A stretch of 64,000 nt of DNA from Octopus sinensis (lineage: Eukaryota): the NCBI RefSeq assembly GCF_006345805.1, contig NC_043011.1, positions 54,572,464 through 54,636,463 on the forward strand, written 5' to 3'. A program made the translations under genes and the position numbers. Below, in pieces: positions 1 to 64,000 of this stretch (within the stretch, counting starts at the first letter, position 1; each line of letters opens with the position of its first letter). The notes beneath the pieces are model-generated. The model had not been told where the DNA came from. It was given only the letters and a program-made list of their open reading frames with translations, and searched no databases.

Positions 1-70
1 TCAAATCGTCCAACCCATGCTAGCATGGAACACAGATGTTAAACGATGATGATGATGATGATGATGACGA
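1..70 (+). mobile_element. 3' end of SINE family E with (GAT)n tail
   Basis: ccaacccatgctagcatgg...gttaaacgatgatgatg. The same 3' end recurs near 12420-12472, 13085-13145, 26450-26490 and 33943-33996. Confidence 0.75.
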
Positions 71-76
71 CAATGG

Positions 77-505
77 ACGGACAGGTGTCCTCACCTTGAA
101 TGGATAGGTGTCCTCACCTTGGACACACAGGTGTCCTCACCTTGGACAGACAGGTGTCCTCACTTTGGACAGACAGGCGTCCTCCCCTTAGGCAGATAGG
201 TGTCCTCATCTTGGACAGGCAGGTGCCCTCACCTTGGAAAGGCGGGTGCCCTCACCTTGGAAAGGCGGGTGCCCTCACCTTGGAAAGGCGGGTGCTCTCA
301 CCTTGGAAAGGCAGGTGCCCTCACCTTGGAAAGGCAGGTGCCCTCACCTTGAATGGTCAGGAGTCCTCACCAACAGACAGGTGTCCTCACTGACAGATGG
401 TGTCTTCACCTTGAACAGACAGGTGCCCTCACTTTGAACAGACAGGTGCCCTCACCTTGAACAGACAGATGTCCTCACCTTGAACAGACAGATGTCCTCA
501 CCTTG
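77..505. repeat. ~20-bp minisatellite, ~21 copies (acaggtgtcctcaccttgga)
   Basis: Unit visible directly. It explains ORFs 100..393 and 234..437. Confidence 0.95.
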
Positions 506-588
506 TCTGCTGTTATCACAACTTCTGTTCACTCTTGACATGGATGTCAAGAGTGAACAGAAGTTGTGATAATAACAAACAAGGTAAG
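497..588. repeat. Fold-back inverted repeat with 29-bp perfect arms and 2-nt loop
   Basis: 513-541 ttatcacaacttctgttcactcttgacat is the exact reverse complement of 544-572. Imperfect pairing extends to 497/588. Confidence 0.95.
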
Positions 589-657
589 AACACCTTTCCA
601 TGCATTGTAAATAATGTACATAATTCCTCATCACAAAAACATAGACTAGTATTATTT

Positions 658-1084
658 CAATGATTTAGTTTCATTAAAAATATTAATGTTTCACATTTAT
701 CATGTACAGCATTATACAGCAACTTCATGATTCTCTCATCTTTATTTTGGTATGTAAAGCCCTGCTTTGCTGAGGAGGTCTAATAAGATTGGAACATGTG
801 TCTAAATTTGTCTTTTGTACTTGCATTGCTCAGTCCAGGAATCAAAACCACAATCTTGTGATCACGAGTCAGACACCCTAACCACTATGCCATGTGCCTC
901 CACAAGAAATAATTAACCTCAATGATTTAGTTTCATTAAAAATATTCATATTTCACATATATCATGTACAGTATCATACAGCAACTTCAGGATTCGCTCA
1001 TCTTTATTTAGGTATGTAAAGTCCTGTTTTGCTGAGGAGGTCTAATAAGATCGGAACGTGTCTGGATTTGTCCCTTGTACTTGC
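658..1084. repeat. ~165-bp diverged direct duplication separated by a SINE head fragment
   Basis: 658-823 matches 920-1084 (caatgatttagtttcattaaaaatatt...tgtacttgc). 826-903 is a minus-strand tRNA-like SINE head. Confidence 0.9.
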
Positions 1085-1824
1085 TGAAATAATTAAAATG
1101 ATATTGGTTATTAAGTTAAAATTATTTCTTGTAGACCACATAATTATTTCGTCTTAAATCTTTGATGGTCGTTATATCAAATATATTTAACATTAAAATT
1201 ACATTTAGTTTCCCGTTGTTGCTACGTAAAATTCCACCAGAAGCGGCTGGAAGTATCATTACAGCAGGGCTTAAGAGAGGGAGAGAGAGAGTTCGACAAA
1301 TATCAATGATTAAAGATTGACAGTTCCATGAATGAAAGCAGACGGTCTATGGACATGCAGAGATGATACGGACAGTCTACAGTCATATAGACAGACAAAG
1401 ACAGATAGACATATCGACAGAAAGGCAGATAGGCTATAAACAAACTACAGCCATGCAGAAACAGCCAAACACAGTGTTTAGACATGCAACGATAGAAGTC
1501 TACAAGCAGTTTCCAATCAGACAGACAGACAGACAGTCTGTAGACCTGCAGAGACAGACAGACAGTCTAAAGACCTGCAGATAGACAAATATCAGCAGTA
1601 ATTAATAACAGCAGTGGGGAAAAGAAGAGGGATCGAAGGGTGGAGTGGATGGATGGGTTATTGTATTCATTGAGTGACGGTGTGGCGTACAGAAGAAACG
1701 AAGGGCAAAAATAAACGAAATATCAAATACATCGTTGGTAAACGGAATGGCTAAATTATGTACCGGCGGGAATGATCTCATTGTTTGGATAAAGGAACGA
1801 TTATTGTAATAAAAACATAGGAGG

Positions 1825-2267
1825 TGCAGCAGGAGTAAGGATTACATTGGCTGGGCAAAGCAAAGATGGCAAGGATATCGTCAGTGAGTAAAGCAACAAA
1901 AGTAAGGAACGTGTCGATAGAGCAACAATGATAAGGATCGCGTGAGTGGATGGAGCAACAATGGTAAGGATTACGTTGATGGGTGAAGTAACAACGGTAA
2001 GGATCACGTTGGTGAAGGAGGAACAATGGTAAGGGTTACGTTAATGGGTGGAGCAACACTGGTAAGGATTACGTTGATGGGTGGAGCAACAATGGTAAGG
2101 ATTACGTTGGCGGACAGAGCAACAATGATAAGGGTCATGTTGGTTAATGGAGGAACAATAGTTAAGGACACAGTAAATGTGTGAAGCAATATTGATAAGG
2201 ATCACATTGATGAATGATGCAGAAATAGTAATGATCACATTAGCAAGATGGGCAAGGATAGACATTG
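1825..2267. repeat. 33-bp minisatellite (ggagcaacaatggtaaggattacgttgatgggt), diverged
   Basis: Roughly 13 units with indels. It generates the HQRNPYHCCST-type ORFs on the minus strand. Confidence 0.9.
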
Positions 2268-3702
2268 ATTATTCCAGCAGCAGCTGAGGAGAGAAACTTT
2301 AATAAAACACGTTATCCAGTGAGACAAAATCTGAGAAAGGAGATGTGTGTGTAAAAGTTGTAATAACTATTTTAATGGGTGGGAGCACGGGCTGAAATAA
2401 ACTGAAGGGGGGAGGAGGAATAAATATTGTAATAACCTGAAGGGGAGGAGGAGAAAATAGATTGTAATAATCTGAAGAGGAAGGTACAAAGACTGTAAGG
2501 TGGGTGGAGGTACATCAACAAACACAATAACAAAATGATAGGATTAACCAGGTTTAAAATAACATAATTAGGATATATCAGGTACAGTGGCACCTTGGGT
2601 AGGAGTCTTCTTTTCACTCACAATGTCTCGGAAATGAATTTGAGAGATGGAAAATGTATGAAACCCGAAGCGTAGGTATATAGGTGTGTAGAGGTATTCC
2701 ATGGCTTCGCTCGAGCGAAAAGGCAATCATGTTTACACTCCTTGCAAACATTACGTCCAATCGCTCTGCGCTTTCGAAGACCTGTGGAATAACCAGTCCT
2801 TGCTTGAGAAAACAGGGTTTGGCGACAGGAAGAGCATTCGGTCGTTAAATAATACCTCAACGAATCCTTGTTGAACCCATGGAAAGACAGATATGTTGGA
2901 CAAACAAACGAATGTAATATATACTCGAATAAATTCACAATTTATACATGTACACATTGCATACACACATAAATATGTGTTTTTATATTTGTATATATAT
3001 GTTAAGTGCACGCTTATTAGATGTATACTTGAATATATATATATGGCTGCCTCTAGATTCACGGCGAGGATGAGAAGAGGAGAAAAGCTCCTCGTGGATA
3101 TGACGCTTGTCAACTGCAAGACTTCACTGCTGTCCGTCCAAACATCGGTAAAATTACAGAGTTTACCCAAACATCTCCGTGAACCAAGATAGAAAAGGCC
3201 CTACCCAGAAACACAGGAGTGCGCTGGCTACAGGTTTGAAACTACAATCTTGGGAGTTGATAGTTTCGATACGTCAGTCACCCGGCCATTTCGAATTTAT
3301 TTCTGTCTGGCTGAGTGAGGACATGCAATGTTTAGGGGCGACACCCTTCCTCGAAATACATAATCACTAAATAAAAGAAAAGGGGGGGGGAGCCTAAGTG
3401 CGCACGCACATGCATGACTGCGTGCTCACGTTCATACATGTGTGTATATGCATGATACATACATATGTGCATCATGAATATGCACGCCACACACGCATTT
3501 GTTATTCGGATTTATATATACGCACTTAAATTCACATCTACATACGAATATATTTGCATACATACATGTACTTATGTTTATACAATGCAAACACACACAC
3601 ACACTTGTAGACCGTACCGAAGCAGGTATTCACAGAGAGAGACACACAAACACACACATTGACAAATACGTGCATCCACTGACACACACACACAAATACG
3701 TG

Positions 3703-3764
<62 letters not shown>

Positions 3765-4096
3765 ATCTGTGAGAGTATGTTTGAGAGAAATGAGAGCGAC
3801 CGGCATAGTGACTTCAGAAAAACTACTCCATACATAAACAAGACATTTACTATGGCAAAAATTTTACCACTGCACTATTACATAACACGCAGTACATATA
3901 TTTATAAACACACCCAAAATGTATGACAATATATATACACTTGCATATGGTGCGTTGTCCACCAAATCCAATGACCACACTCACAACATATACCATAAAC
4001 GCATAACATTACACACTCACAGATATATATACATACATACATACATATACACGCACTTGCAAACATAAATATACGCTCTCAAACACACACACACAT

Positions 4097-4137
<41 letters not shown>

Positions 4138-4516
4138 GTATGCAGGAATATGTGTATATTATATAACGTTGTCTACTAATAGTGTAACGAAAACCTCTGA
4201 GAAAAATGATAACGCGAAAACATACAGGGAAGTCCAACAGGAAATATATTATTTAGTGAATTTATTATGGTATATATATTATCACAAGAGATCGGAAGAA
4301 ACTGTGTGTGTGTATCCACATATACACACACATACAGTGAGGAGGTGAAGGGGCAACGAGTGTTGTAATAACTTAAGAAGGAAAGGAGGAACCTCGACAA
4401 TTATATTCCTAATTGCTGACATTAACACGGATACCTGCACGAAACTAGAGTACGCACTATAACCACATATACATATATGTATATGGGATTATATATACAT
4501 ACATATATATAAATAA

Positions 4517-4558
<42 letters not shown>

Positions 4559-5416
4559 GACAGAGAGAAAGAGAAATATACACACATGTATAAATAGATA
4601 TATACAAATATATAGAATATGTATATATATGTATAATATCAAGTTAATTAGTCAAACAGTAATAAAAATTAAGATGCTAAAGAACTTACATCCTCGAAAA
4701 TGGATCCAACGTTGGCGCTAACAAGTAAAATCCGTGTTAAACCGTTGTCTCCCATACTTGGTGGAGTGTTTTGGTATGATTGTTGGTGTAGTAGAATTTC
4801 CTTAGGTAGTGCACACTAGAATGGCACTACGGTGTCTAGCAATCACAGCAGCAAGTCTATAGAGAAATATAGACATCATCTACGTCTATACATTTATTAT
4901 TATATACATATTATATATTTCATAAAGAGAAGGGATTTATATATATATAAGAGATATATATCTTAGACGGAGCAATTTACAAGGAGAGAGAGCGATTCAC
5001 CGCTGAAGTGTTGTGGTCAGTGTTGCGTCAAACAACATTTAGACAAAACCTACATATAAATAAAGATATATATTCGGCAGGATATTCATACACACTTGTT
5101 TACACCTCGTAGACATAGATAAATATTTATACAAATATCAATATTGTATTTTTATAGCACAGTGGGAATTGTGAGTGCGGGGCTGGGAGGGGTGGAAGAT
5201 GAGGTGTTGAAAAGCCACCTTCACACGTGTGCACACACGCACCGACCATACAGAGTCGCTGATTTGCTCGAGGTACCCGACTGTGAATGTCTCTCATCAG
5301 CCTCTGCAAATCTGATTGTATGTGTGTGTATATGTGCTCTCTAATATACATAAACTGTCGTAATATTTAACGAGAACGTGACTTTAAAAACATACAGTTT
5401 ACATACATACATACAT

Positions 5417-5452
<36 letters not shown>

Positions 5453-6342
5453 AATATTATATATTACATGTACACACTTTATTTCTGTTTTTCAGTCAAG
5501 GGGTGATGTAGTTTCAAGTTGTACTTGAACAAGCGATTTTTTAACTTTACAGGGAAACCTACTAAACTCTACAAAGCATCGATGACTGAAGTAAAGAAAC
5601 CCTCCCAAAACAGTTCCACTTTTGGTAGTCGCTGGTGCGAGTGTGTCTGTGTGTGTGTCTGTGTGTGGCACAAGAGGCTGTTTATAGATGTAAATAAATA
5701 TGTGTGTGTGTATGAGTATGTGTATATGTATATAAATATATAATTATATTCCTCACTAGCGGAACCAAACTTGTTTGAAATAATGGTAAATAGTATCCTC
5801 TTGGGTTTTTAGCAGTCCATTCCGTCCGTATTTCGGTAGAACCGTGTGTTCTTTATATTCAAAACAGTGTTTTTAAAGACGACCAACATCGAATTTGCTT
5901 TCACACAAACAAAATATCGACATACATATTCAACACCCTACACATACATACTCATATATATATAAATATATATGTGTGTGTGTATATATATGTATATATA
6001 TGTGTGTGTGTAGTATAAATAGTCGTCTCTGAGAGACTAGTTCACTTTTGTTATTAACAATTCAAAGCAAATATTTGTTGATGTTGTTCAATAATAATAA
6101 TAATTCAAGTTTGCTGTTAATGTTAATGTTGTTGTTGGATTTGGTGTTGGTGTTCTTGTTGTTGTCGTCGTCGATTTAGATGGGAAACAAACGGCGATCC
6201 CACATCTCGACTCTTTCAGACCAGTCCGTTCCTTCTTCCCTTGAACTCCTATCATTGCACAAGAAACACTTCGCTGTGAGTCTCAGAGCGAGGAGAAGGA
6301 GGAGGAGGAAGAAAAAGAAGATGAAGGAAACACAGTCGCTTT

Positions 6343-6376
<34 letters not shown>

Positions 6377-6879
6377 CTCATCTGTCTATATCGATCTGTT
6401 TATCTATTTAGCTATCTATCTACTACTTATCTGCCTGCCTGTCTGTCTATCTATCTATTATCTTACCTATCTGTCACTATAGCTATCAATACGTGTGTAT
6501 CTCTCTTCCTCTTTACATTTTTCTCTTTATTTTGACACTCCTAGCCCTACCTCGCCAAATATCCTTTCTTCCCATAAAGTAACGGCCTGAAAAAAAAAAG
6601 GCTACGGGCCAAGCTCCCTCACCTCATCATTCCTTTAATACCAACAAAGATATATCTCTCTCTCTCTCTCTCTCAATGGACATACACACGTACGTACGTG
6701 TTTTTATAAACACCTGTTAACCAATCTGGTTATTCATATTCCACTTTTCACATACACACACACGTACTCATATACTGACTCTCTCTCTCTCTCTCTCTCT
6801 CTCACTCTACACACACACACACACATACATAATGACTAATGTATTCAACTATATATCTATCATTTTCTTCTCTCTCTTT

Positions 6880-6918
<39 letters not shown>

Positions 6919-7840
6919 TATGCATAAAGACAATAAGAATGGAGTGAGCAAGTCTTTTTAATACATCAATTGACAATTTAATACACAAATGAAATTATGT
7001 GTGTGCCAGTGTGTGTGTGTGTGTGTGTGTATGCGTGTGTGTGTGCCTGTGTGTGTGTGTGCCTCTGTGTGTGTGTGTGTGCCTCTGTGTGTGTGTGTGT
7101 GCTTCTGTGTGTGTGTGTGTGTGTGACTTCAGTTCTGAGAGAGTTAAACGTAATACTCAATGGTTCGCACCACCGCCACCATCATCACCACCAGCCCCAT
7201 GATATTCCATTTATTTATATTTCTTAAACGCATAACACAACAAGCAGATCAATCGATTCCTCTCCATCCATCCATCCATTGTATCAATGGGAACGAACGG
7301 GAACACATCCTCAGAGGGTTGCCAGCAGTTGTGACGGGGAACAGCTTCAACGCCACAACCTCTCTCTCTCTTCTCCCCCGAGTACTGCCTTTAAGTGTCA
7401 CGCCTATCTCCCGCACGTGTGTGTACAAACGGGGGGGGGGAAGAGGAACAGAGTGAGAGAGAGAGAGAGACGGAGAGACAGAGAGGAAAAGAGAGAAAGA
7501 GGGAGTAAATGTGTTAATTGGTATCCTCTTACTACACCTCATCACGTCTGCACCCTTCATTATTCTCCCCCAACGCCACCTTTCTCTCTCTCTCTTTCTC
7601 TCCTCTCTTCTGTATTTCATTCGCATTTCCTTCTCCTCCTCCTCCTCCACCACCTTTCTACATACGTGCGTACATACATACATACATTGCAATTTAATAT
7701 ACATGCAAGGATATACATGCAGTATACACTCGGAAGTATGAATATCCTAATACAATTTTATCCTATATGCATCTAATATATACACATATATATATATATA
7801 TATATATATATTCATATGTATGTATATATGTATATGCGCG

Positions 7841-7881
<41 letters not shown>

Positions 7882-8214
7882 TATATATATATTTACATAT
7901 GTATGTGTGTGCGCGCGCACTATGCAACACCATACTTTGTATTGATTTATCTATTATTCACTCTATCTCTCCTTCTCCTATTCTCTTCCTTTCTCTCCTT
8001 ATCACTCTCTTACTCTGTCTCTCTCTCTCTCTCTCTATCTCTCCCTCTCCTATTCTCTTCCTTTCTCTCCTTCTCACTCTTACTCACTCACTCTGTCTCT
8101 GTCTCTCTCTACCTATCTATCTATCTATCTGTCTATCTCTCCCTCTTTCTTCATATTTCCTTGATCGACCTCTTCCACACATTTCGTTTCTCCTCTCTCC
8201 GACCGACCTCTACG

Positions 8215-9010
8215 TAAGTCGCCCGACTCGCTAGAAATAGCGACCAGATTTCCTCTTTCGAATCACTTCCACCACTCCTTGCCGCCTTGAAAAAATAAGG
8301 AACAACAAGACCAAGACATTATTAGATAACGCAGATCTTAGACATCACTAAAAAGACAAATTCCATGTCATGGCCGGAGTGTCTTTGAATCATAATTCTG
8401 CCCACAAATAAAGCAACCTAGGATAAAACAACATCAATTGAGTCTCTTCCTCTCTTCCTCTCTTTCTCTCCCCCCCATCACTCTCTCTCTCTATCGCTCT
8501 ACAATATTATATTTCTTACTACTCCTCCTCTTTCACCTCCTACTTCCATTATTCTACCTTAATCTCAATATGGCGTCTGCCGTTGATTCAGTTTTACCTC
8601 ACCCCCCCGCTCTTCTCATTCACACACACACACACAATATACATATATACATATATAGTTACGTGTACACACACACACACACACATATTTACACATACAT
8701 ACACAAATATAGACTCATACATACAGACGTAACGATATATACACACGCATTCACTTCATCTTCGACTCCACACTTCCCGTCTTCTTCTTTCATTTCCTAA
8801 TGCTATTTAACCCCAGGTTAGACCTGACTGAGCCGATCCTTGGCTAACGACATTCCAGCCGTGACTATCCACTCCTTTTTTAGAGATAGAACTACACTAA
8901 CCAGACCAGTGTGGTGTCCTTTCCTTTACTTTTAAGACAGTAAAACGATTTCAGACAGATTTAGCTGTTATTTTTAGTTGAGTCGGGTGACCACCTACAG
9001 GCTCCTTCGT
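8215..9010. mobile_element. Two oppositely oriented, diverged copies of a short interspersed repeat
   Basis: 8215-8435 (+) gtcgcccgactcgctagaaatagc... and 8805-9010 (-) ...gagtcgggtgaccacctac. A third copy lies near 31285-31400. Confidence 0.6.
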
Positions 9011-9094
9011 TATCTCATCTTTCAATAGTGAGTATAAGTGAGTATATATGTATGTGTATTTCTGTGCGTGTATATACATATATATACATGTGTG

Positions 9095-9460
9095 TGTGTG
9101 TGTCCGTGCGTATGTATGCGAGTACGTACGCTTATGTGTGTGTACGTACGTGTGTATGTTTCAGTGTACGTATATCTGTGTGTGTGTGTGAGTACGTACG
9201 CGCGCGTGTGTGTGCGTCCGTGAGTATGTATGCGAGTACGTACGTTTATGTGTGTGTGTACGTACGTGTGAATGTTTCAGTGTACGTATATCTGTGTGTG
9301 TGAGTACGTACGCGCGCGTGTGTGTGTGTGCGTCCGTGAGTATGTATGCGAGTACGTACGTTTATGTGTGTGTGTACGTACGTGCGTATGTTTCAGTGTA
9401 CGTATATGTCTGTGTGTATGAGTACGTACGCTCCGCGTGTGCGTGTGTACGTACGTGCTA
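9095..9460. repeat. ~115-bp higher-order repeat built from GT/GTAC microsatellite
   Basis: gcgagtacgtacg recurs at about 9118, 9232 and 9348, with tttcagtgtacgtata at the same period. Confidence 0.85.
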
Positions 9461-10074
9461 GAGTATGCACGTGTTTGGGAGTATGTGTGTGTATATGTAT
9501 GTCCATTCGGGTTCTGTTGTATTGTCTGTCGTTCTATAAAAACTAATTTCTCCTCTCATTCTTCATATTACGACATTTTCGTCTACTTTCACCCTTCGTT
9601 CTTCTGTTTGACATTTCTGTTCCTTCTTTTTTTCTTTTTTCTATTTTCTTTTCCCCCTCTCAGCTATTTCTTTCAATTTATTCCTTCCTAATTTCTTCCT
9701 TCCTTCCTGTCTTTCTAAAATAGCTTCATTTTTAAGTTATCTCTTCGTTTATTTTCTGTTATTTCGTTGTATATTCGCATCAATTCACCACACACACACA
9801 CACACAGCCATAACGACGAAAATCCTATTCTGGCCTGGTATTTGTCATATTCTCCTCGATTATAAATTAACTGGAACTTGCTCCTGACTATACATACATA
9901 TATACATCCATACATTGGCAAGAAATCTTGAAATAAAACCGAACAATGACATACATACATACATACATACATACATACATACATACACATATAGATATAC
10001 ATATCTATGTGTTTGCATGTGTGTATATATATATACATATATGCGTATGTATATATATATATATACATATATGC

Positions 10075-10113
<39 letters not shown>

Positions 10114-10967
10114 TGCGTATATATATATATATATATTATATATATATATACATACGCACATATTATATACATATATATACTTTATTTTAAGCAGCAGAAA
10201 ATTCAACAAAATCTGTTACTCTGAGTTTCTCGTTGCCGTTCATCAGACAGTTTTTGCTAGAATGGAACTTATATATATATATGTATCTATCTATCTATAC
10301 CTATCCATCTAACTATATCTATCTATCTATCTATATATATATATATTATATATATATATATATATACGCATGCACACACACACACACACATACACACATA
10401 GTAACCCTGTGCATAGATCGTTTATGTGGTGATCGAATGTGATGACCAGATCCAAATTAACTTCGCTTCGAGCACCGCTGTCTCACAAGTACCAAGGTAC
10501 TGCAGTACTGGCTGGTGCTGCAATTGACTATGGACCGGTTACCGATTCTGTTGTGATCTGTCCAACAAAGAGCTCGATCATCAAACACTACCTCCATCTA
10601 CCATTGCAGGAAAATCAACTTTACAGACTGGAATAAGGTTAGGTTATTATCAAAGATCATCCATCTACCCAGAGCTGCTTAGTAACCCTTCCTCATGCAG
10701 GTTTTAATAGGAGACAGTCTTGGAAATAAACCAGATGTAGCTTTGTCTACATGACTCTGCCCTAGGTTACAAGGACCTGCCTATAAAAAGAGAGGTGGGG
10801 AAGGAAATGCATGTTAGACATTAGAAAAATCTTGCATCTTTTTATTGTTCCTCTTACAAATTGTATTTGCAACGGTTGTGTTAACTGGTGACTTTCTTTG
10901 CCTGAAAATCCTATCTTTTCCAAATTGTCACGTAGACATTTACTAACATAATCACATGCACTTGTAA

Positions 10968-11351
10968 TCTCTCTATATATAAAGCTGAAGTTGTCTGTGT
11001 GTGGCAGGTTTGGTAGCCTTCAACTAACGCTATCTCCTCCGAGACCCTGCAGCGCAAATTGACCAAAATTGAGTGTATGATAGAAGAAGGCTTGCTCTTC
11101 CTTCCATAGAAGGAAAAATTCAAATGTTAACACCAAAAATTATTTACATCAAAAAGGTGCATTTTTTTTATGAAAATCCATATTTTTTACGATTTTTTGA
11201 CTGCTGTGTCGCCATATTTCGGTGTATTTCAACCAGAAAAATGTTCACTTAAAGAGAATAACAAGCTACATAATGCAAAATTTTTACTTTTCAAAAATTC
11301 CAATTCTAAAGGGTCGAAACAAACCCAAGCAACGCCGGGCGATACTGCTAG
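10968..11351 (+). mobile_element. Non-autonomous Helitron-like element
   Basis: 5' TC, 3' CTAG, subterminal hairpin cccaagcaacgccggg, inserted between A and T. A near-identical copy lies at 59132-59529 (-). Confidence 0.75.
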
Positions 11352-11849
11352 TTATTGGTATAAATTTGAATTTATAATCAGGTCTGAGAAGCCACAGGTT
11401 TTGAAGCAGTTGTCGGTTTCTCTGTATTGTTGATCTGCAAAGAAATGTTCACATCTATAGAGTAGTCAACTTCTATAGCTGAACATGACTTTTTTGCTGT
11501 CCCAGACAACTGTATGAGACCTGTTATGTTTACACTTGGAAGAGGCCTTGATGGGAATATTTTTCCAATATTCTTTTGAGCTCACTTATCTGCATGTCAT
11601 CCTTAGCAGACATGGTTATATTTATTCCAAGATAGTCTTTTTTCAAATGACACCAGTGTATTGTCTCAGCAACGACATCATGTTACAATGGCATGGAGTA
11701 CATTGATAATATTTTTGGGTAGTTGCTGATCAACCACATATAAATTATCCTCAAATGTATCGCATAGTCAATATATTCAGTTGTATCATGGCAGTTTATC
11801 CCTGTAGCATATAAACTGACCAGAACGTTAATAAAACTCACAATTCGAG

Positions 11850-12472
11850 CATGGCCATTGCCAGTGCTACCTGTCCGGCTCTTATGCCGGTGGCATGTAA
11901 AAAGCACCATTCGAGTGTGGGTCATTGGCAGTGCCACCTGACTGGCTCCTGTGCCAGAGCCATGTAAAAGGCACCATTCAAGCATGGGTTGTTGCTAGAG
12001 CCACCTGACTGGCTCCTATGCCGGTGGCATGTAAAAAGCACCATTTAAGTGTGGGTCATTGCCAGTGCTACCTGTCCAGCTCCTGTGCTGGTGGCACATT
12101 AAAAGCACCATTCAAGCGTGGGTTGTTGCTAGTGCCACCTAATTGGCTCCTGTGCTGGTGGCACGTAAAAAGCACGATTTGAGCATGGGTCATTGCTAGT
12201 GCCACCTGACTGGCTCCCATGCCAGTGGCACATAAAAAGCACTATTCAAGCTGGTCAATGCCAGTACCGCCTGACTGGCCCTCATGCCGGTGGCACGTAA
12301 AAAGCACCCACTACACTCTCGGAGTGGTTGGCGTTAGGAAGGGCATCCAGCTGTAGAAACACTGCCAGATCAGACTGGATCCTGGTGCAGCCTTCTGGCT
12401 TGCCAGCCCTCAGTCAAACCGTCCAACCCATGCCAGCATAGAAAGCAGACATTAAAAGATGATGATGATGAT
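11850..12472 (+). mobile_element. SINE family E with seven tandem 67-bp internal units
   Basis: Units start at about 11854, 11920, 11987, 12054, 12121, 12188 and 12253, followed by the family-E 3' end and (GAT)n tail. Confidence 0.85.
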
Positions 12473-12479
12473 AACATTC

Positions 12480-13650
12480 AACATGGTTTATGTTCAGAAT
12501 AGACACACCTGGCCTCTCACACCTTCCCTACAATGTCATTCTAAAAACACACGACCACATGATTGAAATTTTGAAGCTACAAGATAATCCAAGATTAACT
12601 CAAAACAATGTACATTAGCTTTGACAGAATAATCTGAATACTAAGGGATTAAACTGACTATATCATTCTACCTGTTTTATGTTCAAACCAGCCTCTCACA
12701 CCTACCCTACAATGTCATTCTGAAAATAATCATGTCATTGAAATCTCACAGCTACAAGATAATGCATGATCAAATTAAACAATGAGAATAAATAAACATT
12801 ACATTTGACAAAGTAAACTGAATGCTAAAGGATTAAGGGCTTTACTATCTCTTTGCTTAAGATATTCTGTAGCTATCTCCTGCTCTTGGACTGCAAAAGC
12901 ATAACTTTCTAGGTTCGATGTAATGCAATGGTCACAAGTCCAAGAGAGGCTGTTCTTCCTGTTAATATGGCCACTCTCTTTAACCTTTAAGCATTCAGAT
13001 TATTTTATCAAATGTAATGCTTATCTATTCACTTAGCTTTTAATTAATCATGCCTTTTCTTGTAACTTAGAGATATCAATGATGTCATCATCATCATCAT
13101 CATCATTGTTTAATGTCCGTTTTCCATACTAGCATGGGTTGGACGGTTCGTCCAGAGTCTGGGAAGCCAGGAGGCTGCACCAGACTCCAGTCTGATCTGG
13201 CAGTATTTCTACAGTTGGATGCCCTTCTTAACGCCAACCACTCTGTGAGTGTAGTGGGTGCTTTTTGTGCGCCACCTGCACAGGGGCCAGAGGAGGCTGG
13301 CAAATGGCCATGATCAGTTGGTGCTTTTACGTGTCACCGACACGGGTATCTTAACTACAATTTCCATTTGATTTTTATTTTGATGTTGGTGTTAACATAC
13401 TTGACTCCATAGGTCTACTCAAGAACAGCAGGTCACTCTACGATCCAAGGTTAGCACAGCAGGCCGTCCTGCAAGCCATGAACTCACTTCATTTGTCAGG
13501 TCTTCACAGTCACAGCATATCTCCAGAGGTCTCGGTCTAAGTCATGATTGTTTATTTTTGGAATGACCTTATAAGTTAATTGTGAGAGGCCAGGTCTGGT
13601 TGCTTTGAAGATAAAACAAGTAGGACATTTTGCCTGGATATGGCCTGTTT
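12480..13650. mobile_element. Cluster of TTAA-bounded MITE copies (piggyBac-like ends), one interrupted by SINE E (13085-13540, -)
   Basis: ttaacctttaagcattcaga / ctgaatgctaaaggattaa ends. Homologues lie at 21140-21345 and 57040-57243. Confidence 0.6.
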
Positions 13651-13689
13651 AACTTGTTAACCACAATGACCTGTTTGACTTGTTAGTGG

Positions 13690-14090
13690 TAGGTAGCTTG
13701 TTTACCAACCACATGGTTCCGGGTTCAGTCCCAATGCGTGGCACCTTGGGCAAGTGTCTTCTACTATAGCCTCGGGCCGACCAAAGCCTTGTGAATGGAT
13801 TTGGTAGACGGAAACTGAAAGAAGCCCATCGTATATATGTATATATATATATATGCTTGTGTGTGTGTTTGTGTGTTTGTGTGTCTGTGTTTTTCCCCCT
13901 AGCATTGCTTGACAACCGATGCTGGTGTGCTTATGTCCCCGTTACTTAGCGGTTCGGCAAAAAAGACCGATAGAATAAGTACTGGGCTTACAAAAGAATA
14001 AGTCCCGGGGTCGAGTTGCTCGATTAAAGGCGGTGCTCCAGCATGGCCGCAGTCAAATGACTGAAACAAGTAAAAGAGAGAGTAAAAGAG
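13690..14090 (+). mobile_element. SINE family A (CORE-like ccttgggcaagt, internal microsatellite)
   Basis: Homologous copies or parts lie at 14310, 17297, 20252, 25945, 28178, 29866, 32625, 33395, 37752, 38998, 52420, 56478 and 59835. Confidence 0.85.
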
Positions 14091-14208
14091 TATATATATA
14101 TATATATATATATGTATAGGGAGAATTCACAAAAAAGACAAAAGACGAAGACAGGTTGTGTAGACATCAAACAGATGTATTAGTTTAATGCTCGGGAAGT
14201 GAAAAAGT

Positions 14209-14244
14209 CTTTAACGTTTCGAGCCTACGCTCTTCCATGGAAAG
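14209..14244 (-). ncRNA. Degenerate hammerhead-like motif, repeat family F
   Basis: Reverse complement reads cttt CCATGGA A GAGC gtag GCTC GAAA CG TT aaag. The core is decayed. Same family at 36200, 48159 and 48745. Confidence 0.4.
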
Positions 14245-14764
14245 AAACAAGGAGAGAAACAAGGAGAGAAAACAAAGAATGTGTAGTGGCTAGCAATCTT
14301 TCACAATGGGTTTCTTTCAGTTTCCATCTACCATATCCACTCACAAGGTTTTGTTCGGCATGAGGCTATAATAGAAGATACTTGCCCAATGTGCCATGCA
14401 GTGGGACTGAACTCAGAACCATGTGGCTGGGAATAAGCTTCTTACCACATGGCCACACCTGCTGTATTTATTTTTATTGCCATTGATTAGCAAATGCTGT
14501 CTGAGCAACAATGGGCAACAGTCAATGAGTCCTCTCCATATCTGTATTTCTGGAAAGTAGACATGCTGGCTGAATCATTAGAATGCCAGACAAAATGTTT
14601 CTTCAGGCTTTACATTCTGAGTTCTAATTCTGCTGAGGTCAGCATTACATTTCATCCTTTCGGGGTCGATAAAATAAGTGCTAGTTGAGCACTGGAGACC
14701 ACGTAATTGTCTTTCCTAAAATTGCTGGCCTTAGGAATGAGAACCCAGATTTGAAATTTCCCAA

Positions 14765-14810
14765 GACACCTGATGAAGGCTGGAGGGTATATCATCCGAA
14801 ACGTTGTGTT
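14765..14810 (+). ncRNA. Minimal type-I hammerhead ribozyme motif
   Basis: gacac CTGATGA A GGCTG-gagggtatat-CATCC GAAA CG TT gtgtt. Stem I has 5 bp including one G.U, and stem II has one mismatch. Confidence 0.65.
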
Positions 14811-14879
14811 AACAAATAAGATGAGGACAAATATACGTCAAATGTAAATAAAGTAAACAATACGTTTTACTTCCCATAA

Positions 14880-15770
14880 AACTGAGGCCATCAACTTCCC
14901 TACAAATGAAATGGCCTTTGTTTTTTTTTGGAGTAGGTGAGAAGAGGTGTTTTGCTGCATTGGTTGTTTCTTTCTCTCTGGCTCAAAGGGATGAAGCTAA
15001 TGCCCATTCTGAGTTAGAAAATGATCAAGGAAACCAGTTAGATCTGCCTCAAAAAATATCAAATTTTTCCATGACGTGATCTGCCTGATGCACTTTTGAT
15101 CAGGTGTTAGAAGACGTGGCACCCGCCAAGCAGAAGCCATCGTCATGCCAACTTCATTGTACAGAATATTCTTAACTCTCTCACAAGATACACCAATAGT
15201 ATTGGCTGCTTGATTTATAGTCAGTTACCTGTTATCCATCAGTACATGGTGAACATGATCAATGTTTTCCTCAGTGGTGGCAATTACAAGATGTCCAGAA
15301 CTTGGGCCATTTTCAAGACCCTCCCATCCTCTCCAAAATTCAGCTGATCGTTTTAGCATCGCTGATAAATCTGAACCATCATCATCATCATCATCGTTTT
15401 CCATGCTAGCATGGGTTGGATGATTTGACCGAGGTCTGGCGAACCAGATGGCTGCACCAGACTCCAATCTTGATCTGGCAGAGTTTCTACAGCTGGATGC
15501 CCTTCCATGTCTGCATGAATGTCCTTGGAAGTTAAACCCCATTCCTGTGGGTACTTGATAACGCCACAATGCCAAACTTTGTCCATTTTCAAGAGAAATC
15601 ACAACTAGCTACTTTTCAAGTCTTTTTGGAACCATTAGATGTCAGTTTACCTGGAAAGAAACAATGTGGTTCTTAATAAGGAGAATTGAAATTAATGTAC
15701 TCAAGATTTCACAACTCATCATCACTCCTTCATAGTTATCCTATGAACTTTTCAGCCCAACTTTTTTATT
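14880..15770 (-). pseudogene. Mariner transposase N-terminal relic interrupted by a SINE E fragment (15378-15505)
   Basis: MDKVWHCGVIKY...SKDIHADM joins ...SAEFWRGWEGLENGPSSGHLVIATTEENIDHVHHVLMDNR, a typical mariner HTH region. Confidence 0.75.
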
Positions 15771-15858
15771 AGTATTTATTATTTATTTTTTATTTCATCT
15801 AGTTTCAGCTCACGAGCTGTGGCCATGCTGGGGCACTGCCATTAAAAAAACAGTAAGT

Positions 15859-15932
15859 CGTCCCTGGGTAGGCTTGAACCACCAACCTTTTGGTTGACAG
15901 CAGAACATGCTAACCGATTGCGCCATGCAGTT
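15859..15932 (-). pseudogene. tRNA-Asn(GTT)-derived pseudogene, anticodon now GTC
   Basis: Reverse complement tggcgcaatcggttagcatgttctgctgtcaaccaaaaggttggtggttcaagcctacccagggacg matches the metazoan tRNA-Asn pattern. A T7 run follows 8 nt downstream. The acceptor 5' strand is degenerate. Confidence 0.85.
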
Positions 15933-16982
15933 CATGTCAGGATGTTGCAGGTTTTAATGTCTATGGAATGGATAAACTACTTAAGAATCCCAAATGTTTC
16001 TATGAATATTGGTACTGCAGTTGCATCATGGGATATTGCCAAATTTTTCATTTTTTTTCTTTTTTTTTAGTCAGACATATTCCTTGGTTAGTTTATTCTA
16101 GTTCACTGTGCCTTTATATGAATGATATATTTTCTCCAATGCCCAAATATTTGTAGCACTTGTTGTACTGAACAGGGAAGATAGGGAGAGACTATTGATG
16201 CTAATGTTTTGCATTTGGAAAAACAGTTTTTCCATGAGCAATAGTCAAATATGGTCATTTGTTTTGGCCAAGTTCCAAATCTATATCAGCAGAAAATGTT
16301 GTTACTAAATGTAACATTGTAAATATTTTTAAGTATAGACCTTCAGATTATCCACAATGAAGTTAAGGTTACATTAGGGTTAGTTCCACTTGTTGTTGTA
16401 GACCCTAGCACTTAACCAACCAATGGATTTTTATGAAAGAACTAACAGTAGATTTAGTGCCAAAATAAACAGAACTACAGACAAACTTTCTGCTTGGAAT
16501 ATTCCCTTTGAAATATTTATTATGCCGGAAACAGACAAGTACATGTGTATATATGTTTGTGTATGTGTATATACATATGCATAAATATGCATGTGTGTAT
16601 ACATATATATGTGAGTATGCATATATGTATGCATGCATATATGTATGTATGTATGCATGTATGTGTATATGTTTGTTTGTATGTATGTATACATGTACAT
16701 ATGCTTGCATGTGTATATGTATACTTGCATGTTCTATTCTGTTTTGAATTATTCAAATTCCTTCTTTGAGGAAGGAGATGGTTTCTAACAAAGATACGAA
16801 GCTCCATCTTTGGAATATAGATAACGAAAACAGTGTCACATTTCAAACTTGAGAAAAGTCTTGCATATTTCTACTGTTCCACTTACAGACTATATTTATA
16901 ATGTGTGAATCAGTTGGTTGATTTCTTTTTCTGAAAATCCAAGCTTATCCAGATTGTCAGATAGGCAATGTATGTACGTATG

Positions 16983-17815
16983 CAGTAATCTCTCAACTTT
17001 TGCGAGTATTACATTCCAAATCCCCCAGCAGTAGGTGAAAATCTGCAAAGTGGAAACAGTACTGTAAATCTTTATTATTATTCTTATAATTTGTATATAT
17101 TTATTTTAATATAAACGCAAAACAACACTACCGAGGAATCGACATAAGTTTAAATAATAAACCGCGATAGGTTAACCACAATATGACAAGGGATTAGAGT
17201 ATATATGTATATACAGTAATCCCTCGACTGTTGCAAGTATTACATTCCAAAACCCTCAGTGATTGGTGAAAATCTGCTAAGTAGAAACAGTACTGTACTC
17301 TTTTACTCTTTTACTTGTTTCAGTCATTTGACTGCGGCCATGCTGGAGCACCGTCTTTAGTCGAGCAAATCGACCCTGGGACTTATTCTTTGTAAGCCCA
17401 GTACTTATTCTATCGGTCTCTTTTGCCGAACCGCTAAGTGACAGGGACATAAACACACCAGCATCGGTTTTCAAGCAATGCTAGGGGGACAAACACACAC
17501 ACACACAAACACACACGACAGGCTTCTTTCAGTTTCCGTCTACCAAATCCACTCACAAGGCATTGGTCAGCCCGATGCTATAGCAGAAGACACTTGCCCA
17601 AGATGCCACGCAGTGGGACTGAACCCGGAACCATGTGGTTGGTAAGCTAGCTAGTTACCACACAGCCACACCTGCGCCTATGTATATTTTAAAAAAATTT
17701 TATAATTTGTATATATTTATTTTATTACGAATGCAAAACAACACCACGGAGGGATCGACATAAGCTTAACTAATAAACTGCAATAAGTAAACCGCAACAT
17801 GACAAGGGATTACTG
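16983..17815. mobile_element. Two tandem TA-flanked MITEs (cagtaatccctcg...gggattactg), the second interrupted by SINE A (17297-17680, -)
   Basis: 16983-17200 is homologous to 17215-17295 plus 17681-17815. The TIRs are Tc1/pogo-like. Confidence 0.7.
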
Positions 17816-18042
17816 TATATACTCTGAAATGTTTGTATTGAAGCTTCTGGTACGAGTGCCAAGCAGTACAGCATGTTTCCAAATTTCTGGTGAGTGAATT
17901 ATGTCATGGTGCTGATTTTCTCACAGACTGTGCCCAACTGACCCTACTATACTGTGAAGTCAGCAAAATCAAAAACAAGCAATGTGCATGAGCAAAATTT
18001 AGAATATGAAAGGGATGGCGACAATTTACCCATTGCCCCCTG

Positions 18043-18084
<42 letters not shown>

Positions 18085-18099
18085 CGTACATACATGCAT

Positions 18100-18141
<42 letters not shown>

Positions 18142-18147
<6 letters not shown>

Positions 18148-18410
18148 ACAAACTTTGGAAGTGTCGAATGTGTTGGTATTTTACGGACAAGAAAGTAAAT
18201 TTTGAAAGCAATAAAATGTAAAAACAGCATCGAAAGATCATGCATTTTACTCTTAGAAGATGGAAAAAGTTGCCAGCAGGCTCCAGGAGAACATTTTTCT
18301 GCATTTTAAGGGCAAAATACCCAATTTCTCTCTGCTGTTTACACAGTTATACTGCATTAAAAATTTACTTTCTTACCAACACACTCAGTACTTCTAAAAT
18401 TTGTTTATAA
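18142..18410. mobile_element. MITE-like element with ~50-bp imperfect terminal inverted repeats
   Basis: ttataaacaaactttggaagtgtcgaatgtgttggta...agaaagtaaatttt pairs with aaaatttactttcttaccaacacactcagtacttctaaaatttgtttataa. Confidence 0.6.
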
Positions 18411-18549
18411 AATATGTATACACAGACACAACAGAAGTAAATAGACATCCCATAAAACATCATTTTATGTTTATTTTAATATGAAAAGGTTTATATTTTG
18501 TATTATTTGACATTTTTGTGTTTCAGGTTCTATATGTGGCTGTTTAATC

Positions 18550-19800
18550 ATGCCACAGCCAAAAGAGGCCTTGAAACTGTCCGAATTTCAAAGAGGCTGT
18601 AATGTGGGTCAATCTGAAGGTGGACTTAGTCAATGTAAAATTGCAGAAAGCATTGAGATCCCATTTTCTACAGTTAATAGAATGATTGTGCAATTCACCA
18701 GAGAGGAGAAGGAGTCCACATCACCTTGGCCAGGTCGATCAGGAGCCTCTGACAGGACCCTTCTCTTTGTTAAGAGAAGTGTGGAGGATAGTCATCATTG
18801 CAAGGCCTCTGACATAGCAAAACATATTGATATCAGTCAGAGAACAGCTATCAGGTATCTCCACAAACTTGGCTACTATGGCAGAGCAGCAAGAAAGAAG
18901 CCACTTCTTCAACCAGCCAATATGAAGTGGAGAAAAGATTGGGCCAGTGAGATGGTGGAGAAGTCACTAGCATTTTGGAATACTGTCATATTCTCTGATA
19001 AATCCAGATTTACTGTATTTTCTGACAGTGGTCGAGTGTGGGTCTGTAGAATCTGTGATCTAGAAATTGATGTGGAATGGTGGCTATTCTGTGATGGTCT
19101 GGGGAGCAATTTGGAGCAATGGTCAATCAGAGCTGGTGGAGTGTGAGGGAAACATAAACTCAGATAAATATAAGGCGGCGAACTGGCAGAAACGTTAGCA
19201 CGCCGGGCGAAATACATAGCCGTATTTCGTCTGTCGTTACGTTCTGAGTTCAAATTCCACTGAGGTCGACTTTGCCTTTCATCCTTTCAGGGTCGATAAA
19301 TTAAGTACCAGTTACGCACTGGGGTCGATGTAATCGACTTAATCCGTTTGCATGTCCTTGTTTGTCCCCTCTATGTTTAGCCCCTTGTGGGTAATAAACA
19401 GATAATAAACTCAGATAAATATGCATCCATATTGCAGAAAGGACTCCTTCCAATCTTCTCCAGTAGTGAAATGATTAAAGAAGACTCTCTATTTATGGAA
19501 GATGGAACTCTTTGTCACATGGCTAAAAAGACCCAAGATCGGTTGGAAGAGAATAGTATTAGAAAGCTTCTATGGCCAAGCCAGTCACCAGATATGAACC
19601 CTATTGAGCACCTCTGGGGCATAATGGACAGGACACTTCATATAAAGAACAAGAAAGCATCTTCAAATGCCAGATCTTTTGAGATTACTGCATGAAACAT
19701 AGCATGAAATTTATTAAGAGAATATTCATCATCTGATCAGTAGCATGCCTAATAGGGTCCTTACACTGAAAAGTTCAAAGGGCATGTCTACTAAATATTA
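18550..19800 (+). pseudogene. Tc1 transposase, frameshifted and SINE-interrupted
   Basis: HTH region, GRAARKKPLL, VIFSDKSRF, FMEDG...WPSQSPDMNPIEHLWG. I count 34 residues between the second D and the E. Confidence 0.92.
19172..19404 (+). mobile_element. SINE family B with 18-bp target-site duplication
   Basis: ataaactcagataaatat occurs at both 19154-19171 and 19405-19422. Confidence 0.92.
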
Positions 19801-20118
19801 GATATTCACATTATAATAATTAACAAATAATTTGAATGTATAATTTCAGATTTAAATAAATTTTAATGATTATGAGGGTGCCTATTTACTTCTGTTGTGT
19901 GTGTGTGTGTGTATTAATTATTAGTGACAGAAGCAGTATTAGTATGGAAAGGTAATCTGTATATCCAACTTAACATAGATATCTTGTTACAACACTGAAT
20001 ACTGCATTATTAGCCTTGAACGACCCTCTCACATAGGTGCTTGGTGCATAAAAGCTCACTCATATAAAGACTACCTGAGGTGATGAGGGACAAACATAGA
20101 CACACACACACATATACA

Positions 20119-20164
<46 letters not shown>

Positions 20165-20201
20165 CACACACATATATATATATTTATATATATATATATA
20201 T

Positions 20202-20237
<36 letters not shown>

Positions 20238-20924
20238 TGTATATATGTACAGCAGGTTTCTTTCAGTTTCCATCTACCAAATCCATTCACAAGGCTTTGG
20301 TCAGCCCGAGGTTATAGTAGAAGACACTTACCCAAGGTGTCATGCAATGGTACTGAACCAGGAACCATGTGGTTGGGAAGCAAGCTTCTTACCACACAGC
20401 CATGCCTGTACCTATAAAAGATTTTTCTCAGTCTTGCACCAAAGACAGTGAAGATCGGTAACAACAACAAGAGCATTAACAAAAACAACAACAACAACAA
20501 CAGCCAACAGCAATAACAGACAACGGCAAGAGCATTATCAACAACAACAATTCCAGCAATGATGTAGAAAGAAGGATTGTTTTGGTTGAAATTATGCTAA
20601 AGTGTTGGTCATCTACTAGATTGGTAGTCATTGATCAATATAGATCAATATTGATTGGTGATTGGGGAATTGGTGGCTGATATAAATGGCATTTCAGTGC
20701 TGAAAAGATTGTGAAATCCAACATATTTGAAATAAAAGATATAGTAAGTGGGTGTAAGATACAGAGGAAGGAAACGGTGGAGGGGTGGGTATGAAGATGA
20801 GGTGGTTGGTGGGGTGAGCGTACAGGGATGCTTTGTGTGTATAGACTTTCAGATATTGGGTGAAGGTCACACAGGAGTGTAGTCACAAGATAGAGAGCAT
20901 CCTTATCAGAGTTCTGTTATCACT

Positions 20925-21140
20925 ATGTATAGACACCCCATAAAACATCGTTCTATGTTTATTTTAACATGTAGAGCTTCATGTTTTCTAATAATTAATA
21001 TTTTCATGCTTCAGGTTCTACATGTGACTGTTTAACCATTCCACATACAAAAGAAACCTTGGAACTATCCGAATTTCAAAGAGGCCGTATTGTGGGTCAA
21101 TCTGAAGGTGGACTTAGTCAGCGTAAAATTGCAGTAAACA
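20925..21140 (+). mobile_element. Truncated 5' portion of the same Tc1 family
   Basis: Aligns to about 18441-18648 (gaatttcaaagaggc...tgtgggtcaatctgaaggtggacttagtca). Confidence 0.85.
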
Positions 21141-22059
21141 ATTTAGCATTCAGATTTCTCTGTCAAATGTAATACTTATTTATTCACTTTGATCTGAAGT
21201 GATCATTCATTATCTTGTAGCCTTAAGATTTCAATAATATGATTGTTTATTTTTAGAATGGCATTGTTGGTAGGTGTGAAAGGCCTGATAGGGTCACTTT
21301 GAATGTAAAACAAGTAGAAGATTTGGGTTGGATATGGCCTGTTTGAATCATTCAGCTACACTGGTAGTTGAATAATATTCTTAAGGCCGCAATTTACACA
21401 CATGCAACACCTTTCAGAGCTTGTTGCCAATTCAGTTCTTAACCAAATTTAACACTGTTAACATTTTTGAAGAGGACTGGTCCCTATCTATATTTTGGCA
21501 TATAAAATTGAGATTTGAACCAGTAGGAAAAAGTTTACATCAAAATTTGTAGCAACCTTATAGGAGAGTAGCTAACACCAGTAATCAAGTTTAGATCTAA
21601 ATAACTTTTTTATTTTAAAAGCAAAATATATTTATCTTAGCTTCAATGAAAGAAGAAAGCATGAAGAATTTCATAGTTTTGTTCCCATGCAACAAAAAAT
21701 TTGTATCAAAAATGTTGTGAGGTAAAATATCATGAAAAAAATATGAGTAAGGCAAAAAATTGGATTTAAGCATAATTAACATTTTTATCTTAAAACAAAC
21801 TATATTTCAATTAAGCTTAAATGATAGAGATCAATTCGAGGAATTTCCTGGTATCAGTCTCATGCAAGGAATTTTTAAAAGAAAAAAGTGATGAGTGTTT
21901 GTTTCCCAAATTTGAGGATGATACATTTTATGAATATAGTTCTATAGGGGACTTTTGATATATGTCACCCATGTCATTGAGGTAAGGAAAAAATTATCAG
22001 CGACACTGCTAATTGACACATTTGACATTATTAATTAGCATAATAACATGGCCTGGAAA

Positions 22060-23290
22060 AATATGGATTACATGGGAAAATGCAAGCAAGGGAAATGATA
22101 TTTTAGGATTATAAACCTGGAAAATTACAGGACAAATCATTAGACTTGGAAAAAATCATGACAAGTTATTACATCTGATAAAGTACAGAACAAGAAAATT
22201 TTTACTTAAAATATTGCAACTAAGGACAAAATTTGAATAGTAAAAATTATTTGATATTAATTTACAAAGTAACATTATAATTAAAAAATGTACCATCATT
22301 TTGTTAAAATATTGACACACTAGAATACTTAAAAAATGAGAGCCAGAAGTACCAATGCAGCTAAAGTTTTATGCAAAGTAGAATAGTATATATGGTAGGC
22401 AAATTCTTTATATAGAAAATAGGCATTGGGTCAAGACTAAACATGTGAAGACTTGGCAATAACTTAGGCAATAACTCAAGCAAATTTTACTGTGAATTTG
22501 TTGTTATAAGTAGATTTTACTGTAATACATAATTAATTTTTGTATTATTCTATTTATTGTACTAACTAATTATGTACTACTATTTTTTTATAAGCTATTT
22601 TCAAATTGCTAATTATTAATTAATGATTAAAAAAATTAATTTTTTAAAGTGCAAAAAATATTTTAATTGAGCTATATTTTATTTTTAATGGAAGTATCAA
22701 GTAATAACAAATAGAAGTAACTTGTAATAGAATTTTTAGTTTTAATAAAAGCTAATATTTTCTAGATCTAAATATTTTATTTGAAATTTAATCCTTAGCT
22801 GCAATATTTTAAGTAAAAATTTCCACTTGAAATATATATGTTTTCAAAGGCGAATAGGCATCGACAGCTAGAAAGCCAGGCTACTCCAGACTGATGATGA
22901 GCAATGACTCTGAAACTAGTCTCTGGTTGCTGGCTTTGCTGGGTGGAGGTACTTATCTCCCCTTTGAAAACATAGGGACACAGGAAATATGTCAAGTCCA
23001 ATAGAAAACGGTTTTTCCTAGGGCTAAATAACAGTAGCATTCTTCCCTTTTATGGGACTGTCACATTAAGTTGACAACATACTATCACTTTATCGTGCTG
23101 CTATTGCATCAATCTCTTTGAGAGATTTAGAAATATATCATTTCTATTTTCAAAGATTTTCTTCTTCTGTTCTTTACCAGATGTAATAAGTTGTCGTGAA
23201 CTTTTCCAAGTGTAAAAACTTGTCCAGTAATTTTCCAGGTTTATAAACTTAAGAATATTATTTCACTTGCTTGCATTTTTCCCTGTAGTA
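22060..23290. mobile_element. Long-TIR non-autonomous element whose right TIR is interrupted by a hammerhead-bearing insert
   Basis: 22076-22198 is inversely homologous to 23160-23285, and 22198-22225 to 22794-22822. Confidence 0.7.
22872..22937 (+). ncRNA. Minimal type-I hammerhead ribozyme motif
   Basis: ccaga CTGATGA t GAG-caatga-CTC t GAAA CTAG TC tctgg, with outer stem aaagccag/ctggcttt and a GUC triplet. Confidence 0.75.
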
Positions 23291-23642
23291 CTAAATGATT
23301 AAGCAACAAGTGTGAAACAACACCATTGCTTCAAACAGTACATAATAAGGTTTGAGTGTCTTCTAAGGTTTCTTCTTGTTCTATGGCACACACTCTCACT
23401 CTCTCTCACACGTACACACACAAGCCTGAAATGAAGCTTTGTGATACTAATGGACATAATGTTTGATTTCAAGCTGATCTAACAGCTTATTAAAAAGAAG
23501 TCCTTTACATTGAGGTCACCAGCATTTGAGTTGTACTTCATGATGCATTATTCAGCTTTTGTCATTTGAACGAACACACACTAGACAGAAACTAGGAATA
23601 ACAAGGACATGACTCATCACTTTCAAGTGAATATAATGATTA

Positions 23643-23675
<33 letters not shown>

Positions 23676-23746
23676 GGTATATATTTCTGTGTACATTGTG
23701 CATGTATGTATATCTATATAAATATAAATATATGTGTATGTATAAT

Positions 23747-23798
<52 letters not shown>

Positions 23799-23811
23799 TA
23801 TATATATATAT

Positions 23812-23930
<119 letters not shown>

Positions 23931-23943
23931 ATTGAACCTCCAG

Positions 23944-24288
23944 AGTGAAGGTGCATGGCTCAGTGGTTAGAGCGTCGAGCTTATGATCGTGAGGTTGTGA
24001 GCTCGAATCCCGGACCGGGCTGCGTGTTGTGTTCTTGAGCAAGGCACTTTATTTCACGTTGCTCCAGTTCACTCAGCTGTAGAAATGAGTTGCGACGTCA
24101 CAGGTGCCAAGCTGTATTGGCCTTTGTCTTCCCTTGGATAACACTGGTGGCGTGGAGAGGGGAGGCTGGTATGCATGGGCGACTGCTGGTCTTCCATAAA
24201 CAACCTTGCCCGGACTTGTGTCTAGGAGGGTAACTTTCTAGGTGCAATCCCATGGTCATTCATGACCGAAAGGGGGTCTTTACCCCTT
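23944..24288 (+). mobile_element. tRNA-headed CORE-type SINE (family D) with 19-bp TSD
   Basis: A box tggctcagtgg, B-box-like gctcgaatcc, cttgagcaaggcact core. TSD tattgtattgaacctccag at 23925-23943 and 24289-24307. Confidence 0.9.
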
Positions 24289-24324
24289 TATTGTATTGAA
24301 CCTCCAGTTTTTTAATATGCTAGA

Positions 24325-24386
24325 CCACTAGTTTTAAATTGATGTTAATCAAATTAATATCCAATTTTCACCCTCATTTTAATTTC

Positions 24387-24457
<71 letters not shown>

Positions 24458-24785
24458 TGTTGTACCTGGGGAGAGTCATTCTCTTTGGTGCCTTATAATT
24501 TAACACACTCACTGGTAAAATTTTCACTTATTTCTTTTTTATTTTTTTATCTTTTTTATTTTTTATTTTTTTATTTTCTAAGTGGAAATTTTACCGGTGA
24601 GTTTGTTAAATTATAAGGCACCAAAAGAGAATGACTCTCCCCAGACACAACAGAATATGCTTCAACACACAAACTCACATAAAGAATCTTGCAAACCAAA
24701 TCCAAAAACGATATATATATAAATTTAAAATAATAAGGGTGAAAAATTAATTATTAATTTAATAAATATCAATTTAAAACCAGTG
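24325..24785. repeat. Nested inverted repeats
   Basis: 24457-24530 pairs with 24579-24653 (near perfect), inside 24325-24390 pairing with 24720-24785 (diverged). Confidence 0.8.
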
Positions 24786-24809
24786 TATATACAAAATATA
24801 CAGATTAAT

Positions 24810-24880
24810 ATCACAAACCTGTTTCGTTGTTACCACTTATGTAATCACTTACGTAGATGTCCACAACTCATCAGTGTGAT
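24810..24880 (-). ncRNA. Type-I hammerhead ribozyme motif with extended stem II
   Basis: Reverse complement reads atcaca CTGATGA GTTGT...ACAAC GAAA CAGG TT tgtgat, with inner hairpin tacgtaa-GTGA-ttacata. Confidence 0.8.
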
Positions 24881-25032
24881 CGTCATAGCAAAATATAATT
24901 TGCAGAACTGAAATTTGCTAAATTTTCTTGAGAACATTCCTTTTCTTAGTTGTAACACCATAGAGGGTTGACTTCTAGCATAAGGATGTCCAACTTAGTG
25001 GTCATCCATCTTATAAGTATATATATATATAT

Positions 25033-25570
25033 CTATTTTTTTACTACCCACAAAGGGCTAAACACAGAGGGGACAAACAAGGACAGACAAACGGATTAAG
25101 TCGATTACATCGACCCCAGTGCATAACTGGTACTTAATTTATCGCCCCCGAAAGGATGAAAGGCGAAGTCGACCATGGCGGAATTTGAACTCAGAACGTA
25201 GCGGCAGACGAAATACGGCTATGCATTTCGCCCGGTGTGCTAACGTTTCTGCCAGCTCGCCTTATATATATATATATATCACCGTGATCACCATGACCGA
25301 CCAGGCTATCAGATGTTGCTACACATGTATGTCTCACTGGTCACAATGCGCTTCGCATTGTTTTAGCCTTCAAATGACGCCACCTTGCTGACTAAGCGAG
25401 CAGGCCAACAGAAGAAAGAGTGAGAGAAAGTTGCAGTGAAAGAGTACAGCAGGGATCGCTACCATCCCCTGCTGGAGCTTCGTGGAGCTTTAGGTGTTTT
25501 TGCTCAATAAACACTCACATCCTACAACCGCAAGTCCGCTGCCCTAACCACTAGGCCATTGCGCCTCCAC
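25033..25570 (-). mobile_element. SINE B (25033-25263) adjacent to SINE C (25280-25570)
   Basis: Homologous to 19172-19404 and 41573-41853. Confidence 0.85.
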
Positions 25571-25802
25571 ATATATATATATATAATCAATAATAAATCT
25601 CTGAGTGAGGTATAAACAGTAGCTGCACAACATCGTGGAGTATATTTGCCACTTAAATGTGGCTAACCCTTAAGGGGTTGGTGCTACTGTAGCATGTAGC
25701 CCCAGGAGGACACCTCCTCCAGCTGGCTATTGACACACTTTCTGTGCCCTATCAGTATTTGCAAAGGGAAGCCATCCTTCCTATCTCCAATCTGACATGA
25801 TA

Positions 25803-25847
25803 CACACGGACCCGGGTTTCTGGTTATTGACCCGTCGTCAGCATGTG
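25803..25847 (-). ncRNA. Minimal type-I hammerhead ribozyme motif
   Basis: Reverse complement reads cacatg CTGACGA c GGGT-caata-ACCA GAAA CCCGGG TC cgtgtg. The closing pair of stem II is mismatched. Confidence 0.75.
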
Positions 25848-26833
25848 ACAATCACCGATTGTCGATGAAAAGTGTGTTCCCTTAAGAAGTCATGAAATAA
25901 AATTGAACAATGACACACATGTATATATACACACACATATATGCAATGGGCATGTTTTAGTTTTTGTCAACCAAATCTACTCATACAGCTTTGTCAGCCC
26001 AGGGCTATAATAGAGGACAGTTGCCTAAGGTGCCCTGCAGTGCGAATAAACCTGGAACCTTGTGGCTGGGAAACAAACTTCTTTCCACACACAGACACAC
26101 ACACACACATATGTATGTATATTTGTGTGTGTACCTTTGTGATGTGTGTGTGTGTGTGTTTGTGTGTAATTAATTTTCTATAATCATAGTCCAGGTTGCT
26201 GCTGGGGCCAATCGTAGTCGTGGTCACTGCCGGTGCCATGTAAATGGCACCCGTGCATCGTAGTCATGGTCGTTGAACTGTAGTTGTGGTCGTTGCCAGT
26301 GTTGTGTAAATGGCACCTGTGTCAGTGGCATATAAAGGCACCCATTTGTGGTTGGCATTAGGAAGGGCATCCAACCATAGAGACCATGCCAAATCAGACT
26401 GGAGCCTGGTGCTGCTCTCCAGCTTACCAGTTTTCGGTCAAACCATCTAACCCATGCCAGCATGGACAACGGACGTTAAATGATGATGATGATAATGATG
26501 ATGATGATGATGATGATGGTGACAACGACGATAATGATGATGATGATGACAACGACAATAACGTCAATGATGATGATGACGACGACAACGACGATGATGA
26601 TGATCATGATCATGATGATGACGACGACGACAATGGCAGAAACGCTAGCACGCCAGGTGAAATGCTTAGCGGTATTTCGTCTGTCTTTGCGTTCTGAGTT
26701 CAAATTCCGCCAAGGTCAACTTTTCCTTTCATCCTTTCGGAGTCGATAAATTAAGTACCAGTTATGTACTGCGGTCAATCTAGTCGACTGGCCCCCTCCC
26801 GCCAAATTTCGGGCCTTGTGCCTAGAGCAGAAA

Positions 26834-26871
<38 letters not shown>

Positions 26872-27891
26872 CAATGAACCACAAGCACAGGATCCTTGAT
26901 CAGTGCATCTGGAAATTGAGCTCAGCACAATTCTGCCGGAATCCGATGGGAACTGTCCCTCCTTCTGACTAAAATGTTTAACAATGCAACGATGATAGCT
27001 GCACTATAGATGATTGCCAATACAAAATCAATATGGTGTTGTCTGATTTCACTGAATTCCGCTCCAAGATGGACACAAATATTGTGGCAACAGAAATGAT
27101 TTAATGTTTGTTCAGAGATTAACCAGAAATCCTCACATCTACCCTGCATGTCTGTCTCCCCTGTCAACCGATCTATCTTTCACCTCTTATCTCCTTTCCT
27201 GTAAACCTATTTATATCTAATTACATCTATCTATCAGTCTGTCTATTTATCTATCCATCCATCAATCAGTCTATCTATCTATCTATCTATCTATCTGTCT
27301 CTCTGTATGTATGTATGTATGTATGTATGTAAGTATGTATGTATGTATGTATGTATGTATGTATGTACGTCTGAGTCTGGCTGTCTGTCTGTCTAGCTGT
27401 CTGTCTCTCTGTCCATAGCTTATCTATCAAATAATCTGCATCTCCCTTTCTCTCTCTCTCTCTCTTCCTTTCTCTCTTTTTCTCTCTCTCTCTCTCTCTC
27501 TCTTCCTTTCTCTCTTTTTCTCTCTCTATTTATCCAACCATCTATTGTAACATATTTTTCTAAAAATCATGTATCTATCTATCTGTCTGTCTGAGTCTGT
27601 TTGTCTATCTGTCTGTCCAAGTCTCTCTGTCAGTCTAGCTGTCTGTCTGTAACTATCTATCAAACAAACTATCTCTCTCTCTCTCTCTTTCTCTCTATCT
27701 AGCCATTTATCCATCCATCTATCTATCTATCTAATTGTAACCTATTTTTCTAAAGATCATTTACCTGCCTCTCTGCCTGTCAGTCTATCCATAAATTATC
27801 TATTTAATGATCTGTCCCTCTCTCTTACTCTATCTTTCTTTCCTTCTTTCTTTCTTTCTTTCTTTTTTCTTTCCTTCTTCCTTTCTTTCCC

Positions 27892-27928
<37 letters not shown>

Positions 27929-28509
27929 GCTATCTATCTAACGGCAACCTATTTTTCTAAAGGGCTATGTATGTCATCATTCAGTTTATTTCAAGGTTTC
28001 TTGCCAATAGAGAAAGAGCTGGATTCTAACCTGGATCCAAGGCTCCTTCATTGGAATTTCAACATCAACAACAGGGTATTTATGTTTGTATGTATGTATG
28101 TATGTATGTATGTATGTATGTATGTATGTATGTATGTCTTTTTTTACACACACTTATATACTACATATATTTACAACTGGCTTCTTTCAATTTCCTTCCA
28201 CCAAATCCACTAACAAGGCTTTGGTTGATCTGGGGCTATAGTAGAAGACACTTGCCCAGGGTGTCACACAGTGAGGCGGAACCCAGAACCATGTGGTTGG
28301 AGCAAACTTCTTACCTCACAGCTATGCCTGTACCTAAACATAGATTCCAACAAGAGAGAGAGAAAACGTGAAATGAAATTGAAAATCAATGCAAGAAATA
28401 AACTGAAGTCATACAAATGAGAATAAAGTTTAAAACTTTGATTTTTATTGAATTTTGGTCTGAGTCCAACTTTCAATGTGTAATAAAACGCTTTTCAATT
28501 TGATATTTT

Positions 28510-28700
28510 ATTGGCTGTCCGGAAAGTTCGTGCTGATTTTTAAAGGAAAGAAAAAGGTCAATAAATACTTGCCATTACCCAAGCTTTACCAGGTGCTGAT
28601 GAACGATGGATTTTGATAGGTTGAGGCTTTCTGCCAATTCTTGGGTTGTGCAATGTGGGTTATTCTCAATTAATGACTTGATTTGGTCATCAATACTAAA
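28510..28700 (-). mobile_element. Mariner-family fragment with terminal repeat
   Basis: tattggctgtccggaaagttcgtgctgatttttaaagg...tacttgccattac matches the element end at 31749-31819. Confidence 0.7.
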
Positions 28701-28930
28701 AATGAACCCGACAGCTCTCAGAAATTAAGTAAAGAAGCAGTAAAAATAATCCAGAATCCTTGTCCAGAACTGGATTGATCCCAAAATCTAATCAGTTTGT
28801 GCCAGTCACAAGGCCAAGCATTTCATTCAAATCCATCCAGTGGTTCTTGAGATATCTTGTCCACAAACAAACAAACGAACAAACATAAATGAAAACAATA
28901 CCTCTGCCTTTGCTAAGGTGGAGGTAATTA
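28700..28930 (+). mobile_element. DINE-1/HINE-like (Helentron-associated) element
   Basis: (AAAC)n tract followed by 3' hairpin tacctctgcctt-tgct-aaggtggaggta. Confidence 0.5.
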
Positions 28931-29049
28931 TTGCTGGATACGGCTGGTTTAAATGCTAAAAAGTTAGATTCAAAAACAAAACACTGTAAAAAGAAAATAA
29001 AACTATTGAAAATTGAAAATTCTATTCTTCTCCTTTAATATTACAATTT

Positions 29050-29620
29050 GCATCACCGGTCCCGGAACCCCTATCTTGCCCAGGATATTAATCGTGAGGA
29101 AACCGTTCAGCGACGTGCAACCAAGAGAATACCCTCCATCAGGCATTTGCCATATTCTGAACACCTTACTTCCCTGGGCATGGACACATTGAAACTCTGA
29201 CGTCTGGCAGCTGACTTGGCAGACACCCATAAAATTATCAACCATCGTACAAACAATAACTCTGAGCACCTTTTCAAACTCCACCTGTCTAACACCCATG
29301 GACATGTTTACAAAGTCAGAAAACAGCGCAGCTCCCATGACTTTCGGAAACATTTTTTCACGCTAAGAGTTGCTGAAGCATGGAACAGTTGTTAGTTGTC
29401 GGAGCACTGTTGTTAGTTGTCGGAGCACTGCATCCTTCAAAACTTCCATGCTTTCTGAGATTCACCAACACTACACCTGATTTTCTCCCCTCCATACACA
29501 CACACAAGCATGTATCTGACTCATACACTGTTCACGTTCCAGACATTTGTACATTACTGCATATACTTTATATGCACTTTTGACAAGTTGTGGTGCACCT
29601 GAGCACTGTATACAATAATT

Positions 29621-29686
<66 letters not shown>
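29050..29686 (+). mobile_element. 5'-truncated CR1-group LINE: ORF2 C-terminus, 3' UTR and (ATT)n tail
   Basis: Plus frame reads NPYLAQDINREETVQRRATKRIPSIRHLPYSEHLTSLGMDTLKL*RLAADL...RKHFFTLRVAEAWN. Confidence 0.88.
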
Positions 29687-29687
<1 letters not shown>

Positions 29688-29865
29688 AGCACCTGCCACC
29701 AGAATATAGTGTAGATCTTAGAACAATGGTGTTGAAGAATTAGGTAAAGAGATTTAGCTAGAGTTGAAGTCATTATGGCATGGAACAGAAGAAAACAGGA
29801 ATAATTTTCTGACTTTTGGAATTAACTTTCAAAGAGAGGAAAGGACAAAATGAAATACTTTTATT

Positions 29866-30702
29866 TTTTACTTGTTTCAGTCATTAGACTGTGGTCATGC
29901 TGGGGCACCATCCTGAAGAATTTTTGGTCAAATGAATCAACCCCAGGACTTATTTTCTTTTTTTAGGCCTGATATTTATTCTATCAATTTCTTTTTGCTG
30001 AACCACAAAGTACTGGGACATAAACACACCATCACCAGTTATCTAGCAATGGTGGGGGACAAACACAGACACACATAGATGTAAAAATATATATATATAT
30101 ATAGACACGACATGTTTCTTTTAGTTTCCTATTTCTTTATTGCCCACAAGGGGCTAAACATAGAGGGGACAAACAAGGAGAGACAAAGGGATTAAGTCGA
30201 TTACATCGACCACAGTGAAGCACTGGTACTTAATTTATCGACCCCGAAAGGATGAAAGGCAAAGTCGACCTCGGCGGAATTTGAACTTAGAACGTAAAGA
30301 GAGATGAAGTACCTATTTCTTTACTACCCACAAGGGGCTAAACACAGAGAGGACAAACAAGGACAGAGAAATGGATTAAGTCAATTATATTGACCCCAGT
30401 GCATAACTGGTACTTAATTTATCGACCCTGAAAGGATGAAAGACAAAGTTGACCTCGGCGGAATTTGAACTCAGAACATAACGGCAGACGAAATACCGCT
30501 AAGCATTTCACCCGGCGTGCTAACGATTCTGTCAGCTTGTCACCTTTCTTTTAGTTTCCATGTACCGAATCCACTCACAAGGCTTTGATCGGTCTGAAGT
30601 TATAGTAGAAAACACTTGCCCAAGGTGTCATGCTGTGGGACTGAACCTAGAACCATGTGGTTGAGAAGCAAGCTTCTTACCACTCAGCCACATCTGTACC
30701 TA
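29866..30702 (-). mobile_element. SINE A interrupted by a dimeric SINE B (30130-30545)
   Basis: tttcttttagtttcc is duplicated at about 30115-30129 and 30545-30559. Confidence 0.85.
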
Positions 30703-30859
30703 TGTAATTTACTTCTTTTTGACAAAGAGCAAAAAAACTGTATAAGAGAAGGATTTAGCTGGAAGTTGTGATGTTCATGCTTTTCTGCAAGTTGCTTAAC
30801 TGAAATGAAAATTAGGCAAATGATTGATTAAAAATACAGGATGTATGTTCGTGACTGGC

Positions 30860-31160
30860 TCAGTGAACTTTGACAGAAATAGAAACATAAGGACCGGTTT
30901 CCCAGTTTCCTTGGTGTATAGGTTCCCCACCTGGACAAAATGCCAGTCCGTCGAAGGTGAGCTGCAAGATGCAGGAGGAAAGAGTGAGAGAAAGTTGTGG
31001 CGAAAGAGTCAGCAGAAGTTCACCATTACCTTCTGCCGGAGACACATGAAACTTAGGTGTTTCGCTCATAAACACACACATTGCCCGGTCTGAGATTCGA
31101 ACCTGCGATTCTTCAACCACGAGTCCACTGCTCTAACCACTAGGTCATGTACCGCCACCA
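30860..31160 (-). mobile_element. SINE C variant, diverged
   Basis: Head and tail are homologous to 40704-41015. Confidence 0.75.
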
Positions 31161-31748
31161 AATAGAAACAATGAGGTGGTACAGTATACTACAAGCAATG
31201 CAGCCAGACATTTCAAGCGATTCTTCATAGAGGCAACCTTTAAGTTTATAGCCTAAAGCAGATCAGTTTGAATCAACAAGCGAAAGCCTTCATGAGGTCA
31301 GTCAGCCTACTAGAAATAACAGCTAAGTCTTCCCAAAATCATGCTTAATGTAGTCATGGATACACTATGTCTGAAAATTACAAGTGGAATATGTATTCAC
31401 ATGGGCTGAGCAGTAACTAAGCAACTAAACATAAAGCTAACAACCATCTCTCACTTTACAATAAATATGTAATCATTAAATTGGAAATTTTGATATATCT
31501 CATAATTTTCTTTTTTCTTTTTTGCCTCTGTAGTTGTAAATTTCAATAAAAATATATGGTTCTTCCTCCTTGGTATGTCTTTGTATTAAAGATGAATCTT
31601 CAATTTAGCTTTGATATGAATACGTGTTATTGGCAAATGATCAAAAGCAATATTTCTTGGTACTTGTGTCTTAGTCGTCATTATCCAGCTGTATCAGTCA
31701 GCCAGGAAGGAAGTTCTGTGACACGTTTAGTCATTAATCAGCAATATA

Positions 31749-32078
31749 TATTGGGTTGTCCGGAAAGTTTGTGCCGATTTTTAAAGGAAAGAAAAAGGTC
31801 GATAAATACTTGCCATTACATTTTTAATCAACCAAATATGAACCATTTTGTTGCACCATACGTTTCCATCTTTTCTTTGACTTAAAAATACGCTCTTCCC
31901 AGAATTGAGGTGGTTTCATGGCAAAGAATTCATCAAGGTATCTTTTTACGTCATCCAAGGAATTGAAATTTTTACCATTAAGACTATTCTGCAGAGACCT
32001 GAATAAGGGGAAATCCGAAGGAGCAATATCTGGTGAATATGGAAGGTGGGGTAACACATCCCAGCCAAGCTGCGGCAA
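31749..32078 (-). pseudogene. Mariner transposase C-terminus plus 3' TIR
   Basis: LGWDVLPHLPYSPDIAPSDFPLFRSLQNSLNGKNF contains the YSPDLAPxD-type motif. Confidence 0.92.
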
Positions 32079-32893
32079 TATTTATGTTCTCCTTTTAGGG
32101 TTCAATAAACGAAGTAAGGTCGTTTCAACTAGGAACTGAACCTACATTGCCGCCTGCCTTTGGCAACAGTGTATTTCTTGCTCTAAAGTTCTCACAACAT
32201 CTAAAGAGAACATATTCATATTCTCTCTTTAGTCTCTCATAAAGATAAAAATCAATGCTTTTAAAACAACAACAACAACAACAGCAACATCATCATAAGC
32301 AGTTAAGTCATTAATCAATATATAATTTATGTTTGAAGCGAACACTTTCTATATTTCTTCTTGCAATCACCATATTGGTTTGACCTGATTAACTTGATCT
32401 CACCTTTTTCTTCTTCTGTGACATCTCACACCTTCGTCAGAGAAATGATTCAGCGATGCCATTACTCAAAGAAGTTCAATTAGTCCTGCAAGAACCATAG
32501 TTATACTCAAAGACTCGGCCTGACTTCATATTGAGCCCAAGTTCTCAAAGAGTTGGTTCCACTTTTAGGTTGACACTAGGAAGAAAAAAAGATAAAACAA
32601 ATTACCAAATCATTGCTTTTATGAATTGTTTCAGGCATTGCACTGTGGCCATGCTGGGGCACCACCTTGAAGGATTTTAGCGAAACAAATCAACCGCAGT
32701 TCTTACTTTGCTTTCAAAGATTGGTGCTTACTCTATCAGTAACTTTTGCCAAATCACTAAGTTTCGGGGACATAAACAAACCTACACTGGTTGACAAGTA
32801 GTGGTAGGTGAACAAACACAAATATGAACACACACACATAAATGCACACACGCACACACACATACACACACACACGTATATAAATATGTGCAT

Positions 32894-32967
<74 letters not shown>

Positions 32968-33305
32968 ATATATATATATATATATCTTTGTGTGTGTGTG
33001 TGTGTATATATATATATGTTAATTTTGAAGTATATGATTATAATTAAGGGCACTGGCCACTGATATAATCATTTTGATTATATTCTCAATTCATAAGTAT
33101 ATATCTATCTATATATATACATAATTTATAATGGTTATTGACAATTTTTGTCTTTTTTTCGGCATATTTGGCATTAGAATTTTTCTTTTGCCCTCATTTT
33201 GTAAATTATTTATAAATTTAACCTTTAAAGGTATTTTTTGATATGCTGGCCATTGATAAAATTTTTTTTCTGAAAAAAAAAAAATTTTATCCTACGTTAG
33301 TTATC

Positions 33306-33371
<66 letters not shown>

Positions 33372-33513
33372 TGTATATATATATCTTTTCTTTTATTCTT
33401 TTATTTCTTTCGGTCATTTGACTGTGGCCATGCTGGAGCACTGCCTTTAGTCAAACGAATTGATCCCAGGACTTACTGTTTGTAAGCCTATAGTACTTAT
33501 ATATACTTATATA

Positions 33514-33892
33514 CACTACCGTCAGAAATTAATTAGCACCCTTGATTTGCTCTTCACTCAAGGTATGTGCTGTCACCTAGTGGCCATATCTCGAACTATT
33601 GCTTTGTTGCGAGTTCACTGTTGCGCAGAACGATGACGTAACTTTGTTTGCAGAGCAGTTTGAGAGTCTACAGCCTTATGATGTTGACATAGCAGTGCAA
33701 CAACAACCTGGAGTGCGGATGCAGACAAATCTTCCTTTGTTTAATAGATATAGGTAGCGCCTCGCAAGGACCGAAACACACCATACTAAGTTTTCTCATC
33801 GCGTAAGACGTTTTGAACAGCTCATAGGTTAATTGATTTAACCTATTTAATGTAGAAATTTGAGAAGTGCTAATTAATTTCTGACGCAAGTG
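33514..33892. mobile_element. Tc1/mariner-type MITE
   Basis: TIRs cactaccgtcagaaattaattagcac / gtgctaattaatttctgacgcaagtg, with TA on both sides. Confidence 0.8.
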
Positions 33893-34160
33893 TATATATA
33901 ATATGCACAGCTGACAAGCACATATATATATATATATATCCCATCCAACCCATGCTAGCATGGAAAACGGACGTTAAATGATGATGATGATGATGATATA
34001 TCCATCTATCTATCTATCTATATATCATCATCATCATCATCATCATCATTTAACGTCCGCTTTCCATGCTAGCATGGGTTGGACGGTTCAACTGGGGTCT
34101 GGGGAGCCCGAAAGCTGCACCAGTCCAGTCAGATCTGGCAGTGTTTCTACAGCTGGATGC

Positions 34161-34191
<31 letters not shown>

Positions 34192-34455
34192 GATATATAT
34201 ATATATGAAGATATAATCTAAAAATTTTTATCATCTCCACAAGATTAGGGTGATATCATTCAAAAGGTAAAACAATGTAAGCTATCACACATTATAAGCA
34301 GCTGTGTGTAACATCATCCGGTTGTCTGGTGGTACAGTGATATGGTGATATGTGTGCATGTGTGTGCACGTGCACGTGTGTGTGTGTGCACGTGTGTGTG
34401 TGCACGTGTGTGTGCGTGTGTGTGTATGTGTATGTGTGTGTGTGTGCATGAAATG

Positions 34456-34497
<42 letters not shown>

Positions 34498-34546
34498 CGA
34501 GAAAGAGAAGGAGATAAGGAGAGAGAAAGAGAAAGAGGGAGTAAGC

Positions 34547-34684
<138 letters not shown>

Positions 34685-34850
34685 ATATTTAGATATAAAC
34701 AGAAAGGTATTTAGCACGTTACTAATGTATTATGTAAGCAATGTGGAAAGTCACCAATTTAGTGTGAGTGATCACTTATTTTGAAATATACGAGTGTTAT
34801 AAAGGTTAGAATGCATGTTTGTAAACGAAACATTGTAACTTTATTTAGAA

Positions 34851-35147
34851 CTAGTAGTATCGGCCGGCGTTGCTCGAGTTTGTAAGGGAAATAACTATAT
34901 AAGCATTTTTAGAGAGTTACTTCCCTTATATAATAGCAAAAAATGCATTAAAAATGGGAAAAAATGATGGTAAATTTTTTTAAAATCGTAGACTCATCGT
35001 AGACGCGCGCTAATACCCAGAAGGGCTCGATATGAATCACGACTATAAGATACCCGCTTTTGGTTAAACTGCACCGCAAAATGTGGGAGAAGTTAGGAAT
35101 CTAAATCGTAGGAGACAGACACACAACTTCACTTTTATATATAAAGA
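34851..35147 (-). mobile_element. Non-autonomous Helitron-like element, second family
   Basis: Minus strand has 5' TC and 3' ...gagcaacgccgg...CTAG, the same terminal hairpin as 10968-11351. Confidence 0.7.
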
Positions 35148-35380
35148 TGTAATGAGAGCAGACAAGAGACAAACGAACCGGGTGTATATGTAAGGGTCAG
35201 AGGAAAGCGATAAAGCTTACTATTGAACAAATGGTTTAGAAGCTTGTGGCACTAAGGTGGTTAAGAAATACATAAGGGCAGGTTCCATCTTTGAGAAACG
35301 ATGTGGTCTGTGTTGAGTCCATTCTCTGACTGACGAGAAATCGCACACCAGCTAACAAGGTTAATAACTGCTCTTTGATA

Positions 35381-35714
35381 TTCCTAGGGCTATACACCAC
35401 CGCTGTATAGCCCTAGGAAGCATCGAACGCCTCCTGATAGCTTTGACACATTTTTTGATAATCAGTGAATAAACTTCACTGAATATAGGTATATACAATT
35501 ACGAAGTCGAGGCAAATATCACCAGCTGACCGGTGTCTGCTACTCTAGGCCGATGAAGGACAACGATCCTGAAACACGGTGTCCCTAGATGCAGTTCCGG
35601 CAGCCGGGGGTGTTTGTCTCCCCTTCGTATATGTATATAAGGACACAGGGAAAAAATGTGTCAAAGCTATCAGGAGGCGTTCGATGCTTCCTAGGGCTAT
35701 ACAGCGGTGGTGTA
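35381..35714. repeat. Inverted-repeat cassette enclosing a hammerhead (Penelope pLTR-like)
   Basis: About 35393-35456 is the reverse complement of about 35651-35714. A local hairpin ttcctagggctataca/tgtatagccctaggaa lies at 35381-35419. Confidence 0.85.
35544..35589 (+). ncRNA. Type-I hammerhead motif, C4 variant
   Basis: tctagg CCGATGA AGGA-caacga-TCCT GAAA CACGGTG TC cctaga. All three stems pair. Confidence 0.8.
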
Positions 35715-35758
35715 CCCTCTACTGTCACGTTCTTGTTAGATTGACAGTATACAACCAT

Positions 35759-35791
<33 letters not shown>

Positions 35792-35990
35792 AATTAATAT
35801 AAAATATTAGGGAATAAATCCAAACTTACAGGGGAAAATCAGATTTAGGATTAAATCCAATTTTATAGTAAAATATATTATATTATATTAAATTAGAGAT
35901 AAAACCACTATTAGGCAAATCAAACAATGAAAAACATATATAAATATATATCAAAAGTATTAAAAGTTTAATAAAAGATAAAGAGTAAAA

Positions 35991-36060
35991 CACTACGATC
36001 GTTTCATGGCTGTACAATTCGTAATAATTCGAGTTATGGTTACAGTTAATCTTCAGGTTA
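35991..36060 (-). ncRNA. Degenerate hammerhead motif
   Basis: Reverse complement reads CTGAAGA ttaactgta...tacagccat GAAA CGATCG TA. Stems I and II are partly decayed. Confidence 0.45.
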
Positions 36061-36199
36061 ATTGAAATATATATCTTAGCGAGGTTTAGCAATAAACAGA
36101 AAGGTATATAGTTCAAATTTACAGAATACAAAAGACGAAGACGGGTGTAGGAACAACAAGCAAGTGTGTTTGTTTAATGCTTGAGAAGAATGCACAAGT

Positions 36200-36235
36200 A
36201 TTTTACGTTTCGAGCCTATGCTCTTCCACAGAAAG
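36200..36235 (-). ncRNA. Hammerhead-like motif, family F
   Basis: Reverse complement reads cttt CTGTGGA A GAGC atag GCTC GAAA CG TA aaa. Confidence 0.45.
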
Positions 36236-36786
36236 GAGTAAGATGGAAAAAAGGAGAGAGAATGATAAAAATAAAAACAGAGAGAGAAAAAGAATGTTTA
36301 GGGAACATGATGAAATAGCTAGAAGAAAGAGGCTGAATGAAATGGAGATAATAATCTATATATATCTCTTATATAAAATACGTTTTGTGTGTGTGTGTGG
36401 TGTGTGTGTGTGTGTGTGCGCGCGCGCGTGTGTGTGTGCGCGCGTGTGTGTGTGTGTCTTCTAGGATCTCGGACATCCTCCATCCGATTGCGCTCAAATT
36501 TGATATGTAGACACCGACGGTATCAGGGCGTATATAAATCTTGGAAAAATTTTAAAAATCGATTCCAGGTGAGAATGCGATCGATAAAGTCGTGGGAACG
36601 TGCATTTGTACGTGCAAGTACATCAGTCAAAATCCGTCTTTTGCTGGTGTCTCAAATTTAGGTTAAATCAGTGTTTCTCAAAGGGACAGGCTATGGGACA
36701 GTCGAACAAGTTGTTTTCAGAAAATTTGGTTTAAATATTTGACAACTCAGAACCGTCCATTGGACGTGGAGGGGGCGTTTTGCTCG

Positions 36787-36832
<46 letters not shown>

Positions 36833-37316
36833 CAGAGAGAGAGAGAGACAGAGAGACAGAGAGAGAGACAGAGAGAGAGAAAGAGAGAGGAGAGACAGAC
36901 AGACAGACAGGAACACAGGCAGACAGTCAGATTCAGAAAGAGACAGCGAGAAAATAAGAATGGCAACGTATCATTGCAAGAAACAAAAAGGCTTTTATTT
37001 CTTGTAGAAAATGATTGTAGAGCAAATCCAAGCGGATAGGAAAAAACTGAAACTTTTCATGACAATATTGTGTTCCACCAATGACAACAATCATTTATGA
37101 AAAACTAGTTTTGTCCCCATTGTTGTTATTTAACGATTTCAGTAGAAGCAAATTCATAGCATCTATGAACACCAGGGAGGCCACCAGGATGATGCCCAAC
37201 ATGTCCTCTGATGTCACAAAGATAAGGTAACTGTCGTTCATCACCCACGTAGTGTTCAGAAGGGCGTATCAATTTTGAACCTTTTATTTGTCTGGTAGTC
37301 CCGCTTGAGGAACATA

Positions 37317-37576
37317 ATAATAAATGAATGCGCCCTTTTAAAGGCTAGCCAGGCTCATGGACCCGGTTTCCCGGTTTCTATGGTGTATGTGTTCCCCAGC
37401 TGGACGGGACGCCAGTTCATCGCAGCGTTACTCATTTTTGCCAGCTGAGTGGACTGGAGCAACGTGAAATGAAGTGTTTTGCTCAAGAATACAACGCGTC
37501 GCCCGATCCAGGAATTGAAACCACAATCTTACGATCATGATGCTGACACCCTAACCACTAAGCCATGCACCTCCAT
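37317..37576 (-). mobile_element. SINE with family-D head and the tail type seen at 40900-41010
   Basis: gaggaacata is duplicated at about 37307 and 37581. Confidence 0.85.
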
Positions 37577-37751
37577 GCTCGAGGAACATAGCTAGATATA
37601 AATTTCTTCGTTGTATCTTTCAAGACTAGTCTGAGTTTTCTATTGTATGCTCTTACTACCTTAATCACTTCGCCTACCTTATTTCTCCGCTAAAAGTATG
37701 CCAACAGCCTTATGCATCACGGTTGCCTTCCCTGAAAACGTTATACCTTTA

Positions 37752-38180
37752 TGCGCAGGTGTGACTGTGTGACAAGAAGCTTGCTTCCTAACCACATGGT
37801 CCCACGTTCAGTCCTTCTGCATGGCACCTTGGGAAAGTGTTTTCTACTATAGCCTCGAGCTAGCCAAAGTCTGGTGAGTGGATTTGTTGGCGGAAACTGA
37901 AAGAAGCCCATTCTATACATATATATATGTGTGTATATGTATGTATGTGTGTGTATGTGTCTTTGTGTCTGTGTTTGTCACCCACCACTGCTTGACAACC
38001 GGTGTTGGTATGTTTACATCCCTGTAACTCGCGGTTCGGTAAAAGAGATTGTTAGAATAAATACAGGCTTTAAAAAAGTACCGGAGTCGATTCGTTCGAC
38101 TAAAAGTTCTTCAAGGCGGTGCTTCAACAAGGCCACAATCTAATGATTGAAACAGGTGAAAATTAAACGATAAAAGAAAA
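37752..38180 (+). mobile_element. SINE family A
   Basis: Homologous to 13690-14090. Confidence 0.85.
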
Positions 38181-38220
38181 TATGTTCTTTCCCTGTGAAG
38201 AGTCTGACTGAGGCTCCCTT

Positions 38221-38420
38221 TCATCTTACCTCTTGCATGCCGCACACATCTACAAGTCTCTGTTCTAGCATTTCAGCAATCTCACCGGGTTTACCTTTCA
38301 ATGTGCCTACATTGACAGTGGGTGCTTTAAGGATGCTGAATGGGTGAGTAGAGCGAAGAGGGAACTGAGAAACAGCATTCAGCATCTGAAAAGGGGAGGC
38401 TTTGCAGGGAAGCTGCTCTT
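38221..38420 (-). pseudogene. RTE-clade LINE endonuclease N-terminal fragment
   Basis: TVNVGTLKGKPGEIAEMLEQRLVDVCGMQEVR matches the start of an APE domain (NV..L...D...QE). Confidence 0.8.
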
Positions 38421-39349
38421 GCACATTATCTGCAACACAAATCAAATATTATTGCTCATCTGAATACCTATTCGGTTAGATCCTTAAACATTCAGAGCCA
38501 ACTAAGTATAGAAAAGGAATAAAGAAGGGAAAACATTGTGTGAAAATCTAGCATTAAGATGATGGTGGTTTTAGGAGGAATGGGATAAAATGATAATGAA
38601 GGCAGTCATTAAGTCTCTCAGAAAAAAGAAACTTGCTTAGAACAAAAAGATAATGTTTGAAGTCTTGTACTTCAGATACTACAACGCTTAGAAACATACA
38701 TTCTAAGTGAGCGGCTATAGGGAAAATGCATTGCAAACAATTTCGTACGTACATACTACAAGGAAGTTAATACATTCTAACGGGGGAAACTGTACCGGTT
38801 GTCACAAAAATGTTATGAATGAATGAGAAAATAGATAAATTGTAAGGGCTTTGAGTGAAATTATTATATTACATACTCAGAGAAAGATAGAGAAGGAGAG
38901 GGATGGGGGAGAGAAAGAGTGAGGGAGAGAGGGGGAGGGAGAAGTGGTCAAGAATTTAGCTTAGCTTCATCGATATTCACACTTAATAAATACATATAAG
39001 CATGGTTGTTCGTGTCGTTAAGAAGGTCGCTTTGTAACCATTTGACTTCAGGTTCAGATCCACTGCGCAGCTGCGCGGCACATTGGGCAAGTGTCTTCCA
39101 TTATTGGCTCGGGTGGCCCAAAACCTTGTGAGTGAATCTGATGTTTGCTTACATCACCGTAACTTAGCGGTTCGGCATAAGTGTTCGATAGAGAAAAATA
39201 CTACGTACTGGCGACGATTTGCTTTACTTTAAAACACTTGAAGGAGGTGCCCCAGGATTTCCACAGCCAAGTGCTTGAGTCAGGTAAAAGACAAAATATA
39301 CATAGAAGTATGTATATATAATATATCCAGTATGTATATATAATATATG

Positions 39350-39618
39350 AAGGCGATGAGCTGGCAGAAACGTTAGCACGCCGGGCGAAACGCTGAGCGG
39401 TATTTCGTCTGCCGCTACGTTCCGAGTTCAAATTCTGCCAGGATCAACTTTTTCCTTCATCCTTTCGAGATAGATGAAATAAGTACCAGTTACGAACTGG
39501 GGTCGCTATAATCGACTTAATCCGTTTGTCTGTCCTTGTTTGTCCCCTCTGTGTGTAGCTCCTTGTAGGCAGTAAAGAAATAATATATATCATATAATGT
39601 ATCTGTCTCTATAATATG

Positions 39619-39670
<52 letters not shown>

Positions 39671-39893
39671 TTCTTTACTACCCACAAGGGGCTAAACATA
39701 GAGGGAACAAACAAGGACAGACAAAGGGATTAAGTCGATTACATCGACCCCAGTGCGTAACTGGTACTTTATTTATCGACCCCGAAAGGATGAAAGGCAA
39801 AGTCGACCTCGGCGGAATTTGAACTCAGAACGTAACGACAGACGAAATACCGCTAAGCATTTCGCCCGGCGCGCTAACGTTCCTGCCAGCTCG
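39350..39893. mobile_element. Tail-to-tail inverted pair of SINE B
   Basis: 39350-39582 (+) and 39670-39893 (-), separated by a ~90-bp microsatellite spacer. Confidence 0.9.
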
Positions 39894-40374
39894 CATATAT
39901 ATATGTACTAACAGGAGTACCCGGCGTTGCTCGGGTATTAAATACTCGGCAATGGTCTTAATAGGTTCTACCATGTTTTTCGTTGTACATCTCTTTGAAT
40001 ATTTTTTGTGTTAAGCTGCAAACATTGACATTGAGGAAGAAGTGATTTTTCTCAAGTGTCATTTATTAGTTGAACAACCAAACGCCAGAGGAGGTGCTCG
40101 AAATTCGGGTAATGGTGGTGGAGGGAAATGTTTACATATCACACAATGCCTTGCCATCACAGGCATTTTATCCTATGAGATTGGTGTTGAAAAGATATTG
40201 TCTAATTGTTGGGGGATTAGTGTAAACGGCGCGAACTAAGTGCCAGTAGTCATTTTTGTACGCGAAGGAGTGAGAGTGCAAGGTTGACCTAGACCAAGCC
40301 CTCTGCAAAAAGGTGAAGCTGTTGGAGTGGGAGGAGTGTCCACGTTTTGCAGTTTTCTGTAGAACCAGGATGCA

Positions 40375-41058
40375 CATGGACAAACCCTCCATATTTGCTG
40401 GACATTGCCCCATCTGATTATCATTTATTCCGCAGGCTTCAAAATCATTTGAACGGAAAAAATATGAATTCTGTAGACGAAGTCAGAACAGTACTGGATG
40501 AGTATTTTCCATCACAGACAAGTGAATTTTGGAAGAGGGGCCTTGCAAGTCTACCAGATGGATGGAAAAGCATTGTAGAATTTGCTTTCAAAGATTGGTG
40601 CTTACTCTTCATTGTAGAAAATGAAGGAGAGTATATTTTAGATTAAAAAATAACTTTCTTTCTTTTAATTTTGAAATATAAAAGGAGTATAAAAACAGAA
40701 ACCCGTGGAGGCGCAGTGGCCCAGTGGTTAGGGCTGTGGACTCGCGGTCGGAGGATCGCGGTTTCGATTCCCTGACCGGGCGTTGTGTGTGTTTGTAGAG
40801 CGAAAACACCTAAAAAGCTCCACGAGGCTCCGACAGGGGATGGTGGCGACCCCTGTTGAACTCTTTCGCCCCAACTTTCTCTCACTCTCTCTTCCTGTTT
40901 CTTGAGTAACGCTGCGATGGACTGGTGTCCCGTCCAGCTGGGAGGAATACATACGCCACAGAAACCGAGAAACCGGGCCCATGAGCCTGGCTAGTCTTGA
41001 AAAGGGCGCATAAATAATAAAATTTTAAAAATCCACTTTATTTATGGGATGATCCAAT
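40375..41058 (+). pseudogene. Mariner transposase C-terminus with SINE C inserted before the 3' TIR
   Basis: PPYLLDIAPSDYHLFRRLQNHLNGKN...ENEGEYILD. End-like ttatgggatgatccaata near 41042-41059. Confidence 0.88.
40704..41015 (+). mobile_element. SINE family C, tail type 2
   Basis: tRNA-like head ggaggcgcagtggcccagtggttagg...gtttcgattccc. Confidence 0.88.
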
Positions 41059-41572
41059 ATATATACACACAATTTAATTTTTATTATTTTCATTAAAAAA
41101 ATTATTTAAGCAAAATTATCTAAGTCTGTATTTAAACCTAGGGGCTTATTTTTGGTAAAAGCTGTATTTTAAAAATGAAATAAAATAAAATTGATTTTAA
41201 AAATACAATAAAGTTCGTCTAATTAGTCATCCTTAAGAGAAAATTGAAAATGACGAATTAGGTGAAGTAATGAATTAGCCAAAGATTAATTAGACTAATT
41301 CTACTGTATTAATGCTAATTAATAAATTTTACTTATGATTTATTTGTCAGATTAATTTTTTTTTTCAATGTGAAAGAATTGACTGAGCAGATGGTTGATT
41401 TGAAACGATTTAATGGCCATTTTACTGCAATCAATGTTTTTTTTCTTTTTGTAATGGGATTTCAATTCAAGAAAAAAAATCTTGTGCAATATTATTTACA
41501 ACTTCATATTTTATTGTTTGTACTAGATACAACTAAATAAAATGACTATTTTAATTGTATACTTCAAAAGAC

Positions 41573-41853
41573 GTGGAGGCGCAATGGCCCAGTGGTTTAG
41601 GGCAGCGTTTTCGATTCACAGACCGGGCGTTGTGAGTGTTTATTGAGCGAAAACACCTAAAGCTCCACGAAGCTCCGGCTGGGGGTGGTGGCGATCCCTG
41701 ATCTACTCTTTCGCCGCAACTTTCTCTCACTCTTTCTGCTGTTGGCCTGCTCGCTCAGCCAGCGGGGTGGCGTATTTGAAGGCTAAAATAATGCGAAGCG
41801 CATTGTGACCAGCGATGTATAGCAACAGCTGATAGCTTGGTCAGTCACGTGAT
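41573..41853 (+). mobile_element. SINE family C, tail type 1, 10-bp TSD
   Basis: ttcaaaagac at 41563-41572 and 41854-41863. Confidence 0.9.
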
Positions 41854-42711
41854 TTCAAAAGACATGATTAAAAAATTTTGTTTAAATTCATTTTTGATTA
41901 TTTTTGTACCATGTTTTTAAAGATTTACTTGTTTTTTAGATTCTCATAATAAATAAAATAAATTACTTCAAATTATTTCAAATCATTTCATAATAAATAA
42001 AATAAATTACTTCAAATTTTAATTTTTAAAATGTTATTCTTAGCTGCAATATTTTAAGTACAGTAGAATTTTAATTTTAACTACTTTTTAGTTTCCTTTG
42101 GAGGTGACGAATTAGGGAAATTCTATTGTAGAAATCTTGTTCCGTATTTTTCCATTTATAATAATAACTTAAGAATATTAACATGCATGCGCCCGCATTT
42201 TTCATTGTAATCCTTTTTTTTTTTCCACGCAATACAATAAACCTAATAAATATTCTTTTGTTAAAAAATATTTGAATTATTTTTCATTGTCGATGATTGA
42301 ATTAAAATAAGGATTTTATGTTGTGTTTTTTTTTTAATTTTCACATATTTTTTCTTAAATTCTAAAAATAAGAAAAAGTTATCCCGACAAGGTTTCGTAG
42401 CATTGGCTAATATAAAAATGATTTTAAGGATACATCCACCGTAAGGCATGAAGAGTCACCTGCCCTTTTGTTTTTACTGAACAGCATTACTAGAAACCTC
42501 CAGGTCTGTCCATTGAAAAAACAGAAACATAAACAATATTGTATCATTAAATTTTGAGGGATAACTTTTTTTTAAATGAAGTTTTCATACATATGCTAAA
42601 ATTCCATGTTATAATACAATTTTCATAAACCAATTTAAAACTGCAATTTCTATAAATAAAAAACATTGACTAAGTAGCGCTATTGGACCTCCGGATTGGA
42701 AAAAATTCAGC

Positions 42712-42968
42712 AGTGTTTAGGCATAAGTGAACTTTAGGTTAGTTAAAATATGTTTGCGATATATTTCAAATTCTAAAGACAAATTCACTGCAGTTACCAT
42801 GGAGAAAAAAATTCTCTTGTACGGTAAAAGGTGTGAAAACACCATATCTGCCCAGAATCGCGACACTGGGCAAATATGGTAACTACAGCGAATTTGCCTT
42901 TAGGAGTTGAAATAAGTCAACAAACATTTTAATTAACCCGAAGTTCGCTTATGCCTAAACAACGCTTG
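42712..42968. repeat. ~90-bp diverged inverted repeat (MITE-like), third arm at 43618-43710
   Basis: gtttaggcataagtgaac...gcagttaccat pairs with atggtaactacag...gttcgcttatgcctaaac. Confidence 0.7.
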
Positions 42969-42999
42969 GCGCTGATACTGTTGAATTTCAAAGTAAATT

Positions 43000-43490
43000 G
43001 AAGTGAAACAATAATAGGAGGATAACAACTGAAATGGTGACTGAGCAGACAACAAAGGTTCTGAACTGGAAATGTCCAGGTCAAGATGGGGTACAAGGGT
43101 ACTGATGGAAAAAACTACCAGCATTATGTGAAAGAATAGCTGTGGATACCCACAGGGAAAATATGGTTCTTTGCCAAATGAACCCTGTTAAAGGAAATGC
43201 AGTGAATAATTACTGATCAATCTCTTGCCTACACTTGATGTTGAAGTTGATGACAAGAATAATATCTCATTTGCGTATGACTTCCTTGAAATGAATGACA
43301 AACTGCCAGTGGAACTGAAGGGATGTAGGAAGAATAGATGAGGGACAAAGGATAAACTTCTGATAGACAGAATGGTACTGAATAATTGTAAAAAACGATA
43401 TACTAATCTGATTATGGCATGAATTGATTATGAGATGGTGTATGACGTGGTTCTCCATTCCTGGATTTTAGAAAGTCTTGAATTGGTATA
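43000..43490 (+). pseudogene. Non-LTR retrotransposon RT fragment, R4/Dong-like
   Basis: GCRKNR*GTKDKLLIDRMVLNNCKKRYTNLIMA*IDYEMVYDVVLHSWILESL resembles the recalled GTKDQLLID...WIDYKKAYDSVPHSWI motif. Confidence 0.8.
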
Positions 43491-44077
43491 GGTGTTGACT
43501 GTGTTTTAGTTAATGTTACAGCTTTAAATCTGCCCAGAATTATCTCTCTTTGGAATTTCCCATTGACAACGACTAAAGAGCTAGAACCGCTGTATCTGGA
43601 AATCCGAAGGGGTAAAACTGGGCAGATATGGTAACTGTGATGAATTTGTCTTTAGTTGTTGAACTATGTCACATACATTTTAACTAGTTTAGAATTCGAT
43701 TATATTCTAGTTTCAAAACTGATTGTGATTAGGCAGAGATTGATTTTTAAGTGATAGTGTTCGAACATGGATCGGTTTCCAAACTCATCTACCGTTGTAG
43801 AAGGCAACTGTACTTGTAATCTAGAATGTTACGATGTAACTCCTCGATATTACACGCTTTTGCGCCGAAAATGCCTCAAAATCCCGTCAAATAAATACTA
43901 ACCCAATTCTTCTTAGAATGATGTCACATCAACATACACTCCTGAAAGAGCGATTTTCTTTCAAAAGTTCTGTACACCGGAAACATCTAAGAGAAATATT
44001 AAATCAAATTTATTTTTCTTGCAATTTTTAAAAAATTTTCCTCAAAGTTAAAGTATATTTAAAGTATATCACAAGCA

Positions 44078-44500
44078 CGGGGTGTATATAAATCGTCTAG
44101 ATTAAAATATATCATTCTCTGGGTTTGTATAAATCATCTAGGTTGTACTATATTATACACACACTGGGTGTATATAAACCATACCAATTGAAATCTATCA
44201 CTTATGGGTTGTATATAAACAATGTTATAGAGTGGGTATTATTAAGAGTATTTAAACCAAAAAGATTATGCTTTGACTCTGATTTGGTGTATATAGAATA
44301 AGGCTATAGAATGTCTATGATTGGGTGTGTATGAACTAAAAGGCTTTACAAAGTCTTTGCAGTGTATATAGATTAACGAGGTTATATAATATCTATGACT
44401 GGGTGTGTATAAAACAACAAGGTTATACGGTGTGTATGATCGGGTGTATATACACTAACAAGGATATAAAATGTCACTGGGTGTATATTAAGCATCTGGG
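44078..44500. repeat. Old ~40-bp minisatellite with core gggtgtatataaa
   Basis: The core recurs about 10 times at roughly 40-bp spacing. Confidence 0.7.
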
Positions 44501-44659
44501 TTATGGAAATAACTATTTCCTTTAAATGTTCAAAATTATTTTCAAGCTCCCTGTGCAGTGTGTAGAAGCAAGTCAGGAAGAAGGAAACCACACTTACGTC
44601 TTAAAAGTCTCAACTTTTATTCTTCTATCAGCAAATAAAATTTTGCCGAATAAGAAAGG

Positions 44660-44661
<2 letters not shown>

Positions 44662-44693
<32 letters not shown>

Positions 44694-45007
44694 GCACACA
44701 CACACACACATACACACACACACAAGCACACACACACACACACACACTCACATACAAGCACACACACACACACACGCACACACACACACACACAACACAC
44801 ACAACACACACACACACAAGCACACACCACACACACACACACATACACACACACACACAGCACACACACACACACACACACACTCACACACAAGCACACA
44901 CACACACACATACACACACACACAAGCACACACACACACACACACTCACATACAAGCACACACACACACACACGCACACACACTCACACACAAGCACACA
45001 CACACAT

Positions 45008-45040
<33 letters not shown>

Positions 45041-45054
45041 TACACACACACACA

Positions 45055-45093
<39 letters not shown>

Positions 45094-45191
45094 CACACAC
45101 ACACACACACACAAGCACACACACACACACTCACACACACATACGCACACACACTCACACACAAGCACACGCACACACACACACACACACA

Positions 45192-45213
<22 letters not shown>
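44662..45213. repeat. Long compound (CA)n tract
   Basis: Read directly. It explains the 251-aa HT-repeat ORF. Confidence 0.98.
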
Positions 45214-45224
<11 letters not shown>

Positions 45225-46559
45225 CAGAAGTGCGCACCGTTAATTGAAAAGTTAACTTCGTTAATCACACTAATCCGTTAATCAAAAAGTTAACCCTTTC
45301 TACTGTATGCACAAGGCTTGAAATTTTAGTGGGAGGGAACTAGTCAACTTAATCGACCCCAGTGTTTCACTGGTACTTAATTTATCGACCTCGAAAGGAT
45401 GAAAGGAAAAGTCGACCCCGGCGGAATTTGAACTCAAAGTAGAGGCAGACGAAATACCTATTTCTTTACTACTCACAAGGGGCTAAACATAGAGGGGACA
45501 AACAAGGACAGACAAACGGATTAAGTCGATTATATCGACCCCAGTGCGTAACTGGTACATAATTTATCGACCCCGAAAGGATAAAAGGCAAAGTCGACCT
45601 CGGCGGAATTTGAACTCAGAACGTAACGGCAAACAAAATACCTATATCTGCTAGCTCGCCACCTTTGGCTATTTAAATAATGCGCTGGTAGATAGCTGAT
45701 GGGTTGCATGTGATGCTGATGAGAGAGCAATAACTCCCGAAATATGCATATACACCTACAAGCTATTTTTTCTGTCTGTGATCGCATTCTTAACATAAAC
45801 GTTTTTGTATACGAAACGCCATAATTTTCAGTGCTAATTCTGAATTCTATAGATAATCCATAGAGATAAACTTCAAAGTGATATAACAGCGCACAGACTG
45901 TCTCCTCTTCGGCCGAGCCATTTGCAATTTCTTCAAGTAGGAAATGAAGAGAAAACTGAGGATGGAGTAAGATGGGCTTCCCTCAATAAGTTTACAAAGA
46001 GGTAGGTAAGAGTGGGAAACAAGGCCCAAATAATTGGACCTGTACGTGCAGAACACAGTGGGGAGGGAGCATTTACACTTGGCGTTAAAAATAATCTTAA
46101 ATCCGTGAGATTCTCTGAATCTGTACCCAACACCCAACCACGTGTCCTTCCGGTTAGGATTTTATACTTTGTTTTACGTTTTATATTTAACGTATTTTTA
46201 TACCGTTTTCTCGCACTTTGTCCTTGTAATGTCCTCGTCTGTCACCCTTGCGGCAAATATACAATTATTATGCATTATTTCTTCTGGCTCTTTACGGTCC
46301 GTGTTCAAATCTCGCTGAAGTCAATTTTGTCTTCCTTGTGCACTGGGGGCCGATAATGTAAAGTATCAGTGAAGTGACTTAATACTGGGGTTCGATGTTA
46401 TCAAATTGCCGGCTACAGACCAAAATCAGAAACTACTACTACTACTACTACTACTACTGCGACGACGACGACGACGACAACGACGACGAATAATGCCAAC
46501 AACCACTAAAACTACACAAATAAAAAAGAAATAAAAATAGATGAAAAAACTGTTTATCA

Positions 46560-46607
46560 GATATTATTATTATTATCATCATCATCATTATTTTTATTAT
46601 TATTACT

Positions 46608-46663
<56 letters not shown>

Positions 46664-46740
46664 TATTATTATTATTATTATTATTATCATCATCATCATC
46701 ATCATCATCATTATTATTATTATTATTATTATTACTATTA

Positions 46741-46794
<54 letters not shown>

Positions 46795-46855
46795 TATTAT
46801 TACTACTATTATGATTATTATTATTATTACTATTATGATTATTATTATTATTACT

Positions 46856-46932
<77 letters not shown>

Positions 46933-46976
46933 TATTATTTTTATTACCATTATTATTACTGTTGTTGTTATTATTA
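46560..46976. repeat. (ATT)n/(ATC)n tract
   Basis: Read directly from the sequence. Confidence 0.98.
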
Positions 46977-47294
46977 AATATTAATGACAGTTAATGAAGG
47001 GACAAAAGGAAGCAATAATTCAAGAATGTATGATCAATTAAAGATGGCGACCTTCAGATTAGATTCGTCGATTGTTTGATGGCGTGTATGTGGTGAAACG
47101 TCATCAATAAAACTCAAACATCGAGACAGCGAAACAGTGGGGAAAAAACAGGCAGACATCTCCTCTATGTCTGCTCTAGCAAATTGATTTCCAGGAATCC
47201 AATTTGACAAATAAATATATTAGTTGTTCGCGTAAACATACATATACACGTATGAGTTTGTGTATGTGTGTGTGTGTGTGCGCGCGCCCATAAC

Positions 47295-47694
<400 letters not shown>

Positions 47695-47804
47695 CGTGTG
47701 TGTGTGTTTGTGTCGAGTTATAATAAAAACTATTGAACATGCAACCGAAGAAATGCACCATATATTTTGGTAGAGTTCACGTTTGCTAAATTTTTACAAG
47801 AAGT

Positions 47805-47902
47805 AAGGTGACAGTGACTTCGAAGTTTCAGCCTGCTATCTTTCTTCGGACAGTCCGATGACGACGGCTAGCAAGCCGAAGCTTCGAAGTCACTATCACC
47901 TT
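47805..47902. ncRNA. Head-to-head fold-back pair of degenerate hammerhead motifs
   Basis: Plus: gacagt CCGATGA cgac GGCT-agca-AGCC GAAG CTTCGAAG TC actatc. Minus: CCGAAGA aagat-agca-ggct GAAA CTTCGAAG TC actgtc. Confidence 0.65.
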
Positions 47903-47995
47903 TCTTTTGAAAGTCAACAACCAGAAAAGAGATTTTAAACTATAATTAAGTTAATATTATGTAAATTAAATTTGCATTCGATTCTTAACTACATC

Positions 47996-48825
<830 letters not shown>

Positions 48826-49844
48826 ACAGACACAGAAAAGAAGGAAAACCGCTCAGGGCTTATAATTATTATTATCATTATTATGCGATGTCTTTTTCTT
48901 ATGAGTGAGAAATCATATATAAGAATATTTCCATATAATTCCTTTTTTTTTCTCGTTTTTTCTTTGTATTGTTTTGATTTGGATATCCTAGGAGCTGCAG
49001 TTAACTTTATTTCACTCTCATTTGGAGCTTATCGATGCAATATAACCTGGGAACATGAAACTAGATGATCTATGTTCATTTAAAACATTTAGTAATTATA
49101 TACGCTCGATTTTCTTTTCTTCTTTTTTTCTTACTCTCTTAACGGTGGAGAAAAGAAGTGAAAAGAAAGAGGGGGGCAATGAACACCTCTGAGTCATTCA
49201 AAATTAAAATTAACAGTATACACTCTACGATCGATATTTTCTATTCTCTTTACTTTTAACAGTGGAGGGGAGATGAAGAGGGAAAGATATTGAGTGATAG
49301 ACAGAATGAAAGTCTCATACATGTCTAGAATTTCATTCTGGAAGTCCTTGAAGGATCTTATTTCATTTCTCCTGATTACTGTAATTTTTTTCCAGTACTT
49401 ATTCACCTTGTTTGATTGTTCTTCACGTACACTACGTAAAGCCCCTTTGTGTTTTTTGCGAAGGGAAGTCGAAAATTATCCGCACTTTTGCCAAAACTTT
49501 CTTTTAGATTTCTTTTGTAGTTCTTCCGTGTTGCAGATTTCAAAATTGTTTTCCTCAAATTTCAGAGTATTTTATCATAACATTTGCATCTGTGAAATAG
49601 GACAGCTTGGAACTGTCCATTTGCATGTCATAAGATCCATTTCATAATACAGTTTGTACATATATTCTGAATATAGTTTTATATGAATTTTTAATAATTG
49701 AATGCGTTAATTTTAACAGATGGGGAAGGAATTAATAAGGGGGTATTTAATGAAAGCTCTTCCTAAGGGTAAACTCTATATCGTTCATCCTCCCTTATGG
49801 AGAGAAAGATATGTATATATATATATATATATAATTGTTAAGGC

Positions 49845-49917
49845 ACGGTTACTGATGAGAATTCGCCTAGTAAATTATCTTATTTGCTAAAATAATCTGA
49901 AAACTAGGTATAACCGT
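49845..49917 (+). ncRNA. Type-I hammerhead ribozyme motif
   Basis: acggtta CTGATGA gaatt...tagtaaat-tatctt-atttgcta...aatct GAAA ACTAGG TA taaccgt. Stem I is 7 bp and perfect. Confidence 0.75.
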
Positions 49918-50165
49918 AAATAATAACAAGGTAAAAGTTTTAAAATTGCTCTTAAATGTGGTTTTGGTCGTTTTAACTGCTTCTTCTAGCGTGTAAAAAT
50001 TACCTATTAAAGGTAATCTTCTCTTTTGTTTAAATGTACACTATTTTATATATATATATATTGCTAGAAAAGGTAAGGCAACAAAAGAATGAAAGAGACC
50101 TCGATATTATGTAAATAGCGGAATTTATCTATAAAAGTAATATGTGACGATTATTCGGTAGCCAT

Positions 50166-50226
50166 GATAAAACTCCGAGTTTCGGATGTCGGGGTGGAAA
50201 TCCACGCCGCCATCTCTTCAGTTATC
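50166..50226 (-). ncRNA. Type-I hammerhead ribozyme motif
   Basis: Reverse complement reads gataa CTGAAGA GATGgCGGcGTGG-attt-CCACcCCGaCATC c GAAA CTCGGAG TT ttatc. Confidence 0.75.
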
Positions 50227-50730
50227 CGGCCATCGGAAAAAATGCTACGAAAAAATATATATATATAAAGAGACAGACATAGAGACAGACAGAGAGGGAA
50301 TGAATGATTAATAGTATTAATACTAGTAAAATTAATTTGAAATTTACCTACCTGTATTCTTCGGATATCTTTCAATGGACTAAAATATTTTCTTTGCATC
50401 ATTTAGAAAAAAAAACATGAACGACGTTGCTGTAAAAAAGATCACGCTTTTGATATATGTTTAACCAATGTGGTGTATATAAGTGTGTGTGTGTGTGTGG
50501 TGTGTGTGTGTGTGTGTGTGTGTGCGCGTGTGTGTGTGTGTGTGTGCATGTGTGTGTGCGCGTGTGTTTGTTCACATATACCCAAAATCGAGCTCTTTTG
50601 CATGAAATCAAAAATGTTATCTCTTCTATGATTTTTTTCGCCTTTCTGCTGAATTAATACACCAGGAAGTAATCGAACAGGCTTTCCTTTCATTTTCTCT
50701 CGATGATATGTTTTGTTTCATAGCCTGCGC

Positions 50731-50803
<73 letters not shown>

Positions 50804-52032
50804 CGTGCGCATATGTGTTTATGTCTCTGCGCATGTGGGTGTTCTTAGGAAATGCATGAAGATTACAATATTCCATTCCCCTTGTTCCTTAAAGCATAAT
50901 ACCTGTGTCCGTTCGATGCACTTGTTTGAAAAATGCTTTGATCTGAAATTGCGTGTTGAAACTAACTGCAATATTACAGTCATATTAGCCAAGTAAAACC
51001 CACATAAACCGTTGTGTCAGTTCTGTTTTTAAGTTTTACAATAGTATTAAATAGCAACTTGTTCCGTTTACGACCTACTCGTTAAGTATCAGGCCGTTAA
51101 TGTGCATCGTGAGACTTTTGATACTTAATAATATAACTATTTATATAAACCGAAGTGAATATAACAGTGATAATAATGTGAATTTCAAATTGCTAATATA
51201 TCTTTAGTATGCTACAACAGTAAGCTTGGGTCTTGTTCAAGAGATATAAATACCTCTCAAAGGAAGGTACAGTTATCAGGCTTGCAGAAACAGCAACATA
51301 GATTCAGTCGCCATCTCTGGATAATATACTTCACTTGGGAAAGCATGAACGCCACAGTACTTCATTCTCTAAAAGTGTCACACTTTCCCTACGGCAAAAT
51401 AAATAAATTTATTTATTAAATGTTTGAAGTATATCGGTCAACACCACGATAAGCTACTTCTTGTTCGAAATTGAGATTCGGTTTCGATTCGCAGCTGACC
51501 TAAATTTACGTCACTCGTCACAAACGTCCTTGGAAAACAGCGCTGGCAGCAGACATTTTTGTACGAGGATTTATCTTCAACTTTAATTGGGTGGGGCTAG
51601 ATTCTGTAGATGTATGGAGTATATTTCACAGTTTCTGGCAATAAAACATTATATATTTTTATCAATAATCTACATGTGCGTTTAAAGAGAGTGGAGAAAA
51701 GTATATACGTACATAAAGCGAAACATACAGCCTTTGTACGCTGACTATAAATTTTCATTTGTAAATATCATCCTAGGTGCATTAAACTATTTAACTATGA
51801 GCTCACACAAAAACCTAGAAATGCTAGGATTTCCTCAGAAAGAGCTAAAGAAACTGACTTGCATCCTCCAACTCCCATCTATCAGCAGCACAGTGAAAAG
51901 TTTGAAGACATTCCCAAGATTCTCATGAGATTCTTTAAATGAATATATGTACACAATTTAGTGAATTCATCTACAAAGACACATATTTAAAAAGTAATGA
52001 TGCACACACATACACATACACGCACACGCGGA

Positions 52033-52390
52033 CACAGAACATATGTGCATAGATGTACATACGTATATACACACACTAACTCAACGACATATTGATAAAT
52101 CTCTTTACTCAAAAAGTCTTGTCACGTTGTTAGCGGCCGGTCAGACCTCCACTAAGAAGAATATAAATATATTATGCATACACATGCAAATAAACGTGCA
52201 CACACACATGCGCGCGCACAGAACATATGTGCATAGATGTACATATGTATATACACACACTAACTCAACGACATATTTATAAATCTCTTTACTCAGAAAG
52301 TCTTGTCACGTTGTTAGCGGCCTCTAAGACGAATATAAATATATCATACATACATAGATACATACACAAATAAACGTACACACACACACA
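52033..52390. repeat. ~184-bp tandem duplication
   Basis: cagaacatatgtgcatagatgtacat...aagtcttgtcacgttgttagcggcc occurs twice. Confidence 0.9.
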
Positions 52391-53049
52391 TACACATACA
52401 TGCACACATACATATGTATACGACGGATTTCTTCCGATATCTATGTACCAAATCTACTCACAAGTCTTTCGTCAGCCCGATGCTTTAGAAGAAGTCTCTC
52501 GCGCAAGGTGCCACGCAGTTGGGCTGAACCGAAAACCATGTCGCCGGGAAGCAAACTTCTTACCACAAATCCACGTCTGCACCTGTTTATACAAATATTT
52601 TTGTTGGTAGCTAACGAAATGGCTAGTCATTCGGATTCACCCATCTCTAAGCTTCTGAAACGAATGTTTCTCGTCGGACAGGTTTTAAAGCACGTATATA
52701 TCTACGGGATTTTCTCCAACTCAGTTTATAAAACCCTACAATGCCCCGGGGTCCGTTATATTCCTCAATTTTTCTTCTTTTCATCAACAATCCACACTAC
52801 TGAGATGTCACAAATCTTCACGTCTGAGATGGTTTAAATTTTCACTTTTCGACACAGGCTTGGGAACAGGAGGTACTGGGAGGTGCAAGCACACCCATTA
52901 AAATTTTGTAGGAAGTGAAGGCATTCGGTGAACATTCGGTGTTGGATCTGGGTTTGCACCCACTTAGTAAACTACGTTCCCGCGCCTATGTTTTTTGATA
53001 ACCTTAGGCACACGAGCGTCATCCACTCGTAAAGGACTCTTAATATATA

Positions 53050-53465
53050 TATTTCTTTATTACCCACAAGGGGCTAAACATAGAGGAGACAAACAAGGAC
53101 AGACAAAGGTATTAAGTCGATTACCTCTACCCCAGTGCGCAACTGGTACTTAGTTTATCGACCCCGAAAAGATGAAAGGCAAAGTCGACCTCGGCGGAAT
53201 TTGAACTCAAAACGTAATGGCAGACGAAAAGCCTATTTCTTTACTACCCACAAGGGGCTAAACACAGAGAGGACAAACAAGGACAAACAAACGGATTAAG
53301 TCGATTATATCGACCCCAGTGCGTAATTGGTACTTAGTTTATCGACCCCGAAAAGATGAAAGGCAAAGTCGACCTCGGCGGAATTTGAACTCAGAACGTA
53401 ACGGCAGACGAAATACGGTTAAGCATTTCGCCCGGTGTGCTAACGTGTCTGCCAGCTCGCCGCCT
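53050..53465 (-). mobile_element. Dimeric SINE B
   Basis: Two tandem 3' bodies on one head. The same architecture occurs at 30130, 45310 and 57345. Confidence 0.9.
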
Positions 53466-53898
53466 GGACGTACTTAAGGGCATCCTCCAACGGACAAATT
53501 ATGAACAAGTCTCTTTAGGTAGCATCGAAGCAGAATTACTGTACATGACAAGGAAATAAAAAGTGCCACTTAGGGGCAAAACCTGACTAAATAATATATA
53601 CACTAGCTAGCTCCGTGCTGTCAAAAATGACGGCTAGTTGTAGCATTTTGTATATAAATATGGATGGTAAATCAAATTAATACACTCGTCAATGTTATTT
53701 AGTGGTTGTGTTTTGACATGTGACATCGATCATCGTTTGTTACTGAAATAACGCTGGTTCACACATACAAACATTCACATACTTCCCTTGTACACGCACA
53801 CATATACAGACATGTACTCACACAGAGTTGAAACGCTGTTTGATTTTCCTTTTCAGCGCTGAATGTTCACCATCCTATTTCATTGCACACACACAAAC

Positions 53899-53964
<66 letters not shown>

Positions 53965-54468
53965 AACATTCACACACCTCCCTTTTACATGCTAACACTG
54001 ATTTGAAACGCACCCATTACCAAGTTTGCCATCACCCCTTCTGTCCTTATTCATCTATTACTCCTTCCTTCCTCATTCATATGTTGTGTCGGAGAAAAAC
54101 ACAAGAGCATTACCATAGTAGATTATAGTTCGTTCTGACAGAACATCCAAGTTTAAGTGGAGATAAATATTTCCTCCACCTATTAATACTACCCTTGTCA
54201 CTAATATATATTTTTTAACAAGCTCACTGACTGATCGCAACACCAGTGTGTGTTGTGGCAGTATTATTCTATATATCGCTGGCGGAGAGATGAGTCACTG
54301 CTACCTCTGTAGTCGAGTAAAATGTTCTCGTGTAAAGGCAAAAGTAAGCCAAAATATTTCTGTTAAATTATATCATAATTCAAACAACAATTGCAGCGTG
54401 GAAGGTGTTTATAAGCCATTTAAGAAACACACAAAAACCGTTAGATTCACTTCAACATTTAAATTTAA

Positions 54469-54519
54469 TTTGTCAAAATATTTTCGTCGCTTTGATACCG
54501 CGACCTGTTCACTGACAAA
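54469..54519 (-). ncRNA. Hammerhead motif with G3:C8 compensatory core
   Basis: Reverse complement reads tttgtca GTGAACA g GTCGC-ggtatcaaa-GCGAC GAAA ATAT TT tgacaaa. Confidence 0.7.
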
Positions 54520-54592
54520 ACTTCGTGCTATGCAAGTACATCTCCGTATATCATAATTATATTTTGAAAAAAAAAGTCTTATTCGTATATTT

Positions 54593-55318
54593 GTTTCTTT
54601 ACTAACCACAAGGGGCTAAACATAGAGGGGACAAACAAGGACAGACAAACGGATTAAGTCGATTACATCGGCCCCAGTGCGTAACTGGTACTTAATTTAT
54701 CGACCCCGAAAGGATGAAAGGCAAAGTCGACCTCGGCGGAATTTGAACTCAGAACGTAGCGACGGGCGAAATACCGCGAAGCACTTCGCTCGGCGTCCAA
54801 ACGTCTCTGCCAGCTCGCCGCCTTTATTTTGTATATTGTTTGTCCTGTATTGTTTCATTCTATGTTTGATCATAATGATCATAATAAAGATTTTTACCTC
54901 TAGTTGTCGAGTATCCATCATTGAAGAGACCAAGGAAGGTTGAAATAACCTTATCTGGTGGTCTCGGCGCTGGAGATGGCAGGGATTTACCTCACCGCTA
55001 GCAATATAAACAAGAGTGCATTTTTTTTTCACCAAAATCCAATTTGAGAGTTGCTTTCATGGTTTCCATCATTTCTCATGGTATCTATTTCTTTATTGCC
55101 CACAGGGGGCTAAACATAGTGGGAACAAACAAGGACAGACAAAGGGATTAAGTCAATTACATCGACTCCAGTGCGTAACTGGTACTTATTTAATCGACCC
55201 CGAAAGGATGAAAGGCAAAGTCGACCTCGGCGGAATTTGAACTCAGAACGTAGCGGCAGACGAAATACGGCTACACATTTCGCCCGGCGTGCTAACGGTT
55301 CTGCCAGCTCGCCGCCTT
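54593..55318 (-). mobile_element. Two SINE B copies (54593-54823, 55087-55318)
   Basis: Family homology. tggtatct flanks the second copy on both sides. Confidence 0.9.
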
Positions 55319-55887
55319 GGTATCTGCCGCAGTATACTTTGTTCTAACGGAACACACGTTTAGATGGCGGTAAATATTACCCAGCTAAATACTTTACAGG
55401 TTTTGCAATTGTTAAACCATGCAATCTCTGGAGATGCCTAGCTTTAATCAGAGATCATTAACATCACATCGCTGACGTAGCATCTCAGATCATTCATCTC
55501 CTTCGGAACCAGCTCGTTGAACAGCTGTGGACCTTATACAAAGCACACAAGTAATCCAACTTATTGATAGTGCTTCCATTTATAGGACGGCGCCGTTGCT
55601 ACACAAACACCACACACACACACACACACAGAGAAAGGATAAAGTCCTTCCCGGGTCATGAATACATTTAAGACCGTTTTCCCGGTTTGCGTGACGCGTA
55701 TATTTTCCCCCGGGACAGGTCGCTAGTCCGTCGCAAGATTATTCCCTTTTTGCCGGCTGAGTGGAATAGAGCAACATAAAATTTAATGTTTTGCTCAAGA
55801 ACATGACGTGTTGCCCGGTTCAGGATTTGAAACCACAGTCTTAACGATCACATGTCCAACACCCCTAACCACTAATCCACATGCCTC

Positions 55888-55928
<41 letters not shown>

Positions 55929-56227
55929 ACATTAATATGTCTGATTGTAGGCCTTCACTAAAACCCATTATATCCATTTATACACCCACACGCTGAGCTT
56001 CTCTTTCGTCTATCATCATTACAAAAGTTCCTCCTCCTCCTTCTCTTCCACACAAGATACCCTCCACACACGCAGGCCTCCAGTTGTGCATCCTTACCCC
56101 ACCACCATCGTCCAAGGATCCGGCACCAAACACCATTTAACCTTTAACTTGCGAACTGCAACAACGCCCTGGAACTTCCTTCCTGTTGTGTTTTATCACC
56201 AAACATCATCCTCAGAATGATATGCTT

Positions 56228-56280
<53 letters not shown>

Positions 56281-56298
56281 TATATATATATGAATAAA

Positions 56299-56331
<33 letters not shown>

Positions 56332-56351
56332 CATATATATATATATGAGAA

Positions 56352-56387
<36 letters not shown>

Positions 56388-56477
56388 TAAATAAATTATT
56401 TATTTTTCCGTGTTAATTGTTAACAAGGTAAAATACACTCATCTAGTTTATATATATATAATATATATATATATATT

Positions 56478-56642
56478 GGCTGTGTGGTAAGTAGCCTTGC
56501 TTACCAACCACATGGTTCTGGGTTCATTCCCACCGCATGGCACCTTGGGCAAGTGTTTTCTACTATAGCCTCGGGCCGACCAAAGCCTTGTGAGTGGATT
56601 TGGTAGACGGAAACTGAAAGAAGCCCGTCGTATATATGTGTT

Positions 56643-56683
<41 letters not shown>

Positions 56684-56875
56684 CTGTGTTTGTCCCCCCA
56701 ACATTGCTTGACAACCGATGCTGGTGTATTTCCGTCCTCGTAACTTAGCGGTTCGGCAAAAGGGACCGATACAATAAGTACTAGGCTTCCAAAGAATAAG
56801 TCCTGGGGTCGATTTGCTCGACTAAAGGCGGTGCTCCAGCATGGCCGCAGTCAAAGAACTGAAACAAGTAAAAGT
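56478..56875 (+). mobile_element. SINE family A
   Basis: Family homology. Confidence 0.9.
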
Positions 56876-56882
56876 GAATATG

Positions 56883-56936
<54 letters not shown>

Positions 56937-57344
56937 TAATGTATATATATATATATATACATATACTTGTGTTTTTATACATCACTGGTGAGTGCGCATT
57001 TTGCTCGGCGTGTTAATGATTCTGCTAGCTCGCCACCGTCAGTGCATTAAAATTATGTTGTTTAATCCACATTGTTTTGGATTAACCATGGCTTATCTTG
57101 CAGCTTCAAACGTTTGATGGTGTGATTGCTTATTTTTAGAATGATACTGTAGGACAGGCGTGAGAGGCTGGATCTGATCGGTTTGAATATAAACCAGGTA
57201 GAATATGTGGGTCGGATATGGCCGGTTTAAATGCTAGAGTCAAATGCTCAATGCTTCACTGTATAGCTATTTTAACTTTCTCTAGCGGTATTGAGTACTT
57301 TCGTGGTGTACAGTAGAGACCTCTTGGCCGTCCTTGCAGATGTC

Positions 57345-57742
57345 AGTAGCAGAAGCGTTATTGCGCCGGGCGAAATGCTTTGCGGTATTTCATCTGCCGT
57401 TACGTTTTGAGTTCAAATTCCGCCGTGGTCGACTTTGCCTTTCATCCTTTCAGGGTCGATAAATTAAGTACCAGTTACACACTGGGGTCGATGTAATCGA
57501 CTTAATCCGTTTGTCTGTCCTTGTTTGTCCTCTCTGTGTTTAGCCCCTTGTGGGTAGTAAAGAAATAGGTATTTCGTCTGCCGCTACGTTTTGAGTTCAT
57601 ATTCCGCCGAGGTCGACTTTGCCTTTCATCCTTTCGGGGTCGATAAATTAAGTACCAGTTACGTACTGGGGTCGATGTAATCGACTTAATCCTTTTGTTT
57701 GTCCCCTCTATGTTTAGCCCCTTGTGGGCAATAAAGAAATAA
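57345..57742 (+). mobile_element. Dimeric SINE B
   Basis: Family homology. Confidence 0.9.
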
Positions 57743-57776
57743 GTAGTACATTCATTTTTGTATAAGCAGTTTGCTT

Positions 57777-57813
<37 letters not shown>

Positions 57814-58289
57814 TTTCTTCATTGCTGGGCAAAGTGACACTGTCAGTCGTCTCCTCCGTTCCACCGTCACGGCCCTTCACGCAGCACAACGTAACCGATT
57901 CATGAGAAAGAATGAGAGATGGGGAAATAGAGAGACGGGGAAAGAGGGAGAGAAAAAGTGTGTGAAAGGAGAATTGCCTTCAGTATTTGATTGATAAAAT
58001 TATTTATCGATCCAATAGAATTTCGAACACTTCCTGAGATTCGAGCGCAGAACGCAAAGCGCTGGAACAAATCCGGTTAAGCATTCTATGCTATGCACGA
58101 ACAACTCTTTATATACAGCAACGCATTGTGAGACTAACATTTATATATCAATAAGATATAACAGTCTCCAAACACACGCGCGTAATGTAAATGCATGTTG
58201 CAAACACATGTTAGAGAAATAAGTATAAACAGAAGTTTATGTTGAAGTTCTTACGCACGTTTCATTATTATGATTGTTAGAAGCCCAGT

Positions 58290-58680
58290 TGTCGTTGGAA
58301 GCACTCCGTCGGTTACGACGACGAGGGTTCCGGTTGATCCGATCAACGGAACAGCCTGCTCGTGAAATTAACGTGCAAGTGGCTGAGCACTCCACAGACA
58401 CGTGTACCCTTAACGTAGTTCTCGGGGATATTCAGCGTGACACAGAGAGTGTGACAAGGCCGGCCCTTTGAAATACAGGTACAACAGAAACAGGAAGTAA
58501 GAGTGAGAGAAAGTTGTGGTGAAAGAGTACAGCAGGGATCACCACCATCCCTTGCCGGAGCCTCGTGGAGCTTTAGGTGTTTTCGCTCAATAAACACTCA
58601 CAACGCCCGGTCTGGGAATCGAAACCGCGATCCTACGACCGCGAGTCCGCTGCCCTAACCACTGGGCCATTGCGCCTCCT
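58290..58680 (-). mobile_element. SINE family C, tail type 3, 10-bp TSD
   Basis: gaagcccagt at 58280-58289 and 58681-58690. Confidence 0.9.
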
Positions 58681-58694
58681 GAAGCCCAGTAATA

Positions 58695-59700
58695 AGTGTT
58701 CCATGTGCGTTCAGATATTCAGTCACGACAAATCATCAGATCCCTGAGGAGTGTTCATATTTCAGGTCCATCAAATATTCCTGCCTGCTTTTCGTCACTG
58801 AGACTTGGAAAGGTTGTACATATATTTCTGAAGCAGGTCTCCAAATTCCATCACAAGTTTTGCAAACTTTGTGAGAAGCCCAGCTTCTGTCCTGGTCTCC
58901 AAGTGTTTACTTTAATGTAAGCAAGGTACACCTTTTTCACATAGTTACTAATGTTGCGCCTCTGAGCCTGTGGAGTTAAGTTTCGACAGACGTAACAGAA
59001 GATATCGGGGTCATTACAGCACGCCTTTCTTTTCGATGCTGTATCCATAACTAGTTCACAGTGGATCCAGTTCACACCTGAAAAGAAGAGGACGAACTTT
59101 AAAGCAAAACTCAGCTTGAACATATTCAAAACTAGCAGTATCGCCCGGCGTTGCTCGGGTTTGCTTCGACCCTTTAGAATTGGAGTTTCAGAAAAGTAAA
59201 ATATTTGCATTATGTAGCTTGTTATTCTCTTTAAGTGAACATTTTTCTGGTTGAAATACATCGAAAAATGGCGACGCAGCAGTCAAAAAATCGTAAAAAA
59301 AATAAGGGTTTTCATAGAAAAAAGCACCTTTTTCATGTAAATAATTTTTGGTGTTAACATGGTCCGATTTGAATTTTTTCTTCTACGGAAGGAAGAACAA
59401 GCCTTCTTCTATCATACTCTCAATTTTGGTCAACTTGCGCCGCAGGGTCTTGGAGGAGATAGTGTTAGTTGAAGGCTTACCAAACCTGCCATACACAGAC
59501 AACTTCAGCTTTATAGAGAGAGAGAAAGATTAGCATGACGAACCATTCTTGCAAATAGTGGTGTAAAGTTAACTTTTGGTATGCTCCAGGTAAATAAGGG
59601 TATATACTGATGGCACAAAAATGTGATGTGTTACAGCAAATCTGAGGTCAGTTTTGGATTCAGCACCCAAAAATTAGTCTAAAACAGCTCTAAGATTTTA
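58695..59700 (-). pseudogene. 5' part of a probable DNA transposon with a Cys-rich N-terminal ORF, interrupted by a Helitron-like element
   Basis: MDTASKRKACCNDPDIFCYVC...ISNYVKKVYLAY, then frameshifted LGDQDRSWASHKVCKTC. Resembles a recalled invertebrate transposon-associated protein. Superfamily not assigned. Confidence 0.65.
59132..59529 (-). mobile_element. Non-autonomous Helitron-like element
   Basis: Reverse-complement copy of 10968-11351. Confidence 0.8.
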
Positions 59701-60017
59701 TACCAGAAAATAAAAGTTTATTTCGTTGATAAATGTTATCAAAGTAGTAAAAAAAGAAAGGTGAAGAGATAAAATCATAAAGACAGACCAATAGAAAGAC
59801 TTTTGTTTTCGGTCTGTCATTCTGTCTTTCCGATCCATGTGGTTATGTGATAAGAATTCTGCTTCCCAACCACATGGTTTCGGGTTCAGTCCCACTGTGT
59901 GGCACCTTGAGATTCTACAATAGCCTCGGGCTGACCAAATCCTTGTGAGCGAATCTGGTAGACGGAAACTGAAAGAAACCTGTCGTATATATATGTGTGG
60001 CGTGTGTGTGTATAAAA

Positions 60018-60509
60018 TAGTGTACGTATTTATACACAAAAGAAGTTACCTTTAACAGGACACCTTACATGCTGGAAAGGGCAGTTAAAACCCAAACCAC
60101 GAATAAGAGTAATTTCAAAGGGAATGAAAACTTAGAATATTTTATAGTTAACCCTAGACTCGAGTTTCTGCACTAATGTGCAAATAAATTAATTTGCCAT
60201 CCGTGCTTCTTCGGTAAGGGCGCTAAAATTAATGCATATTTATGCAGCGCAGAGAATACACGCGCTACATACTTATACAGTCTAATTTTTCAAATCCACC
60301 GCGCAAGCGCAGTTACATTCGGCTGCAAATAATAATAAAAAAATTAAAGCTGCGTACCGGAGAGCTTCGAAACTACGAAAGTTTTACTGTGAAAATAAGA
60401 AGGGTAGAAAATTTAGTGTAAGTATTTATACACAAAAGAGGTGACCTGTAACAGGACACCTTACATGCTGGAAAGGGCAGTTAAAGCCCAAACCATGAAT
60501 AATAAGAGT
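60018..60509 (-). mobile_element. ~396-bp unit with ~93-bp direct repeat, retrozyme/pLTR-like, inserted inside SINE A (59835-60745)
   Basis: 60018-60110 repeats at 60414-60509. Contains the hammerhead at 60152-60220. Confidence 0.7.
60152..60220 (-). ncRNA. Type-I hammerhead motif, C4 variant
   Basis: Reverse complement reads ccctta CCGAAGA a GCAC...gcaaat-taattt-atttgc...GTGC a GAAA CTCGAG TC taggg. Confidence 0.7.
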
Positions 60510-60870
60510 GTGTGTGTTTTTGTGTCTGCGTTTCCGCCGCCGCCGCCACCACCACCACCACCACCGCTCAACAACCAGTGTTGGTGTGTTGACGTCCCCG
60601 TAACTTAGCGGTTCGGCGATAGAGACCGATAGTGAATGTACCAGAATTAAAAAAAAACACGGGTCGATTCTTTCGACTAAAATTCTTCAAGGCAGTGCCC
60701 CAGCATGGCCACAGGCTAATGATTTAAAAAATTAAGATAAAAGAAAAGATATCAGTTCAAAGAGCATTTAAGACATTCTGTGATAAATTCAAATGTAGAT
60801 ACGCTGCAGTTTGACAGATGTAAATACACCTCGTTATTCTCTTCGCACGGAAAAAATACGAGAATATTAT

Positions 60871-60910
60871 GACATGACATGTTTCGTAGCTTGTTGGCCT
60901 TTCATCTGTC
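60871..60910 (-). ncRNA. Degenerate hammerhead motif
   Basis: Reverse complement reads ga CAGATGA aaggc-caacaa-gctac GAAA CATG TC atgtc. Confidence 0.4.
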
Positions 60911-61171
60911 GGTGGTTACGCGTCGAGTTTTTACTTTTCTATGGCTGAAAATAAAGGAACTGACGGCGGCGGCGATGGTGGTGGTGGTGGTGGTGGTGGT
61001 GGTGGATTAATTATCCACTGATAAGCAGCCAACTAACCATGAAACATGCGTTACTAATCTAATGAATGTGCCTCTGTCTAGACCGACCGACAGACAGACG
61101 GACCGATTGATAGATAGATCGGTAGATAGATAGATAGATAGACAGATAGATAGATAGATAGATAGATAGAC

Positions 61172-61235
<64 letters not shown>

Positions 61236-61302
61236 TGACAGACGAGCAAGCAGGCAGACAAGCAGACAGACAGGCAGGCAGATAGATAGATACATAGATA
61301 GG

Positions 61303-61383
<81 letters not shown>

Positions 61384-61698
61384 GGACGGACAGACGGACA
61401 GACGGACGGACGGACGGACGACGGACAGACGGACGGACGGACGACGGACAGACGGACGGATAGACAGACGGATAGACAGACACCGGTTGTTCAGGTGTGG
61501 CTTTTCATCATAATACAATAAATACAATTGACAGAGAAACTGTTTTGAAATCTAATTAGTCGAATCGCCTTCAATTTATTATGAATTTGTGATATTTTAG
61601 TTTCTATTATTTAATTTCTGCTGTGGCCTATTGGAAGAAAAAAAAGGTGTTTGTTGCTGATAGACGTAATAGAACCAGTAAGCGTTGCAGTTATCGAC

Positions 61699-62240
<542 letters not shown>

Positions 62241-62451
62241 TGGATGGTTTTTATTGGTGTTGTTTGCTGTTAGTGGCATTTGTGATGCGATAATAGGAAA
62301 CGCGTAGGCTGTAGTGCCGAGCGGGAAGATGGCGGCGGTTTCCGTCTGTTGATGATGGCTGTTGTAGTGGTTGTTATGGTTATTTTTTTCTTTTCATTGT
62401 ACAAGATTGTACGTCGTATCTGTAGCTGTGTAGCTGTGTGTGTGTGTGTGT

Positions 62452-62497
<46 letters not shown>

Positions 62498-62663
62498 TAT
62501 TTATACTTGCATAGTGGCAAATCTACATACAGGTGTGTGTGTGTGTGTGTATTTACATATATGTCAGATAGAGAGATAGATAGCTAATCTATCTCTCTCT
62601 GTATATATATATGTGTGTATGTGTGTATATGCATATATGTATATATATTTATATATATATATA

Positions 62664-62714
<51 letters not shown>

Positions 62715-62734
62715 CGTATGTATATATATATTTA

Positions 62735-62768
<34 letters not shown>

Positions 62769-62814
62769 CATATATATACATATATATATATATACATATA
62801 TATATATTATATTT

Positions 62815-62846
<32 letters not shown>

Positions 62847-62974
62847 CATTATATATACATATATAGATATATAGATACAGATATAGATATAAAATATGCG
62901 TTCATACATACACACGCATAAATATATACATAAATGAATATATATATACACATCACATACACACACATATATGA

Positions 62975-63013
<39 letters not shown>

Positions 63014-63852
63014 TGTGTATATGTTCGTAAGTACATATATATATATATAAGCTTATATACACGTGCATATGCATATGTATGTACATGCATATATCTGTAT
63101 ACTCACACACACACACACACACACACACACCAAACATATATACACATACACACGCACATTCTCTTATATTCATATTTGCTTTTGTGAACGTCTGAGCGTG
63201 CGCACACGCGTAAATTACGAGATAGGTTAGCATGTATTGAGATAAGAATACTTTCACAAGAAGCCAGAGGGCATATATGATTTTCACCTTGATATTAACT
63301 GACAGTTATCCTTCATTGCCATTGTTAAACCGTACTCCTGTGTAAACGCTGGCACGGCTCCTGTTTTCTACAATAGAAATCACACAGATTCTGTTACATC
63401 CAACGCCGTCAGTCCGACTTTTCGGCATAAATCATGCTTTAATTGATCAGAGTTTTCAGACGTCCTGTTGGACATAACTTTGGTCAATCGGCCCAAATGT
63501 CGTACTTTCATATTGTGTCTTCAGCGCTATACTGTTTCCTTGGCAACGGTACTTAACTATCAATAGCACAGTCCGCTCTTTTGTAAAGAGGCGACATGTA
63601 GGATTTCAGATCAATGTAATTAATGGTTGTATTATTGTATAATTTTTCTCTTGTATGAGTAGATCGATGTTTTTTTGAATGAAATTGGAGTAGGCGAAGC
63701 AAGGAGTTTGCTAACTGTAGCTGCGTGTTTGGGATTTGGCCGACGGAAATTGTGCGGAAACCTATTCTATGTAAGAACACACATACACGCACACACACAC
63801 ACACACTCACATTTGCGATGTTACGTACTTAATATATGTGTTTTGTGTATGT

Positions 63853-64000
63853 AAGGCGGCGAGCTGGCAGAAACGTTAGCACGCCGGGCGAAATGCTTAG
63901 CGGTATTTCGTCTGCCGTTACGTTCTGAGTTCAAATTCCGCCGAGGTAGACTTTGCCTTTCATCCTTTCGGGGGTCGATAAATTAAATATCAGTTATGCA
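63853..64000 (+). mobile_element. SINE family B, cut by the window end
   Basis: aaggcggcgagctggcagaaacgttagc... Confidence 0.9.

Follow-up and report, generated by a model that had tools for sequence, protein, structure and literature searches.

Palindromic helix III segments in minimal hammerhead motifs of an Octopus sinensis locus: probable pairing of identical copies and loop identity among families

A 64,000-nucleotide stretch of Octopus sinensis contig NC_043011.1 (hereafter the window) carries a dozen short motifs in which the bases between a GAAA and the cleavage-site UH read as palindromes, or nearly so. This raises the question of whether such palindromes serve to pair two ribozyme copies and, if so, whether the differences among them form a code by which each family recognizes only itself, as the original prediction proposed. 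All 12 of the GAAA-segment-UH strings on which that proposal was based are present, and they lie in minimal type I hammerhead motifs, the one at 60885 being degraded (Table 1). We defined a type I hammerhead by the core CUGANGA...GAAA...UH, or a compensated 3-8 pair, together with stems I and II; the sites are of this type, and 8 of the 12 pass the strict descriptor, while the 49899 and 47829 families contain strict-descriptor motifs in other copies. An Rfam scan of the window gave no hammerhead family among the matches listed (150 of 241). From their sequence, these motifs are predicted to self-cleave at H17.

Table 1. Hammerhead and hammerhead-like motifs in the window; families are named for their window site.
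Feature	Position	Strand	Site and family
Loop-less minimal hammerhead (GAAA-CG-UU), 3' end of truncated Penelope/Poseidon-like element	14765..14810	+	14798+
Hammerhead, segment CTAG	22886..22926	+	22912+; family CTAG 22/24
Hammerhead, window CAGG	24810..24880	-	24825-; family CTGG 16, CAGG 2, of 21
Hammerhead, window CCCGGG	25803..25847	-	25820-; CTCGAG majority plus CTCGGG/CCCGGG subclade
Hammerhead, U4C core, segment CACGGTG	35544..35589	+	35571+; young 363-nt retrozyme-like family
Hammerhead, segment CGATCG	35990..36060	-	36005-; young family, CGATCG 21/21
Old hammerhead, segment CTTCGAAG	47810..47855	-	47829-; family CTTCGAAG 11/22
Hammerhead, window ACTAGG	49845..49917	+	49899+; family majority CCTAGG 18/20
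Hammerhead, odd segment CTCGGAG, family-wide	50166..50226	-	50183-; CTCGGAG 22, CTCAGAG 5, of 35
Hammerhead, swapped core pair G3-C8 (GTGAACA), segment ATAT	54469..54519	-	54485-
Hammerhead, segment CTCGAG	60152..60219	-	60168-; family CTCGAG 14/25
Degraded hammerhead-like remnant, segment CATG	60871..60910	-	60885-; core broken, only 2 genome candidates
Extra hammerhead, segment CTCAGAG (arms as 50183 family)	10213..10250	-	10229-; absent from original prediction
Extra hammerhead-like motif, segment CATATG, weak stem I	48404..48490	-	48420-; absent from original prediction
Second CG-segment family copy, broken core	48744..48781	+	further window copies near 14220-, 36211-, 48170-

Multi-copy families account for 11 of the 12 window segments. 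For the 14798 family, 2803 candidates were obtained in the genome, and the segment is CG in 39 of 50 copies; a CG segment corresponds to the loop-less minimal hammerhead, which has already been published. A second CG-segment family, likewise absent from the original prediction, has four window copies, all with broken cores, and an intact core in 2 of 21 copies examined. Segment and core are each conserved in 33 of 35 copies of the 35571 family (CACGGTG, CCGATGA) and in 31 of 35 copies of the 54485 family (ATAT, GTGAACA). Individual sites have peculiarities of context: a partial copy lies in inverted orientation immediately upstream of 35571, 47829 is located within an inverted-repeat hairpin, and in the 36005 family stem I comprises no more than 2 contiguous pairs.

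Upstream of the CG motif at one locus of the 14798 family (L368) lies a 551-aa frame that we take to be RT/GIY-YIG-like, from motifs read by eye. Pfam gave no match for this frame or for most ORF fragments, and a PDB sequence search returned nothing; the homologous locus L370 matches Pfam RVT_1 at 6.5e-9. In the 60168 family, a Pfam GIY-YIG match lies 885 nt upstream of the hammerhead at L242, its contiguity with the motif being only presumed, and the 24825 and 49899 families gave hints of a Penelope ORF. Among the 12 families, such an ORF was recognized in one, hinted in three, and was not seen in the remaining eight; an RT-like fragment at L221 was left uncounted for the ATAT family, as fragment and motif are on opposite strands. 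Copies have variable 5' ends and 3' ends about 30-400 nt beyond the cleavage site, and inverted partial copies are frequent among family loci; 5' truncation, a hammerhead near the 3' end and inverted partial copies, all found here, are the hallmark of EN+ Penelope-like elements (PMC8557442). Direct same-family tandems occur within about 1.5 kb at 7 of 179 family loci, some overlapping, and at L369 same-family copies are in direct tandem 4.6 kb apart; no second same-family copy was found near the window copies in the window plus 40 kb.

That the segments are palindromic or one base away from it was borne out. Eight are exact palindromes, two (CACGGTG and CTCGGAG) are odd in length with a free centre, and two (CAGG and ACTAGG) are one base off, both being copy variants within families whose majorities are CTGG, which self-pairs only with U.G wobbles, and CCTAGG. 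Perfect arms were seen in 10 of the 12 segments versus 0.67 of 12 expected by base composition, for sites whose choice by the earlier reader was not blind. A palindrome-blind descriptor was applied to 1.16 Mb, sampled as 116 stretches of 10 kb at even spacing; 20 of 30 matches were palindromic, as were 0 of 4 in a reversed control. The segment, whose first base is C in 32 of 40 families, contains loop III, with which it had been equated, but also includes the 15.2-16.2 pair and hence is not strictly loop III.

Several lines of evidence support a dimer-type helix III. Of 32 motifs, which were picked on the two outer pairs only and are not fully independent, 30 have a complementary innermost loop pair; as a monomer hairpin is unable to form this innermost pair, its complementarity points to dimer-type pairing. 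In 19 of 19 representatives the monomer helix III is predicted either to be unstable, at +2.0 to +6.0 kcal/mol, or not to form at all, and the dimer helix III is predicted at -4.3 to -19.0 kcal/mol. Across families, the 15.1 to 16.1 segment is self-complementary by Watson-Crick or G.U pairs, with the centre free, in 273 of 313 copies. The dimer model itself was already published in 2011 and 2014 (PMC3088659, in the legend of Fig. S8; PMC4209133). Judged from the sequences, the palindromes have probably been retained for the pairing of two identical copies. Retention of the palindrome among copies was rejected as a signal of selection: mismatches make up 83 of 1629 positions (5.1%) in loop columns, and the 3' flank has 368 in 8477 (4.3%); in an unbiased sample of 11 copies of the 14798 family CG had decayed to CA and TG alike (2 each). 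Inserted copies decay neutrally, so this comparison is silent on function.

The 35571 family provides a natural tandem. It forms 363-366-nt direct repeats with a type I hammerhead in each (L005/L028, L021/L022, L024), as in a non-LTR retrozyme, and its monomer is covered by contigs of three presumed-RNA runs and one large run. Among these contigs, X1 and X3 contain a head-to-tail joint and X15 a near-identical one, which either a circular monomer RNA or tandem DNA would give. Some copies adjoin a 1.75-kb, RT-less unit coding for a zinc-knuckle protein; its ORF is RNA-binding-like and has a dN/dS of 0.21-0.38, indicating purifying selection. The natural 363-nt tandem is predicted at -22.0 as a double hammerhead versus -14.6 as two monomers, and in an unconstrained fold its inter-copy pairing is more extensive than in the double hammerhead. 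The nesting geometry is such that stem I confined to one copy would cross helix III, so a double hammerhead must swap stem I between partners. The double-hammerhead model reportedly goes back to Forster et al. in 1988.

Specificity might instead be set by each family's own protein, binding the RNA and chaperoning the ribozyme, with the palindrome merely permitting pairing. One Penelope hammerhead does not cleave without the element's protein, its insertion in vitro being independent of cleavage (PMC11167929), hammerhead activity is low even in dimers (PMC4209133), and one family here has the RNA-binding-like ORF. We nevertheless consider this explanation unlikely, as a protein alone leaves the palindrome unexplained; it is also compatible with the double-hammerhead pairing that we favor.

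With regard to a code, the segments all differ among window copies but not among families, CTCGAG being the commonest loop in two unrelated ones, 25820 and 60168 (14 of 25 each). Nor does each family have its own loop: 40 families share loops in 12 pairs versus 13.6 expected by chance, and 43 families in 19 versus 17.2, by collision and permutation tests that weak avoidance would escape. Within the 25820 family (CTCGAG 14, CTCGGG 6, CCCGGG 2, other 3; n=25), a loop-masked tree groups six CTCGGG/CCCGGG rows in a single clade (88/92, not starred) that sits within the CTCGAG rows, with the window's CCCGGG copy outside that clade. This covariation series suggests a likely compensatory path from CTCGAG through CTCGGG to CCCGGG; CCCGAG was not seen. 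Trees of the 24825, 50183 and 60168 families did not separate the copies into subfamilies by loop.

Mixed pairs of families allow the two helices to be weighed. Helix III is about as good as in the self pair in 26 of 703 mixed pairs and fails in 677; no pair is compatible in both helices (stem I of at least 3 bp) versus 0.94 expected by permutation (P=0.38), which, at low power, gives no sign of selection on combined stem I and helix III orthogonality. Over 170 pairs, the median predicted penalty is 15.3 kcal/mol for the stem I swap and 10.4 kcal/mol for helix III, and the smallest total penalty is 7.5 kcal/mol. Stem I sequence varies between families, and the main reason to predict that mixed dimers are inactive is that stem I must also match between partners. 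Activation by same-family partners only, as had been predicted, thus probably holds through the stem I swap, but not as a loop code, given the 26 permissive pairs. In our model, family-restricted cleavage is likely, but it would follow from drift and not from selection for a loop code.

A selected code, in which co-active families evolved helix III sequences (alone or together with stem I) that do not match, to avoid cross-activation or blocking, would fit the many failing pairs, the lack of any pair passing both helices and the switch of palindrome within a subclade of the 25820 family. We regard it as very unlikely, since loops are common to families at the chance rate, joint compatibility does not depart from expectation, CTGG pairs no worse with CTAG and CCGG than with itself, and partners probably lie on one transcript, where foreign competition would be seldom. 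That the ~40 families in 2 Mb represent a selected two-part lock of swapped stem I and palindromic helix III that prevents mutual activation, with one family's zinc-knuckle protein as chaperone, is quite unlikely; were it true, solitary copies in host transcripts would be silent and each element would cut its own tandem RNA only. Finally, it is highly improbable that the palindromes lack a dimer role and merely reflect ordinary stem III hairpins of the monomer or some feature at the DNA level. Segments of 7-10 nt could close a 3-4-bp monomer stem, and two window families have odd-length segments throughout, but 2- and 4-nt segments are too short to fold usefully on themselves, nearly all innermost pairs are complementary and the predicted monomer energies are positive.

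We therefore favor, with good confidence, double-hammerhead pairing with drifting loops. The sites would be solitary end pieces, truncated at the 5' side, from many families of Penelope-like and retrozyme-like elements, and two identical copies on one tandem transcript would cut by forming a double hammerhead together, making cleavage in this genome dependent on the dimer. Every lineage would need some palindrome because identical strands pair only if self-complementary, and palindrome identity would drift via wobble intermediates, since any change in the master copy reaches both partners at once. Under such drift, presumably neutral, families would often differ yet share loops about as frequently as chance alone would give; inactivity of mixed dimers would stem mainly from the stem I swap, and orthogonality would be a by-product of family divergence. 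Two natural pairs, 25820 and 60168 (common loop, different stems I) and 49899 and 54485 (stems I that match over 4 bp across the pair, different loops), together with the wobble path within a family, could reveal which helix governs partner choice. If mixed pairs are inactive, these families would constitute a ready-made collection of dimer-gated ribozymes orthogonal to one another, selected or not.

Loop diversity or mixed dimers may already be treated by Lunse et al. in 2017. We found no published family-code or heterodimer claim in the non-subscription literature; Figs S1-S7 of PMC4209133 and Fig S8 of PMC3088659 may tabulate loops. Perreault et al. 2011 (PMC3088659, legend of Fig. S8) ascribed a dimer role to repeat-type hammerheads with a palindromic stem/loop III, and, as here, the palindromes described there differ between ribozymes and all are capable of dimer pairing; unlike here, the relevant passages of that paper make no claim of cross-family compatibility. 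The 35571 family resembles animal non-LTR retrozymes (PMC7229834; bioRxiv 10.64898/2026.07.22.740005) in its 363-366-nt monomer, type I hammerhead and direct tandems, but has a minimal-type hammerhead, and some copies lie beside a coding unit, whereas retrozymes are described as non-coding. Also similar are the min-HHR of metazoan Penelope-like elements, for which a dimer role of palindromic loop 3 was stated (Cervera & De la Pena 2014, PMC4209133). Common to both are the type I topology, an extra base before stem II, a palindromic 15.2-16.2 pair plus loop 3, U3-A8 core variants and the dimer model; in both, a genome holds numerous and varied families, whose copies are for the most part truncated and solitary. 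In contrast to min-HHR, the present set includes a natural family-wide G3-C8 core (54485) and a U4C family (35571), and it extends that work with a family loop table, a chance-level collision rate, a wobble path and the argument from swapping of stem I.

All 12 segments that the original prediction had placed between GAAA and the cleavage site UH of hammerhead motifs were found in the window, and their description as palindromes or near-palindromes held: eight are exact, two are palindromic apart from an unpaired central base and two are one base off. Perfect arms were seen in 10 of the 12, against 0.67 expected by chance. When 116 evenly spaced stretches of 10 kb were scanned with a descriptor blind to the loop, 20 of the 30 motifs recovered were palindromic, compared with 0/4 in a reversed-sequence control. 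The hammerhead motifs in the window are real; their density is about five times that of the 116-stretch sample (8 vs 1.66 expected), the window having been picked for such motifs. The assembly that holds it is 2.72 Gb in size and microsatellite-rich, and its repeats look cephalopod-like. The longest frame in the window after low-complexity filtering is 211 aa, and we take its motifs to resemble a Tc1/mariner transposase fragment. A common short interspersed repeat, present as a long inverted repeat flanking a microsatellite, gave a plant miRNA match in Rfam below threshold.

The palindromes likely serve self-pairing in a dimer (double hammerhead). Of the motifs chosen on their two outer pairs only, 20 of the 22 with an even segment and all 10 with an odd one also had a complementary innermost pair. 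Helix III has a predicted energy of -4.3 to -19.0 kcal/mol in the dimer; in the monomer it is +2.0 to +6.0 kcal/mol or the helix is unformable. Palindromic loops with dimer pairing are already known: a palindromic loop 3 and dimer model is described in PMC4209133, palindromes across several ribozymes are noted in PMC3088659 (including the legend of Fig. S8), and reviews restate this view (PMC6765202, PMC6466107).

One search of the octopus genome per site yielded 149–2803 first-look candidates for each of 11 sites and two for the CATG site (60885). The best 40 candidates per site were scored and 20–30 loci fetched, so the resulting family tables are skewed towards window-like copies. Across the 11 families together, self-pairing is possible for 273 of 313 copies. 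In a loop-masked tree of 24 of the 26 rows of the 25820 family, six CTCGGG/CCCGGG rows form one clade (88/92) among CTCGAG rows; the window's own CCCGGG copy falls outside it, and the pair-breaking alternative CCCGAG was not seen among the family copies tabulated. The sequences suggest a path from U-A through U.G to C-G in this family. The 24825 family, where CTGG is the majority, has zero copies with CCAG, whereas CpG decay in the CG family is symmetric.

Features by position (window coordinates unless a fetched locus is named; majority-segment counts leave out the window copy)
Feature	Position	Strand	Majority segment	Copies
14798 family	14798	+	CG	39/50
22912 family	22912	+	CTAG	22/24
24825 family	24825	-	CTGG	16/21
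25820 family	25820	-	CTCGAG	14/25
35571 family	35544-35589	+	CACGGTG	33/35
36005 family	35990-36060	-	CGATCG	21/21
47829 family	47829	-	CTTCGAAG	11/22
49899 family	49899	+	CCTAGG	18/20
50183 family	50183	-	CTCGGAG	22/35
54485 family	54469-54519	-	ATAT	31/35
60168 family	60168	-	CTCGAG	14/25
GAAA-CG-UH repeat	near 14220, 36211, 48170	-		
GAAA-CG-UH repeat	near 48769	+		
211-aa frame	18511-19143	+		
Inverted repeat	39503-39747			
Zinc-knuckle unit	L355:490-2215	minus		also L353, L354, L023, L025, L028, L359-L367

The 36005, 54485 and 35571 families are young. Copies of the first are near-identical, and their stem I has no more than two contiguous pairs; the second has a natural compensated G3-C8 core in 31 of 35 copies, and the third a U4C core (window 35550-35556) in 33 of 35. 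Activity was partly restored by an engineered double change of the G3-C8 type (PMC11167929). U3-A8 cores occur in several families other than 35571 (core-variant loci L170, L233, L296 and L342). All four copies of the L297 family carry the 14-nt segment CAGTTCTAGTCCTG, with palindromic ends, a central CTAG and symmetric mismatches between, which could still pair in a dimer. The abundant GAAA-CG-UH repeat, with 17 further copies in 1.16 Mb, keeps its hammerhead stems while core position 6 is mostly U, and seems to have lost catalysis before it spread.

The proposal that each family has its own distinct loop was not borne out. The candidate rows (48 multi-locus, 17 single-locus) were reduced to those with complementary arms; one related pair was merged, two rows were hand-added and the wobble-only CTGG family was retained, leaving 43 families, or 40 once three likely sisters were removed. 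Loops were shared by 19 pairs of families (17.2 expected) in the larger set and 12 (13.6 expected) in the smaller, and 0 of 20,000 random draws had zero shared loops. CCGG is common to three families, and CG, CTCGAG, CGTACG, CAGCTG, TA, CATATG and CGATCG to two each; inside the window alone, CTCGAG, CTC-N-GAG and CG each occur in more than one. Blastn found no flank similarity between families with the same loop, old kinship being possible. A family-unique loop code is not supported.

Partner choice would also involve stem I. By hammerhead topology, a stem I kept within one copy crosses helix III in the double hammerhead; because A15.1 pairs with the partner's U16.1, stem I closes between copies, joining one copy's 5' strand to its partner's 3' strand. 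The double-hammerhead fold of a natural 363-nt tandem is estimated at -22.0 kcal/mol, vs -14.6 for two monomers, and in an unconstrained fold the copies pair more widely than in the double hammerhead. Among 170 mixed pairs of 19 representatives from different families, 11 passed helix III, four retained 3 bp or more in each swapped stem I and none passed both helices; median penalties were 15.3 (stems I) and 10.4 kcal/mol (helix III), and the smallest total was 7.5 kcal/mol. Among 703 pairs of 38 families, 26 passed helix III, 26 stems I and none both (0.94 expected by permutation, P=0.38); at a 2-bp stem I threshold two passed both (2.5 expected). Since no mixed pair passes both helices at the 3-bp threshold, mixed dimers are predicted to be inactive, and this incompatibility is not detectably greater than chance would give. 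These energies are nearest-neighbour estimates for single representatives that leave out tertiary contacts and proteins; one Penelope hammerhead cleaves only in the presence of its protein (PMC11167929). Activation by same-family partners only is thus predicted (0/703), but a loop code as its cause is not supported; on this pairing model, family-restricted cleavage is likely a by-product of two diverging helices.

The 35571 family forms tandems of a 363–366-nt monomer resembling animal retrozymes (PMC7229834; bioRxiv 10.64898/2026.07.22.740005). At several of its loci a 1.75-kb unit, bounded by a 17-nt repeat, joins ~20 nt upstream of the hammerhead core and encodes a ~450-aa LINE-ORF1-like zinc-knuckle frame; no RT was found in the fetched stretches around it. 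The frame matches Pfam zf-CCHC slightly below cut-off and Atlas CCHC/ZCCHC3-like clusters at 0.90–0.93, with dN/dS of 0.21–0.38 (10 pairs of five copies). The unit has 172 first-look candidates; among the best 9 of 40 matches, five continue into the hammerhead, two into another unit and two into unrelated DNA. Two readings fit: an insertion with a preference for this site, or a retrozyme derivative that codes for a protein. A literature search found no RT-less case of an ORF beside a hammerhead; in Chlamys-2, as described in PMC8557442, a gag-like ORF adjoins the hammerhead.

All window copies are solitary, and no second same-strand family member was found for any of them in the window and 40 kb of neighbours. 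At L368, a fetched locus of the CG family, a 551-aa frame lies ~200 nt upstream of a same-strand hammerhead motif, with an inverted copy upstream. By eye, we take this frame to contain RT and GIY-YIG motifs. A Pfam search of it gave no match; the homologous frame at locus L370 matches RVT_1. In single loci of three further families, GIY-YIG-like fragments lie upstream of the motif and may be contiguous with it. Family copies have variable 5' ends and 3' ends ~30–400 nt beyond the cut site, and are often accompanied by an inverted partial copy; the variable 5' ends and inverted partial copies match Penelope-like elements as described in PMC8557442.
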